A stretch of 64,000 nt of DNA from contig CATNEN010000038.1 in the NCBI GenBank assembly GCA_950097015.1, positions 14,818,001 through 14,882,000 of the forward strand, written 5' to 3'. Below are positions 1 to 64,000 of the stretch, one piece after another. Under the pieces are notes generated by a model. It was not told the DNA's origin, did no database searches, and was given only the letters and a program-made list of their open reading frames with translations. Both the position numbers and the translations under genes were made by a program. Positions within the stretch are counted from its first letter, which is position 1; each line of letters begins with the position of its first letter. Source of the DNA: Macrostomum hystrix (lineage: Eukaryota > Animalia > Platyhelminthes).

Positions 1-236
1 GGAGAGAAGAGGCAGGGGAGAGATGAGGCAGGGAATAGATGAAGCAGGGGAGAGATGAGGCAGGGAATAGATGAAGCAGGGGAGAGATGAGGCAGAGGAG
101 AGATGAGGCAGGGGAGAGAAGAGGCAGGGGAGAGAAGAGGCAGGGGAGAGAAGAGGCAGGGGAGAGATGAGGCAGGGGAGAGATGATACAGGGGGGAGAT
201 AATACAGGGGGGAGATGATACAGGGGGAGATTAGAC
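1..236. repeat. ~19-bp AG-rich minisatellite (gagatgaggcaggggaga), truncated by the window start
   Basis: Tandem units visible; same family as the arrays at 22250-22675 and 56740-57400. Confidence 0.9.
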
Positions 237-398
237 TTAGAGGAAAGATAAATTGGATCAGGGTCTGGGTCTATTAGGATCTAGATTTTGAAAACTCGGG
301 TTGTGATGTCTAGATTAAGATACATTAAGATAAAAAACGTCAAAGAAAGGATTTAAACAGCTAAATTGCCATTCGGGGTAGGTCTAAAATAGAACAGC

Positions 399-776
399 TC
401 ATGATGAGACAGCATTGTGACCGATGTGAAGCTGCGGCGCCACAGCAAGACCCTGGGCTGGCAGAGCCTGTGGCAGTTGCTGCTGCTGCTGCTGCTGCTG
501 GTGTTGCTGCTGAACAAGATGATGATGATGATTGTGCTGCGGCTGGTGCTGCATGGGCCCAATCGGAGCAAGGCTGACCTGAATTGGCTGGCCGGGATGG
601 TGGGCAAACCCGGGATGGTGCTGCATGTGATGCTGCTGCTGCTGTTGCTGCTGCTGAAGCTGCTGATGCTGCGGCGGGCGCTGCTGCTGATGATGCTGAA
701 TAAACTGCTGCAGTTGCGGACCCTGGATTAGGTGAACAATTTGAGTTGGGCGCATTGCAGTCTGCTGGTGTTGTTG

Positions 777-812
<36 letters not shown>

Positions 813-2095
813 ATGGTGATGCTGCTGCTGCTGGAAAAAATGATCCAGCGAGGCCCGCTGATCCAGAGCGATGAAGTGTGGCTGGCGCAGCTGATGGTGC
901 TGCTGCTGCTGCTGCTGGTGCTGCTGCTGCAGCAGGGCATGCATCTCATTTGGCGGCTTCTGCTGAATGGTGAATGGCACGCCGAAGTTAACAGCGCCGT
1001 GCTGGGTAACAACAACGCGAGAGAGGCCGACACTCTGCGGCGCCGTCTGCGCCACCTGCGGTTGCTGCTGAGGTGGCGGAGGCGGCGGTGGCAGAGGCGG
1101 CGGTTGCGGCTGTGGCTGCTGCTGCTGCTGCTGCTGCTGAGGCGGCAATGGCTGCAAAGGCTGTTGTACCTGTTGCACTTGTTGCTGCAGCTTGACCGGA
1201 TCAACCTGGATTTTGGCAGAATTAGGTGGGTAAGAAATTTGGATGGGTGTGGCGGCATTACACCCTGACAAGTCCACGAACTAAATGAGTTGTGCACAGC
1301 TATTGAATGCACCTGACAAGTCCCCTGACAAGTCCACGGACTAAATGAGTTGTACACAGCTATTGAATGCACATGAAAAGTCCCTTGACAAGTCCACGGA
1401 CTAAATGAGTTGTGCACAGCTATTGAATGCACCTGACAAGTCCCTTGACAAGTCCACGGACTAAATGAGTTGTGCACAGCTATTGAATGCACCGCGCAAT
1501 AGCTGGTAAAAAGTTTCCGGATTGAGCATGATAATAACGACAAAAAATCCAAATCGCTCACCGTTTTACCCTTGCTGCGCATGTAGTCACCGAGAATCTT
1601 CTCCATCTGGGAGGGCTGCTGCTGCTGCTGTTGCTGCTGCTGTTGCAACAGTTTGGCAGCCTGCAGGCTGCCGCGTGGACGCAGCAGCGGCACAGCGGCG
1701 GCTGCCATCGAGCTCGGCGTCATTGGCGCCGTCGATTCTCCGTCAGTGAACTCAAACGGACTAGCCGACACAGCCGAAGCCGCGGACGAAACTGAACCAG
1801 ACGAAGCCGTTGTCGCGCCGTTGGAGGAACCAGTCGACGCGTCGTTAGATTCGGTCACTAGTCCATCACCAACTGACTTGGCTGCTGCTGCGGCGGCTGA
1901 ATTAGCCTGCGGAGTTGGCTGGGGCCGCTTCCATTCGAGTTTGAGCACTCCGCCGCGGCTAATCTCTTCGAATAGTTGCATCATCATGCAGTCAGGGGGC
2001 CCGCCGGCGTCCCCATAGACCCTGTTTGGCGATTCTTCGTCGCTGTCGCTAAATGAGAACTCGGCTGGCTCGGAGGTGGCGGCTGCGGCTGACAT
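399..2095 (-). CDS. PAGR1-like protein with long poly-Q C-terminus; predicted join(2095..1562,1205..399)
   Basis: N-exon has FSDSDEE...LFEEISRGGVLKLEWKRP, FEFTD and MEKILGDYMR, resembling PAGR1 conserved blocks. Phase-0 donor ACG|GTGAGC (1561) and phase-0 acceptor ATCCAG|GTT (1206) join it in frame to the Q-rich ORF 399..1277. Confidence 0.55.
1260..1492. repeat. 60-bp intronic tandem repeat, ~4 copies
   Basis: gacaagtccacggactaaatgagttgtgcacagctattgaatgcacc... repeated with a 60-bp period. Confidence 0.9.
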
Positions 2096-2284
2096 TGTCC
2101 AACACCTGCTCTGCTGACACCTGGTTCAAAATTAAGGTTACAAATTCTAATAAATATTTCAAGAACGTTTTCTAAGAAGCACAGAGCAGATTTTAATATA
2201 GAATATTCTACTCAAGCTTCTAGAACGGTGATTTAAGCATCAGAATCTTTAAGCGAGGTCTGGAGTTCGAATATTTTCTAGTGC

Positions 2285-2395
2285 TTCAGTTCACCTCGGT
2301 TAATTACAGCATCGGAATCACGACTTAAAAGGTCGGGTGTTCGATTCCTAACTCCACAATAACAATTTGTGTCCTTTAGCACAACAAGTAACTCT
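2285..2395 (+). mobile_element. Degenerate fragment of tRNA-derived SINE family A
   Basis: cggaatcacgacttaaaaggtcgggtgttcgattcc...tttagca matches the SINE copy at 55950-56161. Confidence 0.55.
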
Positions 2396-3196
2396 ATTTC
2401 TATTAATGAATTCGTAACAGTTTAAATTTTATTAAAAACTTAGAATTGTAGTTAAATGACTAAATCCAACAGTTCAACTGGCTAATAAATAATAACTATT
2501 TGTTCGTTTATATTTCGTGACTGAACTTTTTGGTCGGCAAAAAAACCAATAGGATATTTTATAAATCTAGGACGACACAAGAAAAACAATCACGTTTCCT
2601 TCGTCAAAAAATTAATAGTTTTCTCTATTTTTTTATTGAACTAAAATACGCACCCTTTAAAGACATGGACAATGGTCCGTGAAAATATTAAAAAAACGGG
2701 TGCTACCATTATAAAGCGATTTTGCCAAATACAAAAAACTGAAATTTGCTAGAAAAAATGGTGCTCATTTAGCAGCACAATTATCAACATTGCCTACTGA
2801 CAATGACTAGTAATCAATTGTGATTAAAAAACACAGAAAAGCGGATATTTTTAGATTTATCAATAAAGCTAAAAATAGAACACACGATTCAACCAGCTGT
2901 TTTGAATAAACAAATATATCAAAGCGACACATTGCTGACTAAGTATGAAAATTAAATGAAAATTCGGCAGTTAATAATAGTAATATCAATATTAATACAA
3001 GAAATATAGTGTCATTAAACATAAAAATGAGTTGCGACTTCGATTTACAAAAAAGCAGTAACTGACGGCAGCAAAATCGTTATATTTAAAAACGAAAACT
3101 ATGTAAAAACACTTAATAAAAACACTTAAAACACTTCAAGTAATATCTAATAGTTATTATTGGCCTGTCACAATTTTTATTCTATCCTTACTCTAC

Positions 3197-3435
3197 GGAA
3201 TCTACGATTCTAGGAATCTACGATTCTAGGAATCTACGATTCTAGGAATCTACGATTCTAGGAATCTACGATTCTAGGAATCTACGATTCTAGGAATCTA
3301 CGATTCTAGGAATCTACGATTCTAGGAATCTACGATTCTAGGAATCTACGATTCTAGGAATCTACGATTCTAGGAATCTACGATTCTAGGAATCTACGAT
3401 TCTAGGAATCTACGATTCTAGGAATCTACGATTCT
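3197..3435. repeat. 16-bp minisatellite (ggaatctacgattcta), ~14 copies
   Basis: Perfect tandem array. Confidence 0.95.
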
Positions 3436-3941
3436 GTTTTCGAAGTTATAACCTAGAAGTCATTTAATAACATTCTGCCAATAAGAATCAATTAATTTAA
3501 ACGGGTCATTACATACATTGCAGCTCACTAAAATTAATTGCACATATTCAACAGTTTTTTCCCTATTCGATACGTAATATGATGCGATCATAGTACAAGC
3601 AACAACGATGACACAAAATCTTTAGGGCTTAATCGTAGTACACAAACATACATACAAACACACAAAGGAGCAATAATAAGTAAAGGGCTTGGTTTATTAG
3701 CATTTTTAGTATTAGCTGACGTTATGTTAGACGGATAAATTAAGAAAAGCTGTTCTTATTTAAATAAATAAAAAATTACTAATGTTTTTTCAAAGCCTTA
3801 CTAGAATGAATGTTAATTACAAAATGTTTAATTGAATTTACAGTACTAAAACGTAATATTAAACCTAAGAATGACCCGGTTAAGGCCTAAGGGTAAAAAT
3901 AATCCAGCGCTGAAAAAATCTTCTTTTAGAAGTTAGCAGAT

Positions 3942-4154
3942 TCACAGCAGCACACAGGAGCGCTTGGGATTAAACGGATTCTCCTTGGCGGGATGAAGCA
4001 GATGGTCCTCATTGGCGTGATCCTTGATGTACTGCAAAATCTGTGGTATGGTCTCGGATGATTTCATTCGATTCATCTGGTACTCCCGGTTAGCAGAGTC
4101 TAAATCGCGCTCCAGCTTAGCAACATGCTCTTTGCGGTGCTCTGGGACTGGCAT
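3942..4154 (-). CDS. Heterotrimeric G-protein gamma subunit
   Basis: 70 aa; GGL pattern RMKSSE..ILQYI..HANEDHLL..ENPF and C-terminal CAAX box CVLL; acceptor tctgtctgcag 7 nt before ATG. Confidence 0.9.
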   Translation of the reverse strand: MPVPEHRKEHVAKLERDLDSANREYQMNRMKSSETIPQILQYIKDHANEDHLLHPAKENPFNPKRSCVLL

Positions 4155-6273
4155 TGCTCAGCTGCAGACAGAAAGACAAAAAATATTAGACTGGAGGCCA
4201 AATGTACTTTTACTTTTAATTAAACTAAGATCGTTGTTTTAAAAGCAATATAAATTTATGAATTCTAAATATGGTACACCAAACTAATTGGCACTTAAAA
4301 TTTCTGAGAACAATAAATAATATTAATATTAAGCCTATAAAACCTTAAGTAAATGATGAATAAACTGTTTGAACCTGACACTTATTTGCTTGTCAAGCAA
4401 CATTCAAGACAAAAATCAATGAGATGGTATTTATCAGAGCTTGACCAAAAATTTTTAGCCCATCTGAATTAGGTAACAGTTAAACATACTGGCAACAAGT
4501 TCTTAGACTATAGGCATTCTGAGCAAACACACAAAATTCTATAAAACTGAAAAAACAAGACCTAGGATCTAGATACTAATTAATTAGGAATCATCTCAAA
4601 CTTGTGCTTAGTAAAATTAAATATAAATAGCAATGCAACATTAGCCTTTTGTTTGAATAGTACAAAATGTAGTTTTTTCTGCAACTGGGTAGTCACGTAT
4701 TGGTGCACTTTAAGCATAAATTTAAATCTATGTGTATTTTGAAGTTTAGCAAAATTTATTGTCTATTAACCTTTCAAATAGGTAGGATTCAAATACAAAA
4801 GTGTCTCAAAGGAGATCCTGTCAAGAAAATTTTGATTTGGTTGCATGAAAATGTTTTGAATAACTTTTAAATCAGTTTCCTTATGGTAACAAGACACTGA
4901 TACACATAAACATTCACTCATTTCAACAGGGGCTTTAGGACTTAAATTAAAAATAATTAAAATGAAACAGAAAAGAGTAAATATGAAGAGCAGGTAGACC
5001 ACTTTTGTTTTGTTGACATTATAATATTAATATAATGTTATTAAATATTTTTACTCAGTTATAAACATTTACAGTTCTTATAAATAAATTAAAAAAATCA
5101 TATAGAACAAAAAATAATAAGTAAATTTGACTAATTTTAGTTTGCCTATGTTTAAAATAAATGTACAATTGTAAAGAAGCAAAATTTATTCTGCTAAGCT
5201 GATTACCTAAGAATTACTACTAATAGGCTTGTATAAATTATAAAGCTAATAGCTACCATCTACCCACCCACAGTGGATTTACTATAATAGCTACACAACC
5301 TTTACTACTACTAAGCTTTTGAACTCTTAATAACTCACCAAAATAACAAAATTGTAGAGCTAGTTTCCTAGGTTGAATAATACTTACCTTACCTTACCTT
5401 AAGCTTGTCAGTCTAATAACATAAACCTGGTGACTAAATCATATTTATAAGGCTAAGATCACCAATGGCTATAGTAACTAGAAGTTTGCAACTTAGTTTT
5501 ACAATAGGCCTATAAATATAACCTTGCTTGAGCTAATGGCCTAATGCTATTATTGGCATCATCAGATAGAGCATGGCTTGTAATGATTCATTGGGCCTTG
5601 AATTGCTACCAAAAAGCAAAAATCACACAAACAATGAATTTTCAAATATAATCTATGGACAGTACAACTCAATAATTAAATTTGTATATGATGATAGCCA
5701 TTCATTGCTGATATTGGTTTATTTATTTTGAATAGGCCTATAGTAAGAAATTTTATTTGGCAAATTTCTGAAATGGCTCTAGTTGGAACTTGGAACAAAG
5801 AGTAGAAACAAAGACACTTTTAAAAGCCTTAGTTTTGCATTAGATAACTGCTATACAAAATACAGATCTATATAGGCTACATAGCATAGGCCTAGTCTAA
5901 TAGATAAGTAAATGAAACTTTGAAAGGTCTGTTTGTGTTTACGCATAAGCTAATTAGTATATTTAAATTGAAGTAGCAAGCTAGGCTAGACCTAATTGTT
6001 CTCTCTAGGCCCATCTACCCTATTTCGAAATGCCAGAGCTAATATCCACCCATGCCTTGGGCTGGGCCCAGTAATGGACAATAAGAGAGGAAATGTGGTG
6101 ACCGCCTCTTGGTCTCGACTCTCATCCTTTAAGTCAAAGCTGTTGTGGGCTTGGTGGTGTGGCAATCTTGGTCTTGCTCAAATTATGTTAATTATTTAAA
6201 AATTAGCAAAAATCAATAGGGCCAGGGACTACTAAGCCTATTTGTATTAGCTAGTATAGGGCCTACTCTTTAT

Positions 6274-6751
6274 GGTCCCAGGTCATTTCGGTGACAAGAC
6301 ATTTCAGTGACAGTCATTTCGGTGACAGAATTGGTCAGTTCGGTGACAACTATTTTTGCACCTAAATATGCTAAGAAAACAGCCTTCCACGATCCAGCAG
6401 CTGCTTAAAGCCTGCACTCGCCTTGTCAATCCAAAACTTGAAAAATGTTTATTATACACATTTAATTAGGAACGAATAACTATTGAAACTATTGACTAGG
6501 GCCTACTCATTAAATAATTTAATAATTTAACTCATTTAAAGTAAAACCCAGACTTTAACATAGCGATGCAGCTTCTTATTAATACTTTTAGCATTATTTA
6601 ATTTAATTAATATTTTATATGTGTGCATAGTTAAAATGGAAGGCAGTTTTTTAGCATATTAAGGTGCAAAAATAGTTGTCACCAATCTGACCAATTGTGT
6701 CACCGAAATGACTGTCACCGAAATGTCTTGTCACCGAAATTACCTGGGACC
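6274..6751. mobile_element. MITE with ~115-bp TIRs and subterminal catttcggtgaca repeats (Merlin/MULE-like GG..CC ends)
   Basis: ggtcccaggtcatttcggtgac... / ...gtcaccgaaattacctgggacc; 8-bp TSD ctctttat at 6266-6273 and 6752-6759. Confidence 0.85.
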
Positions 6752-7135
6752 CTCTTTATTTAGGTTTAGGTTGTGGGTTGGCTGGCCTAATGCAAAAAAC
6801 TGTCTATTGTGCCTCACGAGTATATTTATTGCTGTAAAAAATAAATCTATGAAAAGGACTTTAGATTAAAAAGAAATGTTTATGACATGAGTTTTTTAGA
6901 ATTTAAATTATTATTTTTTTTTATCTTTTTATTTCTAACTTCTAGGTTAAATAATGTTACTAAGTGAATACGCGCTATTAAAAATTTAGTGCATTAGCAT
7001 GAAACACTACCAGCGTATAAGTCATTTTTACTGTATATTTTTTCTTTGTGATTTCTTATTATAATCATACATTAAACGAATGTGTTAAACGAAAGTTAAA
7101 TCCCCACATTTAGTGAAATGCACACAAGAGTCTAA

Positions 7136-10100
7136 CAAGGACCACTAGAAGAAGAAGGACGGGACACTTCGTTTCTTAGAAAATTTATTAAAGGCTGATT
7201 TTTACGGAAAAATACACTAGCGAGATAGGAACTTTTCACTTTTTTCACCTTAAAACGTTGATAACTTTTTATTGGAAGCAGATACAAAGCTCTTCTTTTG
7301 ATATAACTTACAAAATATGTTGCTTCGACGAATTTTATGAAGATTTTTTCATGAATAATTGATCTTCATATTATTTTAGTTACTATATCATGCAGCAATT
7401 ATAGTATGAAGCTAACTAGTGACTAACTTGAATTTTACAATCTCTGTTTAATCGGATGCATCTATTTATTAGCAAAATATGATTAAAAAATAGTTGGTTA
7501 TAATTGTATGCCCAATTCACTGCTTCTTTATTTTAGTTTTATCCTGTCAATATAAAATAAATTTAAATATATAGCTACCTATATTACATATAGACCTACT
7601 AGCTATGCCTAGACCTAGTTATATGTTTATCAATAATCAAGACCGTATCTATCTTGTTAAGAATTGACAGTTTTTATACTTAATGAAATGTATGAATCTA
7701 AGCAAGTGATTTAATTTTAAACCAAGCTTGTTCTCTCTTGTTTTTAGACTTTAGCTTATTTTAGCTATATTGACATTATCTTTACATTAGCTAGTTTTTC
7801 CAGTATTTATTAAACAATGATAGTTATTTGCTCTGATTTTATCGAGATGTTCTTATTTTTATTTTCTTTTAGGCTCTTGCCTCTATTTAATGAAAACAAT
7901 GGCATAATTGGCTAGGGGCCTGAAGGGTTTATTTTTTAAATTTGGCTTTCTTTTAAATCCCATCACAGAGCCCTCCAATTCCCATTTGTGTGCACCCCTA
8001 AATCCCTATTGGCGCCACCCAATAAAAAAAGCTTAATAACACCCCTGAATTAATGTAATTCTTTTATTAACAAGGATTTATTTACCTTTATTGAAATTGG
8101 TAAAGCTTTGTGCCATGCCTTGAACTCATTTTTCTGTTTAGAAAAGGAAAAAACTGTGGTCCTTTTATCCTTTGTGTCACAATTACTTTTTCATTGTGGT
8201 GCATGATTCCAGATGGCATGTGGCCTGGTCTGCCATTAATGCTCTGACAAGGCAAAAGTGGCGCATCCAACTGAATCTGGCAGGCGGCACTGTGGATAAG
8301 CACAGTAACAAGCTACGCGAGTTCTTTGCTGCCATAGTCAATGCGCTGCCACCACTGCCCAACATCCTGACACTGCCACCAGAGACTCAGTTGCAGTCAA
8401 AGGACAGTTTTAACATTGCACCATTCACCATGGCTGAAGTCGTGATGTTTGCCTAGAAGAAGCCAGGCAGCAAAGCGCTGTGTCCAGACAAGGTGTCCAT
8501 CAAGGTGCTGCATATTCACTGTGTGGCCAGTGAGGTTGCCTGTGTGATGAACCGAGTGGACCATGACGAACATCATTGCCATATCAAAGAAGCTGCCTGC
8601 TGGCCTATGCTGGTGCCCCAGACACTGCCGGCAATGCAGTGTTTGTTCACAACCAGGCTCTGAAGCATGCACTGTGACACTGCTTTTTTTACCTGACAGT
8701 GTATTTTGTTGTCGTTGTTGTTATTGTGGCACACAACACTGCATAGGCATCTTAACAATAAAAGACGATGAAAAATGAAAGGTTAGCACTACTTGAACAT
8801 ATTTTTGCACTAAGTCATAAGTAAAACATGTATACTATGAGCTCATATTCAAAGATATAAAAAGCTGCAACTACTTCCATTTATTGTTCTCCATTTGACA
8901 TCTCATGGCACATGCACTATTGAGAAAAGAAACTCATTTCAATACACAATAATCAGAAAAATGTAAAAGAAATCTCAAAATCAACTGAAGTAGAATAAAT
9001 GGATTTAAATTGTTCTTTATAACAAATGATTCTTCAAATTCAAGGCAATTTTCACAATTGAGACACAAAAATAGTATCTATATGATCTTAAATTATATAG
9101 ACATGAAGTAATATCTTTCTCTACATAATGTCTTTGTATGTCCATGAGGACAGTCAGAAGCTTACTACCTTGCAAGGGGCATCAATCACAATGTGATTAG
9201 ACTGACTGGATGGGGTTGTCTAGCTGGTGACTACAGCACTTGGTTGAAAATGCAGTAAACATGAACAAGGTCCTTAGGCTCCAGGCTAGGCTCTCAAATA
9301 GGTAGCCCAGAAGCTCCACCAGGTTGTTCTCTGACTGGCTGGGGCTCCACCACAGGTAGGTAGAACTGGGGCAGTGGTGTTGGCACAAAGCAGAAAGGCA
9401 TGGACTTTCCCTGCAATGGCAAAAAAGGTAAAAAAACACATACTAGAGCCACAATAGCAAGAACATTTTACAATTTCTTACTATAGTAAATACAATAAAT
9501 AATATTACCAAAAATATTTTAATATTACACACTAATACATAGCAGAATTAGTCTAGGCCTACTACTGAATGAGAGCCAGATAGCTTACCTGGGCCATATC
9601 AACCTTGAAGATCTTAATAGGCATAACAATAATAGCAAAAGCTCTGAGTACTAGTGTCAGTGCAAGAAAAACTTTATTATAGCTAAAATGTGATAAGGAA
9701 CAAGTAACACTTTTTGTTTTATCTTCTTTAATTAAATGTTTCAATGTTGAAAATTTAAAGCTTACAAACATAGACTGTGGAAGTGCTATTACTTATATTT
9801 ATTGGCAATAATATTGCCCCAATAGACAAAAAATACAACAGGCCTACTTACAACTTCTGGACTGTTAATTTCAATTGGAAATAAAAGTGATTAATTTAAT
9901 GAAAATCAAATTCATCAAAACAGCCAAGTCAAGTTAATATTAGCCATAAAAATACTATACTTGTTAAAAAAGAAGAAATGTAAAATTATAGTAGATAGGC
10001 AAATAGATGGCTAAAATATAATATTGGATAAGTTCATGACATAATAGCTAGCCATGTGCAAACCCTGAACCCAAAAAATAATATGAATAGGAAATAAACA

Positions 10101-10883
10101 ATTTCACTACAAATTAAAAAACCCTTCAGTTAATGATGCCATTGTTTACATTAAATAATAGAAAATAAAAATACATAGCATAGCATGTAAAGATAATGTC
10201 AATATAGCTAAAATAAGCAAAAGTCTAAAAACAAGAGAGAACAAGCTTGGTTTAAAATTAAATCATTTGCTTAGATTCATACATTTCATTAAGTATAAAA
10301 ACTGTCAATTCTTAACAAGATAGATACTGTCTTGATTATTGATAAACATATAACTAGGTCTAGGCATAGCTAGTAGGCCTATATGTAATATTGTAATATA
10401 ATAATATAAATATGTAGGGGGCCTAATAATAGGCCTATAGGTAGCTATATATTTAAATTTTTTTAATATAGAAAGTATCAAACTAAAATAAAGAAGCAGT
10501 GACTTGGGCATACAATTATAACCAACTATTTTTTAATCATATATTGCTAATAAATAGATGCATTCGATTAAACAGAGATTGTAAAATTCAAGTTAGTCAC
10601 TAGTTAGCTTCATACTATAATTGCTGCATGATATAGTAACTAAAATAATATGAAGATCAATTATTCATGAAAAAATCTTCATAAAATTCGTGGAAGCAAC
10701 ATATTTTGTAAGTTATATCAAAAGAAGAGCTTTGTATCTGCTTCCAATAAAAAGTTATCAACGATTTAAGTTGAAAAAAGTGAAAAGTTCCTATCTCGCT
10801 AGTGTATTTTTCCGTAAAAATCAGCCTTTAATAAATTTTCTAAGAAACGAAGTGTCCCGTCCTTCTTCTTCTAGTGGTCCTTG
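7136..10883. mobile_element. Non-autonomous long-TIR DNA transposon (P-superfamily-like CAAGG..CCTTG ends), 3748 bp
   Basis: ~650-bp inverted repeats 7136-~7786 / ~10185-10883; perfect 8-bp TSD gagtctaa at 7128-7135 and 10884-10891; no transposase ORF. Confidence 0.85.
8195..8600 (+). pseudogene. Decayed LINE ORF2 fragment (linker preceding RT) inside the long-TIR element
   Basis: AWSAINALT...FFAAIVN...FNIAPFTMAEV..*KKPGSKALCPDKVSIKVL...WTMTNIIAISKK matches the LINE FT..EV/KA.GPD/W..IIPIPKK pattern; stops present. Confidence 0.65.
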
Positions 10884-12081
10884 GAGTCTAAGTGGTACTC
10901 TTAGAAAATCTACTAAGAAAATGATATGTTTAAAATAGCGTCAAATTTCTTTTTCCGTTATTAACGAGCTATAATTTTGCGTTCCTATCAGTACAATATG
11001 TGGAGTGGTCTTGACATCTTTATGATAGGTTTAATAATTGACAAGCAGCCGTAAGCTTAAATGTCTACATTTACTTTCTAGAGTTCCTAAGTTTCCAGAA
11101 AAGATTGCCAGATGACTGCAAGTTCAGGCTAAGACGTGACGTTTCATAGTGGTCTTTATGGCACTGTTGGCCACACTTGACTGAATAGAAAACTGAACTG
11201 ACTGAACACCAAATTTTTTCGATTATTACCTTCATTAAAACGTTCTGTACCTTTTACGTTAGTAATATTGGTTAACTATTTTAGTATATTGACATTTTTT
11301 ATCAATAAGTTGATTTTCTGTGTCTTACATGTGTCGCTTCGCAGATTTCATTTGATGCAGCAATTAATGTATGATCAGGCGCCATACTAACTAAGGAAAG
11401 AACACTTTAAAATTTAAATCCATGTGCATCAATCCTGTGCCTGTACGAGTAAAAATTTCAGGTAGAAACTCACGCTCTTAGATTCACTTAGAGAGAATGC
11501 ATATCACTTTTATTTAAAGAAAACAGATTCATAGAATGGTTTAAGTAATCTTTAGGATCTATGTTGTTAAACACGTATACTAGAGATCAAAAGTGCCTTC
11601 TAAAGAGCTTACATAGCTCAGGCGCTGAATAGTAATGTTTCGCTGTATATTGCATATATAAAAATTGCAAAAGTAGAAAATTCGGAAACAATGGAGAAAC
11701 ATATTTAAGCAAGTCCTGTACTCTCGAGGAAAAAAATTAAACGTGAATTCCAAAAAATGAATTCCAATCATAACAAGATTGCATATTCTGTTCCGATAAT
11801 GTACGAGGTTCGTAACTTTAGGCTTAAATCGAAAACAATTTTTTTATAAGAATACCATAGTTTGGCGATAATTAGGCGTACATAAAAATAAATAACGCTT
11901 TCAAGTCACTGGTCCATTCGTGTTTCTTAAGAAGACGTGACTATCGTAGAATATGGAAAATATCAAAACAAAAAATGTTGCACCGGAGCGCTTAAATAAT
12001 CAAGCATTCTTAAGAAAACCTGTCAATATGTGTTTACAAAAAGTACTAGCTAACTGGAAGCACTTTAGTTGCTAGGCTAAT

Positions 12082-14297
12082 TCAGGCATCGGCCTTTCCA
12101 CCCCGTTTAGCGAACCACTCGGCGCTCTTGTCGCCGGCCATGGCATCGTCCAGCAGGCTGTCAGCTTTGGCGTCAACCTGGGAGAGCTGGCGAAATGCTT
12201 CGTCGCCAACGAAGCAGATTTCGTGACCGTCTGGGTCGGCCAAAATGACCACCTTAGAGTTTTATAAAGGTTTCTTAATTAATTTCGACTTTGAAAGACA
12301 ATTGAACCGTCAACTAAGGGGGATAGGATAGGGATGGGAGATGGGATAGAGAACGGAGATGGGATAGAGAATGGAGATGGCATAGAGAATGGAGATAGGA
12401 GAGAGAATGGAGATAGGATAGAGAAGGGAGATTAAATAGAGAAGGGAAATTGGATATAGAAGGAGATGGGATAGAGATGGGATATGGGATAGACAAGGGA
12501 AACGGGATCGAGATGGGAAATGGATTAGAGAATGGAGATAAGATAGAGATGGGAGATGGGATAGAGAAGGGGGACGGGATAGAGAAAAGAGATTCAATAG
12601 CCTTGATTGGATGGGTCAAGGAGTTATGATAAATGAGCGTAACAAACTGCGACGCAAGATAATAAAAAACTTCAAAAGCGCACACCTGTACGGTAGCCTT
12701 GCCCGGAGTGTCCAGGCTGAGCAGTGGCGTGAGCACTCGCTGTCCGGCTCGCTCGCTGGCCGACTGAATGCCGGGCAGAGCGGAGGCCGGGCAGGCGAAG
12801 GCCACTCTGCCGTAGGCTTTGGCATGGTCAACGGATGGATTCGGACCGGCCAGCTGACGAAATTCGAGACGGCATTGACCGGCGCCAGGGCTCAGGACCA
12901 CCTTGGAGGAGTCCCTGGTTAAAGGGTGATTATTTTAGGCTGATGGCCTCGCAGAGTTTGATCCTAGATCTAGGAGAGCTTGATCATTAGGATCAAGAGA
13001 AGTTTGATCCTGGTGATCTAAGAGAGTTTAATCCTGAGGATCTACGAGAGTTTAACTCTGAGGATCTAAAGAGAGTTTAATCCTGAGGATCTAGGAGAGT
13101 TTAATCCTGAGGATCTAGGAGAGTTTAATCCTGAGGATCTAGGAGAGTTTAATCCTGAGGATCTAGGAGAGTTTAATCCTGAGGATCTAGGAGAGTTTAA
13201 TCCTGGGGATCTAGGAGAGTTTAATCCTCAGGATCTAGGAGATTTTAATCCTGAGGATCTAAGAGAGTTTAATCCTGGGGATTTTAATCCTGGGGATCTA
13301 GTAGAGTTTGATCCTGAGGATCTAGGAGACTTTAATCCTGAGGGTCTATGAGGGCTTAATCTAGGTGAGGAAGTAGAATTTCGTAGACAAGCGGAGTCAC
13401 CTCTCCAGAAGGCAGAAGCCGAGCAGGTCGCGCCAGTAGGCCACGGTGGTGTCCAAGTTGGAGCTGGCCAGGCGAACAGAGGCCACGCGCGGCAGCGGCT
13501 GCTGAACGCCGACAGTATCGGCGCTGGCCATCGTCAGCTCGAACCGGTGCCCGTCAGGCGATTCAACAACGACGCCGGCGCCGTCGGGCAGCTCGGCGAT
13601 CAACGGCCAGCCAGACTGGCGAGCCCGATCGATGTCTGCGCGACTGGCGCTGCGAAGGACGAGTCAGTGATGGACTAGATGGTCACATACGATTGGAAAA
13701 TGAGAATATACTTCTCTGCCAAATCAAATCCCTATATTAGGATCTGTGAATTAAACCCCAAAAAGGGTCTCTGAATCCATCTCAAAATGAGGATCCGTGG
13801 ATTGAATCTAAATATGAGGATCTTTGAATCTAACCAAAAATGAGGATTTGTGAATTTTATCCCCAAAATGAGGATCTGCGAATAAAATCCCAAAAAAGGA
13901 TTTGTGAAATCTAAAATTTTGATCTGCAAAACCACCTATCCCGGTGTAGATCAGTGAAAAAACCCTAAATAAAGGTTTTTCTAAAAAACGGTGTAAAAAA
14001 TCAAAGCAAAAAGCAGCAACAAGCTCACCAGACAACAATTCCGGCAAAATCGTTGCCGGCAGCGTACCGGCCAATGCCATAGTTGTAAGTGAGCTCAAGT
14101 ACAAAGTGCTCATCCTCTGGACCGTAGCCGACCATAGACTTACTCCAGCGGCCCTGGTAAGGCCCATTGCAGGCGGCAGCGCAGCCCTCCGTGAATTCCT
14201 CGTGGCGCAGGAAGCGCATGCCGAGGACGCCGCGATAAAACTCTGCGGTTCGAGCCCGGTCGCCAACTTTGAACACAAAGTGCAGAGCGCGAATCAT
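12082..14297 (-). CDS. GLOD4: Glyoxalase domain-containing protein 4 (~4 exons)
   Basis: [12 protein letters not shown]...[41 protein letters not shown]; middle exons VESPDGHRF and [28 protein letters not shown]; last exon [24 protein letters not shown] ending TGA at 12082. Confidence 0.93.
12320..12595. repeat. Degenerate ~18-bp purine-rich intronic minisatellite (ggatagagaatggagat)
   Basis: Visible periodicity in the last GLOD4 intron. Confidence 0.75.
12955..13345. repeat. 24-bp intronic minisatellite (ggatctaggagagtttaatcctga)
   Basis: Tandem units with 24-bp period. Confidence 0.9.
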
Positions 14298-14601
14298 TTG
14301 CCCAGCTGCAATAGAAAAGCGAAATCAGCCTTCAAATTCCTATTGGCCAACGCGTGCCATGTTGCTGCTCGTTCTGGGGAGGCTAGCTGGACGAAATCAA
14401 AGTAAAAAAATAATTCTTTCGCTATAGGAGTTCGTTCAACCCAAAAAAACGATTGACTCATGCTGACAGGAATTCAGCGACCACTCTTAACAATAGTTAA
14501 CCACTAACCTGATCAACAAAAATATCACCGACCATAACATCGATGAGTGAGTATCTATCAAAGCCCTTTGGTAAGCAATTGACTCCTTTTGGCTTCCTTG
14601 T

Positions 14602-14982
14602 TAAACTAAGAGGTCACTGACCCCCTTACAGTAGCTACTGACTCCCAGGATAAACTAAGAGATCACTGACCCCTTTACAGTAGCTACTGACTCCCAGGAT
14701 AAACTAAGAGGTCACTGACCCCCTTACAGTAGCTACTGACTCCCAGGATAAACTAAGAGATCACTGACCCCTTTACAGTAGCTACTGACTCCCAGGATAA
14801 ACTAAGAGATCACTGACCCCTTTACAGTAGCTACTGACTCCCAGGATAAACTAAGAGGTCACTGACCCCTTTACAGTAGCTACTGACTCCCAGGATAAAC
14901 TAAGAGGTCACTGACCCCCTTACAGTAGCTACTGACTCCCAGGATAAAGTAATAGGTCATTGACCCCCTTACAGTAGCTATT
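14602..14982. repeat. 49-bp minisatellite, ~8 copies
   Basis: taaactaagaggtcactgacccccttacagtagctactgactcccagga repeated. Confidence 0.95.
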
Positions 14983-15559
14983 TACTACAAGAAAAAATAA
15001 TGTGTAAATAAACTAAGTAGGAAAAAGACGGACTTACAAACAAATTTACTTTATTTTACCACATTTCTTCCATTAGTCTAAAGTAAATAAAGACTATAAC
15101 TGAAAAATTATGTTCTTTAGCGTTTCTTAAAGATAATAACAACACTAGAAAACAGAGATTCAAAACACTAGCAAAAACATGAAATCTAAAACACAGACGC
15201 GAGTAGTTTGTTCCGGTGTGTCATTTTAGAAAATCAATAAAGTAAACTTAAATAAAAATGCAAAAAGAAAAGACCAGTTACCTTCAATAATTTTAGATAA
15301 AACTACATGAAAGATTATAATATAGCATGAATTCAAGACAGATGTAAAAGCATCATACTACTAACTAGTAGTAAATAGCAACCCATAATAACATATCAAA
15401 ACATGTGGACTCTGGCAGCCCTTGTTGATGCTTACCACTGACTAGGGGTACTTAGAACTAAAGAGGTGATTGACCACTTTACTTACCGCGTCACATTGGA
15501 CTACTAACAACAGTATAAAGAGGTCATTGACCTCCCATAGCAGATATCGACTTCACTGA

Positions 15560-17730
15560 TACACTGACAACAAAGTCCTCTTTGACCCCCCCCTAGTAGC
15601 TAATAACTTCCCTCACTGACAACATAGTCTTCATTGACCCCCCTAGTAGCTAATAACTCCCCTCACTGACAACAAACTCTTCATTGACCCCCCTAGTAGG
15701 TAATAACTCCCCTCACTGACAACATAGTCTTCACTGACCCCCTAGTAGCTAATAACTCCCCTCACTGACAACATAGTCTTCATTGACCCCCTAGTAGCTA
15801 ATAACTCCCCTCACTGACAACATAGTCTTCATTGACCCCCCTAGTAGCTAATAACTCCCCTCACTGACAACATAGTCTTCACTGACCCCCTAGTAGCTAA
15901 TAACTCCCCTCACTGACAACATAGTCTTCACTGACCCCCTAGTAGCTAATAACTCCCCTCACTGACAACATAGTCTTCACTGACCCCCTAGTAGCTAATA
16001 ACTCCCCTCACTGACAACATAGTCTTCATTGACCCCCCCTAGTAGCTAATAACTCCCCTCACTGACAACATAGTCTTCACTGACCCCCTAGTAGCTAATA
16101 ACTCCCCTCACTGACAACATAGTCTTCACTGACCCCCTAGTAGCTAATAACTCCCCTCACTGACAACATAGTCTTCATTGACCCCCCCTAGTAGCTAATA
16201 ACTCCCCTCACTGACAACAAACTCTTCATTGACCCCCCTAGTAGGTAATAACTCCCCTCACTGACAACATAGTCTTCACTGACCCCCTAGTAGCTAATAA
16301 CTCCCCTCACTGACAACATAGTCTTCATTGACCCCCTAGTAGCTAATAACTCCCCTCACTGACAACATAGTCTTCATTGACCCCCCCTAGTAGCTAATAA
16401 CTCCCCTCACTGACAACAAACTCTTCATTGACCCCCCTAGTAGGTAATAACTCCCCTCACTGACAACATAGTCTTCACTGACCCCCTAGTAGCTAATAAC
16501 TCCCCTCACTGACAACATAGTCTTCACTGACCCCCTAGTAGCTAATAACTCCCCTCACTGACAACATAGTCTTCACTGACCCCCTAGTAGCTAATAACTC
16601 CCCTCACTGACAACATAGTCTTCATTGACCCCCTAGTAGCTAATAACTCCCCTCACTGACAACATAGTCTTCACTGACCCCCTAGTAGCTAATAACTCCC
16701 CTCACTGACAACATAGTCTTCACTGACCCCCTAGTAGCTAATAACTCCCCTCACTGACAACATAGTCTTCACTGACCCCCTAGTAGCTAATAACTCCCCT
16801 CACTGACAACAAACTCTTCATTGACCCCCTAGTAGCTAATAAGTCCCCTCACTGACAACATAGTCTTCATTGACCCCCCTAGTAGGTAATAACTCCCCTC
16901 ACTGACAACATAGTCTTCATTGACCCCCCTAGTAGCTAATAACTCCCCTCACTGACAACATAGTCTTCATTGACCCCCCTAGTAGGTAATAACTCCCCTC
17001 ACTGACAACATAGTCTTCATTGACCCCCCCTAGTAGCTAATAACTCCCCTCACTGACAACATAGTCTTCATTGACCCCCCCTAGTAGCTAATAACTCCCC
17101 TCACTGACAACAAACTCTTCATTGACCCCCCTAGTAGGTAATAACTCCCCTCACTGACAACATAGTCTTCATTGACCCCCTAGTAGCTAATAACTCCCCT
17201 CACTGACAACATAGTCTTCATTGACCCCCCTAGTAGCTAATAACTCCCCTCACTGACAACAAACTCTTCATTGACCCCCCTAGTAGGTAATAACTCCCCT
17301 CACTGACAGCATAGTCTTCATTGACCCCCCTAGTAGGTAATAACTCCCCTCACTGACAGCATAGTCTTCATTGACCCCCTAGTAGCTAATAACTCCCCTC
17401 ACTGACAACAAACTCTTCATTGACCCCCCTAGTAGGTAATGACTCCCCTCACTGACAGCATAGTCTTCATTGACCCCCCTAGTAGGTAATAACTCCCCTC
17501 ACTGACAACAAAGTCCTGATTGACCCCCCTAGAAGCTAATAACTCCCCTCACTGACAACATAGTCTTCATTGACCCCCCTAGTAGCTAATAACTCCCCCC
17601 ACTGACAACAAAGTCCTCATTGACCCCCCTAGTAGCTAATAACTCCCCTCACTGACAACATAGTCTTCATTGACCCCCTAGTAGCTAATAACTCCCCTCA
17701 CTGACAACAAACTCTTCATTGACCCCCCTA
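15560..17730. repeat. ~50-52-bp satellite array, ~40 copies
   Basis: ctcactgacaacatagtcttcaytgaccccctagtagctaataactcccc with variable C-run. Confidence 0.95.
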
Positions 17731-18212
17731 ATAAATATCCTGTTGACTCAAATAGGTCATTAACCCACCAGCCTGATAAACTGTGGTGACTTTTATATGC
17801 AAAACAGCAGTATGCAGAAACTAATGGCTTTGAAAAGCAGCTTATACTCTGAAATACTAGAATCAAAAGTATTCCACAGCATACATAACAAAAAACAGCA
17901 TTCATTACTCATAAAGCTTTGGCACGATGAAATTGGTTGTTCATTGTTACAAGGATCATGTGTCATGTTTTGTTGAAAAAAAAAACACCAGCAAAATGAA
18001 AGAAACAAAAGAGAATTACGGGTATAATGCTAAAACAATGACTTCAACAGCAAGGGAAGACAGCTCAAATGGGAAATAAAACTAATGATAAACACTTCTA
18101 AACTACAATTGTCCCGTCACCCAACCGTGTTTCAAAATCGATAAAAACTAACAAAAGAAACCCTGGACAACAGGACAAACTACTAACAGTAGTAGTCATT
18201 TTATTTTCAATA

Positions 18213-21200
18213 TTAAAATTCGTCGTGTCCAAATTGAAACTGCGCACCGAAACTGCCGCCGCCGCCGCCGCCATTGATGACAATCCTACGCCAACCGTCG
18301 CCATCATCGCCATCGTCGTCGTTATTATTAAACTGATTGTCGTGATAGGCGTAGAATACTCTAGCTTTTTTGAGCTTGCCAGTAAAGTGCATATTAACAG
18401 CTGAATCTAGATTGTAGACCGATTGGCCAGTTAGATGTTTGAGGACCTAGATTTATTGCGATTAGAAAAATTACAGGTGTACAGGTGAGATTATTGAAAT
18501 AACTATATATATTTGAAGTGAACATCATTCAAGCTAGTTTTATTTACCTTTCCATTCTTAAATAGGGCAACGGACGGCATGGTTTGAATGCCGTTGCTAA
18601 CGCACAGATCCTGATAGGCGTCGCAATCCAATTTGCCAAAGTTGGCCTGCAAGCTGAGGCTCTGTAAGGAGACGAGAGCCAGTAAACTCAGACGAAGCGC
18701 CCAAACCTGCTGAATCCGGCGTGATAGACTCATCTATCCTCAGCATTACTTCTCTCCCGTCTAAACCCTTATCAACCTTATTTCTCCCGTCAACTCTTTC
18801 CTCCGCTTTTTCTCCCCCTTCTTATCTCTCCTGCGTCTAATTTATCCTATGTTTTAACAATCTCATGTCTCATCTATCTCATGTCTCATCTATCTCGTGT
18901 CTCATCTATCTCATGTCTTATCTATCTCGTGTCTCATCAGTCTCATGTCTGATCTTTCTCGAGTCGCATTATCTCGTGTCTCATCAATCTTATGTCGCAT
19001 CATCTCGTGTCTCATCAATCTCGTATCAAATATTTCTCGTGTCTCATCAATCTTATGTCGCATCATCTCGTGTCTTATCAATCTTATGTCGCATCATCTC
19101 GTGTCTCATCAATCTCGTGTCTCATCAATCTTATGTCTAGTCTATATCGTGTCCCATGTATGCCGTGTCTTATCAAATCCGTGTCGCAACATATCGTGTC
19201 TCATCAATCTCGTGTCTCATCTATCTCGTGTCTCATCTATCTCGTGTCTCATCTATCTTATGTCGCATCATTTCGTGTCTCATCAATCTCGTATCACATA
19301 TTTCTCTTGTCTCATCAATCTTATGTCTCATCAATCTCGTATCACATATTTCTCGTGTCTCATCAATCTTATGTCTCATCAATCTCGTATCACATATTTC
19401 TCGTGTCTCATCAATCTTATGTCTCATCAATCTCGTGTCTCATCTATCTCGTGTCTCATCTATCTCGTGTCTCATCTATCTCGTGTCTCATCTATCTCGT
19501 GTCTTATCTATCTCGTGTCTCACCAATCTCATGTCTGATCTTTCTCGAGTCGCATTATTTCGTGTCTCATCAATCTTATGTCTCGTCTATATCGTGTCTC
19601 ATCTATGCCGTGTCTTATCAAATCCGTGTCGCAACATCTCGAGTCTCATTTATCGAACGTCTTAGCCATATCATACTGTTCAATGTAAAAAATAAACTTA
19701 CGCTAGCTAAAGACTTGAAGGTTGGCGCAAACGCCTGACACGGTCCGCACCAGTCGGCGTAAAAGTACACAACCCACGGCTCGTCCGATGCGATTTCCGA
19801 TTGAAAATTGGCCCGACTGAATCTTAGAACTGATTGTGGCGCGAAACTCTCCAACCAGCTGGCGATGGACTCGCTGTTCCGAAACGGACTGTTGTAGTCG
19901 CTGCGAGATGAGAAGGGTCATTAGGTTATGGTATTGCGTCATGTGTGCTTTCATCATGAAAATTATAATGCGTCGGGTAGCCATGCATGAAGGACGAGAT
20001 ACAATGCCTAATAGATAAGATAGGATTCCTGAAGGATCCAAGATGCGCTGAAGGATGGTAGAAGATGCCCTGAAGGACGGTAGAGGATGTCCTTGAGAAT
20101 GGTAGAAGATGTCCTGAAGGATGGTAGAATATGTCCTGAAGGATGGTAGAGGATGTCCTGAAGAATGGTAGAAGATGTCCTGAAGAATGGTAGAAGATGT
20201 CCAGAAGGATGGTAGAATATGTCCTGAAGGATGGTAGAGGATGTCCTGAAGAATGGTAGAAGATGTCCTGAAGAATGGTAGAAGATGTCCTGAAGGATGG
20301 TAGAATATGTCCTGAAGGATGGTAGAGGATGTCCTGAAGAATGGTAGAAGATGCCCTGAAGGATGATAGAAGATGCCCTGAAGGATGGAAGATGTCCTGA
20401 AGAATAGTAGAAAATGTCCTGAAGGATGGTAGAAGATGCCCTGAAGGATGGTAGAAGATGCCCTGAAGAATGGTAGAAGATGTCCTGAAGAATGGTAGAA
20501 GATGCCCTGAAGGATGGAAGATGTCCTGAAGAATAGTAGAAACTGTCCTGAAGGATGGTAGAAGATGCCCTGAAGGATGGTAGAAGATGCCCTGAAGGAT
20601 GGTAGAAGATGCCCTGGAGAATGGTAGAAGATGCCCTGAAGGATGGTAGAAGATGTCCTGGAGAATGGTAGAAGATGCCCTGAAGAATGGTAGAAGATGT
20701 CCTGAAGGATGGTAGAAGATGCCCTGAAGGATGGCAGAAGATGCCATGAAGGATGGAAGATGCACTGAGAGATGGCTTAAAAGACGAAATATTAAGAAAG
20801 CCTCAGAGAAAAACACAAGATAAACACTAACAAGTAGTCAGAAGGCCCAGTCTTGTCCGCTGGATAGGCTCGAATAGTTGGATAAGATCTAATGCCCTGT
20901 TCGTTGCACAGGCTGCGGTGGGTAACACAGTCGACGGCGCCGATGCGGATTTGACTGTGACCTTCAAAGTTCTGAAAATTTGAAATGTTAAATATGTCCT
21001 GATTAACTCGTAATTAACAGAAGAAAGTATTTTTGTAAAAACAAACATTCTTTTCTATAAAGAAATGAATTCCGGTACAGCATTTGAAACCTAGGTAGAA
21101 TATATATAAAACGTCGATAAAAAATGTGTAAATTTGGTAGCTAGAATAGAAGAAATTTCGGTAGAATATATGAAATTTCGGTAGGTATACAAAATTTCGG

Positions 21201-24200
21201 TAGAATATAAGAAATGTCGGTAAAATATCTGAAATTTCGATAAAATATCTGAAATTTCGGTAAAATATCTGAAATTTCGATAAAATATATGAAATTTCGG
21301 TAAAATATCTGAAATGTCGGTAAAATATCTGAAATTTCGATAAAATATCTGAAATTTCGGTAAAATATCTGAAATTTCGATAAAATATATGAAATTTCGG
21401 TAAAATATCTGAAATTTCGGTAAAATATCTGAAATTTCGATAAAATATATGAAATTTCGGTAAAATATATGAAATTTCGGTAAAATATATGAAATTTCGG
21501 TAGGTATGTGAAATTTCGGTAGGTAAATTAAATTTCGGTAAAATATATGAATGATATTATACTATAGAACACCAACCTTAGCCAGGGCATTAAGTTCCGG
21601 CATGAACTCCACGCAAGGTTGACAATTAACCGAATGATAATAAACTAGCCAGACGTGCTGTCGTTTGTTGCCAAGCACTGTACTTTTCAAACTATCCGGA
21701 TTAAAGTACACAGCTGTTGGTTTAACAAAAGCTTCAACGAAGGCCAACATTTGGTGGGCAAATTTTGAGCCGCGAAATTTGACACGTTTCGACGAGCTCA
21801 GAAATAGCAACAGTGACGGATAGCTATTGATTGACAATCGATTGCACAGGCCTTTATCGATTGTGCAATCGACGGCGCCGAATCGAACTCGCGCACCGGC
21901 CGGCAGTCCGGCACCTAATTCGGTCTCGTAGAGTCTGGCCGCTTCGCGCATCTGCGGCAGCGCTTTCATGCACGGCGGGCACCACTGCAAAGATGGGTTT
22001 AGTAGAAAAATATCTACACATACCTACTACTCTACTGTTAGTAGATATACAAAGTAAACATGTGGTTATTTGAATACAGAATGCGGCAGAATATGAAATT
22101 CTGAGTGTTGTAGCCTAGTGTTTAGAGCAGGGGTCGGCAACCTTATATACCCCGCGGGCTAAAGAGAGAATCTTAAAGACGACGGCGGCCCGCATGAAGA
22201 AAGGAGACATGTGACACAGGATGAGATCAGACAGGTAAGAGATGAGACAGGTGAGAGATGAGACGGGGGAGCTAAGACGCAAGAGAGATGAGACAGGGGA
22301 GAGATGAGACAGGGGAGAGTTGAGACAGGGGAGAGATGAGACAGGGGAGAGATGAGACAGGGGAGAGATGAGACACGGGAGAGATGAGACGGGGGAGATA
22401 AGACGCAAGAGAGATGAGACGGGGGAGAGATGAGACAGGGGAGAGATGAGACACGGAAGAGATGAGACAGGGGAGAGATGAGACAGGGGAGAGATGAGAC
22501 ACGGGAGAGATGAGACAGGGGAGAGATGATACAGGGGAGAGATGAGACAGGGGAGAGATGAGACAGGGGAGAGATGAGACAGGGGAGAGATGAGACAGGG
22601 GAGAGATGAGACAGGGGAGAGATGAGACAGGGGAGAGATGAGACAGGGGAGAGATGAGACAGGGGAGAGATAAGATGTGTGTACTGTAGAGTAGGTGTTA
22701 GGAGGAGGTAAGGGCCGGATTTGGGAGCTTCGAGGGTCGCATCTGGCCCGCGGGCTGGAGGTTGCCGACCCCTGGTTTAGAACGTCGGACTTACGATTTT
22801 AAGGTCGAGGGTTCGATTCCGGACTCTATTGGAACAATTCGTGTCTTTTAGCAAGGCACTTAAATCTGCATTTGTGCGGTCCATGGGGGTAATTGAGGGG
22901 TATGGCGTCCCCCCCAGTCCATGGACCGAACAGGACCCTAATTGTACCTCGCCTCGTCTACTAAAACGTCAGTTTCTACAACAATCTAAATGATACCGCT
23001 CAAATATCATGAGCTCAAAAGAGCTGATTTAACAAAATTCTACTCACCGGAGCAAAGAAGTCCACAAACCAGTAGGTACCCTTGGGCGCGTTGTCGATTA
23101 GAGTGGCGAATGTATCCGTAGTCAGGGAGGTCATCGGATTTGCTATGGCGGCTAATGCGAACTCTTTGATGTCCATGTAGTGAACTTGGCCTGTTGTGCA
23201 TGCGTTTGTATACAATGTTTTTAACATTTAAACTGCGTGATACCCAATCATTTACTGTTTTTAAAGCTGTTTGACCTATAGGTTGAACTATTGCTATTGG
23301 CTGAATATATAAACATTTTTATATAATTGAAACAATTGCTGCTTACCATAATATATCTCAAAGTCTCCAGTTCTTTTAATGAGCACAGCATTCGGCTGGT
23401 GTGTCTGTTGCTTATTTCGACTCTTAATAATAGGCAACCTTTGGCATAGGCTGCGGATTGACGAGTCTTCGGAGCTGCCGCAGACTAGACGAACAACGCG
23501 AACTTTGTGCGGCTGGAGCAGCGGCTTCAGACGCTTCAGCTGGGCATCGGCATTGGAAGTAGACGAAGCAATGTCGTCTTCGAGTAGGAGGAGGTGCGCC
23601 TGACGCAGAGAGCCACTCTGAAAACATTCAGAAGATTGCATTGCAAATCAGAGTCAGTGAACATCTAAATCTAGTTTTGAGAATCTCACACTTTGACAAT
23701 GAACATCTAAATCTAGTTTTGAGAATCTCACACCTTGACAATGGACATCTAAATCTAGTTTTGAGAATCTCACACTTTGACAATGGACATCTAAATATAG
23801 TTTTGAGAATCTCACACCTTGACAATGGACATCTAAATCTAGTTTTGAGAATCTCACACCTTGACAATGAACATCTAAATCTAGTTTTGAGAATCTCACA
23901 CTTTGACAATGGACATCTAAATCTAGTTTTGAGAATCTCACACCTTGACAATGGACATCTAAATCTAGTTTTGAGAATCTCACACCTTGACAATGGACAT
24001 CTAAATCTAGTTTTGAGAATCTCACACCTTGACAATGGACATCTAAATATAGTTTTGAGAATCTCACACCTTGACAATGGACATCTAAATATAGTTTTGA
24101 GAATCTCACACCTTAACAATGGACATCTAAATATAGTTTTGAGAATCTCACACTTTGACAATGGACATCTAAATATAGTTTTGAGAATCTCACACTTTGA

Positions 24201-27200
24201 CAATGGACATCTAAATCTAGTTTTGAGAATCTCACACCTTGACAATGAACATCTAAATCTAGTTTTGAGAATCTCACACTTTGACAATGGACATCTAAAT
24301 CTAGTTTTGAGAATCTCACACCTTGACAATGGACATCTAAATCTAGTTTTGAGAATCTCACACTTTGACAATGGACATCTAAATATAGTTTTGAGAATCT
24401 CACACCTTGACAATGGACATCTAAATCTAGTTTTGAGAATCTCACACCTTGACAATGAACATCTAAATCTAGTTTTGAGAATCTCACACTTTGACAATGG
24501 ACATCTAAATCTAGTTTTGAGAATCTCACACCTTGACAATGGACATCTAAATCTAGTTTTGAGAATCTCACACCTTGACAATGGACATCTAAATCTAGTT
24601 TTGAGAATCTCACACCTTGACAATGGACATCTAAATATAGTTTTGAGAATCTCACACCTTGACAATGGACATCTAAATATAGTTTTGAGAATCTCACACC
24701 TTGACAATGGACATCTAAATATAGTTTTGAGAATCTCACACTTTGACAATGGACATCTAAATATAGTTTTGAGAATCTCACACTTTGACAATGGACATCT
24801 AAATCTAGTTTTGAGAATCTCACACCTTGACAATGAACATCTAAATCTAGTTTTGAGAATCTCACACTTTGACAATGGACATCTAAATATAGTTTTGAGA
24901 ATCTCACACCTTGACAATGAACATCTAAATCTAGTTTTGAGAATCTCACACTTTGACAATGGACACAGTTTTTATGATCTCGCACCTGAGATCAGAAATC
25001 TATTTTTAGCTGTTATCTGACACTCGACAGCGCAAACCCCATTCCCCATAAAATGGACACCCGAGAAACCGATGAGATAATCCTCACCTCAAAAACGGCT
25101 TGGCTCAGCCTGTTGGCCGTTTCTGTTTCAACAGCCGGCAAGGGCGGCAGGAGGCGCAGCACGCCGCGCACAGTCTCCTGGGTGTGCAATGAAGTCACGG
25201 CTAGCCCGGCATGGCCCAGAGCCTCCAGATTGTCAGCGCCGGCGCTGGCATTAACAAACAGTCGGCTGGACGGAGAATCTACCGAGGAAGCGGCCGGATT
25301 CAAGCGTCGACAAAGATTTGGCTCCTCGCCGCAATCAACTCTAGCGACACCAACGTAGCCGTTAAATACGAAGGCCAACTTTTTTAGCGTCCTCTGACTA
25401 AAACAGTCGACACCCCGGCCGCAGAAAGTCAGCAGCCAGTGAGCCGGACTGGCGGCGTCAGACAATCGCTTGACGATGTTGGCTTCGGTTAGTTCAACGT
25501 GGCTAGCGCTGATTCGACGCAGAGCGGCGTCCAATAGAGACTCTTTGCTCAGCGGTCCGGTGTACATATAGTGACCCTGCAATATTGCAGTTGCTATGAA
25601 CTGTAAGCTTGGTAGCTTCTTCTAAACCGGGATGTCGTCGGGAGTTCGAATTTTAGCACCGAGGGAAACAACCAGACATGAAGGGGGCGAGTGGGTCAGC
25701 GGCTAACGTCGCTGCCTCGCACTCCAAAGGACGCTAGTTCGATTCACCCTTCAAGTCACGGTTAATTTCGGGACTTGTTGGGGGGTTTGGACAGTAGCGA
25801 CCGGCGGAGGTGCACCATATTTCGTGCAATCAAAGCTTGAAATAATAGCTTCGCTCCTACCTTCTGTGTGCCTGTTCTGCGTTGTGTGAGTTGTGTGCGT
25901 TGGCGCTGGGGCGTGAGACCTTGCGGGGGGTGGCTGGAGGGCGGGTGTACACCGCCGCGCGCTTTCTGGATTTCCGTCAGCGCGATTGGATAAGTGTACA
26001 CTCACCACCCGGCCCCCCCTGAGGACTGATTTCTTATCAGCCTTCCGCCCCCCCGGCTTGGTCTGCTCTGTGCGTGTGGGGCTGGTGTGGGGGACACTGC
26101 TGCCTATTCTGGGTGCCTCCTGCCCTCCCCGGCTGGTCTGTGCTGCTGTGGTGCCTGCTCAGGGGAGGCGGCGCGATGGGCGCTAAGCGCCTAGTTCGCC
26201 GGTCTGGGGGCGTGCCGCTCCGTCGCTTGTGCGACAAGTGCCCCGGGCCCCCCTGCAAATAGATAGATAGAGAACCAGACATGAAATTCGAGATTGAATG
26301 CTTTTTTCACTCAATAATCAATCATGACGGCACAAGTTTACAAAGATAATTAAATTTTTCCTACCGGATAAAAGAATAACACTGGCGGCTCTACGTTTCG
26401 CAACTCCGGTATGTTCTCACACAGGTAGCCAGCCTCCTGGCAGTCGATCGCGCCAACTCGGATGACGTCTTCCAATTCGTGTCCAACCTCACGCCACTGT
26501 TAGTTCACGTTTGGTGCAACAAAATCAATTGCAAAACAATGCTACTTTTAGGTAGAAAGATTTGCTTGGATAAAATTTTCTTAAAGCTTTAGAAGCACCG
26601 TAACAGCAAGGGCACCAGTAAAAATAACAAAAGGCATGAACCCAACGAACCCAAGAGTCAAGACGATCTGGTGTTACAGGTATCAACCAAACCCAAGAAG
26701 ATCTGGTAGTTCAGGTTTCTAATTTAAATTGATCTAATCGGATCTGAACTCACCAGTTGAGCATACTTCTCGCTCCGCGACACATGCGAAGCATAGAAGT
26801 TAATAAACCAAATCTGTCCATCACCAGAGCTTCTACTGATTTCCTCGTATCTTTCTGGTGTCAGTTTGACAATCTGCAGATCGTCGGCGAACATTCCGCT
26901 AGATTTATCACCGTGCGCCCGCTCAAACTGCTGGCCCTCCTCTTCGTGAGCTTTTAAGCCGGCCTCGCCAAACCTGTCATAGCGTTCACGCAATTCCGGA
27001 CTCTTTAACACCTCGTAGGCCCGGTTTATGCGCATAAACAGAGTGTTGGCATTTGGATCGGCTTTATTACGATCTGGATGCTTCTCTAAAACTAGTTTTT
27101 TAAAAGCGCGCTTTATCTGTGCCGCATTGGCTGTGCTAGCGACGCCTAGCAGGCTATAATAATCATCGCTTGAGGCTGTAGAAGGGCCAGCATTTAGCAA

Positions 27201-27275
27201 CACTAGCAGCAGTGGCAGCGAAGCAGATAACAATAGTGCTAAAAGCAACGGATTTGCGCCATTTGACAACATCAT
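18213..27275 (-). CDS. DNAJC10: ERdj5 (DnaJ + thioredoxin domains), multi-exon
   Basis: Signal peptide and J domain with HPD (27275-~26755); Trx exons WFVDFFAP|WCPPC, NCQPC and WCGPC; last exon ends GHDEF* (ER-retrieval-like) with TAA at 18213. Confidence 0.9.
18860..19640. repeat. Degenerate tctcatc(a/t)atctcgtg intronic repeat
   Basis: Mixed short-period units; produces the spurious SHLSRVSSISCL ORFs. Confidence 0.85.
20030..20762. repeat. 22-bp intronic minisatellite (tcctgaaggatggtagaagatg)
   Basis: Tandem array. Confidence 0.9.
21150..21550. repeat. 20-bp intronic minisatellite (gaaatttcggtaaaatatct)
   Basis: Tandem array. Confidence 0.9.
22106..22935 (+). mobile_element. tRNA-derived SINE (family A) interrupted in its A-box region by a hAT MITE
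   Basis: gttgtagcctagtg[MITE]...cgtcggacttacgattttaaggtcgagggttcgattcc (A/B boxes) then agcaaggcacttaa body. Confidence 0.75.
22128..22774. mobile_element. hAT-type MITE with internal 19-bp minisatellite
   Basis: TIR caggggtcggcaacc / ggttgccgacccctg; TSD gtttagag / gtttagaa (7 of 8 match). Confidence 0.85.
23660..24965. repeat. 42-bp intronic minisatellite, ~31 copies
   Basis: gacaatggacatctaaatctagttttgagaatctcacacctt; fills a DNAJC10 intron. Confidence 0.95.
25683..26272 (+). mobile_element. Putative long tRNA-headed SINE (family C) with GC-rich body and (ATAG)n tail
   Basis: ggggcgagtgggtcagcggctaacg...agttcgattc head; GC-rich body in an AT-rich intron; ends aaatagatagatag. Confidence 0.5.
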
Positions 27276-27297
27276 TGCTGCAATATGATTATGATAG

Positions 27298-28035
27298 GAG
27301 TTGTAGCCAATTGTTTAGAGCAGGGGTCGGCAACCTCCGGCCCGCGGGCCAGATGCAGCCCTCAAAGCTCCCAAATCCGGCCCTTAGCTCCTCCTAACAC
27401 CTACTCTACAGTAAACCCTATCTCATCTCTCCCCTGTCTCATCTCTCCCCTGTTTCATCTCTCTTGTGTCTTATCTCCATACATGCGCAACCTCCCAAAT
27501 CTTAGCCGGCCATGCAACATAGTTTGTTTCATTGCTCTATTTATGACTTAGTTTGCTCTCATTTGCTCTATTTTTCTCTCCCCTTTTTCCTTTTCTTCAC
27601 GCCTTCCTTTTTTGACTCTTGGTCCCCCCTTTGATTTTTTTTGCGCTTGGTCGATTGGTTTTTGCGACTTACCTTGCTTGGCCCTCGTTTTACCCGGCCG
27701 GCCGGGTTGGCTGGGTGTTGCGCATGTATGCTTATCTCTCACCTGTCTGTTCTCTCCTGTGTCTTATCTCTCCCCTATCTTCATGCGGCCCACAGTTGTC
27801 TTTAAGATTCTCTCATTAGCCCGCAGGGTATATAATGTTGCTAACCCATGGTTTAGAGTGTCGGACTTATGGTTTAAAGGTTGAGGGTTTGATTCCTGAT
27901 TTAGCAAGATAGGCCCTACCTAACTCTTAACTCTGCATTGCTTCAGTTCACCAAGCTGTAAAATGGGTACCAGCATTAGCTGGGGTATTTGAGGGAGGGG
28001 TAGGGCATCCACCTAAGCCCATGGACTGAACAGCC
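27298..28035 (+). mobile_element. tRNA/CORE-like SINE (family A) interrupted by a hAT MITE
   Basis: gttgtagccaattg[MITE]...gtcggacttatgg...ttaactctgcattgcttcagttcaccaagctgtaaaatgggtaccagc. Confidence 0.75.
27321..27850. mobile_element. hAT-type MITE, same family as 22128-22774 but in opposite orientation
   Basis: caggggtcggcaacc... / ...tgttgctaacccatg; perfect TSD gtttagag at 27313-27320 and 27851-27858. Confidence 0.85.
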
Positions 28036-29528
28036 TTCAGATGTGCAAGGCAATAGCTGCAGCTGTGCTGTTGGCTGCACATCTGGTCCAATTGGGGCAG
28101 GTGTTGTCAATTACATTTTATTAATTTTTATGTGATGCACTGCTCTCAAACAAGATGCAAACAAATTTAAAAAATGCTGCCAAAAATAAAAAAAATTGAA
28201 ACATAAACATTTTTTGAACCACAATTTAGAATACCTATGACAATGTAAATATGTGGTCTACACATGTATGTGTACATAATTGTAGCAGCAATAGGTTTAG
28301 TGTTCATTGCAAAGTATTGTAATTGTTGATGACAGAAATTGCAAGTGTCCATTTTTACCCAGGTGACAAGATGAAAACAAATGCTTAAGGGACCCTACTG
28401 CTTATCTAACCTAGTTAGTTAATATAAAGTAACTTATATTTACCTGGTAGACAGTAATAGTACAGGACCAGGTGTAGATAACCCCAATGGCTATAGATGC
28501 TTCACTAGCAGACTAAGCTCCCTAGGGGGGGCGAAATTAATAGAGACTATTCTTGTAGAAGTAAAAAATAAAAAAATTAAGAAATAAAGAATTTTCAGAA
28601 CAAGCAGTAGGGCCTAACAATTAGGCCCTACCTGTTTGACTATCATATCCTCTTTTGCCTATAGGCCTAATAATAATAATAATAATTTGACACTAGATCC
28701 AAGGGCCACTGCAGGTTTTGTGTGTCAAGCACACTAGCTGGTGGGACTGCACACTTATTTATTACTTATAATTATTATTATATGATTACAAAAAGCTTAC
28801 TACATAAAAACTGCAAACATAGGGCCTAGTTTGTAGAAATTAAGTAGCTATATAAAAACATTTATAGGATTGTGAAGAGAAACACTGTCCCTACCTATTT
28901 GCCCTTTGGCTATTGGCTATACTATAGCCTCTATACTATAGTATAGGCAAGGTGGTCATTGTCCCCCAGATTGCTAATCTTCTAATTAAAATTAGGCCTA
29001 CACAATTATCTTAAGGAATTACGAAGGTTATTAATATTTTTAATTAAGGTACAAATTACTATTTGAAAACTAAAATATAGAAATTATATTGTGCTTTTAT
29101 TATCTTTTCTGCCATTTTCTGGCATTAACGATTTTTCTAAAAATATAAGGTAACACATGTTCATTTTTATTCAGCAGCACAAATTTTTAACGAGGTAAGG
29201 TTGCACCAGTTTCTTTTCATTTTACCGAAACGTGGTGCCCATCAATAAACACGGACACGGTCATCCAGGTTGCGATCAAAGGTCGGCCACACCACTGAAA
29301 GTACAGTTTTTAATTTTAATTATGTACAGTTCTTATTATAACAAGATTATCACTTAAAAAACTAGCAATATACTAGTTTGGTCGGCAGATCTGAGATCGG
29401 CGGTACAACTCATCGTTGATAACGTTTGCGAAGATATTTGGTGAGTAGAGATTCCCAGAGGCGGTTGCGTATGCACAACGCGGCGTCCAACTGCTGCTCC
29501 TGTGAGCCGGTCAGGGTCCACGTGTGGG

Positions 29529-29699
29529 CAGGGGCGTAGCCAGGATTTTTTTGGGGATATTGGTTTTGGTTCTATCCAGCGTATCCAGAATAAAAAACAA
29601 TTAATTCATTTCTTTCGAAGAAACTGAATGTGAAAAAATTTGAGACATCAAATTTTGGGTGTATCGGCCGATACACCGATCCCCCTCGCTACGCCACTG
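29529..29699. mobile_element. 171-bp hAT-type MITE
   Basis: TIR caggggcgtagc / gctacgccactg; perfect 8-bp TSD cgtgtggg at 29521-29528 and 29700-29707. Confidence 0.85.
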
Positions 29700-30679
29700 C
29701 GTGTGGGCGTTGTATTGGAGCACGGTCTCGATCACAGCCTGATACAACCGCCCCCTCAGCCGGTCTGGAAGCGCGATTCACTAGCTGCAGGACTGTTCGC
29801 AGCTCTGTTCGCAGCTCTGTTCGAGCGGAAAGCTCGATCTGCCAGTGCTCTGCGCCGTGTGCGATGTCGTCCTGCAAGCTTGGAACCAAGGCCACTATAG
29901 GTAGATAAACTCCATGCAGCGAAGTAGCAGCGCCACCTGCCCGCTAGAGTCACGGCAGCGGATCCAAGCCGGTAGGTCTTTCGGCACCGTCAGCACCATC
30001 GCTTTTCGGGCGTTCCACTAACAGCTTGACCACAGCTGCCGCGGTCGTCAGCTTGTCTAGCAGGCGTTAAGCCAGCGCACGCCATGCAGTAACGGAAACT
30101 CACTGAAACGGAAGTCTGCGTCCTCAGCGGCTTGTCCTCTTCGTCGCAGTCTCTCGACTGTCAGCCGGGCCTGCTGCAACGACTCATCGTCCTGCCACGC
30201 AGCTAGCTTACCACTTGGTGCTGCCTAGTTGCACCTGCAGCGGCGATCGATGTTTTGGCGGTGGCGACATTGATGGCGGAGCTGATGTTTCCGTAGTCCA
30301 CTGCGGCAGCTCTCTTCCATCGCCTCGGTGAAGACCATGCAGAAACAGCCTCTCACGTACAGTTGCGGATTGCATGGAGCTCGTAAATAACGGTTTGGTT
30401 CCGTCTCGGTGGTCGGTCGGTACAGTCGGTACGACCGCGCACAGCTAATGGAACCACCTGTCAGTTGGTCACGCGCTGCCGCTCTCGCCAGCGAAGCAGC
30501 ACGTGGTCCAGCTAACGAGTTTCCTCTAGGCGAATTTGCCACAAACGCGCGGTTTTGGCGCGGTCGCTTACATCCTGCAAAAGTCGCCAGTCTCTGTTGT
30601 GCGCGGCTTTCGGAACAGTGTGTTCACCGGTACAAAATCGCGCCGTGCTGCAGCAAAGTCAACCAGTGCGTCATTATTA

Positions 30680-31785
30680 CTTTTCCCACTTGGAGTGGAC
30701 AAAGCGGGCGCATCGCAGCGTTGTAGTCTCCGAGAACGAGCACAGAATCGCGCTGAGCGACTGCCTATACAGCTGCCCTGACAGGAACTCAAGTTTGCCC
30801 TGCCGATGCTCCATCGGGTGCGCCGCTGTGGGTGCGTAGGCGCAGAACAGGCGCACGTTTCGCGAGTGCAGGCGCAAACAAGCCGCAGTATTTCAAACAG
30901 CCCAGCTAATTTGTATGGGACGAGATTTCTATGACCAACCGGAAGGATCTCGAGGCAGTCGACCACTGCGGAAACAGCTGACCTGCCCTTCGGCGGGGTG
31001 GTTTTTATGTGCGCTGGTGATTTTCGCCCACTCCTGCCCGTTGTGGTGAATGGGACTCGTACTGACAACGTCATGGCGTGTGTCAGCAGATCCCCGCTGT
31101 GCATGGAAACTTTTCCAGCGGCATCGCCTGACCAGAAACATTCGACTGCTTAGCAGTTCTGACCCAGAAGCGTATCAGAAGTACACACGGAGCTGCTCAG
31201 ATAGGTGAGTGTGGCTTATTAAATGCTGCATGTGTGATTTTGTATTGGAAGTGCTGTTTTTATGAAGCTCTATCTATTTTTCAGCTGTGCTCTAGCTATT
31301 TAGGAATGCCCAGTTCTAAGATGCGACTTTTAACTCTCGACAGATCGCATCTGGAACGATTGAGCATGATGCGGAAGAGAAAATGTCCATTCCTGATGAG
31401 ATGATCATTTCGGCAGAGGCACCCCTGCGACTGACCTGATCAATTTTGTGTACCCATCGTTGGAGGCTTCCGTAGAGAGCTTTGCAAGCCGAGCGATGGC
31501 CTGGCGCCGTACAACGACACAGTCGACGTCGATGCTATCAACGAGAACTGCCTGGGCCGCATGTTCCCGCGGGCAGATTGCGGGAGTACCGCTCGATAGA
31601 CAGTGTGGCTGATGAGGATGCTGCTACACACTTCCCTCCAGAGCAGCTCAACCATCTAGAACCATCTAGAATGCCCCGAACTTTCCGCGTCACCTGCTGA
31701 GGTTCAAAGTGGGTATGCCAGTGGTGCTTATCAGGAACATCAACCCATCACGGCTGTGCAACGGTACGCAGCTGATAATATTTAA
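30680..31785 (+). pseudogene. Frameshifted Helitron PIF1-family helicase remnant
   Basis: Manual translation gives VWDEISM, LPFGGVVFMCAGDFRPLLPVV, LTRNIR, LAPYNDTVD, YRSIDSV...FPPEQLNHL and FKVGMPVVLIRNINPSRLCNGTQL (PIF1 motifs typical of Helitron RepHel); many frameshifts; possible GT-AG intron 31205-31284. Confidence 0.8.
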
Positions 31786-32052
31786 CCCGTAGTTTGTGTG
31801 ATGACGTACGGAATGCAATGTGAAGTCACGTTGGAGCGACCGTCTACAGCAGCTGCCCCGATAGCTCCTGGCGAAGCGGCGGCTTGGTGGTAATGTGAAA
31901 TTCCCGCAGCATGGCACTTTGTCAAATTATAGACTATGTCTATGTCTAAAACAGACTCGCGCGTAATTATAAGTTACGGCAAACAAACAAACTATCAAGA
32001 CGCAGATAGTTTTTCCTAGAATAAATAAAAGCCCCTAAAGAGCAAATCGCCA

Positions 32053-32556
32053 ATGAGCAGCGCACAGCCTAATCAACAGACTTTCCGACATCACCGCGTA
32101 TTTTTTCCGGTTCACGTTTATCTTCACTATACTGACACTCTGGACTATGCTGAAAAAGCGCTGGAAATTCGGCACAAACTCATACACAGCGATCTATTTC
32201 CGTTTCCCATTACTTTTACACCTGTGCAAGCCTCCGGTCCGGACGTTGACTTAAACATATTCGATGTGTACGTGATCGGCGGTCATCGACAATACAGATT
32301 CGGCATCGATCAAGAGGGCCGGTTGCCAAGCCTAGCAGAGATTATCGACACAATCGGATGGGCTTCCGTGCGATCTCGCGAACCAATGCAGCGCTCGTTG
32401 GTGATGACCACATCCACCATGGATACGGCGTCAATTTTTGAGCACCTGTTCCAGTCAAACACGGAGTATAATAGATCAGACACAGACGGCCCTGACGAGG
32501 CTGTGACCATGGCCGAAAAAGCTCATCTTCAGAATCGTCAAGATTTGCAAAATTAA
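32053..32556 (+). CDS. Unassigned 167-aa ORF
   Basis: ATG start, protein-like composition, AATAAA ~75 nt downstream; no recognisable motif. Confidence 0.35.
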   Translation: MSSAQPNQQTFRHHRVFFPVHVYLHYTDTLDYAEKALEIRHKLIHSDLFPFPITFTPVQASGPDVDLNIFDVYVIGGHRQYRFGIDQEGRLPSLAEIIDTIGWASVRSREPMQRSLVMTTSTMDTASIFEHLFQSNTEYNRSDTDGPDEAVTMAEKAHLQNRQDLQN

Positions 32557-33009
32557 ACTATACATATGCGAGTATGCTGCAGAAAGGCAATCTAGCTGTC
32601 TAACTTTTCTAGAAGAGATCATCATTATACAATAAAAATGACTCCCAGGAGCGATTATAGTTCTACGAGCTATAGCATTCTTTGAAAAATACATTTATTC
32701 TTGCATTTATGCTTACTAACCAACTTTAATGCTCTACGCAGTTCTCTCCTTCTTTTCGTGGTCTAGTGCTGAATTTTAATATAATTTCTTTCTTTTCGAC
32801 GTCTTTCCACCGGGACTACAATTATGCAAATTACTCATATATTACACCATAGTACGCAGACTTGACTTCACTTAGCGTCAGCCGAGCACGTATGCAGCGA
32901 AGAGGCGGAGGGAACCGCCACTTTCACTAGTTCCAGAAGACCCTCGTGAGGTTGTTTTGCTCTAGTGGACCCGTCGGTGGGGAAGAAGTCGGATCACCCG
33001 GTGTCCCTG

Positions 33010-33515
33010 AGTAGTATAAAAAAATATGAAACAAACGCGTTTTCCTTATGGAGAAATACATAGGTAGTACCGCATAGGAAATGCCTATACATTTAACTCA
33101 AAACGCACCAAAAATTTTCTAAGTCCTAACTCGCACGAGGAATTTTTCTAAGTCAAAGTCTATCTCTCTCTCTTCTCTCTCTCTCTCTATCTCTGTCCTT
33201 GGCATGTTGTTAAAAAATTCCAAGTCCAAGCTAACTGCTCGTTTAGTGTGCAGATAAGAATTCAGAGACACGCTAACAATCTGAAATGCTATGTTGATAT
33301 GTTGAATCTGATATGTTGAATCAGTTTTATTTAAAGCTACCACTAGCGAGAGTTGCTGCACACAGACTTAGTGTCATTGTCACACTAACTTGACAAAATA
33401 TTCTATCACAAATTAATGTTTCTGTCTTATTCATCAGATTCGGTACGAAGCTTTTTGTTGAAACAGAAATTTTTATTTAATTCCACACGCGGTATCATAT
33501 GACACATGCTAAAAT
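33010..33515 (+). repeat. Left terminal inverted repeat
   Basis: First 73 bp identical to the reverse complement of the right end; similarity decays inward to ~33450-33515; internal (CT)n tract. Confidence 0.9.
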
Positions 33516-33630
33516 ATTGTCGAACCAACTAGCCATAAAATAATTCAAGACTTGCTTTTGAAGCATCGCACCATTTTATGCATCTCTTAATGCACTTACA
33601 GTATACTTAAACCGTTAACATGACCAACAG

Positions 33631-34200
33631 TCACAGATAATGAATTAAAACTCGTAAAACAAAAGATCGCAGTTTAACATAGGCTTTTCGGAAAGAATCA
33701 CTTCGCGAGACATTGCGCTTAGAAATACTCTTTAGAAAGACGTGCAGATTTTTTCGAATAGTCAATTTATAAAAGACATAAAATACAGCCCAAAAGCCAC
33801 AGCTACCGCTTCGAGGGTCTTGAACAGCAAAGCGAGTATAACTCCAATTTCTTGCCCCACCACATTGTATTCCTAACCAACGTGCCACAGATGCAATCGG
33901 ATGGAGTCCAAGTGAATCGAAATATTCTCCATATCTTTTACCCTGTCGACCTGCATAGGACGTATTTCCATGCACCCAAACACAAACCCAATGTTTTCCA
34001 GGTAGATTAGAAGTGTCTGTGTTTACAATAAAAAAATAATCCTTTTCATTAAGTGGAAGATGCTTAATACTTAATACAAAATCTTGGGGGAATACTCCTA
34101 AGAAGACAGCATGCGAAAAATAAGCGCACAGTTTTGTAGCAATAGACCGAAGAAATCGATCTGTAACACCGTTTTGTAGAATAGAATCAATTACTTCCAT
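33631..34200 (-). CDS. Adenain-like cysteine maturation protease (PRO)
   Basis: IVNTD...GKHWV, YFDSLG and VQ..SGSCGFW give the H/D/Q/C catalytic set. Confidence 0.92.
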   Translation of the reverse strand: MEVIDSILQNGVTDRFLRSIATKLCAYFSHAVFLGVFPQDFVLSIKHLPLNEKDYFFIVNTDTSNLPGKHWVCVWVHGNTSYAGRQGKRYGEYFDSLGLHPIASVARWLGIQCGGARNWSYTRFAVQDPRSGSCGFWAVFYVFYKLTIRKNLHVFLKSISKRNVSRSDSFRKAYVKLRSFVLRVLIHYL

Positions 34201-35513
34201 GCAGTTCCAGGAACAACGTCACGAAGCTCAGTTAGTTGCAATTGCTTGTCAAAAATTCCTCCAAATATGACGTTGTACACAGTGCTAGTTGCAGAACTGA
34301 ATCGCAGCTCAATTTTCACATTTCCTTCCTTATACAGTTGAACACCATGTCCGATACCTGGTTCACTACCGAGACTAAAGGCAAAAATAGAGTATCCATT
34401 CGCATATTCACCCATAGTGAAACCAATGTCACGTCCTTGCAGATAAAGACCCAGTTGCTGTAGAAGAAAAGTATACTCTGTCACACAGTCACCTTCAAAG
34501 TTGGTTTGCAGCGGTCGACATGGCATTGACTCTCCATTTACAAACACACCGATGCTGTTAACGTTAGCATGCTCAAAGTTGAATGGATTCGTGTCCATGC
34601 TTCCATTGAATGCTCGGTTATTTACAAAAGCTAATAATAAAAGCCGTGGAACTCCACTTGGGAATAAATTCTCGTGCGTGTGGCTGGATGATCCGCGAGG
34701 AATAGTAAATGTTCCCATGCTTAGACTCCGGTGGGGATATAGAGCATTGTGGCTTTTCAGACCATGTGCATGAGCACTAGTAACGCTAGGTGATGGTTGG
34801 ACAAGTCGCAGTCGTAATTCTGCTCGCAAGAACCTAATTTCATAATCTTTAAGTTGCACATCGCTTCCTATTGATGCACCACTCAAAACAAATTTGCTTT
34901 TTGCTGGTGTTAATTTGATACGCATTGGTGTCTTTGAAAGTAGATATCGCGGTTGACGAAAAAGATCTAAAAATAGAGGACCAGACACTGTACAATGTCG
35001 ATTTTCAGCAATCAACGATCGCCTCTTCGTTCGTCCTTCGTTATCGTTTGTTGAATTCATTTTACCAGCAGTATCTTTGTAGAAACCCCAAGGCACCAGA
35101 CCTGACTTCTGTGCTGTGTGTCCATACTCAAGAAGTGTTAGAAGCATTGCCTTGTAGGGATACATGAAGCTTCCACCTTCAACAACAGTGTCTCCAATAG
35201 TAAATTGCACATCTTCAAACAATGTTGCGATTGCTAAGTTGTTTACACACACATAGTTTTTTGCAGCATCAATTGCGTTACCTTCTCCGTCGCTGACGCG
35301 GAAGCTAACTGTTAGCACAGTATCATGCAGATCTAAATACAGATCTCCAGGCGGTACAATCTCAAACTCGATTGGAGAACCTTTTGTTATCCCATGTTGT
35401 GGTTGAATGTCTGTGTAGCGACTTTCTAAAACACTGAATTGAACAGGTGTCTGGTCAAAGAGAGAGAGTTCGCTTTTCAATGCAGCAATGTCGGGACCGA
35501 GAAGTTGATTCAT
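34191..35513 (-). CDS. Major capsid protein (double jelly-roll, PY/hexon-like)
   Basis: 440 aa; KSELSLF..TPVQ, PIEFEI..YLDL, LDLFRQPRYL, NPFNFEH and YANGYSIFAF are typical Polinton PY motifs. Confidence 0.9.
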   Translation of the reverse strand: MNQLLGPDIAALKSELSLFDQTPVQFSVLESRYTDIQPQHGITKGSPIEFEIVPPGDLYLDLHDTVLTVSFRVSDGEGNAIDAAKNYVCVNNLAIATLFEDVQFTIGDTVVEGGSFMYPYKAMLLTLLEYGHTAQKSGLVPWGFYKDTAGKMNSTNDNEGRTKRRSLIAENRHCTVSGPLFLDLFRQPRYLLSKTPMRIKLTPAKSKFVLSGASIGSDVQLKDYEIRFLRAELRLRLVQPSPSVTSAHAHGLKSHNALYPHRSLSMGTFTIPRGSSSHTHENLFPSGVPRLLLLAFVNNRAFNGSMDTNPFNFEHANVNSIGVFVNGESMPCRPLQTNFEGDCVTEYTFLLQQLGLYLQGRDIGFTMGEYANGYSIFAFSLGSEPGIGHGVQLYKEGNVKIELRFSSATSTVYNVIFGGIFDKQLQLTELRDVVPGTAWK

Positions 35514-35514
35514 G

Positions 35515-35949
35515 TTATTTTCCGAATAAACTAAAAAGCTTCTTGCTTGCAGCGGAGTTTTGCTTTCCTCTTCGTTTCTTGACTCTGTAGGTACTTCGTC
35601 CTCCTCGTCGTCTTGTTACACCTCGTTTTTTTCCTTTACGTCTTAAGCTTATAGGTCTAGCTGCTCTCTTTCGTCGCTTGTTGGTTAAGGTAGGCGTGTC
35701 AAACATGTCTTCTTCAGAAGTTGAGTTCGCGTGCCGCTTGCGCCCCATACCGATTTTGCTGGCAGCGCTTTTAAAATAATCTAGGCTGCGATCCAGAAGA
35801 TCCTTTTTAGCATTACGTATTACAGGAAATAGCAGTCTTTCAGCCAAGTTTGATAGGAATCCGTATCCTTCGTAGACGGGGATTGCAGATGCTCCTCGTC
35901 CACCGATTGAATTATTTGGACCGGAATAGAAGGCGAATATCGGATCCAT
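35515..35949 (-). CDS. Virion core precursor: protease sites, amphipathic helix, R/K-rich tail
   Basis: PVYEGYG|FLSNLAERLLFPVIR amphipathic segment; IGMG|RKR; protamine-like C-terminus; immediately upstream of MCP as in other Polintons. Confidence 0.7.
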   Translation of the reverse strand: MDPIFAFYSGPNNSIGGRGASAIPVYEGYGFLSNLAERLLFPVIRNAKKDLLDRSLDYFKSAASKIGMGRKRHANSTSEEDMFDTPTLTNKRRKRAARPISLRRKGKKRGVTRRRGGRSTYRVKKRRGKQNSAASKKLFSLFGK

Positions 35950-35982
35950 GACTTATTATTAAGCGATATCAGTTTTTCAGCT

Positions 35983-37134
35983 TTACTTATACACACGAGC
36001 AAACAGTCTAGCAGTCTTTGCATCGAGATCTTTTTCACTCAGCCACTGACTCCGTGAAATTGGCATGTCTTTCCACTTTACTAAATACAAACGATTACCC
36101 TTCTGCGAACGATCTGTTTCGAGAACCTTTTCTATATCGACAGGTTCCTCATCCACTTCATTCACGAGTAGAAGTTCATCCTCGTTGAATCTTCCTTCTA
36201 GCAAATCGAAATTATCTTCTGAATCAGCTAATTCATACATTGGCGGGTCAGACAGGTGAACATGATGAACACGAAACTTTGAATTGCTCCAAATTGTTGT
36301 GTAACCCTTTTCAAAAATTCCTCGTCGTCGGAGAATTCGCACCCAATCACCAACTTTGAATTTTGGTTTTGAAGTGCGCACTTGTGTAAACATTTTGTCC
36401 CATAGAATTCCTTGAAGATGTTCATCATTCTCTACTCGTTTCGGTGTTTCTCCACTTAAAGCTCGATGTGGACTTGCGTTGAAATTTTTCTCCAACTGTG
36501 GCAATATGTCAAACCAACGTGCTAGATTCTTAGCTCGAAAGTATCGTTGCAGGCGTTCTTTTAGAGATCGAATAAATCTTTCTGCCAGGCTAGCCTTGTA
36601 GGAACTTTGAGAAACGAAAAACCTCACTCCCTCCTGTTTTAGCATTTGTCGCGTTGATTTTCCAAGAAACTCCATGCCTGCGTCGCCTTGTAAATAAACT
36701 GGTTTGAAGCCACTTCGAAAAATATCTTGCAGCACTCGACTCACTTCGCTAGGTTTCTTTGTCTTTAATGGCCTAAGTCGAATGCTTCGCGTGAAGCAGT
36801 CAATTAGAACTAGTATGAAACGATAACCTCGATTTTCAGTTTTATACTGCGGCAGGTCGGCTAAATCGATTTGAAACTGGAATCGTGCCACGGGTGGTAC
36901 ACTAATTTTTGGTGTCAGAAATTTTTTAGGCAACTTTTGAAATAAATGGTGCTCTTTTGTTGATCGTACCCAACTTTGTACTTCCTTTCGTGCGTCTTCA
37001 TATTTTATCTGTGGAAATTCTTTGCGCACAGCACGAACAAGTTCAGATCTATTACCTGAGAACGAAGTCGGATTTTCCAAGTTGAAGAAAGAATCAGATA
37101 GAAACTGAGCAATACTTTTACGTATTCCTTGCAT
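35983..37134 (-). CDS. Retroviral-type (RVE) integrase with C-terminal chromodomain
   Basis: QIDLAD / LQGDAGMEF / LAERFIRSLK DDE triad; FKVGDWVRI..FEKGY; IEKVL...YLVKWKD...SQWL. Confidence 0.95.
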   Translation of the reverse strand: MQGIRKSIAQFLSDSFFNLENPTSFSGNRSELVRAVRKEFPQIKYEDARKEVQSWVRSTKEHHLFQKLPKKFLTPKISVPPVARFQFQIDLADLPQYKTENRGYRFILVLIDCFTRSIRLRPLKTKKPSEVSRVLQDIFRSGFKPVYLQGDAGMEFLGKSTRQMLKQEGVRFFVSQSSYKASLAERFIRSLKERLQRYFRAKNLARWFDILPQLEKNFNASPHRALSGETPKRVENDEHLQGILWDKMFTQVRTSKPKFKVGDWVRILRRRGIFEKGYTTIWSNSKFRVHHVHLSDPPMYELADSEDNFDLLEGRFNEDELLLVNEVDEEPVDIEKVLETDRSQKGNRLYLVKWKDMPISRSQWLSEKDLDAKTARLFARVYK

Positions 37135-37363
37135 TGATTGTATTGCAGCAAATGAAGCTTACGTCGATAACTGAATCACCGTCGGTTGTCTCGCTTTCAA
37201 AGCAGGAGTTAAATATGAGCGGACAGCAAGTTTCTAGCTGCAAATAATCAAAGAAACTCTGCAACAAAACTCTTAGGTTTGAACAGGTCATGACTTACAA
37301 ATTTATTAATTATCAAGTGTCAATAATGCATTATACCATACAATAATTAAAAGCACGCTTATA

Positions 37364-38482
37364 CTAAACATCTCTCTGATAATTTTCAAGCAGACTTAAA
37401 TCTTCGAGGTTCACCTCAGGTTCCTCAGCAATGGCAGTCTCAAACTCCTTTCGCACATGACGACCGACTTGGCTAGCTGTAACGCCTCGTTTCCGAAGAA
37501 ATTCAAGGAAATGTTGAAGACCGATTGGAGGTTCTTTTTCGTTTCGCTTTAGCGGTTTATCACGAACAATATATTCCATTAAATCTTGAATTTCATTTTC
37601 AGAAAAATCTTCGGGTAGAGGTTCCAACGATGAATCGTTTGAGAATAGATTTTTAGCGAGTCTATCCAGCCGAGAGCGGAAAGCCTTAGGAATTTGCATT
37701 CGATCTTGCATTTCGAATTGACTTGAAAAACTTTCGCGAACAGGTGCTGGTCTTTCCACTCCAGTGTGGTAGACTCTATGTGACTTTAACAATTTACTCT
37801 CCAAGTCAGATCTTTTCAGTTGAGCTGTAGAGGAGGGCTGCTTTTCAATTACATCATCTAGAGCATCAATTTCTTCTCGCATTGAAACTATATTCTTTGC
37901 TAGTACATCTCGCGGTGTCTCCAGAGCATCTGTTTTACGTACTAAGCTGCTTGATAGTATTTCGTCCTGTCTCTGTTGCATTGATTGATACATGCTTTCA
38001 GGAATCAGAAACATTCGCTGTAGTTCATTCGCATTTCGAGACTGCATGTTTAGTTTTTTTCGCTGAATTGCTCTAACTAAGTTTGCTGCACCGGCGGCAG
38101 TTCCAACAACACCAGAAGTAATTCCTAACGCTGTGCCTATAGCAGGTAGAGCGGCAATGATAGGAGCCAAGAACGGTAAAAACCCACCGTGCTGTACAAG
38201 GATTCTTCTTTTCTCACCAAGTGGAGTCTCTCTTTTTAATAGCTTTTTGATATACTTGCTATGTTTCTCAAGCCGGGTCTTGTTGCAGGAACTCACTTGA
38301 ACACGTCCGTTGACAATGTTTAGCAGAAACTCCACTAGACAGCGAATCTCTGCTTCTGTTAGAGTTTTCAAAAAGCTTTTTCGATGTTTTGGATTTCTCA
38401 GACGGCTTACAGCTTGTAAAACAAATGCACACTGAGATAGCGACTGAGCACTTCGCTTTATGTTTTCAGTAATGTTAGTCAT
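37364..38482 (-). CDS. Conserved Polinton QxGG|FL virion protein fused in frame to a second conserved ORF (internal Met146 at 38047)
   Basis: RCLVEFLLNIVNG..KRRILVQHGGFLPFLAPII motif; second part begins MQSRNANELQRMFLIP and ends PPIGLQHFLEFL. Confidence 0.7.
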   Translation of the reverse strand: MTNITENIKRSAQSLSQCAFVLQAVSRLRNPKHRKSFLKTLTEAEIRCLVEFLLNIVNGRVQVSSCNKTRLEKHSKYIKKLLKRETPLGEKRRILVQHGGFLPFLAPIIAALPAIGTALGITSGVVGTAAGAANLVRAIQRKKLNMQSRNANELQRMFLIPESMYQSMQQRQDEILSSSLVRKTDALETPRDVLAKNIVSMREEIDALDDVIEKQPSSTAQLKRSDLESKLLKSHRVYHTGVERPAPVRESFSSQFEMQDRMQIPKAFRSRLDRLAKNLFSNDSSLEPLPEDFSENEIQDLMEYIVRDKPLKRNEKEPPIGLQHFLEFLRKRGVTASQVGRHVRKEFETAIAEEPEVNLEDLSLLENYQRDV

Positions 38483-38519
38483 GGCAAGAAATGAGCTTCT
38501 TTTAGAAATTCACATTTGC

Positions 38520-39518
38520 TTATATACCATCAGACCGCAGACGAAAATGAAGCACGACAACTACATGCGCCTCCGAATGAAAATTGAATTCCTGTCCACG
38601 CTGATCCGAAAGGCGAATACCAATCTCACTTATTCGCTGACGATTGGTTTTTAGGTAATATGACTTTTGGAATGTGCTGCTTTCGCGAGTAAGTTCGCCG
38701 TCCTTCTTTTGCTGAAGTTCCACTACACGGAGCAATTGGACTGCAGTGCTTCCAACAGCCTGATGTTCGATTATATCGGTATAGCAGTACATGTAAACTG
38801 TTTTTGATGAAATTGGACGAGTCAAATTACTATCCAAGTAGGTCTTTTTGAAACACCACAATCGTCTAGCTCGCCAATATCGGAGCATATGAAATATTGC
38901 ATTATCATCACTAGTACTTATCAGTTCGACATCGTCTGAAACGAGTCGCATTGCCTGGCCAGGAAGAAGAATAAAATAGAATGTAAAAAATTGATCCGAA
39001 GGAATTACCAGAGACTTTACGGAATTCTTAATAAGATCTTTATAATTCCCATCTGCCGGTTGAAAACTTGCGTTTGTAGGCTCCGTTGAAAGGTCAGACG
39101 TTAGAGTCGTTATTATCTTCCAAGAGTTGAACTGATAGGTATCCATAAATGCGGCGGGTAGCTCAATTCCAAGCGCTTTTTCGCCAGCATTGCGCAGAAA
39201 CCATGAAAACCTTTCTATTGATCCAGCAGCTCGCCAAGAAACGTAGGCTTCCAAATCAGCCTCAGCCCAAATACGTTTCCAAATAGGAACAGACGATGCA
39301 AAAATTGGTTCAACATTAACATAGTATGGAACTTCAAATTGTCTTTCTCGATGAGCATTCGGTGTTGTATTTGCTCCACGACAGAGTAACTCTACTAGAG
39401 CAACTTCGTACAAACCAGCTGACAAGTTGAGTGGCTCAGCCAATCTTATTCGAAAATAATTCGGAGAATTATCTGAATAGCTAGTATCGTTCGAAGGTAA
39501 TGTTACGTAGAAGCTCAT
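38520..39518 (-). CDS. Minor capsid/penton protein (single jelly-roll, PX)
   Basis: MSFYVTLPSN..FRIRLAEPLNL..YEVALVEL N-half; MYCYTDIIE.Q.VG....LLRVV..I.IRLSDQ.G..LHFR C-half; likely ATG at 39518. Confidence 0.88.
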   Translation of the reverse strand: MSFYVTLPSNDTSYSDNSPNYFRIRLAEPLNLSAGLYEVALVELLCRGANTTPNAHRERQFEVPYYVNVEPIFASSVPIWKRIWAEADLEAYVSWRAAGSIERFSWFLRNAGEKALGIELPAAFMDTYQFNSWKIITTLTSDLSTEPTNASFQPADGNYKDLIKNSVKSLVIPSDQFFTFYFILLPGQAMRLVSDDVELISTSDDNAIFHMLRYWRARRLWCFKKTYLDSNLTRPISSKTVYMYCYTDIIEHQAVGSTAVQLLRVVELQQKKDGELTRESSTFQKSYYLKTNRQRISEIGIRLSDQRGQEFNFHSEAHVVVVLHFRLRSDGI

Positions 39519-39564
39519 TTTCAAAAATAAGTTTATGCGCGAAAATATTAATCAAGCGTACAAA

Positions 39565-40269
39565 TCAAAAATCGCTTATAGCGTTTGAAACACCAGCTTC
39601 GGAAGAACGTATGTATACAATATGACAATCACCAGGAAAAATACCTGTGCGAAGTCGTAAAAAATCTGGCGTTTTTTGACGCAAATCGATGAACAAATAG
39701 GAGTATGGCTTATTATTTGTTACATCTTCATATACATTTACTAAAAACCGACTATTGCGTGGAAACATTTGCCGAGCTAGATGCTCAACTGATGCACGAT
39801 CTCGAACACTACGAGTTAGGCAAATATAACTAGCTGATAAACTTCGCGTACGCGCCTCAGGATCTGATCGATTAAAGAGGTTCTGACAAATATAAAGACA
39901 CGTGAGTGGTGTATGATGGGCAAGCTTTGTAAACAGGCTAGTAAACTCAGCAGACTTCGTCACTTCACTTTGCAGGTCATCAACGACAACTAGATCGTTT
40001 GGCTTAAACCGAGAAGCCAGTTGAGCTGGAAATCCATTTACGAAATGAACAGGTTCATCTCCAGATTTATTCCAACACTTGATTATTCGTTGCTGATCGT
40101 CGGAAGTTAGGTTTGTACCATGACACCAAAGAAGACGCTGAGGTTTCTTATCAAATAGCTTATCTCGTTCACTTAGCAATCTAAGTGTCCATTCAGTTTT
40201 TCCAGAGTTAGACGGCCCCGCAATAATGAATGTTGAATCGTGAGCCAACTGCATGTTGAAAATTTCCAT
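39565..40269 (-). CDS. FtsK/A32-like DNA packaging ATPase
   Basis: Walker A GPSNSGKT, Walker B LVVVDD, LFTK..HH, ICQNLF, YSYLFIDL. Confidence 0.95.
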   Translation of the reverse strand: MEIFNMQLAHDSTFIIAGPSNSGKTEWTLRLLSERDKLFDKKPQRLLWCHGTNLTSDDQQRIIKCWNKSGDEPVHFVNGFPAQLASRFKPNDLVVVDDLQSEVTKSAEFTSLFTKLAHHTPLTCLYICQNLFNRSDPEARTRSLSASYICLTRSVRDRASVEHLARQMFPRNSRFLVNVYEDVTNNKPYSYLFIDLRQKTPDFLRLRTGIFPGDCHIVYIRSSEAGVSNAISDF

Positions 40270-40271
40270 TT

Positions 40272-40688
40272 CTAAGCACCAAAGCGTTGCTTCACCTGCA
40301 TAACTTTAGTTACAAGTTTGGCAGCTAGTTTCTCACTCCAACTTGTGGACGGATCGTTAGCAATTTCACGTGCTCCTGATTCTAGCACCTGGTCAGCCTT
40401 TAATCTTTCTTGAACGTCAGAATGTTGATCGTACGCTATGTCGTGAAGCATGCACAGATTATCAAGTCTATTTTTACCTCGTTGACCCTTTGTAAGTCTC
40501 TCTTGTAACTTCGTTCCTGGACCGCAAAACTGATATCCGCCAGGTAAATGTGCCTCAAACGGCAAATGATTGATTAACCAGTTCAGTACGCCGAAACCTC
40601 GCTGCTTCTTAATCGAGTTACTTGATCTCTTGATTTGAAATGATGACTTTCTTAAACTCTTAGCTGATCTTTTCTTACTACGTGCCAT
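40272..40688 (-). CDS. Parvovirus-type phospholipase A2 virion protein
   Basis: HLPGGYQFCGPGT (Ca loop), LDNLCMLHDIAY (HD catalytic), R.KAD; basic leader ending QRGFG. Confidence 0.92.
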   Translation of the reverse strand: MARSKKRSAKSLRKSSFQIKRSSNSIKKQRGFGVLNWLINHLPFEAHLPGGYQFCGPGTKLQERLTKGQRGKNRLDNLCMLHDIAYDQHSDVQERLKADQVLESGAREIANDPSTSWSEKLAAKLVTKVMQVKQRFGA

Positions 40689-40823
40689 TCTGGAGATTTT
40701 AAATTACCAACAAATTCCGAATTAGCTTATAGTGTATTAACAAAAACAAGAAAAAGAACAAGATTAACATCAAGAATATAATAATTGGAGACAAAAATAT
40801 GATTAGTGTCATTATTCGCAGCG

Positions 40824-41282
40824 CTAAAAGTTGTCAGTGCTACCAAACCCACCATACTTGCGCTTGAGTGACGGTTCAGTCATGTGACAGACTGACTCAT
40901 CCTCTAAAACTAAAACAGGTACAATGCTTGCTTTCTCTAAAATTAGTTGAGCAATGCGCAGTCCGGGGTAAAAATTAAAGTCATTTGGACTGTGATTGTA
41001 CAACACAACCATTATTTCGCCCGTGTAATCCGGATCAACTACACCACCTTCAACAGTGATGCCTCTTGTGCTGAGGCTGGAGCGCGTAGCGATTCTCCCG
41101 TAGGTGTCCTTTGGTACTTGAATCGATACGCCTGTTCGAATCGTTAGGCGATCGTAGCCTCCAACACTTCCCTCGACAGCAGCAGTCAGATCATAGCCAA
41201 CTGAGCCTTCAGTTTTGCGAACTGGAACATTAGCTGTTGGCAGAAGAAGCCTCACACGCAGGACGTTGCTATCAGTTGCCAT
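40824..41282 (-). CDS. dut: Trimeric dUTPase
   Basis: All five motifs present: GYDL, RSS, GVVDPDYTG, AQL, RKYGGFGST. Confidence 0.95.
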   Translation of the reverse strand: MATDSNVLRVRLLLPTANVPVRKTEGSVGYDLTAAVEGSVGGYDRLTIRTGVSIQVPKDTYGRIATRSSLSTRGITVEGGVVDPDYTGEIMVVLYNHSPNDFNFYPGLRIAQLILEKASIVPVLVLEDESVCHMTEPSLKRKYGGFGSTDNF

Positions 41283-41622
41283 TGCAGAACTTTAGAGCTG
41301 AGGGGAAAATGGTTGTTAGCGTTTTACAAAGTAGTATAACTAAATCCTGATTATAATCTATTTATTATCTCCAAAAACTTGCTAGTGATTGTGATATACC
41401 TAAGCTAAGTACTACAAAAATTAACTAAAGATAAATACACAAACTTGGATTATATAAATACTTATAATGTCACCAATATAATTACAACATTCAAATGTAA
41501 TCATAATTTGATCAATGTCTATATTGACAAGAATGAAATACAAATCACAAAAAGGAAAAATCATTTGATATGATTAAAGCGAAAGTCAACATTGGGTGAT
41601 GTAATTACAGCAATCAATATAA

Positions 41623-44600
41623 TTACAAACGCCAATGACCAAATGGCAGCGAACTATAGTCGTTAATCCACGCGCGCTTAGTATCAAAAAAACTCAAGGC
41701 CAATTTGCGTTGCTGCAGTAGAAACACGCGTTGTTTGCGGGATCTGATGCTTTGCATTCGTGCAAACATGACTTGGCGCTTGTGTAGAACTCTTAGATAA
41801 TCTGTGTGGCGAATGTTTTGAGCAACAGTTTTGCAGACACCCTTACATCGCGAAATTTGTGTAATACTCTCGCCAGTAACCAAGAAGGAATAGTTCTTTG
41901 GTCGAAGAAAAGCTAGCTCCAAAGGCACACGTCCCTTGAACTCATCCTTCCAGGCTAGCAGTCTACCCTTGTTGACTGTAGAGTATAACGGATGCGATGG
42001 TGGATAGTTGCTAGTATCCAAGAGACCTTGTTCAGCCAAGTCTTTAAACAGCGTCTCGTACGGTGTCTCATTGTTTCGTCGCATTACAAGTGCTAACATT
42101 AGACTATCCGTATCACCGCCGAGAACGCGCGCACTGGCTAGTGATCGATGCGATTGAACATGGTTGTAAAAAAACTCATAAACTAGAGTTTTTGCAATGT
42201 CCAAAATTGCAGCTCCTATAATAATTGGCTTGTCCAACATTACACGCTTTGATGCAAGGGAGACTCCAGCAAGGCTTTCTGTATAAACAATAGCATCCAG
42301 AAAGTTGGCGCTTCCAATATAGCACTCAAACCGTTCTGCAAGTGAACACATTCTGTAAATGAGACGATCGCGAACTCGTTGCAGAAACTTGCCAAAGAGA
42401 GCATTATTTAGCAGCTTGAAAAACTCTCTCTCAAACTCTGTCTTAGCTGCTTTTCGTTGATCAATATTGCGCTCAATGTAGGTTTTTAAAATGGCCAGCT
42501 CGGTAAAGCGAATCACACGATGAACACGCGTCACGCGCATACCTAACTCTAGGTAAAATCTAAGAGCTCGATGGTGGACAACATAGTTCAACTTGTGCTG
42601 CACTGATCCAATCAACTTTCGCGTAGGGCTCTTGAATGGTTTTACGTCCTCATAGCATGTTGCATTCTTATATCGCTCAGGATTAAGTTCACGTTGAAGA
42701 CTAAACCAGTCTGCCTTCATCTGATCTGTTAGTCGCTCTTCGGCAATCATTTCGTGTGCAATGGCTAGGGGCAAATCAGCAGTACTGTCATGTAGAAAAT
42801 GCGGATAATACAAATCAACTGTAAGCATGGCTCCTTGGTCCTCTTTGCAATAGTTTACCAACCAGTTCAATAATCGGCTCTTTACAGTCGAATTCTCAAA
42901 ATAGTCTGCCGAAGGACTGTCAAACGGAATCGCTGACAAGTCGCTACGTGACAACCAAGCAAAGTCACCAACTGGCAGCGGTTGAATCATGCAGCTCGAA
43001 TACAATGAGTTAGCATCCAAGTAAGCCAAATAAGTATCTCTAGGCGCATTCTGTCGCATGTTGGAAAAATCTGCTTCAGTCTGATCTAAGATGCTTCTGC
43101 ATTCTTCGACACACGGATTGTTTGCCGTTGTTATGTGTCGTGTTCCAAAGCTGAAACCGCCTCGAATCGAATGCTCAACTTCAGCATACATGCTAGCATC
43201 GGTAAATAATTGAATCGGTCGATCAATCTGTCGCAAACATGCTACCAAGCTAAACATTGGAGCACCCAAAAAGTGACTAGGATCAAGACCATACTCTCGC
43301 TGTGCTGTCTGACGAAAGTTTTCAAAGACATCGCACAAGAGCAAAACATCAAGTTGAAGATAGGCGGTTGTATAATCTCTAAGGTTTTTACAGTCAAACT
43401 CGAACCATGCTGCATGAGCTCGCTCATAGTCCACATCTAAACAATCTGACATCGTAAGCTTGTTGAAAAAGCATGCCTTGGGTGGAAGACTTGTCACACT
43501 ATCCAGCTTTTCCTCACAGTCTAGAAACGAATAGGGATAGACACCCTTTTGACGAAGAGTTGAAAACTTCAACCTCGGGTATGCATTCATTAGTTCTCGT
43601 GTGTGTACCAGCTGTTCTGGAAGAAGACGATCTGCCAATGTTGACAAGCTTGTTGACAAGTAGGCAAACGTGTCTTTGAAGCAAATTTCAAACTTGTGAG
43701 TCTGATCAGCAGCCTTTACACGAAACTTGAGTGAAAATGTCTTGAATCGCTCGCGATTCTCCGGTAGCACATGAAGTTGAACCTTGGATCCAGAAAAAAC
43801 TTCATAAATTTCTCGCACTAGAAACTTGCCATCATACGAGGCTAAGTTATGAAAATAAACAATGAGACGATAGCGCCTAAGAGTCAACTTCCTGTTGCAA
43901 GAGACACACAGCACGCCACGTGGAAGACCTGTCAAGTGACAATGATCAAGTACCTTCTTTTCATCCTCTTCAAATGATTTCTTGCACAATTGACACGCTG
44001 CAATTTCTGCCTTGGACTTGCTTAGATGTAAATACTTGCGCAAAAGTGGAGTGTAGGATTCACTTTGTGTATGTAGACAAATTTCGCTAGCAATCGTTTC
44101 AAGTCGCCGCAAAAATTGTCTAACACAATTCTCACCATTTGGCGGTGTGTAAATCACCTCACACGGTTTCTCTCTGCTCATGCCAACAGCTGCCTTTAGG
44201 CGAGGCGTCAATTTCAGTTCTGGACAAGTTACTAGTCGATAGGCTAAACAAATCGGTTCATGCACCTCAAGCACATTACCCGCCTGATGCTTGTCTGGCG
44301 GCGCGCAAAGACACTCCATATCAGCATACATGACATACAGTGACGGTAGCTGAGCTTCAAAACTCTTGAATTTGACGTGCGCATCCTCTTCTCGTGGCAT
44401 TCTTTCTACTGGCTTATACTTTGTCTCGCGAATCTGTGGTACAACATCTGAAGTCCACTCTTCGATGGCAGTGGACTTTTCATTATTATTATTTACACAA
44501 GAATGCACATTTAAAATATAATCCCAAGAAGTGATGCATGGAAAAGAAACTAGGCAGTCGGAACAAAACCTCCGTTGTTTGCTGCGTGTACTCATTAAAC

Positions 44601-45762
44601 GATTCAAATTCTTGACTGGCATGTAATGTCCAAACGCAAATTGTCCGTAACGCGGTACAAACAAGCAATTGGCAAAATACCTATCACCTTCACTGTTGCT
44701 TCGATGTGAAAAGAAGAGAGTATTAGTCTTTTCTTCATGATTCCAGACAAAGACACGGAGACTAAGCTTAGGATTCTTGCGGCAAAACTTTCTATACGAT
44801 GATTTGGAATGCCTAGCTGGTCCATTTGCGAATCGGCCAAAGTTGAACTCTCCCTGCCACTGCGCATAGCTCGACTTTTTACTTGGGTTCGTTGTGTAAG
44901 GATGAAACACACTCGCGATAATAGCCCAACGAAAACAATCCAACTGATTAGCTCTGTGCGGCTTCAAGTACAAGACTGCACCAGTCTTTCGGCCAATAGA
45001 AATCGGTACCTTGAAGGCTTGTCGTTTCGGGTCGGATCGGGTCGGTTCGGTTCGGAACGGGTCGCCACGCGCGCGCCCGCCCGCCCGCCCGCCCGCCGCC
45101 CTCGCGGCGGGCCCCCCGCCGGCTCCTCCGCCACCTCCAAGCTCGGTTGAATTGATTAATCGAGCTCTGGTTTTGCGGTAAATGCATAGCATTAGATCAA
45201 GTTGTTCAATGTGCTCAAATTGCCAGTTACTACCGCGTGTTTGGAAGTTGTCAATTTTTGTTACTAGAGTGGAGATTACGCGCGAAAACCAGTCATTGAA
45301 TGCATCTGGTGATAGAGTCAAGTCACTATTTGCCATTGTCGTCTCGTCAAATGTTATTGTTGCCATATTGGTGTTAAAGTAGGCAGAAATTGTTTCGATA
45401 CTCTCACCATCTTCTGACTTTGGACGAGATAACTTCACTTTCAGATGGACACAGGTTCGCAGCATTAGACCGGCTGAACCAATCTTTTCAAAGAGGTTGT
45501 ATATCGGTTCTCGAAGATTGGCAATCAGTTCGCTAGGTAGTCGCTGTTGTTGCTGTGGTCTGAATTCGACAAAGTTGACACGTCCCTTGTGGCTTGATTC
45601 GCGTAGCACAACAGACCAATCATTGGGAGGATTGTTAGTCAGACGGTTAATAGGTGCAGAGAGCAGGTTTTCAGGCGCAAAGCACTCGCCATGCGAGTGT
45701 GCATGCAGTTCCGCCTGACCGCTGAAAACGCGTTGGCAAACATTGCACCTTGCTCGAGGCAT
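41623..45762 (-). CDS. Protein-primed DNA polymerase B with N-terminal Zn finger/terminal protein, OTU-like and EndoVII/HNH modules
   Basis: Exo YADMEC, FHNLASYD; pol YLDANSLY, KLLNNALFGK, GDTDS, CKGV; CQLC...DHCHLTG.PRG..CVSCN (EndoVII); DCFRWA/GHY (OTU-like Cys/His). Confidence 0.96.
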   Translation of the reverse strand: MPRARCNVCQRVFSGQAELHAHSHGECFAPENLLSAPINRLTNNPPNDWSVVLRESSHKGRVNFVEFRPQQQQRLPSELIANLREPIYNLFEKIGSAGLMLRTCVHLKVKLSRPKSEDGESIETISAYFNTNMATITFDETTMANSDLTLSPDAFNDWFSRVISTLVTKIDNFQTRGSNWQFEHIEQLDLMLCIYRKTRARLINSTELGGGGGAGGGPAARAAGGRAGGRARGDPFRTEPTRSDPKRQAFKVPISIGRKTGAVLYLKPHRANQLDCFRWAIIASVFHPYTTNPSKKSSYAQWQGEFNFGRFANGPARHSKSSYRKFCRKNPKLSLRVFVWNHEEKTNTLFFSHRSNSEGDRYFANCLFVPRYGQFAFGHYMPVKNLNRLMSTRSKQRRFCSDCLVSFPCITSWDYILNVHSCVNNNNEKSTAIEEWTSDVVPQIRETKYKPVERMPREEDAHVKFKSFEAQLPSLYVMYADMECLCAPPDKHQAGNVLEVHEPICLAYRLVTCPELKLTPRLKAAVGMSREKPCEVIYTPPNGENCVRQFLRRLETIASEICLHTQSESYTPLLRKYLHLSKSKAEIAACQLCKKSFEEDEKKVLDHCHLTGLPRGVLCVSCNRKLTLRRYRLIVYFHNLASYDGKFLVREIYEVFSGSKVQLHVLPENRERFKTFSLKFRVKAADQTHKFEICFKDTFAYLSTSLSTLADRLLPEQLVHTRELMNAYPRLKFSTLRQKGVYPYSFLDCEEKLDSVTSLPPKACFFNKLTMSDCLDVDYERAHAAWFEFDCKNLRDYTTAYLQLDVLLLCDVFENFRQTAQREYGLDPSHFLGAPMFSLVACLRQIDRPIQLFTDASMYAEVEHSIRGGFSFGTRHITTANNPCVEECRSILDQTEADFSNMRQNAPRDTYLAYLDANSLYSSCMIQPLPVGDFAWLSRSDLSAIPFDSPSADYFENSTVKSRLLNWLVNYCKEDQGAMLTVDLYYPHFLHDSTADLPLAIAHEMIAEERLTDQMKADWFSLQRELNPERYKNATCYEDVKPFKSPTRKLIGSVQHKLNYVVHHRALRFYLELGMRVTRVHRVIRFTELAILKTYIERNIDQRKAAKTEFEREFFKLLNNALFGKFLQRVRDRLIYRMCSLAERFECYIGSANFLDAIVYTESLAGVSLASKRVMLDKPIIIGAAILDIAKTLVYEFFYNHVQSHRSLASARVLGGDTDSLMLALVMRRNNETPYETLFKDLAEQGLLDTSNYPPSHPLYSTVNKGRLLAWKDEFKGRVPLELAFLRPKNYSFLVTGESITQISRCKGVCKTVAQNIRHTDYLRVLHKRQVMFARMQSIRSRKQRVFLLQQRKLALSFFDTKRAWINDYSSLPFGHWRL

Positions 45763-45961
45763 TTGATCATTATGGCTGTAATTAAATGAGTAGGTTAATA
45801 GTTAATGAGTGAATAGAAAAAAAAAAATTGAAATGTGTAATTGTTTTACAAACTAGGTATAAAAGTTTTTTTAAAAAAAAAAACGAGAGGAAGGATAATA
45901 GATACTTTGTTTTTAAATGAAAGAAATATTGTTGGTTTAAAGGGTTTATTTGATTAACAGA

Positions 45962-46687
45962 TTAACAGATTGATTGCAGCGCGTGTTTAAGAAGACTGAG
46001 CACGAATTGCAAATCTTTTTCTCCTCGTACACCCATAATGACAAATTTTTTTGAAAAAAATATGTTACAAAAAAGCCTAGGATTAGAAATTGATCGAATT
46101 GAAACTGCTTGAGGAAAGTTTTCAACATCGTATGATATTTTATAGTTTGAGTGATGACCGATCATTGATTTTAGCAGCTGAAAACAGTTATTTGGCCAAT
46201 AAAAATCATCAATAAAACCTACATAGGTACTGGTTTGAAGTCTGATTGAGTCGAAATCTATTGCGTAAAGGTTATCATTAATAAAGCGTAAAGCACAAAT
46301 TAATTGCCAATTTGACAAGCAACCAAATATTGAAATTTTGCCACTCGGATAAAACTGAACAGTTAGATTGGAAAAGCACGTCTTTAGCATAGTTGGTCTG
46401 TTTCGAAATAATTTGCAAGCACAACCTTTTGATTGTAAAATTAACTCGATTAGCTTCAAATCGAAATTCTCACATTGGCTAGGATTTAGAAGACTGGCGC
46501 TAAATATTAGGAGAACAAGCCGCTGGAAACAGTAAGGAAGGACTTGTGAAAATGGGCTTTCAGTTTTATCGGCTAATAAAAAAATTGGAATAACCGAGTG
46601 GCGTGCGAAATAATTAAGACCTATACGAGCGTATGGATGGTAAAATAATAAAAATACAAATAATGAAGTTATTCTGCAAAGAGTCAC
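45962..46687 (-). CDS. Divergent TATA-binding-protein (TBP)-like protein; true 5' end probably spliced
   Basis: Two TBP-repeat-like halves: FDLKLI...TVQFYPSGKISIFGC and SYDVENFPQAVSIR...FCNIFFSKKFVIMGVRGEKDL (compare TBP ALIFSSGKMVCTGA and YEPELFPGLIYR..LIFVSGKVVLTGAK); no in-frame ATG before the domain. Confidence 0.7.
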   Translation of the reverse strand: MTLCRITSLFVFLLFYHPYARIGLNYFARHSVIPIFLLADKTESPFSQVLPYCFQRLVLLIFSASLLNPSQCENFDLKLIELILQSKGCACKLFRNRPTMLKTCFSNLTVQFYPSGKISIFGCLSNWQLICALRFINDNLYAIDFDSIRLQTSTYVGFIDDFYWPNNCFQLLKSMIGHHSNYKISYDVENFPQAVSIRSISNPRLFCNIFFSKKFVIMGVRGEKDLQFVLSLLKHALQSIC

Positions 46688-46696
46688 AATAATGAT

Positions 46697-48023
46697 TTAC
46701 TCATCTGAAGACAATGAATCAGTAGAGTCGGAGTCGGTGTCGTCTAAGTTCGACGCCACTCGGTTTCCTTCTTGCGGCGCACTCACCAAAGCCTTGGCTG
46801 GTGGCGATTGAATCCAATCGATATTGTCAGTAGCCGTCTTTGATCGCTTATTTGTCTTGATTGCGGGGCTGGTAACCGGTTTGGAACGTTTCTTCGCAGC
46901 AGGCTTCTTGGTTGGTGATGGGCTTCGAGCGGGAACGTGACCTTTCTGCTTGTTGGCTGGGTTTGGTGAAGCGACTCTGGATGAAGAAGAGCTTCTGTGC
47001 TCACCAATCGCAGTCTTGATATGCTGATGCACTAAACTCAACATGCTGTTATCGGGAGTCGGACGAGTCTCCTTAATCAAAATTATCGAACGCACACACA
47101 AGGTTAACCTCCACGTGATGCTACCTTTCGGAGAGAAAAGACTCACTCCTTGAAGCGAGACTAGATATTTTCCGCTCAAACCCTTGAAGTCGGCCAGTGG
47201 AACTTCGACTCCGTCAGGATTTGCTTCATTCACCATGAAGGTGGCGCACGGGTATGCTGCCTTGATTGTGATCCACTGCTGCTGCCTATTATTCAGCACC
47301 TCTTCATCTGACAATGTCTTCGTTAGTCGCACTAGCGTTCGTGCATCGCCAATTTCACGCAGTTTAGCTTCGAGACCTCTTTCGATAACTCTGGATAAAA
47401 AGAGAGGATTAAAATCCAAGTTAGACGTTGCTTGAGTTTAGGAAAAAATTATTCGCTAGATAAAAAAGCTGCAGCAATTTACAAAATTATAACCTGTACA
47501 CTTGTATGCTGGTTGAATTGAAGGTAAATATTAGTTGTAGGGAGAACAAACTCTAGTTCCATTCAGAGTGGATGCATAATAAACCATTAAATGCATAATT
47601 TAATTTCGTGTCTTAGTTTTGTTGCTTAGACTCTATAATTTGGCTATAAGAACTATGAGGTAGGTTACTATTGACAAATACAAGCTTTATGAGGAAATGT
47701 AAAACACATAATTATACTCACCGAAGGCAGTCGACTAAATCCTGATCACAACACTCCTTTCTAAACGTTATGCCGATGACATCGCGTGAGTCATACTTGC
47801 TAGCTGTCTCGTATTCCGGTCGCTCGGTGATGCCTCGAAGTAGCTCAACTGGACCGGCGGACTGGAAGATGATCGGGCGCCAGCCCTTTGCCTCTGCAAG
47901 ATCTGACTTCCAACCAACCGATCGAAACAGACACGAACCGTTGACTGGCGACTCAATCTCGCCAATGTGGAAGATAGGTCTCATGTTAGGCTTTAGCAGT
48001 GATTCGGCTGCGTAGTAAGACAT
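46697..48023 (-). CDS. Spliced 331-aa protein, join(48023..47722,47390..46697); putative ssDNA-binding protein
   Basis: Donor CG|GTGAGT (47721) and acceptor ctaac..ctctttttatccag|A (47391) are both phase 2 and restore frame; beta-rich core, basic NLS-like linker, acidic tail DDTDSDSTDSLSSDE. Confidence 0.7.
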
Positions 48024-48093
48024 TCTTGCTGCTAGCTGGTGTAGTGATTAGAAAGCCGAGGAGCTTATGAAAAGACCAAAATTTTGAAACTTG

Positions 48094-48101
48094 TATTTAT
48101 A
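48094..48101 (-). promoter_or_regulatory. Canonical TATA box (TATAAATA) upstream of the SSB-like gene
   Basis: ctataaata ~70-78 nt upstream of ATG 48023. Confidence 0.55.
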
Positions 48102-48808
48102 GAAGCGAATCGAACACGAATCACCTGCTGATAGTAACTGCACGATGCTTTTATGATAGAAATTAAACTAATTTGTTTACAAGTCAAAGTCATTAAGGAA
48201 ATTATAGTCAATTGTTGAAGCTCATCTATTGATAGCAACTGCACGAAGCTTTTTATGTGGAAACTAATTTAATTTGCTATAGGTTAAAATGTAATTTGAG
48301 TCAACAGTTGAAAGTAATTTTGACGGCACGTAGCAATGATAAGATTTGATTGCATAGGTATAGAGCTTTAATTATTGAATTTCATCATTCGGTAAACATC
48401 ACAAGTGAAAAATTTGAATAGTATAAATCTTTGTAGCTAGATTTTCTTGACTTTGAAGGGTTAATTAAATACACGTACTGCCTTAAAAGAAGCTTGTGGG
48501 TTTTCAGTAACATGATATTTTACTAAGTTAGCGAGAACGGTGTGTGGGAGGGAGAACTTAGATCTTAGTTTACTAAATTAATTTTTATAATGAACTGAAG
48601 CATACTGATTAAGCATATAGTTGTTGACGATAAAATGTTTGATATACTAGTCGAAAACATAATTTTAAATTATACGAGTTTTTTCGATTTCAGTTTTAAG
48701 TCGGTACGTTTATAGTAAACAGATTGGCTTTAGTCCCCTTTAGATATACATAGCTAGGTTAAGATATTACGAGCGTTGTTTCGGTTTAATTTTAGATAAT
48801 TTAGCAAA

Positions 48809-49299
48809 ATGGTTTCTCAAACACAAAGCTTAGTTTTAAATAATTTATTGACAAGCCACGCTAGAATTACACAACAAAATAGTCTATCTATTGGCAACCT
48901 TGTTAGAGGTTTAGTTTTAGTGCAGCAATCGCTTGACTCTATCAAGCTTGCAATTATCTTTTTGATGATAGCTATAACTTTACTAACTTTAGGATTAATT
49001 GTAATCATGATTCGACGTGTTAGACGTAATACTTCAACTTGTATATCAGAAGAAGGACAAGCTGGAGCTATGTAAGTATTGATTAAATAAATGCTTCTGC
49101 TGTATAAATCGGTTAATAAACTCTTTAGATTAAATAATATCCCCCATATTTGACTTTTAGAACCGACTGTTCGACTCTAGAAGTAAACAATGGGCAGGTA
49201 CATTCAATTACAATGACGCCACTTCAAGTAGCAATGTCAACACCAAAACCTGTCCTACTGATGAGCACCACTGAAGAGTCTGATGCAACTCTTGTCTAG
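48809..49299 (+). CDS. Spliced 133-aa single-pass membrane protein, join(48809..49071,49161..49299)
   Basis: TM segment LAIIFLMIAITLLTLGLIVIMI followed by RRVRR; AT|GTAAGT donor and ttttag|A acceptor in frame; ends ESDATLV*; AATAAA ~49426. Confidence 0.65.
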
Positions 49300-49965
49300 A
49301 CTTTAAGGTTTTTGTCAAGTGTAACAATATTTTTCATAGTGTCTATAAGATCAGTCTGATCACTACTTTAATTGATATATGTGAGCATGTGTGTGTGTGT
49401 GTGTGTGTGTATACATTTGCATTTAAATAAAGCGCAAGTTATTTTTATTAATAGGTATCTCATTGATTTTCAATGAATTATTGGTGTGTAATACAGGTAG
49501 TAGATTTTACTTAGTTTCATATTATTTCTATATCTCTGCATTTTTGTTTGAGCATCATTTATTTTTCATTTAGTGTATACAATGTAAAAAGTTTAAGTTT
49601 CATTATCATTCGTCTGATCTCTTGAAATACAGTAGCTTATCAATGATGACTGTTTAGGTAGGTCTGTCTTGAGAGTACTGTTAATGTGCTACAATTTTAT
49701 CTTAGGTTTAGCTTCTTATTCTTTCTTTAGGACTAGCATTTGATTAAAAGTAAAATTTGATCATTGATTTGCATACTTAAAAATGTTTTCTTTTGTAACA
49801 GACTAAAGCGAAAATATATTTTGTTAGTACAAGTATGTTTTGAGCAGAAAGAAAATCTTTTTTTTTGTATTGAGGTAAAGCATAAATATATTTACAGACT
49901 TCGATAAAATACAGTTATTGAGTCAATGCAAAATTATAAAAATGTTGATTTTTGTCATTTCTTCA

Positions 49966-50277
49966 TTAGTTAAGCTGTGACTGGATACTCAGCCAGGCTT
50001 CGACTTGGAATTCTAGTCGGCTACGCCACCAGGTTAGTCGTGTCGAGGCCCATGTCCTGACTTGTCGAGCTGCACTGCGTATTACACACTTCAGCCAGTA
50101 GCCGCGATTTCTTGTTGCAGATATCGTGTCCTCGGGCCAGCTCTCCTCGATGAAGCTTTCTAGCTCAGTTAAGAGCTTGACGAGTTGCACCCATTTACGA
50201 TTATTCATCTCCGTCTGATGAATTATAGATTGCTGGCTTCGCATTATCCCGACGATAGGAAGGTTGACAGAATTCAT
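49966..50277 (-). CDS. Hypothetical 103-aa Polinton protein
   Basis: ATG ORF in AT-rich context next to the right TIR, TATA-rich upstream. Confidence 0.45.
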   Translation of the reverse strand: MNSVNLPIVGIMRSQQSIIHQTEMNNRKWVQLVKLLTELESFIEESWPEDTISATRNRGYWLKCVIRSAARQVRTWASTRLTWWRSRLEFQVEAWLSIQSQLN

Positions 50278-50419
50278 TTCAATTCAAATCAATTCAATTC
50301 AATTCAATATCAATTCAATTCCTTGCTAATTCCAGCTTGAAGTTGTAGTTTGTCTTATAATCCTTGAAATATATATACTATCGGTAAATGGTAGGCACGT
50401 TTGAAGAGATGTGTGATTT

Positions 50420-50876
50420 TTAGCATGTGCGAAATTAAAGACAAATTGCTGCAGGAATGAAAAGCTTCGTGCTGAATCTGATGAATAAGAAAGTAACAAC
50501 ATTTTGTGACTGAATGATTTGGCGAGTTAGTGTAACAATCTCAATAATTCGACGTGCATTAACTCTCGACAGTGGCAACTTGCAATGAAACTGATTCAAC
50601 ATGCTCGTTTCAGAAAGTTGCTGCGTCTTTGAATTCTAACCTGCAAACTTAATGAGCAGTTAGTTGGACTAGGAATTTTTTAAACAACATGCCAAGGACA
50701 GATAGAGAAGAGAGAGAGAGAGAGAGATTTTTGACTTAGAAAATTCCTCGTGCGAGTTAGGACTTAGAAATTTTTTGGAGCGTTTTGAGTTAAATGTATA
50801 GGTATTTCCTATGCGGTACTACCTATGTATTTCTCCATAAGGAAAACGCGTTTGTTTCATATTTTTTTATACTACT
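50420..50876 (-). repeat. Right terminal inverted repeat
   Basis: Reverse complement of 33010-~33515. Confidence 0.9.
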
Positions 50877-52559
50877 TCCCTGAGGTACCGGGCGAGAAGC
50901 TGGATGCTCTCGGGCCTGCAAACGTATGTAGAGATTTTGTCGAAGTTATTTTATCAATGCATGCCCTCGTAAAGACTGGGCAACGACAGAAAAAAGTGTT
51001 ACGCATTTTCACGAAGGACTGCAGGGCAGAAAAGACACAGCTCCATGGAATCTGGGCCCGGAAGAAGAGGCGAAAACAAAAGCAGCTGAGTCCTAAAAAA
51101 GACCATATATATACTGACTGCTTTGACGTCCCTGACGTCCCTGAGAGCTGACGGCGGCCCTAGACTGCACTGGCGACTGTTCTGGGTTTTGGACCACGAA
51201 CCACAGCTCCTGGTGTTTGGATTTTATCCAGATCGCGCCTTACTACTCGTGTACTAGATGGGATCGGGGCCTTGACTCCCGGGCCGGTCCGGGAGCCTTC
51301 TCGTTTCTCAGCCGTGAAGCCCCCCGCGCATGCCCTTGGAGGAGAGCCTGTTAAGTTGACGGTTGCAATCTAGGGTGATTTTGGAGTTGGTAGAAGGACC
51401 AACGAAAGCCTTGAGGGAAGCCCATGACTATCAGAATGAAAAAAAAGATCTTCCGCCCAGAAATCCCTCTTCTCTGGTGCATCTCTGCCGCGCTGAAACA
51501 GATGGTGAGCATCTCCGTTCTGAAAAACACTAGCTGGAATCGTGCCGGCATTGCATTAGAGACGAAAGACCTCGCCAAGTGTAAAGGCCGAAGATGCCGT
51601 TCATCATATGGAGCCATCAGTACAACGACTGAATGTCTAGGGTCTATACGAAATTTTACTGCTACAGACCGCCAACAGACGTCAATAGACCGTCAACAGA
51701 CGTCACGTACACAAACCTATTAAAGAATAACATATAGACTCGAAGCGTGTCGACTTCCCATCATTTCCGGTAAATTCTACTTTATGCAGCAACAATGGAG
51801 CGATTAATTTAAAGAAATTAGCTGGCAGTCGATCTGCAGCACTGTTGGACGCTTTCAACAGTTTCTAGCGCATCTGGTTGATTTTATAAGGCCGTATTTG
51901 GAGACAGTGCGCAAAAAAGACATAATTGTCAACTGCATCCTGCAGACTGTGGCGATTTTTATTGGGTTTTTATAGCCACTGGAGCGCAAAAACTGTACTT
52001 GCGGAGAAAAATGCGCCATTTTCCATTGCTGGATACAGACGCGCAACAACTATTATAAGAGTCTGGCGTCGACCAAAATGAAATTTTCCCAAAGAATCTT
52101 CTATTCAACGCTCAATTAACGACACCATCCCTCGGTAGCCGTGCTTTTCTTAAATGAGATCGTCTTGCAGTGGCTTGCATCTATTTTAGAGTTCGAAATT
52201 AATACAATTTAATCTCCATCTATTACTTAAGGAATTAATACTCAGAATGTTTTCGTTTATATTTTTTACGGATTTAAACCATGTATTGGATATTGAAATT
52301 AACAAATTACATTGGCAGTTTTTGCAAAGTAAGATTTTAAAGGTGAAGAAATTATTTATAACAACATTTTAAAAACATTTGTATTTGTATACAGCTTATA
52401 TAAAATACATTGTAAAATGTTTACTATGATTGCTTTATTTTATTTAACAGGTTCATTTTTACACGAAATAAAATAAATAACATTCATTTGCTTATATTGT
52501 TTAGTTTTTTAGTCCTCAATTTTTTGCCAAAAACAACTCAATTATTTTGCGAATCTATT

Positions 52560-55500
52560 ATGGAAAATGAAGATGAAACAAGCCCACTTCTTGATAACAA
52601 GTCTCCTACGTTAAATTCGGTCGGTGGAGACGTATCAACAAACGATAACCAAGGTAATTCTTACAATTCGCCTTTAATAAACAGTACTACCTAGCACCCA
52701 AGATTTTTCATGTATTTTAGCCAATAGAGCAATAATAATTCATAATACAACTACGACTAGTCCTAGTACATATGATTCCATGAAGGCCTAGTAAAAAGCA
52801 ATTTAGACTTTCAAGTAGATTATTCTCATACATATTAGTCCAGTCCATGTAACTTAATATTCCTCTATATAAATCACCTAGAAGGACTTGTTAGTTTAAA
52901 AAAAGTGTTTTTTATTACCATTATTTTTTTTATTTTACATAGTTATGCCATACATTTTGTATACTACTCTACATTACTCAACAATAGGGCATCATTGTGA
53001 TTTAGTATCACTTAGAAATTTATCACTATTTGGTAGCACAACAAACACAACAGTATTTTTAGGTGGACCGAAGTATCGCTAAAATGAAATTAACCATATG
53101 CATCTGCTAATTAATAATAGCAGAAAGCGATTAAAATATTATACAACAAATTATTCCTCACAAATATTTTAAACTATTTTTTACCAGTGGCCTACACAGA
53201 TTATTAGTAAATTTTAGCATATTCCATCTGTATCTAATGTGTAAAATATTTTATATAGCTATATTAGCATTTTTGAAAAACTGAGCAAAAAGGCTTACTG
53301 TTTAACTTTGGATTTGTGTTTTCATATCTAAACTTTGTAAAAGCTTTTTTAAAGTTGTAGGTGCTTAGCTAAATAGGACACTGATCATAAAATATTTGTA
53401 TTAAAAAACAGATTATCAAGTTCAGCCTTCTTTAATAAATGTAATATATTCTTGATGTATTCTAGGTATACATTCTCTTCTTGTTACTTTTTTATAATTA
53501 AAAAATCTTGTAGTCACTTAATTTACTTTCTACTTATTTCATAAGCAAGTTATTTTCTGTCTTTTAGGCTGCTCACCATGCAACCCGCATTCTCCAATCC
53601 ACCGCTATGTGGCTCTGTCATTCATGTGCTTCCTATCCTTTGGTTCTTATTTTTGCTACGACAATCCTGGTGCACTGCAAGATGTTATGACCAGAGATCT
53701 GAACCTGAACACACAGCAGTACTCATCATTCTATGCCTGGTACTCGTGGCCAAACGTGGTGCTGTCAATGATTGGTGGCTATTTGATTGATCGAGTGTTT
53801 GGGATTCGTCTAGGCGCCATCATCTTTGCCAGCTTTTGCCTAGTTGGACAGCTGCTATTTGCTCTTGGCGCTTACATAAATCAGGTCTGTTTTGAAAATT
53901 TCACTGATCACTTTAGTTTACATAAAATTTGTTAGAATTCAGTAATATTTTTCTTTGGCTTTTCAACTTGTGTTACTTTTCCATAAATTGATTTCTTAAT
54001 TTCCATTTTCCAAGTTTAAATTCGGTGATTTCCAAGATTTCTTTCGATTTTTAAATAGAGTGATTATGATCCTCCTATTCCTAGGTTGGCTGATTTAAAA
54101 TTTGCTTCATTCTCAGGTTAAATGATTACAAATTTGCTTCGATTCCCAAGTTAGATGATTACAAAATTGCTTCGATTCTCAGGTTGAACGATTACAAATT
54201 TGCTTCGATTCCCAGGTTAGGTAAATACGAATTTATTTTGATTAATTTTTAGAGATTTCAAGGTTTTTTATTATTTTTGCTCTGAAAACTTCAATTGGAG
54301 TTCAATAAAAGTCGCTTAAAACTTGACAACAATCTAGGTGTTTAACTTATTAGATGACGAGGCATTCTATATTGAATTTGAATACATAACTGCTCACGCC
54401 GTTTACTCAGAAACAAGATTGAAATTGTTTGCCGCAGGTGTGGCTAATGGACGCGGCCAGATTTGTATTCGGCATCGGCGGTGAGAGCCTAGCCGTGGCA
54501 CAGAACACTTACGCCACTTCCTGGTTTCGAGGCCACGAATTAAACATGGTGTTTGGCATTCAGCTAAGCATGTCTCGAATTGGCAGCACAGTTAATATGA
54601 ACATCATGCAGCCGGTCTATCATGCCCTGGATGGCAAGTTCTCTCAGCCCTATATGCAGCTGGGCATGGCACTGTTCCTGGCCGCATTCACCTGCATTCT
54701 GTCACTCGCTTGTGCCTTCGTGCTAGCCTACATCGATAGGAGAGCCAAACGGATTCTGGGACAAGACGCTGGTAGCACTGGTGAGCGGCTGCTTTGGTAG
54801 TTCACATTTTGATAATCATTTTTTAAACTGAACATTAAACTTTAAACTTCGGCTACTAGGCACTAAAATCTAGCCACTATTTGTGTTTTTTGATACATAT
54901 CGGCATTGGCAAAATGAAGAACCTCCAATCCCGCCATCACTGTGTCTTTCAGCGCGTCTTTCTTTTCTGTGTTTCACTTCTCCCCAGTTTCGTCTTCTTC
55001 TCTGTCTCATCTATCCCCTGACTCATCTCTCCTTCATTTTTATCTCTTTCCTGTTTCTTTCATGTTTCATTTCATTTGCACATCATTTGGTGACACTGGA
55101 CCCGCAGCCAGCCAGGAGGTAATTCTGCTAATTTCGCTGACTCCTGAGCACACACGCACACAGATACTGTAAGCAGGCATACTCTCACACAGGTGTGTAC
55201 ATCTGCCCTGACTTTCTCATCATCAGGCAGTGCACACTCTCACTGTGCCTTGGAGGTTGGCCCCTCACAAGGGTGTAAATTGCACGTCAAGCCACCAAAG
55301 CCTTCTCTCCGCGGCTGCGCCCCAAATGAATGTGGCCTCGCCGCGAAATCGAGCCCAGGAGCTGAAGTTTCTCGAACTTATCAGTCTATTTTAAGTAGAA
55401 ACGCGCGCTTCTTACACATTTTTTAGGCGAGAAAATCCAGTTGTCTGACATAATTAAATTTCCGGCCGCTATTTGGCTCCTGTGCGGCATCTGCGTTGCC

Positions 55501-56571
55501 TATTACGTCAGCGTTTTTCCGTTCATCAGTCTGGGCCAGGTGTTTTTCGAGCGCAAATTTGATTACAATCCAACGCAGGCAGACGCGGTCAATAGCCTGC
55601 CTTATATCGTCAGCGCTATCGCTAGTCCAATCTGCGGCTTCCTTATCGATCGCACCGGGCGCAACATCATGTGGGTTATGTTTGGCAGCCTCATGACAAT
55701 GGGATGCCACGCTTGTCTGGCATTCACCTTCAATCTGAGCCCCTACGCCATCATGATCTGGCTGGGCATCAGTTACTCATTCCTAGCCGCATCCTTGTGG
55801 CCACTTGTGTCCTATTGTCTGCCCAACCACATGCTGGGCACAGCCTATGGTATTATGCAATCAATTCAGAACCTAGGCCTGGCTCTGATCAATCAGGTAA
55901 GGTACTTGATAGCTAGACTAGTTAGATTAACAGTAGGACTGTTAAGGCTGCGTACGGCTGTTCAGTCCATGGACTGGGGGGACGCCACACCCACCTTCAA
56001 TTATCCCAGCTAATGCTGGTACCCATTTAACGGCTGGGTGAACTGAAGCAATGTAGAGTTAAGTGTCTTGCTAAAGTACACAAATTGTTTCAGTGGAGTC
56101 GGGAATCGAACCCCCGACCTTCAAGTCGTGAGTCCGACGCCCTAACCACTAGGCTACAACCTCACTGTCTGATAAGTATGTTAACTAAGCAGACTTTATT
56201 AACTCCTTAAACTAAAAGAATGAACTGGAAAGAATTAAACTGAGATTTTAATATTGTACTAAATAATTTATGCAATATTGATAATATTTGCATAACTTAT
56301 TTGACTATGTAAATCGAAAGTAGTCAAAATAGATGAACAACTATACCCGCAGGTATCCGGACTCATAGTGGACTCAAAGGGCTACCTAATCCTTGAGGTG
56401 TTCTTCCTAGCCTGGCTGTGCTTGGCGTTAATCTTTGGCGCCATTCTGTACCTGTGGGATGTTTCTAAACTCGGCGGCCAATTAAACAAATCCGCTAGCG
56501 CCAGAAGACGCGAAGCGGAGCTGGCTAAATTAGCTCAAGAAGCCGCGTCCAAAGCTGCTGAGGATGCTTGA
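52560..56571 (+). CDS. MFSD1: Lysosomal MFS transporter MFSD1; exons 52560-52653, 53568-53884, 54438-54780, 55427-55896, 56353-56571
   Basis: N-terminal ETSPLL dileucine motif; MCFLSFGSYFCYDNPGALQ, YAWYSWPNVVL, FGIGGESLAVAQNTY, GTAYGIMQSIQNLGLA; canonical GT-AG sites. Confidence 0.95.
55078..55350 (-). mobile_element. SINE family B (partial)
   Basis: Near-identical to 58085-58330. Confidence 0.8.
55950..56161 (-). mobile_element. Uninterrupted tRNA/CORE-like SINE (family A)
   Basis: Reverse complement reads ggttgtagcctagtggttagggcg..ggttcgattccc (A/B boxes) then gcaagacacttaact..cagttcacccagc..aaatgggtacc (CORE-like). Confidence 0.8.
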
Positions 56572-56739
56572 CTTGCTGGAAGGCAATGGTGTGTGCTAAG
56601 GACATGACAGATTGACACAAGCGGTCCTTGATTTTTTCCAATTTTAACCACGATCTTTTCCAAGCGGCATCGTCCATTTCAAACGAAATTTAAGTAAAGG
56701 ACGAACTAAAATTAAGGAATAGACTAGATTACTCGAGTG

Positions 56740-57400
56740 TCTTATCTCTCCCCAGTCTTATCTCCCTCTCCTGTCTAATCTCTCCCCTGTCCCATTTCTA
56801 GCGTGTCTCATCTCTCCCCAGTCTTATCTCCCTCTCCTGTCTAATCTCTCCCCTGTCCCATTTCTCGCGTGTCTCATCTCTCCCCTGTCTCATCTCTCCC
56901 CTGTCACATTTCTCGCGTGTCTCATCTCTCTGTGTCTCATCTCTCCCCTGTCACATTTCTCGCGTGTCTCATCTCTCCCCTGTCTCATCTCTCCGTGTCT
57001 CATCTCTACCCTGTCTCATCTCTCCGTGTCTCATCTCTCCACTGTCTCATCTCTCCGTGTCTCATCTCTTCCCTGTCTCATCTCTCCGCTGTCTTATCTC
57101 TCCGCTGTCTCATCTCTCTCCTGCCTCATCTCTCTCCTGCCTCATCTCTCCCCTGTCTCATCTCTCTCCTGCCTCATCTCTCCCATGTCTCATCTTTCCG
57201 TGTCTCATCTCTCCGTGTCTCATCTCTCCGTGTCTCATCTCTCTCCGGTCTCATCTCCCCGTGTCTCATCTCCCCGTGTCTCATCTCTCCCCTGTCTCAT
57301 CTCTCCGTGTCTCATCTCTCCGTGTCTCATCTCTCCGTGTCTCATCTCTACCCTGTCTCATTTCTCTCGTGTCTTGTCCCTGTTTCCTGTCCCATCTGTT
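56740..57400. repeat. ctcatctctcccctgt-type 17-19-bp minisatellite
   Basis: Reverse complement of the repeat inside the hAT MITE at 22250-22675. Confidence 0.9.
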
Positions 57401-58044
57401 ACCTGTTTAATCTCTTCCTCATATCTTCTTCCTTATATTTCCTCATTCATGTCTTATCTACTAATTGCTTTATTGTCAGATTTTTTATATTAATGGAAAG
57501 CTAAGAACATTCTTATCTAAAAAAGAGTCCCCTATCCGTATTCCCATCCAGATTCTCAGTAGACAATTCTTACCCTCAGTAGAACTACGAGTAATTGTTA
57601 GCGGACGATGCTGTCTTTCGGTACAATATTTTAATCCCAGTCGAATTCGAAGGTAAAAGTGTGTTTTATAATTTTTGATTCGGAAATTTTGAGGCGTTAC
57701 AATTTTTTTCTTGTATTTAAATTTTACTATTTTCAATTGCATTGCTATATTAATTTAGCACAACATTTTCTCCGATTATCCGAATAACTTTTATATAGTG
57801 ATTTTAAAAGTGGAGTTTTTTAATTCTACGCATTGTCTTTCTTAATTCGAACAAAATATGTATTGTTTTATTGCGTAAAACGTTATCGATTAAAATGCAA
57901 TGATCTTTTCTATTATACAAATCTTTCATTTTGCTTATTTTGTTTTGTCGTTTTTGTCGTCTTTTCTGAACCGTTCATTCTAGCTTATTCGTAAATAAGA
58001 TGCTTTCCCTATTTATAGATGAGATGCATTGTAATAATAATAAT

Positions 58045-58388
58045 TAAAATAATAATAATTGCAGCAGGGCTGCGGGCAATGGCGCATCATTTGGTGACAC
58101 TAGACCCGCAGCCAGCGAGGAGGCAATTCTGCCCATTATGCTGACTCTTGAGCACACACTCACACTCACACAGGTGTGTACATCTGCCCTGACTTTCTCA
58201 TTGTCAGGCAGTGCACACTCTCACTGTGCCTTGGAGGTTGGCCCCTCGCAAGGGTGTAAATTGCACGTCAAGCCACCAAAGCCTTCTCTCCGCGGCTGCG
58301 CCCCAAATGAATTTGGCCTCGACGCGGAAACGAACTCGGGGACTTTAGGGACTCAGGATAGGCAAACGCGTTAGACCGCTCTGCCACT
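58045..58388 (-). mobile_element. SINE family B with tRNA-like head, 3' stem-loop and (TTA)n tail
   Basis: Head agtggcagagcggtctaacgcg...gagttcgtttc; homologous to 55078-55350 and 61130-61478. Confidence 0.8.
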
Positions 58389-58606
58389 CACCTCTGATCC
58401 GTCTTCCTATTTCGGCCTTTTGACAGTTGATGTCCTTCCATTATAAGGAAATGATAGTTGAAATAATTACCTGTTGATTAGATAAGATTTCCTCATACAT
58501 ATATTCCTGAATGTATGCATTTCAGATTTTCGCCTGAAAGACTTAATTTATGAAGTATCAAGTGTAAATTTAGATTTTTATCCTGTCCAATTAAACCCAC
58601 GCTGGC

Positions 58607-61600
58607 ATGCCGGACTCGTCAAGTTCGTTTCGTGGCTACCTGTCATTCCTAACCCGACATCATGTTGCCGTGTTCCTGTTGACCTTCTTCTGCTACGGCT
58701 TCTTTCACGCCAGCAGGAAAGCTGTGAGCACAGTGAAAGATGCGCTAATTAAAGAATGGACCGAACCAGTTAGCAACTATACTCTGGAGCCCGAGGCTAA
58801 TTGGCAAAGGCCTCCGCTGTTTTCCAGTGCCAGCAAAGCTAAAGAATTCACGGGCGTTCTTGACTCCTGCTTTCTGTTGGCCTATTCGTTTGGACTCTAT
58901 CTTAGTGGAATTCTGGGAGACAGGTAGCTGCACATTGTTTGTATGCGTCTGCCTGTCTACTAGTCTGTTCTTCCTGCCTGCTTTTCTGTTCTACCTGTCT
59001 ACTAGTCTGTTCTTCCTGTCTACTAGTCTGTTCTTCCTGCCTGCTTTTCTGTTCTACCTGTCTACTAGTCTGTTCTTCCTGCCTGCTTTTCTGTTCTACC
59101 TGTCTACTAGTCTGTTCTTCCTGCCTGCTTTTCTGTTCTACCTGTCTACTAGTCTGTTCTTTCTGCCTGCTTTTCTGTTCTACCTGTCTACTAGTCTGTT
59201 CTTCCTGCCTGCTTTTCTGTTCTACCTGTCTACTAGTCTGTTCTTCCTGCCTGCTTTTCTATGCCACCTCTATGCTTGTCCATTGTATCTGTCAATCTGC
59301 CGGAATTCTTGTCACTCAATCAAACTGCTTGCCTGCTTCATAATCTACTTGCATGCTTATTAATCTACCTGTCCACTAATCAATATGCTAGTCTACTAGA
59401 TTATCAACCTACCAGTAATCAATCGACCGGTCGACTTATTAATCTAAAAGTCTACCTATCAATCTGCCTGTATACCTATCAATCTACCTGTATACCTATC
59501 AATCTGCCTGTATACCTATCAATCTACCTGTATACCTATCAATCTACCTGTATACCTATCAATCTACCAGTCTACCTATCAATCTACCTGTCTACTAATC
59601 AAGCTACCAGTATACCTATCAATCTACAAGTCTACCTATCGATCTACTAGTCTTACCTATCAATCTACTAGTCTACCTATCAATCTACTAGTCTACCTAT
59701 CAATCTACTAGTCTACCTATCAATATACTCGTCTATCTATCAATATACTAGTCTACCTATCAATCTATTAGTCTACCTATCAATCTACGAGATAACTAGT
59801 CTACCTATCAATCTACCTATATACCTATCAATCTACCTGTATACCTATCAATCTAACAGTCTACCTATCAATCTACCTGTCTACCTATCAATCTACTAGT
59901 CTACCTATCAATCTACCTGTCTACCTATCAATCTACCTGTCTGCCTATCGATCTACCAGTCTACTAATCTGCCCACGCACTCTCCAATCAATCCAGATAC
60001 GACAATCGCTACCTGATGGCAGGCGGTATGGCCGGCAGTGCGGTTACTGTATTCCTATTCGGTTATGCCACCGAGCTAATTCATCTGTACAGTGTGCCAG
60101 TGTATGTCACGCTGTGGCTGGCAAACGGCCTATTCCAATCGGTCGGCTGGCCCTGCTGCGTTGCCATCATCGGCAAATGGTTCCCGGAGAGAACCCACGG
60201 CTTTGTCTTCGGCGTATGGAGCAGCTGCGCCTCGGTTGGCAATATCATCGGCAACAGTCTGGCCGCTCTAGTTGTGGACTACGGCTACGATTTGTGCTTC
60301 CTAGTGCCTGCCAGTCTGTTGCTAGGCGGCGCCTGTATAATCCTCGCCGGCCTGATCCCGGATCCCATCGAACTGCAGAAGCCCATTGTTAGACGATTGT
60401 CAGCTGACAATGATGAAAATCAAAGGACCGAAGCGGCGCCAACCGATTCTAGCCCGCTGCTAGGCAACGTTGAGTTGACATTAGCAACCGCGGGACAGCG
60501 ACCTCCGCCGTTGGGTGTGCTGAGGGCCCTGAAAATCGAAGGTGTGGTGCTGTTCGCACTGTCCTATGCCTGCCTGAAGCTGGTTAATTATGCGTTCTTC
60601 TTCTGGCTGCCGTTGTACATTCAGGAGAAGTACGGCTGGACTAACGCATTCAGCGATCAACTATCTAGCTGGTGAGGTGGCCGATGTCTTGATTTTAGTG
60701 CAGCATTCGGCCCACTGGCTCACTAGAGAGTTATGTGGCTGACGCTAGGATGCGAGGTGGGTGACGCTAGGGAGTGAGGTGGGTGACTTGGGAGTGAGGT
60801 GGGTGACTAGAGAGTGAGGTGGGTGACTAGTGAGGTAGGTGTGTGACTAGGGAGGTAGGTGTGTGACTAGGGAGGTAGGTGTGTGACTAGGGAGGTAGGT
60901 GGGTGACTAGGGAGGTAGGTGGGTGACTAGGGAGGTAGGTGTGTGACTAGGGAGGTAGGTGGGTGACTAGGGAGGTAGGTGTGTGACTAGGGAGGTAGGT
61001 GGGTGACTAGGGAGGTAGGTGGGTGACTAGGGAGGTAGGTGGGTGACTAGGGAGGTAGGTGGGTGACTAGGGAGGTAGGTGGGTGACTAGGGAGGTAGGT
61101 GGGTGACTAGGGAGGTAGGTGGGTGACACTAGTGATTGACGTGGGTAATGCGTTTGCCTCTCGCACCAAGGTCCCTAAGCTCGATTTCACGCCGAGGGAA
61201 AATTTATCTAGGGCGCCGACGCGGATAGAAGGCTTGGGGGCTTGATTTTGCCTCCCTGAGGGCCAACCTCCAAGGCATAGTGAAACTGTGCACTACCTGA
61301 CGATGAGAAAGCCCGTACAGATGTACACACCTGTGCGGGCGTGTGCCTGCGTACAGAATCTGTACGTGTGTGTTTAGGAGTCAGCGAAAGTAGTAGAACG
61401 GCCTCCTCGCTAGCTGTGGGTCCGATGTCACCAAATGATGTGCCATTGGTCGCAGGCCTCTTTCAATTATTATTATATTTATATTTTTCATTATTAATAA
61501 ATGAACGTTGCTGATTAAATAGATTTCAATTATGTTTCAGTGAGATGTTGTCCAACATACTCTACTTAAAGTAGCAGTGTAAAGATTTTATTCGTTTATG

Positions 61601-62170
61601 ATCAATCCGACACTAACTCTAGGCAATTCAATTTATCTTAAACTTTTCAAATTCAGGTACGACGTTGGCGGCATTGTAGCCGGCATTTTGTGCGGCCTGC
61701 TCAGCGACCTGATGTGGTCCCGCTCTCCGCTGCTCTGCCTATTCCTCCTATTGGCTATGCCGGCACTCCTAGCCTACAATTGGTCGCCGGAGGATCGGGT
61801 TGTAAACGCCGTCCTGATGGCCATCGCCGGCTTCTTTGTCGGCGGCCCGGCTAACATCATCAGCTCGGCCACTTGCGCCGATCTTGGCAGGCGTCCGGAA
61901 TTGCGCGGCAACGCCGAGGCCCTGGCAACCGTTACTGGGATAGTCGACGGCACTGGTTCGCTGGGCGCCGCTCTGGGACAATTGGCCATACCGGCCCTGC
62001 AAACTGCCTACGGCTGGGGCTGGGTGTTCTACCTGTTTGTGCTCATGATCGGCTTGTCTCTGCTCTGCGTTCTGCCTGTGCTGGTGCGTGATGTGCAGCG
62101 CAGATTCTTTAGTGGGCCGGATAATATTCACGGCCAAGTCCAGCAGCAGCAGCAGGATGTGCTCTCATGA
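58607..62170 (+). CDS. SLC37A3: Sugar-phosphate exchanger SLC37A3-like; exons 58607-58923, 59997-60671, 61657-62170
   Basis: FFHASRKA, NGLFQSVGWPCCVA, GVWSSCASVGNIIG, CLKLVNYAFFFWLP, YDVGGI, ALATVTGIVDGTGSLGAALGQ; splice phases compatible. Confidence 0.93.
58950..59262. repeat. 42-bp intronic minisatellite
   Basis: ctacctgtctactagtctgttcttcctgcctgcttttctgtt tandem. Confidence 0.9.
59440..59965. repeat. 20-bp intronic minisatellite (tacctatcaatctacctgta variants)
   Basis: Tandem array. Confidence 0.9.
60755..61128. repeat. 20-bp G-rich intronic minisatellite (gactagggaggtaggtgggt)
   Basis: Tandem array; related degenerate copies at ~62480-62660. Confidence 0.9.
61130..61478 (+). mobile_element. 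SINE family B, diverged copy
   Basis: ggccaacctccaaggca..gatgtacacacctgtg..gtcaccaaatgatg..attattattat. Confidence 0.75.
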
Positions 62171-63102
62171 ACGAGAACAGAAATATAATCTTCCTCAAGA
62201 AAACTATTTTTTCATTATTCATTATTATTTTTTTACCATATTCCGCTACAACAATCTCTGTCGCATTTCGCCGAAAATTAATAACTTTGCATCTAAACAA
62301 TGATTCGTTTTCGTTAAATTTCAGTTCGACTCGTCTTTTGCTGCACAGTATCACATTTACTCGCCTCTTTCTTGCAGTCGCGAACCAATTTCGGTGCTTA
62401 ATTCTATTTTTGTGGAAGGAATTTTATTCTGATTTTTTGTGAGAAGAACTTCACGGGATGTAAAAAGGGCTTCCTTTTCTCTAGGGAGTGATGTTGATGA
62501 GGTGGGTGGGTGAGGTGGGTGACTCGAGGGAGTGAGATGGTTGACGTTATTGAGTGAGGTGGTTGACGCGAGGGAGTGAGGTGGTTGAAGTTAGGGAGTG
62601 AGGTGGTTGACGCGAGGGAGTGCGGAGGTTGGCTAGGGAGTGAGGTGGGGGACGCTGGATAGAGAGGTTCTATACGATAAAAGAAAAAATGTCTTCAATC
62701 CACAAAATCAACTCTTAACGCTTCTATTATGATTAGATTAGAACTAAAGTAAGTTTAGAAGGTAATTTATTATCTTCCGGACTTGTTGTTACATTTTTAA
62801 TAATTATTCTATCCTAATTTTTGCTAATAAGCTATTTTTATCGATACAGTTCATCTGTCTACTTATTTTGGTGCAACATACATTTTATTCTAATCTGTTC
62901 AGTAATTGATTCTAGTCAGTGTTCTCATGTTACGAGTGACAAGTTGATCAGCCCTCATAATTGCTTAGAAAATTCAGCAATAAATGTAAAACATGCGTGT
63001 CAACTTTTTCAACCAGATTTTTTAAAATTAAAAATAGAAACTGCCGTATGATATTCTTCTTCTTTTTTTCTTCCTAAAGTTATCGCAATCTTATCAGCAC
63101 TA

Positions 63103-63356
63103 CTTGCTGCGATTCCATTCGCGGATCTTGCTGCGATTCCATTCGCGGATCTTGCTGCGATTCCATTCGCGTATCTTGCTGCGATTCCATTCGCGGATCT
63201 TGCTGCGATTCCATTCGCGGATCTTGCTGCGATTCCATTCGTGAATCTTGCTGCGATTCCATTCGCGGATCTTGCTGCGATTCCATTCGCGGATCTTGCT
63301 GCGATTCCATTCGCGGATCTTGCTGCGATTCCATTCGTGAATCTTGCTGCGATTCT
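63103..63356. repeat. 24-bp minisatellite (gcggatcttgctgcgattccattc), ~10 copies
   Basis: Tandem array. Confidence 0.93.
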
Positions 63357-64000
63357 ATCGATCTGTAGTTTCTGCTGCGGTTCTATCTATGTGCGGTTCC
63401 TGCTGCGGTTCTATCGCTTGTGTTACTTTCTGCAATTCTATCAATCTGCGATTCTATTCGCCGATTTTGCCGCGCTTCTACATTTGGCCTCTGCAAAACT
63501 TAAGGAGAAATTACACACGGTGACTCTATTCCTTTAAAAGGTGCAACTTTTATTATAAGTAGCTGCTCATTCATGATAAATATTATATTTTAAAGCGAAG
63601 TGTTAGCGTGTTTCGGCGTGCAAATAAATCAATACATTAAATCAGTTTATCAGAAAAGGGAAGCAAAGGTTAATTTAAAGCGCGAGAAATACAACAAAAA
63701 AAATTTTTTGTCTACGGTAAAAACTAATTAAGGAAAAATTACACTTTAAATGGCGCGTTTGTCAAAATAATTATGCGGTGCATTTAATTTATGCAGGCGT
63801 TTCTTTAACTGTTTCCAACGCACTACATTTTACATGAAAATTAGTGTACGAGCATTAGTGCTTTGTTATAAATATATTGCGTACTTATCAAGCAATTTAT
63901 GCATGCAGATACAATTAATTACCAAAGAGATGTTCTTGAAGCATTCAGAATTTGTTTAAAAAAGAAAAAATTAAAACAAACATTTTAGTCAAACGAACAA

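Follow-up and report, generated by a model that had tools for sequence, protein, structure and literature searches.

A complete, probably recently inserted Polinton with spliced transcripts and a divergent TBP-like protein that may activate its late genes

The 64,000-nucleotide stretch of Macrostomum hystrix DNA analysed here (the window) carries what is virtually certain to be a complete Polinton (Maverick/adintovirus), and this element makes spliced transcripts. Combining these data with the search results, we lean towards a reading in which a young, mobile Polinton encodes a divergent TBP of its own that likely activates the virion and integrase genes by means of a TATAAG box. In this scheme: (i) host RNA polymerase II would begin with the early end (the SSB-like, TBP-like, polymerase and membrane-protein genes), (ii) host TBP would next be displaced at the TATAAG boxes by the TBP-like protein, whose message is probably spliced, and (iii) this takeover would resemble that of the beta/gamma-herpesvirus TBP mimic at TATT boxes. 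The scheme bears on the question of whether Polintons in animals behave as viruses whose cycle is regulated or as transposons in which capsid genes are a leftover, and a young, transcribed, spliced and seemingly multi-copy element offers a directly assayable candidate pair in the TBP-like protein and TATAAG. The features (Table 1) were compared with 80 related Polinton loci (L-numbered, e.g. L010, L011) and with the assembled contigs of eight public runs from two studies (X1-X8), found with 41000-50900 as the query.

Table 1. Coordinates in the window, strand and basis of the features of the Polinton
Feature	Position	Strand	Basis
Left target-site duplication TCCCTG	33004..33009	.	End comparison
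Left terminal inverted repeat, ~480 bp	33010..33490	+	Outer 73 bp same as right end; ~82% overall
Adenain/Ulp1-like cysteine protease, 189 aa	33631..34200	-	His/Asp/Cys motifs; homologs in 70/80 loci
Major capsid protein, double jelly roll, 440 aa	34191..35513	-	Predicted fold; 101 homologs
Eight TATAAG boxes	34329..41466	-	Motif counts
Basic predicted core protein, 144 aa	35515..35949	-	ORF; weak homologs in L010, L011
Retroviral-like integrase with C-terminal chromodomain, 383 aa	35983..37134	-	DDE motifs, Pfam
372-aa fused ORF: pX-bearing core gene (~140 aa) and second conserved gene (~230 aa)	37364..38482	-	Pfam, relatives
Predicted minor capsid (penton), 332 aa	38520..39518	-	Homologs in 43/80 Polinton loci
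Packaging ATPase, 234 aa	39565..40269	-	Walker A/B motifs; homologs in 36/80 loci
Parvovirus-type phospholipase A2 (PLA2), predicted entry protein, 138 aa	40272..40688	-	Pfam PF08398 E 8.3e-11; motifs
dUTPase, 152 aa	40824..41282	-	Pfam E 4.1e-29
Protein-primed DNA polymerase B, 1379 aa	41623..45762	-	PF03175 E 5.5e-20; motifs
TBP-like gene, two repeats	45962..46522	-	Pfam TBP E 2e-7, above cut-off
Exon 2 of spliced gene	46697..47390	-	Joint in X4, X5; phases
GT-AG intron, 331 nt	47391..47721	-	Spliced joints; phases
Exon 1 of spliced gene	47722..48023	-	Canonical TATAAA 78 nt upstream of ATG
Small predicted membrane protein, sole plus-strand gene	48809..49299	+	Spliced joint; hydropathy
103-aa ORF	49966..50277	-	TATAAG 82 nt upstream; matches no family
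Right terminal inverted repeat	50423..50876	-	End comparison
Right target-site duplication TCCCTG	50877..50882	.	End comparison

The element spans 33010-50876 and has the termini AGTAGT/ACTACT. The exact 6-bp target-site duplication of the earlier note is present as TCCCTG on both sides, and the interval 33004..50882 given there takes in both copies. Passages in bioRxiv 10.1101/2023.08.22.554363 and PMC9683012 describe Polintons/Mavericks as 13-25 kb long, with terminal inverted repeats of 100-1500 bp, target duplications of 5-8 bp and a gene set of pPolB, integrase, protease, ATPase plus a major and a minor capsid; the 17,867 bp, the ~480-bp repeats and TCCCTG fall within these ranges, and the core gene set is shared, the minor capsid being predicted only. 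As claimed before, exactly 73 outermost bases of the repeats are identical. The full repeat length and its ~82% identity are additions to that description; per 50 columns, identity falls inward through 100, 96, 92, 88 and 84% and then varies between 54 and 82%, a decay for which frequent correction restricted to the outermost bases would account. By family knowledge, the integrase would have made the duplication, and an excised linear genome would be copied from the terminal repeats by the protein-primed polymerase.

Protein-primed PolB, retroviral-like integrase, double-jelly-roll capsid, packaging ATPase and maturation protease are all encoded, and together with the ends, the target duplication and the motifs they bear out the earlier identification of a complete Polinton. 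Nearly all genes lie on one strand, as had been stated: the minus strand holds eleven open ORFs that are long and start with ATG, from the protease through the TBP-like gene, to which are added one spliced minus-strand gene and a single plus-strand gene. Catalytic-motif patterns were matched by script in pPolB, integrase, ATPase and protease as well as in PLA2 and dUTPase. The AF2 model of the major capsid (pLDDT 90.7) has the Sputnik capsid 3j26 as its best Foldseek match (E 5.5e-17, TM 0.67), and it is this fold search that settles its identity, its profile having no match to PDB sequences. Pfam finds rve (E 4.6e-7; 30.5 bits, just under the cut-off of 32.6) and Chromo (E 3.3e-6) in the integrase, C5/C48 weakly in the protease (E 0.04-0.05, below cut-off) and only weak P-loop matches in the ATPase; ATPase homologs adjoin a capsid gene in 36 of the 80 loci and protease homologs in 70. 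The polymerase contains an endonuclease VII-like insert (PF02945, E 8e-10) and, by pattern only and with no Pfam OTU catalytic match, a vOTU-like Cys motif at residue 276 with a His motif at ~379. The 332-aa protein, which has no Pfam or PHROG match, is presumably the penton by its terminal motifs, and we take the 144-aa core protein to occupy a cupiennin-like position. Neither PLA2 nor dUTPase has a homolog among the 80 loci. Scans of viral_contigs gave no match.

The earlier statement that all core ORFs are open holds for the eleven ORFs as such, but the 372-aa pX ORF (Adeno_PX, E 3.3e-5; 24.1 bits against a cut-off of 25) is a two-gene fusion and its frame differs among copies. The pX-bearing and ~230-aa genes share an ORF in none of the six related loci that hold both, and a frame-changing indel near 38,050 sets X1 and X4 apart from the window, X2 being without it. 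By this comparison, the pX ORF of the window copy is an anomalous fusion, either real or an artefact of assembly, of genes that are separate in relatives.

Two introns, neither of them in the earlier note, are spliced in the public runs. The joint 47391-47721 of the minus-strand gene, which encodes 331 aa in sum with a basic linker and an acidic tail, is found in two of the eight runs (X4, X5), from both studies, and is unspliced in a contig of the DNA-like X2. The GT-AG intron 49072-49160 of the plus-strand gene (133 aa spliced, 88 aa unspliced) is removed in five (X3, X5, X6, X7, X8), again from both studies. None of the runs is recorded as RNA; X3 and X4 are probably cDNA, as judged by their spliced joints together with a poly(A) end and loose ends that resemble adapters, and so are X5-X8, as judged by their spliced joints. 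X5-X8 give no cover on capsid, penton and protease and X3 almost none, in contigs that can neither show absence nor rank genes; as the runs were selected with 41000-50900, no weight is placed on this. X4 covers 29 of 30 bins, possibly with DNA carry-over. Coding-strand AATAAA lies outside the minus-strand ORFs in eight of nine cases, and none occurs from the SSB-like gene on to the point where the TBP-like gene ends.

The 331-aa product is a possible ssDNA-binding protein judging from its look-alikes. Exon 2 resembles DUF5871/DUF2738 in the Atlas (feature score 0.90-0.94; families on 10-29% of cluster members), which we take to be T7-type viral SSBs and which occur in Polinton-like viruses; it has no Pfam, PHROG or homolog match, exon 1 has weak Atlas matches only, and a candidate in L041 gave no significant BLAST match.

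The TBP-like gene likewise had not been noticed before. Its protein scores 31 bits against PF00352 (cut-off 22.9), its profile covers both repeats of solved TBPs (E 9e-24), and its predicted fold matches the two-repeat saddle of cellular TBP at ~20% identity to solved TBPs. A word-index search gave no homolog; HMMER finds six, four homologs lie at 41-47% identity, and TBP-like ORFs occur in 18 of the 80 related loci. Both repeats are conserved. At the four expected intercalating Phe positions, Pro stands at the first and Tyr at the second, and F136 and F155 are conserved; in contrast to cellular TBP, the Polinton proteins have a conserved Arg-Pro in place of the first Phe motif, and the core exon has no start codon. 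Homology begins at an AG acceptor (46523) that precedes the first ATG (46390) by 44 codons, which suggests an upstream exon or a non-ATG start. No spliced joint into this acceptor is listed in the X1-X8 contigs, and an X4 contig crosses it unspliced. A variant in X3 and X6 has an indel that shifts this frame, within its 5' part. An in-frame donor at 46786 could join the SSB-like gene to the TBP domain, and 47146 is a second in-frame candidate donor.

The second element of the scheme is a shared promoter-like box, also new here. The 5' bases of TATAAG at 41466, 40731, 39580, 38524, 37363, 35991, 35653 and 34334 lie upstream of dUTPase, PLA2, penton, pX, integrase, core, major capsid and protease, respectively, that is, 42-229 nt ahead of eight of the nine genes from dUTPase to protease (random placement p = 0.0002); the exception is the ATPase, for which 320 nt contain no box. 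The coding strand holds 11 copies and the other strand 2, 11 being reached in 5 of 300 shuffles for a motif chosen after inspection of all 5-7-mers. Taken together, the box and the protein make a TBP-driven late switch moderately probable. Alternatively, host TBP may read the late genes of an otherwise ordinary young Polinton, with TATAAG, one base off TATAAA, being a TATA variant that is tolerated and the TBP-like protein serving as a decoy for host TBP regulators, as a repressor or as the DNA-binding part of an SSB fusion. We consider this unlikely, given that canonical TATAAA is found 20-130 nt ahead of none of the 11 coding-strand ORFs (the exon-1 ORF, too short for this set, has one) and that both TBP repeats are conserved; the donor at 46786 and the replaced intercalating Phe position fit it, as does the absence of a TFIIB or cyclin Pfam match among the scanned element ORFs, a search that a remote homolog could escape.

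The related loci speak on both sides. Of 43 structural genes in TBP-bearing relatives, only 4 have exact TATAAG ahead of them, and distant relatives do not share the exact box. In four of eight TBP-bearing relatives, the de novo search ranks a T-TAAG-C-like box first, and the looser motif precedes 22 of 62 ORFs versus 1 of 27 (Fisher p = 0.0012), with 18 of the 22 belonging to the four loci on which the motif was modelled; five held-out loci gave 4 of 28 and no confirmation, in keeping with reading by host TBP. Against such reading, the TBP-unseen relatives L036, L045 and L067, probably one lineage, rank TATAAA high instead, where loci with TBP "not seen" may simply be too short.

For the late switch by the element's own TBP, the nearest parallel is in beta/gamma-herpesviruses, which have a viral TBP mimic and TATT late promoters (PMC4893493, PMC12529657). 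Both would be viruses without an RNA polymerase of their own that have a TBP-like protein and late genes with a non-standard TATA box; unlike the mimic, the Polinton protein is small, a two-repeat TBP core of ~186 aa for which no partner subunits were found. We use the comparison as a working analogy and not as membership, DNA binding being predicted here. A full nuclear-virus programme, in which the quiet state is marked by one spliced membrane-protein transcript and the active state comprises private TBP, TATAAG late promoters and particles, is a more doubtful extension; alternative splicing of the early unit would make TBP, and host RNA polymerase II would be redirected to TATAAG. If true, a 17.9-kb element would be running a late switch of the herpesvirus kind, live in a host with transcriptome data.

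In comparison with typical Polintons, the element adds the TBP-like, dUTPase, spliced SSB-like and spliced membrane-protein genes, and it is almost wholly one-stranded with a shared TATAAG box. Its motifs and the pX-bearing gene may suggest the Beta class. The putative OTU-like PolB motif, the rve integrase with chromodomain, the pX-bearing core gene and the animal-type capsid are shared with the adintovirus Beta-type module in passages of PMC8502044 and PMC11071296, whereas the stand-alone PLA2 without pX is tied to Alpha modules in those of PMC8502044. In the main-text passages of PMC8502044 (Starrett et al.), TBP and dUTPase appear only in the legends of figures belonging to a section on non-animal datasets. 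Judged by title and abstract beginning, none of the papers listed in literature searches deals with spliced genes in Polintons or with a Polinton TBP that has a late promoter of its own. Intact Polintons as such are ordinary, with 266 in 29 nematode species (bioRxiv 10.1101/2023.08.22.554363).

The earlier suggestion that the element could form virions comes from its genes: the capsid fold is right, and the pX gene of the window copy is anomalously fused. That some copy makes particles is quite possible, if slightly on the doubtful side. In the passages of PMC8502044 and PMC9683012, animal Polinton particles are described as inferred or indirectly seen. It is improbable that in this host the family is only a self-synthesising transposon whose capsid genes are intact for no other reason than that a young invasion has left no time for them to decay. 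Deleted and rearranged derivatives do exist, in X1 (joints 41246-47177, 43811-43947 and 44114-44892) and in X5 and X6 (42059-43514), and the fused pX gene fits as well; yet there are full-length capsid homologs at 68-69% identity, and a shared upstream box is retained by the structural genes, both of which point to selection on the virion module in the lineage. Insect adintovirus DNA, moreover, is reported to co-purify with particles (PMC8502044).

The Polinton was probably inserted recently, and it has very probably been mobile in the recent past. A 6,446-nt contig of the DNA run X1 (34190-40636) differs from the window by three substitutions and one gap, its depth is 310 against 88 and 68 for flank contigs (~4x, contig depth not being copy number), and loose ends at 33008 (X1) and 50876 (X4) join the termini to other flanks in contigs that enter the element by only 28 and 30 letters, the bridging threshold being 31. 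The element seems multi-copy. The claim of recency made earlier draws support from these three observations and not from the 73 identical bases, which are weak dating evidence because the remaining repeat is ~18% diverged; dating by repeat divergence was itself set aside, ~18% being incompatible with four differences in 6.4 kb. The earlier note had proposed looking for empty-site alleles: no empty-site joint is listed in the public-run contigs, which thus give no sign that the insertion is polymorphic. An old fixed insertion, retained or domesticated for its spliced membrane-protein gene, is very improbable, for although the inner repeat divergence, the missing empty-site joint, X1 flank contigs that pass unbranched through both target duplications and splicing of the membrane gene in five runs would suit it, every enzyme motif is intact, the X1 copy is nearly identical, the termini meet other flanks and the membrane-gene region is itself lost or replaced in some copies (joints 48463-49557 and 48873-49829).

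A leader intron was also weighed as an explanation of the joint 48463-49557 (X4), but its ends are not GT-AG, and some other copy having a deletion there is more likely. X2 has cover in 27 of 30 bins and in neither of the outer flank bins, which low-depth repeat DNA explains as well as an episome does.

The right-hand part of the element, its presumed early end with the SSB-like, TBP-like, polymerase and membrane protein genes, has two introns that are spliced in sequencing data. Eight public sequencing runs of one organism (X1-X8, two studies) contain the Polinton; none is recorded as RNA, and all were seen as assembled contigs, which give no ranking of genes. The intron of the SSB-like gene was predicted from sequence first, and a joint with GT-AG ends was later seen in X5 and X4, i.e. 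in two of the eight runs, one per study; an X2 contig passes through unspliced. Splicing unites two ORFs in frame, giving 331 aa in total. Exon 2 is similar to DUF5871/DUF2738 clusters of large DNA viruses (Atlas features, 0.90-0.94), proteins that we take to be single-stranded DNA binders, and the 331-aa protein is thus a candidate SSB, as a lead only. These domains are listed for Polinton-like viruses in the available text of 10.1101/2022.07.28.501842. The second GT-AG intron lies in the only plus-strand gene, the one exception to the near one-strandedness claimed in the earlier note, and is spliced in five of the eight runs (X5-X8 with a short side of 214-255 letters, X3 with 23 letters). 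Searches of Pfam, PHROG and the relatives' ORFs returned no homolog of its product. Since two AATAAA motifs sit within this intron, the gene may give two forms of its membrane protein, one of 88 aa without splicing and one of 133 aa with it. The joints at the two introns, in runs without an RNA label, support expression of the element.

Features of the element and of its surroundings in the window
Feature	Position	Strand	Detail
Polinton	33010-50876		17,867 bp; AGTAGT at start, ACTACT at end
Protease, major capsid, basic core protein, integrase with chromodomain, 372-aa ORF with pX-like (adenovirus-type core-protein) motif		-	in order from left end
Predicted penton, ATPase, PLA2, dUTPase, pPolB, TBP-like gene		-	continued rightward
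TBP-like gene	45962-46522	-	
SSB-like gene, exon 1	47722-48023	-	
SSB-like gene, intron	47391-47721	-	GT-AG
SSB-like gene, exon 2	46697-47390	-	
Membrane protein gene, intron	49072-49160	+	GT-AG; protein of the gene 133 aa, with one predicted membrane helix, then basic patch
AATAAA motifs in that intron	49086, 49115		
TBP-like acceptor AG	46523	-	44 codons ahead of first ATG
In-frame donors	46786, 47146	-	
First AATAAA past SSB-like gene	45950	-	after TBP-like stop
Open frame, left of insertion	32931-33009		~26 codons
Open frame, right of insertion	50877-51151		~90 codons
Host gene	32004-32726		single-exon in appearance; poly(A) end 32726, ~280 bp from insertion
ORF in host gene	32053-32556		no Pfam match
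Inverted repeat arms	7136-7787, 10185-10883		448 nt (97%) and 227 nt (94%), enclosing ~2.4 kb
Minisatellite arrays	12000-25000, 56700-63400		many; 16-50-nt units

The TBP-like gene lies above the Pfam cut-off. A profile of its protein and 14 relatives covers both repeats of solved TBPs (E 8.7e-24), a fold search with its model (pLDDT 77.7) hits TBP structures (E 2.7e-8, TM ~0.55), and four homologs have 41-47% identity. With the window left out of the profile, a TBP-like ORF turns up in 18 of the 80 best among 383 metagenome relatives, and the window's own frame is recovered at E 8.3e-11; we therefore regard the gene as a lineage trait. In three distant Polintons (L041, L068, L011) the TBP-like ORF is opposite the capsid strand, downstream of pPolB or penton genes; L041 also has a 256-aa ORF (446-1213) that is viral-SSB-like by eye.

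The TBP homology begins at the acceptor AG, and in two close homologs, known as protein sequences only, a Gln stands directly before the TBP core, matching an in-frame read of this acceptor. Together with the in-frame donors and the position of the first coding-strand AATAAA, this makes it likely that the SSB-like and TBP-like genes share a predicted, alternatively spliced early unit. No joint into the TBP-like acceptor is among those listed for X1-X8; an X4 contig is unspliced across it, and X3 and X6 have a variant in which an indel shifts the 5' portion of the TBP-like frame.

TATAAG ranks first among the 6-mers ahead of the structural genes, with 11 copies on the coding strand versus two on the other (at least 11 in 5/300 dinucleotide shuffles). 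It lies upstream of eight of the nine genes from dUTPase to protease, 42-229 nt away and in four cases at 42-62 nt, and it stands 25-100 nt upstream in 5/13 genes (random placement p = 0.0002); the remaining sites are two within pPolB and one ahead of a 103-aa ORF. The 320 nt ahead of the start of the ATPase, of pPolB and of the TBP-like gene hold no TATA-like box; for the SSB-like gene the box is a canonical TATAAA. We conclude that the box in the present Polinton is real.

Among the relatives, grouped for this test in 28 clusters at 85% capsid identity, exact TATAAG precedes 4/43 structural genes in TBP-bearing loci versus 1/29 in others. The de novo top motif is TTAAGC or TAAGCA in 4/8 TBP-bearing loci, TATAAA ranks high in 3/4 loci where no TBP was seen (these probably form one lineage), and a pooled motif is found in 22/62 versus 1/27 ORFs (p = 0.0012). 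The pooled motif is present in only 4/28 ORFs of five loci left out of motif shaping, which fits the alternative that TATAAG is read by host TBP, with the viral TBP-like protein serving as a decoy or as a domain of a fusion. Of the four positions that we take to be the intercalating Phe of TBP, one is Pro in all Polinton TBP-like proteins. Overall, these comparisons are suggestive of a tie between the box and the TBP-like protein.

We suggest that the integrase would insert the genome and make the 6-bp duplication and that pPolB, with terminal-protein and vOTU domains, would copy the excised linear form, as is described for the family in the available text of PMC11161782 and of 10.1101/2023.08.22.554363. 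The early end would first be transcribed by host RNA polymerase II; the TBP-like product could next take over the TATAAG promoters, and this takeover would yield capsid, core, protease, ATPase, PLA2, dUTPase and integrase. This proposed scheme would be analogous to the TATT-binding protein of beta/gamma-herpesviruses (available text of PMC4893493). Starrett et al. (PMC8502044) name TBP and dUTPase in legends to figures of their section on non-animal datasets, and the supplementary maps of that paper may hold animal cases. In a literature search that covered few subscription papers, we found no report of a Polinton TBP-late-promoter pair or of spliced Polinton genes. Intact Polintons are commonplace according to the accessible parts of 10.1101/2023.08.22.554363 and PMC9683012; this locus contributes support from sequencing runs for splicing and for copies that are young and dispersed.

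Some copy of the element may form virions, as the earlier note suggests, or the family may be purely transposing. The 440-aa protein model (pLDDT 90.7) matches double-jelly-roll capsids in a fold search, best the Sputnik virophage capsid (E 5.5e-17), and all catalytic patterns that we take to be those of Polinton enzymes are present in the ORFs. The claimed set of capsid, protease, ATPase and entry genes is borne out by this model, the ORFs and these patterns, with the penton and the entry role of PLA2 as predictions. Among the best 80 of 383 relatives from the metagenome scan, many of them short contigs, homologs were found of the protease in 70, the integrase in 50, the penton candidate in 43, the ATPase in 36 and the polymerase in 19. 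The named ones among 101 major capsid homologs (best 68-69% identity) are from animal genomes, and Polinton/adintovirus virion proteins of this type are apparently confined to animals (available text of PMC8502044); together these two points suggest an animal host.

The core ORFs are open, as claimed, with their catalytic patterns kept, except that the 372-aa ORF fuses two genes. Homologs of one half are separate ORFs of 57-161 aa (n=36) and those of the other half of 223-286 aa (n=10), with no case of a shared ORF, including six relatives holding both; near 38,050 a frame-changing indel, absent in X2, sets X1 and X4 apart from the window. Because the halves are separate in relatives and because of this indel, the fusion in the window is either specific to this copy or an error of the assembly.

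Both ends of the Polinton adjoin TCCCTG, the exact 6-bp target duplication claimed earlier (chance ~1 in 4,000 by arithmetic, both ends being set independently by the inverted repeat). The outermost 73 bases are indeed identical, and the repeat continues to ~480 bp at ~82% identity, dropping inward per 50 columns from 100 to 96, 92, 88, 84 and then 54-82%. The inner repeats were most likely already asymmetric before insertion, and their divergence cannot be used for dating it. The coding share is ~74%, and no further pieces of the Polinton were found in the 64-kb window. Contigs of X5-X8 contain ~41 nt of the terminal repeat (33048-33088 and 50798-50838) with other sequence on both sides, which suggests that the organism also has another, related family of elements or a short non-autonomous derivative.

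The claim of recency is supported, and the insertion is probably recent. An X1 contig of 6,446 nt (34190-40636) matches the window apart from 3 substitutions and 1 gap, and its depth of 310 versus 88 and 68 for flank contigs suggests about four near-identical copies in X1, contig depth not being equal to copy number and ploidy or episomes possibly adding to it; the window itself may derive from the X1 sample. Of 88 loose ends, 20 are listed, and two of these place a Polinton terminus next to another flank (33008 in X1, 50876 in X4). An old domesticated copy would accord with the lack of an empty-site joint among the 10 joints listed and poorly with these near-identical, dispersed copies. Flank contigs reach only 28 and 30 letters into the element, below the bridging threshold of the contig comparison. 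X1 also has deleted or rearranged derivatives, and some copies have 48464-49828 deleted or replaced. A diverged pPolB piece (41907-42059, ~8 differences/153 nt), with its own flank in X1, X5, X6 and X8 and joined to 43514 in X5 and X6, is an older, deleted relative.

The insertion site is inside an open frame that is single-copy in the window, and the Polinton may interrupt a small host exon. The neighboring host gene is covered by contigs of X3, X4, X6 and X7. Farther out, the inverted-repeat structure at 7136-10883 is possibly another DNA transposon, and the minisatellite arrays lie between exons of three host genes, one with a DnaJ domain and thioredoxin-like motifs and two for MFS transporters.

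Follow-up and report, generated by a model that had tools for sequence, protein, structure and literature searches.

Does a Polinton encode a TATA-binding protein (TBP) of its own, and if so, which promoters would such a protein serve? The question arose from an open reading frame just upstream of the protein-primed DNA polymerase gene (pPolB) in a 64-kb window, the whole stretch of DNA analyzed here, in which an earlier note had recognized two TBP-repeat-like halves. The control of Polinton capsid genes has been little studied, as has the question of whether an integrated copy can proceed to making particles, and our literature search found no paper on the late promoters of animal Polintons.

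An intact Polinton-type element

The frame lies within an intact Polinton/adintovirus-type element of 17,867 bp (positions 33010 to 50876) with AGTAGT...ACTACT termini, pPolB, and an integrase. The terminal inverted repeats are about 0.5 kb each (left, 33010 to 33507, plus strand; right, 50409 to 50876, minus strand) and are identical at 405 of 466 aligned bases. A 6-bp target site duplication, TCCCTG, flanks the element on both sides (33004 to 33009 and 50877 to 50882, plus strand). Inverted repeats, (AGT)2 ends, and a 6-bp duplication define Mavericks in the available text of PMC8097293, and the element matches this definition. Of the Polinton hallmark genes, pPolB scored over the Pfam cut-off and the rve integrase, which carries a chromodomain, just below it (E = 4.6e-7). 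The large frames of the element are on the minus strand throughout. As far as Polintons/Mavericks and Alpha adintoviruses are described in the available parts of PMC8097293 and PMC8502044, the element shares with them pPolB, rve integrase, PLA2, the (AGT)2 ends, and the 6-bp duplication, together with a candidate protease and a putative ATPase identified by weak matches. Intact vertebrate Mavericks are reported there to be intronless (PMC8097293), whereas introns are predicted here. TBP is absent from the eight vertebrate core genes given in the same text; the earlier note likewise placed TBP outside the Polinton core set.

Four DNA runs from one study, one of which may be the origin of the window sequence, covered 29 to 30 of 30 element bins. 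Two of the four showed a different flank at the right end of the element, which indicates at least one further insertion. Run X1 contained near-identical copies of the element and, beside them, relatives that had diverged further and carried internal deletions. An A+T-rich arm of about 2.3 kb (48100 to 50400), with short ORFs only (a 63-aa Cys-rich ORF and one of 103 aa), was strongly variable among copies.

Elsewhere in the window, a 3.7-kb element (7136 to 10883) is likely a nonautonomous DNA transposon; its inverted arms are long (448 nt at 97% and 227 nt at 94%), and it contains no ATG frame of 100 aa. A tandem array (23563 to 25020) is open on both strands for 447 to 485 codons and has a 12-residue repeat. 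Host-like exons encode a DnaJ domain (26724 to 27275, followed by a GTGAGT donor) and an MFS transporter (60016 to 62170). Such spliced genes in the flanks, together with the adintovirus-type gene content of the element, suggest an animal host.

The frame upstream of pPolB encodes a TBP fold

The TBP-like frame (46696 to 45962, minus strand) comprises 244 codons from stop to stop and ends 200 bp ahead of the pPolB ATG at 45762. Both motifs quoted in the earlier note for the two halves were found in it letter for letter. Pfam family PF00352 matched in two stretches with 29.8 to 31 bits (cut-off, 22.9; E = 5.5e-7) and was the only family found up to an E value of 1; when each half was searched alone, TBP was again the sole Pfam match, below the cut-off (E = 0.042 and 4.8e-4). 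Sequence comparison with the PDB to an E value of 10 gave 19 matches, every one a TBP (best, 0.006). The ESM Atlas gave TBP clusters at 0.95 to 0.96, with a recognition value of 2003, below the 2300 mark. With a profile built from the protein and four relatives, the matches to TBP chains extended over both lobes (E = 8.9e-7 at best).

An alignment-guided structure model (pLDDT of 93) displayed the two-lobe saddle and gave 44 PDB matches at an E value of ≤0.001, with a TM score of about 0.7 and TBP chains in the listed rows; this model leans toward the TBP fold, since 38 of the 44 rows in its alignment were canonical-type TBPs. The alignment-free model was poor (pLDDT of 51) and still ranked TBPs first (E = 0.003 and weaker). 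These results confirm a true TBP fold for positions 45962 to 46522. The protein is not a canonical TBP.

Relatives form a group separate from canonical TBPs

A protein search of 1.84 billion representatives gave six matches at an E value of ≤0.001, four at 41 to 47% identity and two at about 30%. All six were single-member clusters from contigs of 1 to 4 kb, and five were nameless. No relative was found among 49 candidates by a single-sequence word search, while a profile search of 6,490 candidates of 78 to 450 aa returned the same four relatives and nothing more. A search over all lengths gave none longer than 257 aa among the matches listed. No loci of relatives were detected in viral contigs searched with the TBP, its profile, the sequence P0126, the capsid protein, and the ATPase, or in metagenome contigs searched with the TBP profile and pPolB.

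In a phylogenetic tree, the five family members formed one group (97/95), which was joined to P0126 (100/98) and was far from 21 canonical TBPs and from P0125; the window's copy was the longest branch within the family. The tree gives no origin: long branches meet in it, and it contains no archaeal or host TBP. The separate, long-branched group, together with an identity of 15 to 20% to 10 canonical-type TBPs, agrees with the earlier view that the protein is too diverged for a recent host capture. On a viral contig (L001, 12 to 1304), a near-canonical TBP adjoins another frame, whose sequence pattern resembles that of a giant-virus capsid protein.

The TBP domain is likely a spliced last exon

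Upstream of the TBP-like frame lies an SSB-like gene with two predicted exons on the minus strand. Exon 1 (47722 to 48023) starts with the ATG at 48023 and ends at a GTGAGT donor in phase 2; exon 2 (46697 to 47390) contains an acidic tail. The ESM Atlas led from exon 2 to DUF2738/DUF5871 clusters (0.91 to 0.92, with the family on 10 to 12% of members), a family to which we ascribe an SSB role, and exon 1 presumably belongs to the same gene type, as it fits an SSB-like sequence pattern; neither exon gave a direct match to an SSB. An assignment of exon 1 to an OTU domain was dropped, since OTU lies within pPolB (PMC11161782) and the SSB pattern fits better. A canonical TATAAATA (48094 to 48101, minus strand), the sole one on the element's minus strand, is located 78 nt upstream of exon 1. 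Immediately upstream of this box, a segment of about 90 nt occurs as two imperfect direct copies (48270 to 48125), possibly an enhancer.

The start at 46687 given in the earlier note did not hold: the codon there is GTG, the sole in-frame ATG (46390) is inside lobe 1, and the domain begins at about 46522. With no usable ATG, the TBP domain (186 aa, 45962 to 46522, minus strand) is likely the spliced last exon of the SSB-like gene, as judged from the sequence. The open in-frame stretch ahead of it (46523 to 46696) is likely intronic and ends in a pyrimidine tract and a CAG acceptor (46525 to 46523). This best acceptor has 15 pyrimidines in 18 positions, and coding would resume at 46522, precisely at the TBP core start. 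A candidate phase-0 GTGAGT donor (46781 to 46786) is predicted to yield a 264-nt intron; joining 46522 to this simplest donor, after 46787, would link the domain to the SSB-like protein in a fusion of about 488 aa, a length beyond the profile search described above, which spanned 78 to 450 aa. An alternative phase-0 GTGAGT donor is found at 47146 (after 47147), and three of the five GTGAGT sequences on the coding strand are within 0.94 kb upstream of the acceptor. Two relatives have a glutamine at the acceptor position, following nonconserved residues, which is possibly a read-out of the CAG. An AATAAA (45945 to 45950, minus strand) follows the TBP stop by 12 nt; no other AATAAA or ATTAAA occurs between 47604 and this signal, which fits a common 3′ end.

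Upstream of the acceptor, the differences listed between copies numbered at least six in 174 nt, six of six changing a residue; the 561-nt domain had at least two, one of them silent (Fisher P = 0.003 for two versus six). In run X1, a single 739-nt contig spans the TBP domain with one letter changed and no gaps within the domain. The 174 nt (58 codons) upstream of the acceptor contain no in-frame stop up to that of the SSB-like gene, as found in 179 of 3,000 shuffles (6%). The 5′ structure may therefore be a different one: splicing might use a phase-2 acceptor at 46673, translation might begin at a non-ATG codon, or read-through might occur. Three short contigs from two runs under another organism label (possibly DNA) contained no splice joint: one covers 45943 to 46189 with one gap, one lies inside predicted intron 1, and one is a partial match. 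A fair splice acceptor is also present at 45775, 13 nt ahead of the pPolB ATG and in the same phase as the exon 1 donor. The pPolB and SSB-like genes may thus share a leader; the adenovirus E2 unit displays comparable leader sharing.

The DNA face is altered and the TFIIB glutamate E188 is kept

Residues are given in yeast numbering, taken from Table 1 of PMC12529657, and the family comprises this protein and the four relatives. Among the intercalating residues, F190 and F207 are kept in all five members, while F116 is replaced by tyrosine in all five. F99 is probably lost; the sequence alignment places F39 there, and the model strands place R42/P43. The canonical set of four intercalating phenylalanines (F99, F116, F190, and F207) is therefore incomplete. 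P191 is kept in four of five members and V213 in five. By sequence, the DNA face is more polar than in cellular TBP: L205 is asparagine (5/5), L114 is glutamine (4/5), V122 is serine or threonine (5/5), V161 is threonine (5/5), and L189 is asparagine in this protein. Further changes across the family are N159T, T215M, and mostly T124F. Both central asparagines are altered here, N69 to leucine (glutamine in two relatives) and N159 to threonine. In canonical TBP, the 5′ half of the box is read by the C-lobe and the 3′ half by the N-lobe. C-lobe intercalators that are kept and N-lobe intercalators that are altered would fit a box that retains TATA and changes base 6. A yeast L114 mutant is said to read TATAAG; this was not used as evidence.

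On the partner surfaces, the TFIIB glutamate E188 is kept in all five members. The TFIIB contact is nevertheless uncertain, since E186 is aspartate here but asparagine or serine in the four relatives. Helix H2 has one lysine or arginine here and zero to two across the family, versus five in a yeast TBP, and the N-lobe stirrup is shorter than in cellular TBP. The basic N-lobe patch, which serves TFIIA, TAF1, Mot1, and Brf according to the available text of PMC7221094, is missing. With the TFIIA/TAF1/Mot1/Brf1 surface lost, the protein would be unable to replace TBP generally. The earlier description as the element's "own basal transcription factor" thus stands with respect to the genuine TBP fold, whereas "basal" is too strong. 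Compared with cellular TBP (PF00352; 1ytb and 1cdw), the protein shares the two-lobe saddle (TM score of about 0.7), F190, P191, F207, V213, and E188; it differs in overall sequence (about 20% identity), in the altered N69, N159, T124, T215, L114, and L205, and in the missing H2 patch.

TATAAG precedes most genes downstream of pPolB

The remaining genes, all on the minus strand, were inspected for upstream motifs. The pPolB gene (41623 to 45762; 1,379 aa; PF03175, E = 5.5e-20) contains an in-frame, G+C-rich, microsatellite-like stretch (45020 to 45140) that codes for a Gly/Ala/Arg-rich insert. It is followed by a dUTPase gene (40824 to 41282; TATAAG at 41466, −184) and a gene for a PLA2-like protein (40272 to 40688; TATAAG at 40731, −43). 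The putative packaging ATPase gene (39565 to 40269), identified by weak P-loop matches, adjoins the PLA2 stop, and its 250 upstream nucleotides contain no TATAAG. The frame at 38520 to 39518 (TATAAG at 39580, −62) is a putative minor capsid protein gene, going by position and sequence pattern. Downstream lie genes for a protein with a pX-like segment (37364 to 38482; PF05829, E = 3e-5, below the cut-off; TATAAG at 38524, −42), the chromodomain integrase (35983 to 37134; TATAAG at 37363, −229), and a small basic protein (35515 to 35949; TATAAG at 35991, −42). A 57-aa Cys-rich ORF (37291 to 37118), which has no Pfam match, begins 72 nt after the integrase TATAAG and overlaps the integrase start. 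The frame at 34191 to 35513 (TATAAG at 35653, −140) putatively encodes the major capsid protein, again going by its sequence pattern. Both putative capsid frames are of fitting size and gave no Pfam, PHROG, or PDB matches. The cysteine protease (33631 to 34200; S273R, E = 0.007; TATAAG at 34334, −134), like the ATPase, gave weak matches only. A TATAAG also precedes the 103-aa ORF of unknown function in the A+T-rich arm (49966 to 50277; TATAAG at 50359, −82).

In an unbiased hexamer count over the 150 nt ahead of the nine genes from dUTPase to protease, TATAAG ranked top and was found for six, at −42, −42, −43, −62, −134, and −140; within 250 nt, eight of nine genes had the motif. The element contains 11 TATAAG on the coding strand versus 2 on the opposite strand, and the 46 kb outside it contain 10 per strand. 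The region from 33631 to 41600 has 8 TATAAG (shuffle mean, 2.0; maximum, 6 in 300 shuffles), while TATAAA is at chance level there. Without a position term and with all hexamers allowed, the enrichment is modest: some hexamer reached six of nine in 61 of 3,000 shuffles, 81 of 3,000 sets of nonoverlapping random windows, and 459 of 5,000 sets of overlapping ones. Three genes at one offset occurred in 51 of 3,000 cases. A joint test of six of nine plus three at one offset, picked after the data had been seen, gave 0 of 3,000 and 2 of 3,000. Counter-cases are the boxless ATPase, two TATAAG inside pPolB, and the dUTPase and integrase, which are non-shell genes. The pairing of protein and box rests on one element.

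Possible roles of the protein

We consider it fairly probable, at roughly 0.6, that the protein serves the element as a late-gene factor of its own, recognizing TATAAG and working with host TFIIB and RNA polymerase II. Host TBP would start the SSB/TBP/pPolB unit from the canonical box. Splicing would yield the TBP-like factor, which would then bind and bend TATAAG ahead of the genes predicted to build the particle and turn the TATAAG genes on by bringing in host TFIIB and RNA polymerase II. With its basic N-lobe patch absent, the factor would evade eviction by Mot1/BTAF1 and dispense with TFIIA/TAF1.

A more tentative version adds replication. An alternatively spliced SSB-TBP fusion might ride on replication single-stranded DNA and fire TATAAG promoters on replicating copies only. 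If so, one gene would provide the late switch of a two-phase program, making particle production dependent on replication and leaving integrated copies silent.

Much less probable is a decoy or repressor, with host TBP reading TATAAG weakly and the element's protein titrating TFIIB or blocking TATA promoters, either those of the host or the element's own early ones. An invariant E188 beside altered N69, N159, T124, and T215 would suit such a protein, and TATAAG is one base apart from TATAAA. The DNA-face changes are, on the other hand, fixed without drift among relatives at 40 to 44% identity, and the decoy model does not require the later genes to have a box of their own or the replication unit to have a canonical one.

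Slightly less likely still is a function at the replication origin. A perfect TATA sequence, TATAAAAAA, is present at nt 6 to 14 of both element termini, and the SSB-TBP fusion might bind and bend it to aid protein-primed initiation; at the adenovirus origin, host factors assist initiation. The location of the TBP gene between the SSB-like gene and pPolB is consistent with this role, as is the simplest predicted splice, which would join TBP to the SSB-like protein. But A/T-rich ends require no TBP, and the TATAAG boxes and the kept E188 would be left unexplained.

We regard as improbable that TATAAG is read by the polymerase of a coinfecting virus, as with virophages, the TBP being otherwise employed: TAAG is the baculovirus-type late start motif, and the spacing of −42 to −62 is compatible with a start within the motif, but the 5′ TA is fixed too, and at three boxes an ATG follows within 9 to 24 nt, which an in-motif start would include and a start 30 nt downstream would skip. 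To our knowledge, no helper virus is known here. Equally improbable is an unexpressed or decaying passenger that has lost its start codon and yields no full protein; no ATG precedes lobe 1, the window's copy is on the longest branch, and two internally deleted run X1 variants (joints 41246-47177 and 44459-47780) skip the TBP gene, yet the frame is uninterrupted, the element's core frames are intact, listed differences are sparser in the domain than before it, and the relatives likewise have no common methionine at the domain start.

Comparison with known viral TBP systems

The late-gene factor reading resembles the beta- and gammaherpesvirus system (KSHV ORF24, EBV BcRF1, and HCMV UL87), as the earlier note had proposed. 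In the available text of PMC12529657, these proteins are virus-encoded TBP folds in which F190, P191, and F207 are kept, and KSHV ORF24 is likewise polar at L114, V122, V161, L189, and L205 (Table 1). Both systems have a short noncanonical box before structural genes and no viral RNA polymerase. The boxes themselves differ, TATT(WAA) in the herpesviruses (same text) versus TATAAG here. ORF24 has 752 aa, a polymerase II-binding N-terminal domain, and a place in a six-protein complex, whereas the element's protein is a 186-aa domain; no match to that N-terminal domain or to the five partner activators was found among the element's frames, several small ones of which carry no assignment. ORF24 retains F99, N69, and N159 but not the acidic residues for TFIIB (PMC12529657), whereas the element's protein keeps E188. 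With both asparagines altered and F99 probably lost, the element's protein may bind DNA weakly or in another manner. The analogy thus holds for the gene-linked noncanonical box and the polar DNA face but not for the polymerase II-binding domain, the partner genes, or the box sequence. By this comparison, the element's protein probably works like the herpesvirus system yet is not a member of it.

Nucleocytoviricota encode their own RNA polymerase. The nearest Atlas clusters and BFVD matches of our protein were Nucleocytoviricota TBP-like proteins, at 7 to 20% identity and with no close sequence link. They, too, are viral TBP folds that lack the N-lobe signature of eukaryotes, and a TFIIB-like gene was found in nearly every viral genome that has a TBP-like one (PMC7221094, available text). 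Neither a TFIIB-like gene nor an RNA polymerase was found in the 18-kb element.

For a midsize pPolB virus, a MELD virus with an adintovirus-like PolB, a "TBP" label appears in the Fig. 5 legend, in the section on nonanimal data sets (Starrett et al., PMC8502044/10.1101/697771). It is similar in placing a TBP-like gene in such a virus and differs in being a label alone, with no sequence analysis, promoter, or function in the available text. The text of the animal adintovirus maps there carries no TBP label; the supplement may name more TBP genes. VLTF3 has been reported from some polintoviruses (PMC11131425, available text). The main texts of PMC11161782, 10.64898/2026.06.19.733378, PMC10748475, PMC11131425, and PMC8097293 do not mention TBP or TATA, and we found no paper linking a Polinton TBP to a promoter.

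If the late-gene factor reading is true, this element would be another case of viral late transcription by a TBP mimic, apparently separate from those of herpesviruses and giant viruses, and one in a far smaller genome, probably with host TFIIB. The element's protein would be a natural altered-specificity TBP, useful for the study of TATA recognition. Together with a box dedicated to it, a private TBP would constitute a testable switch and provide a sequence marker for late genes.
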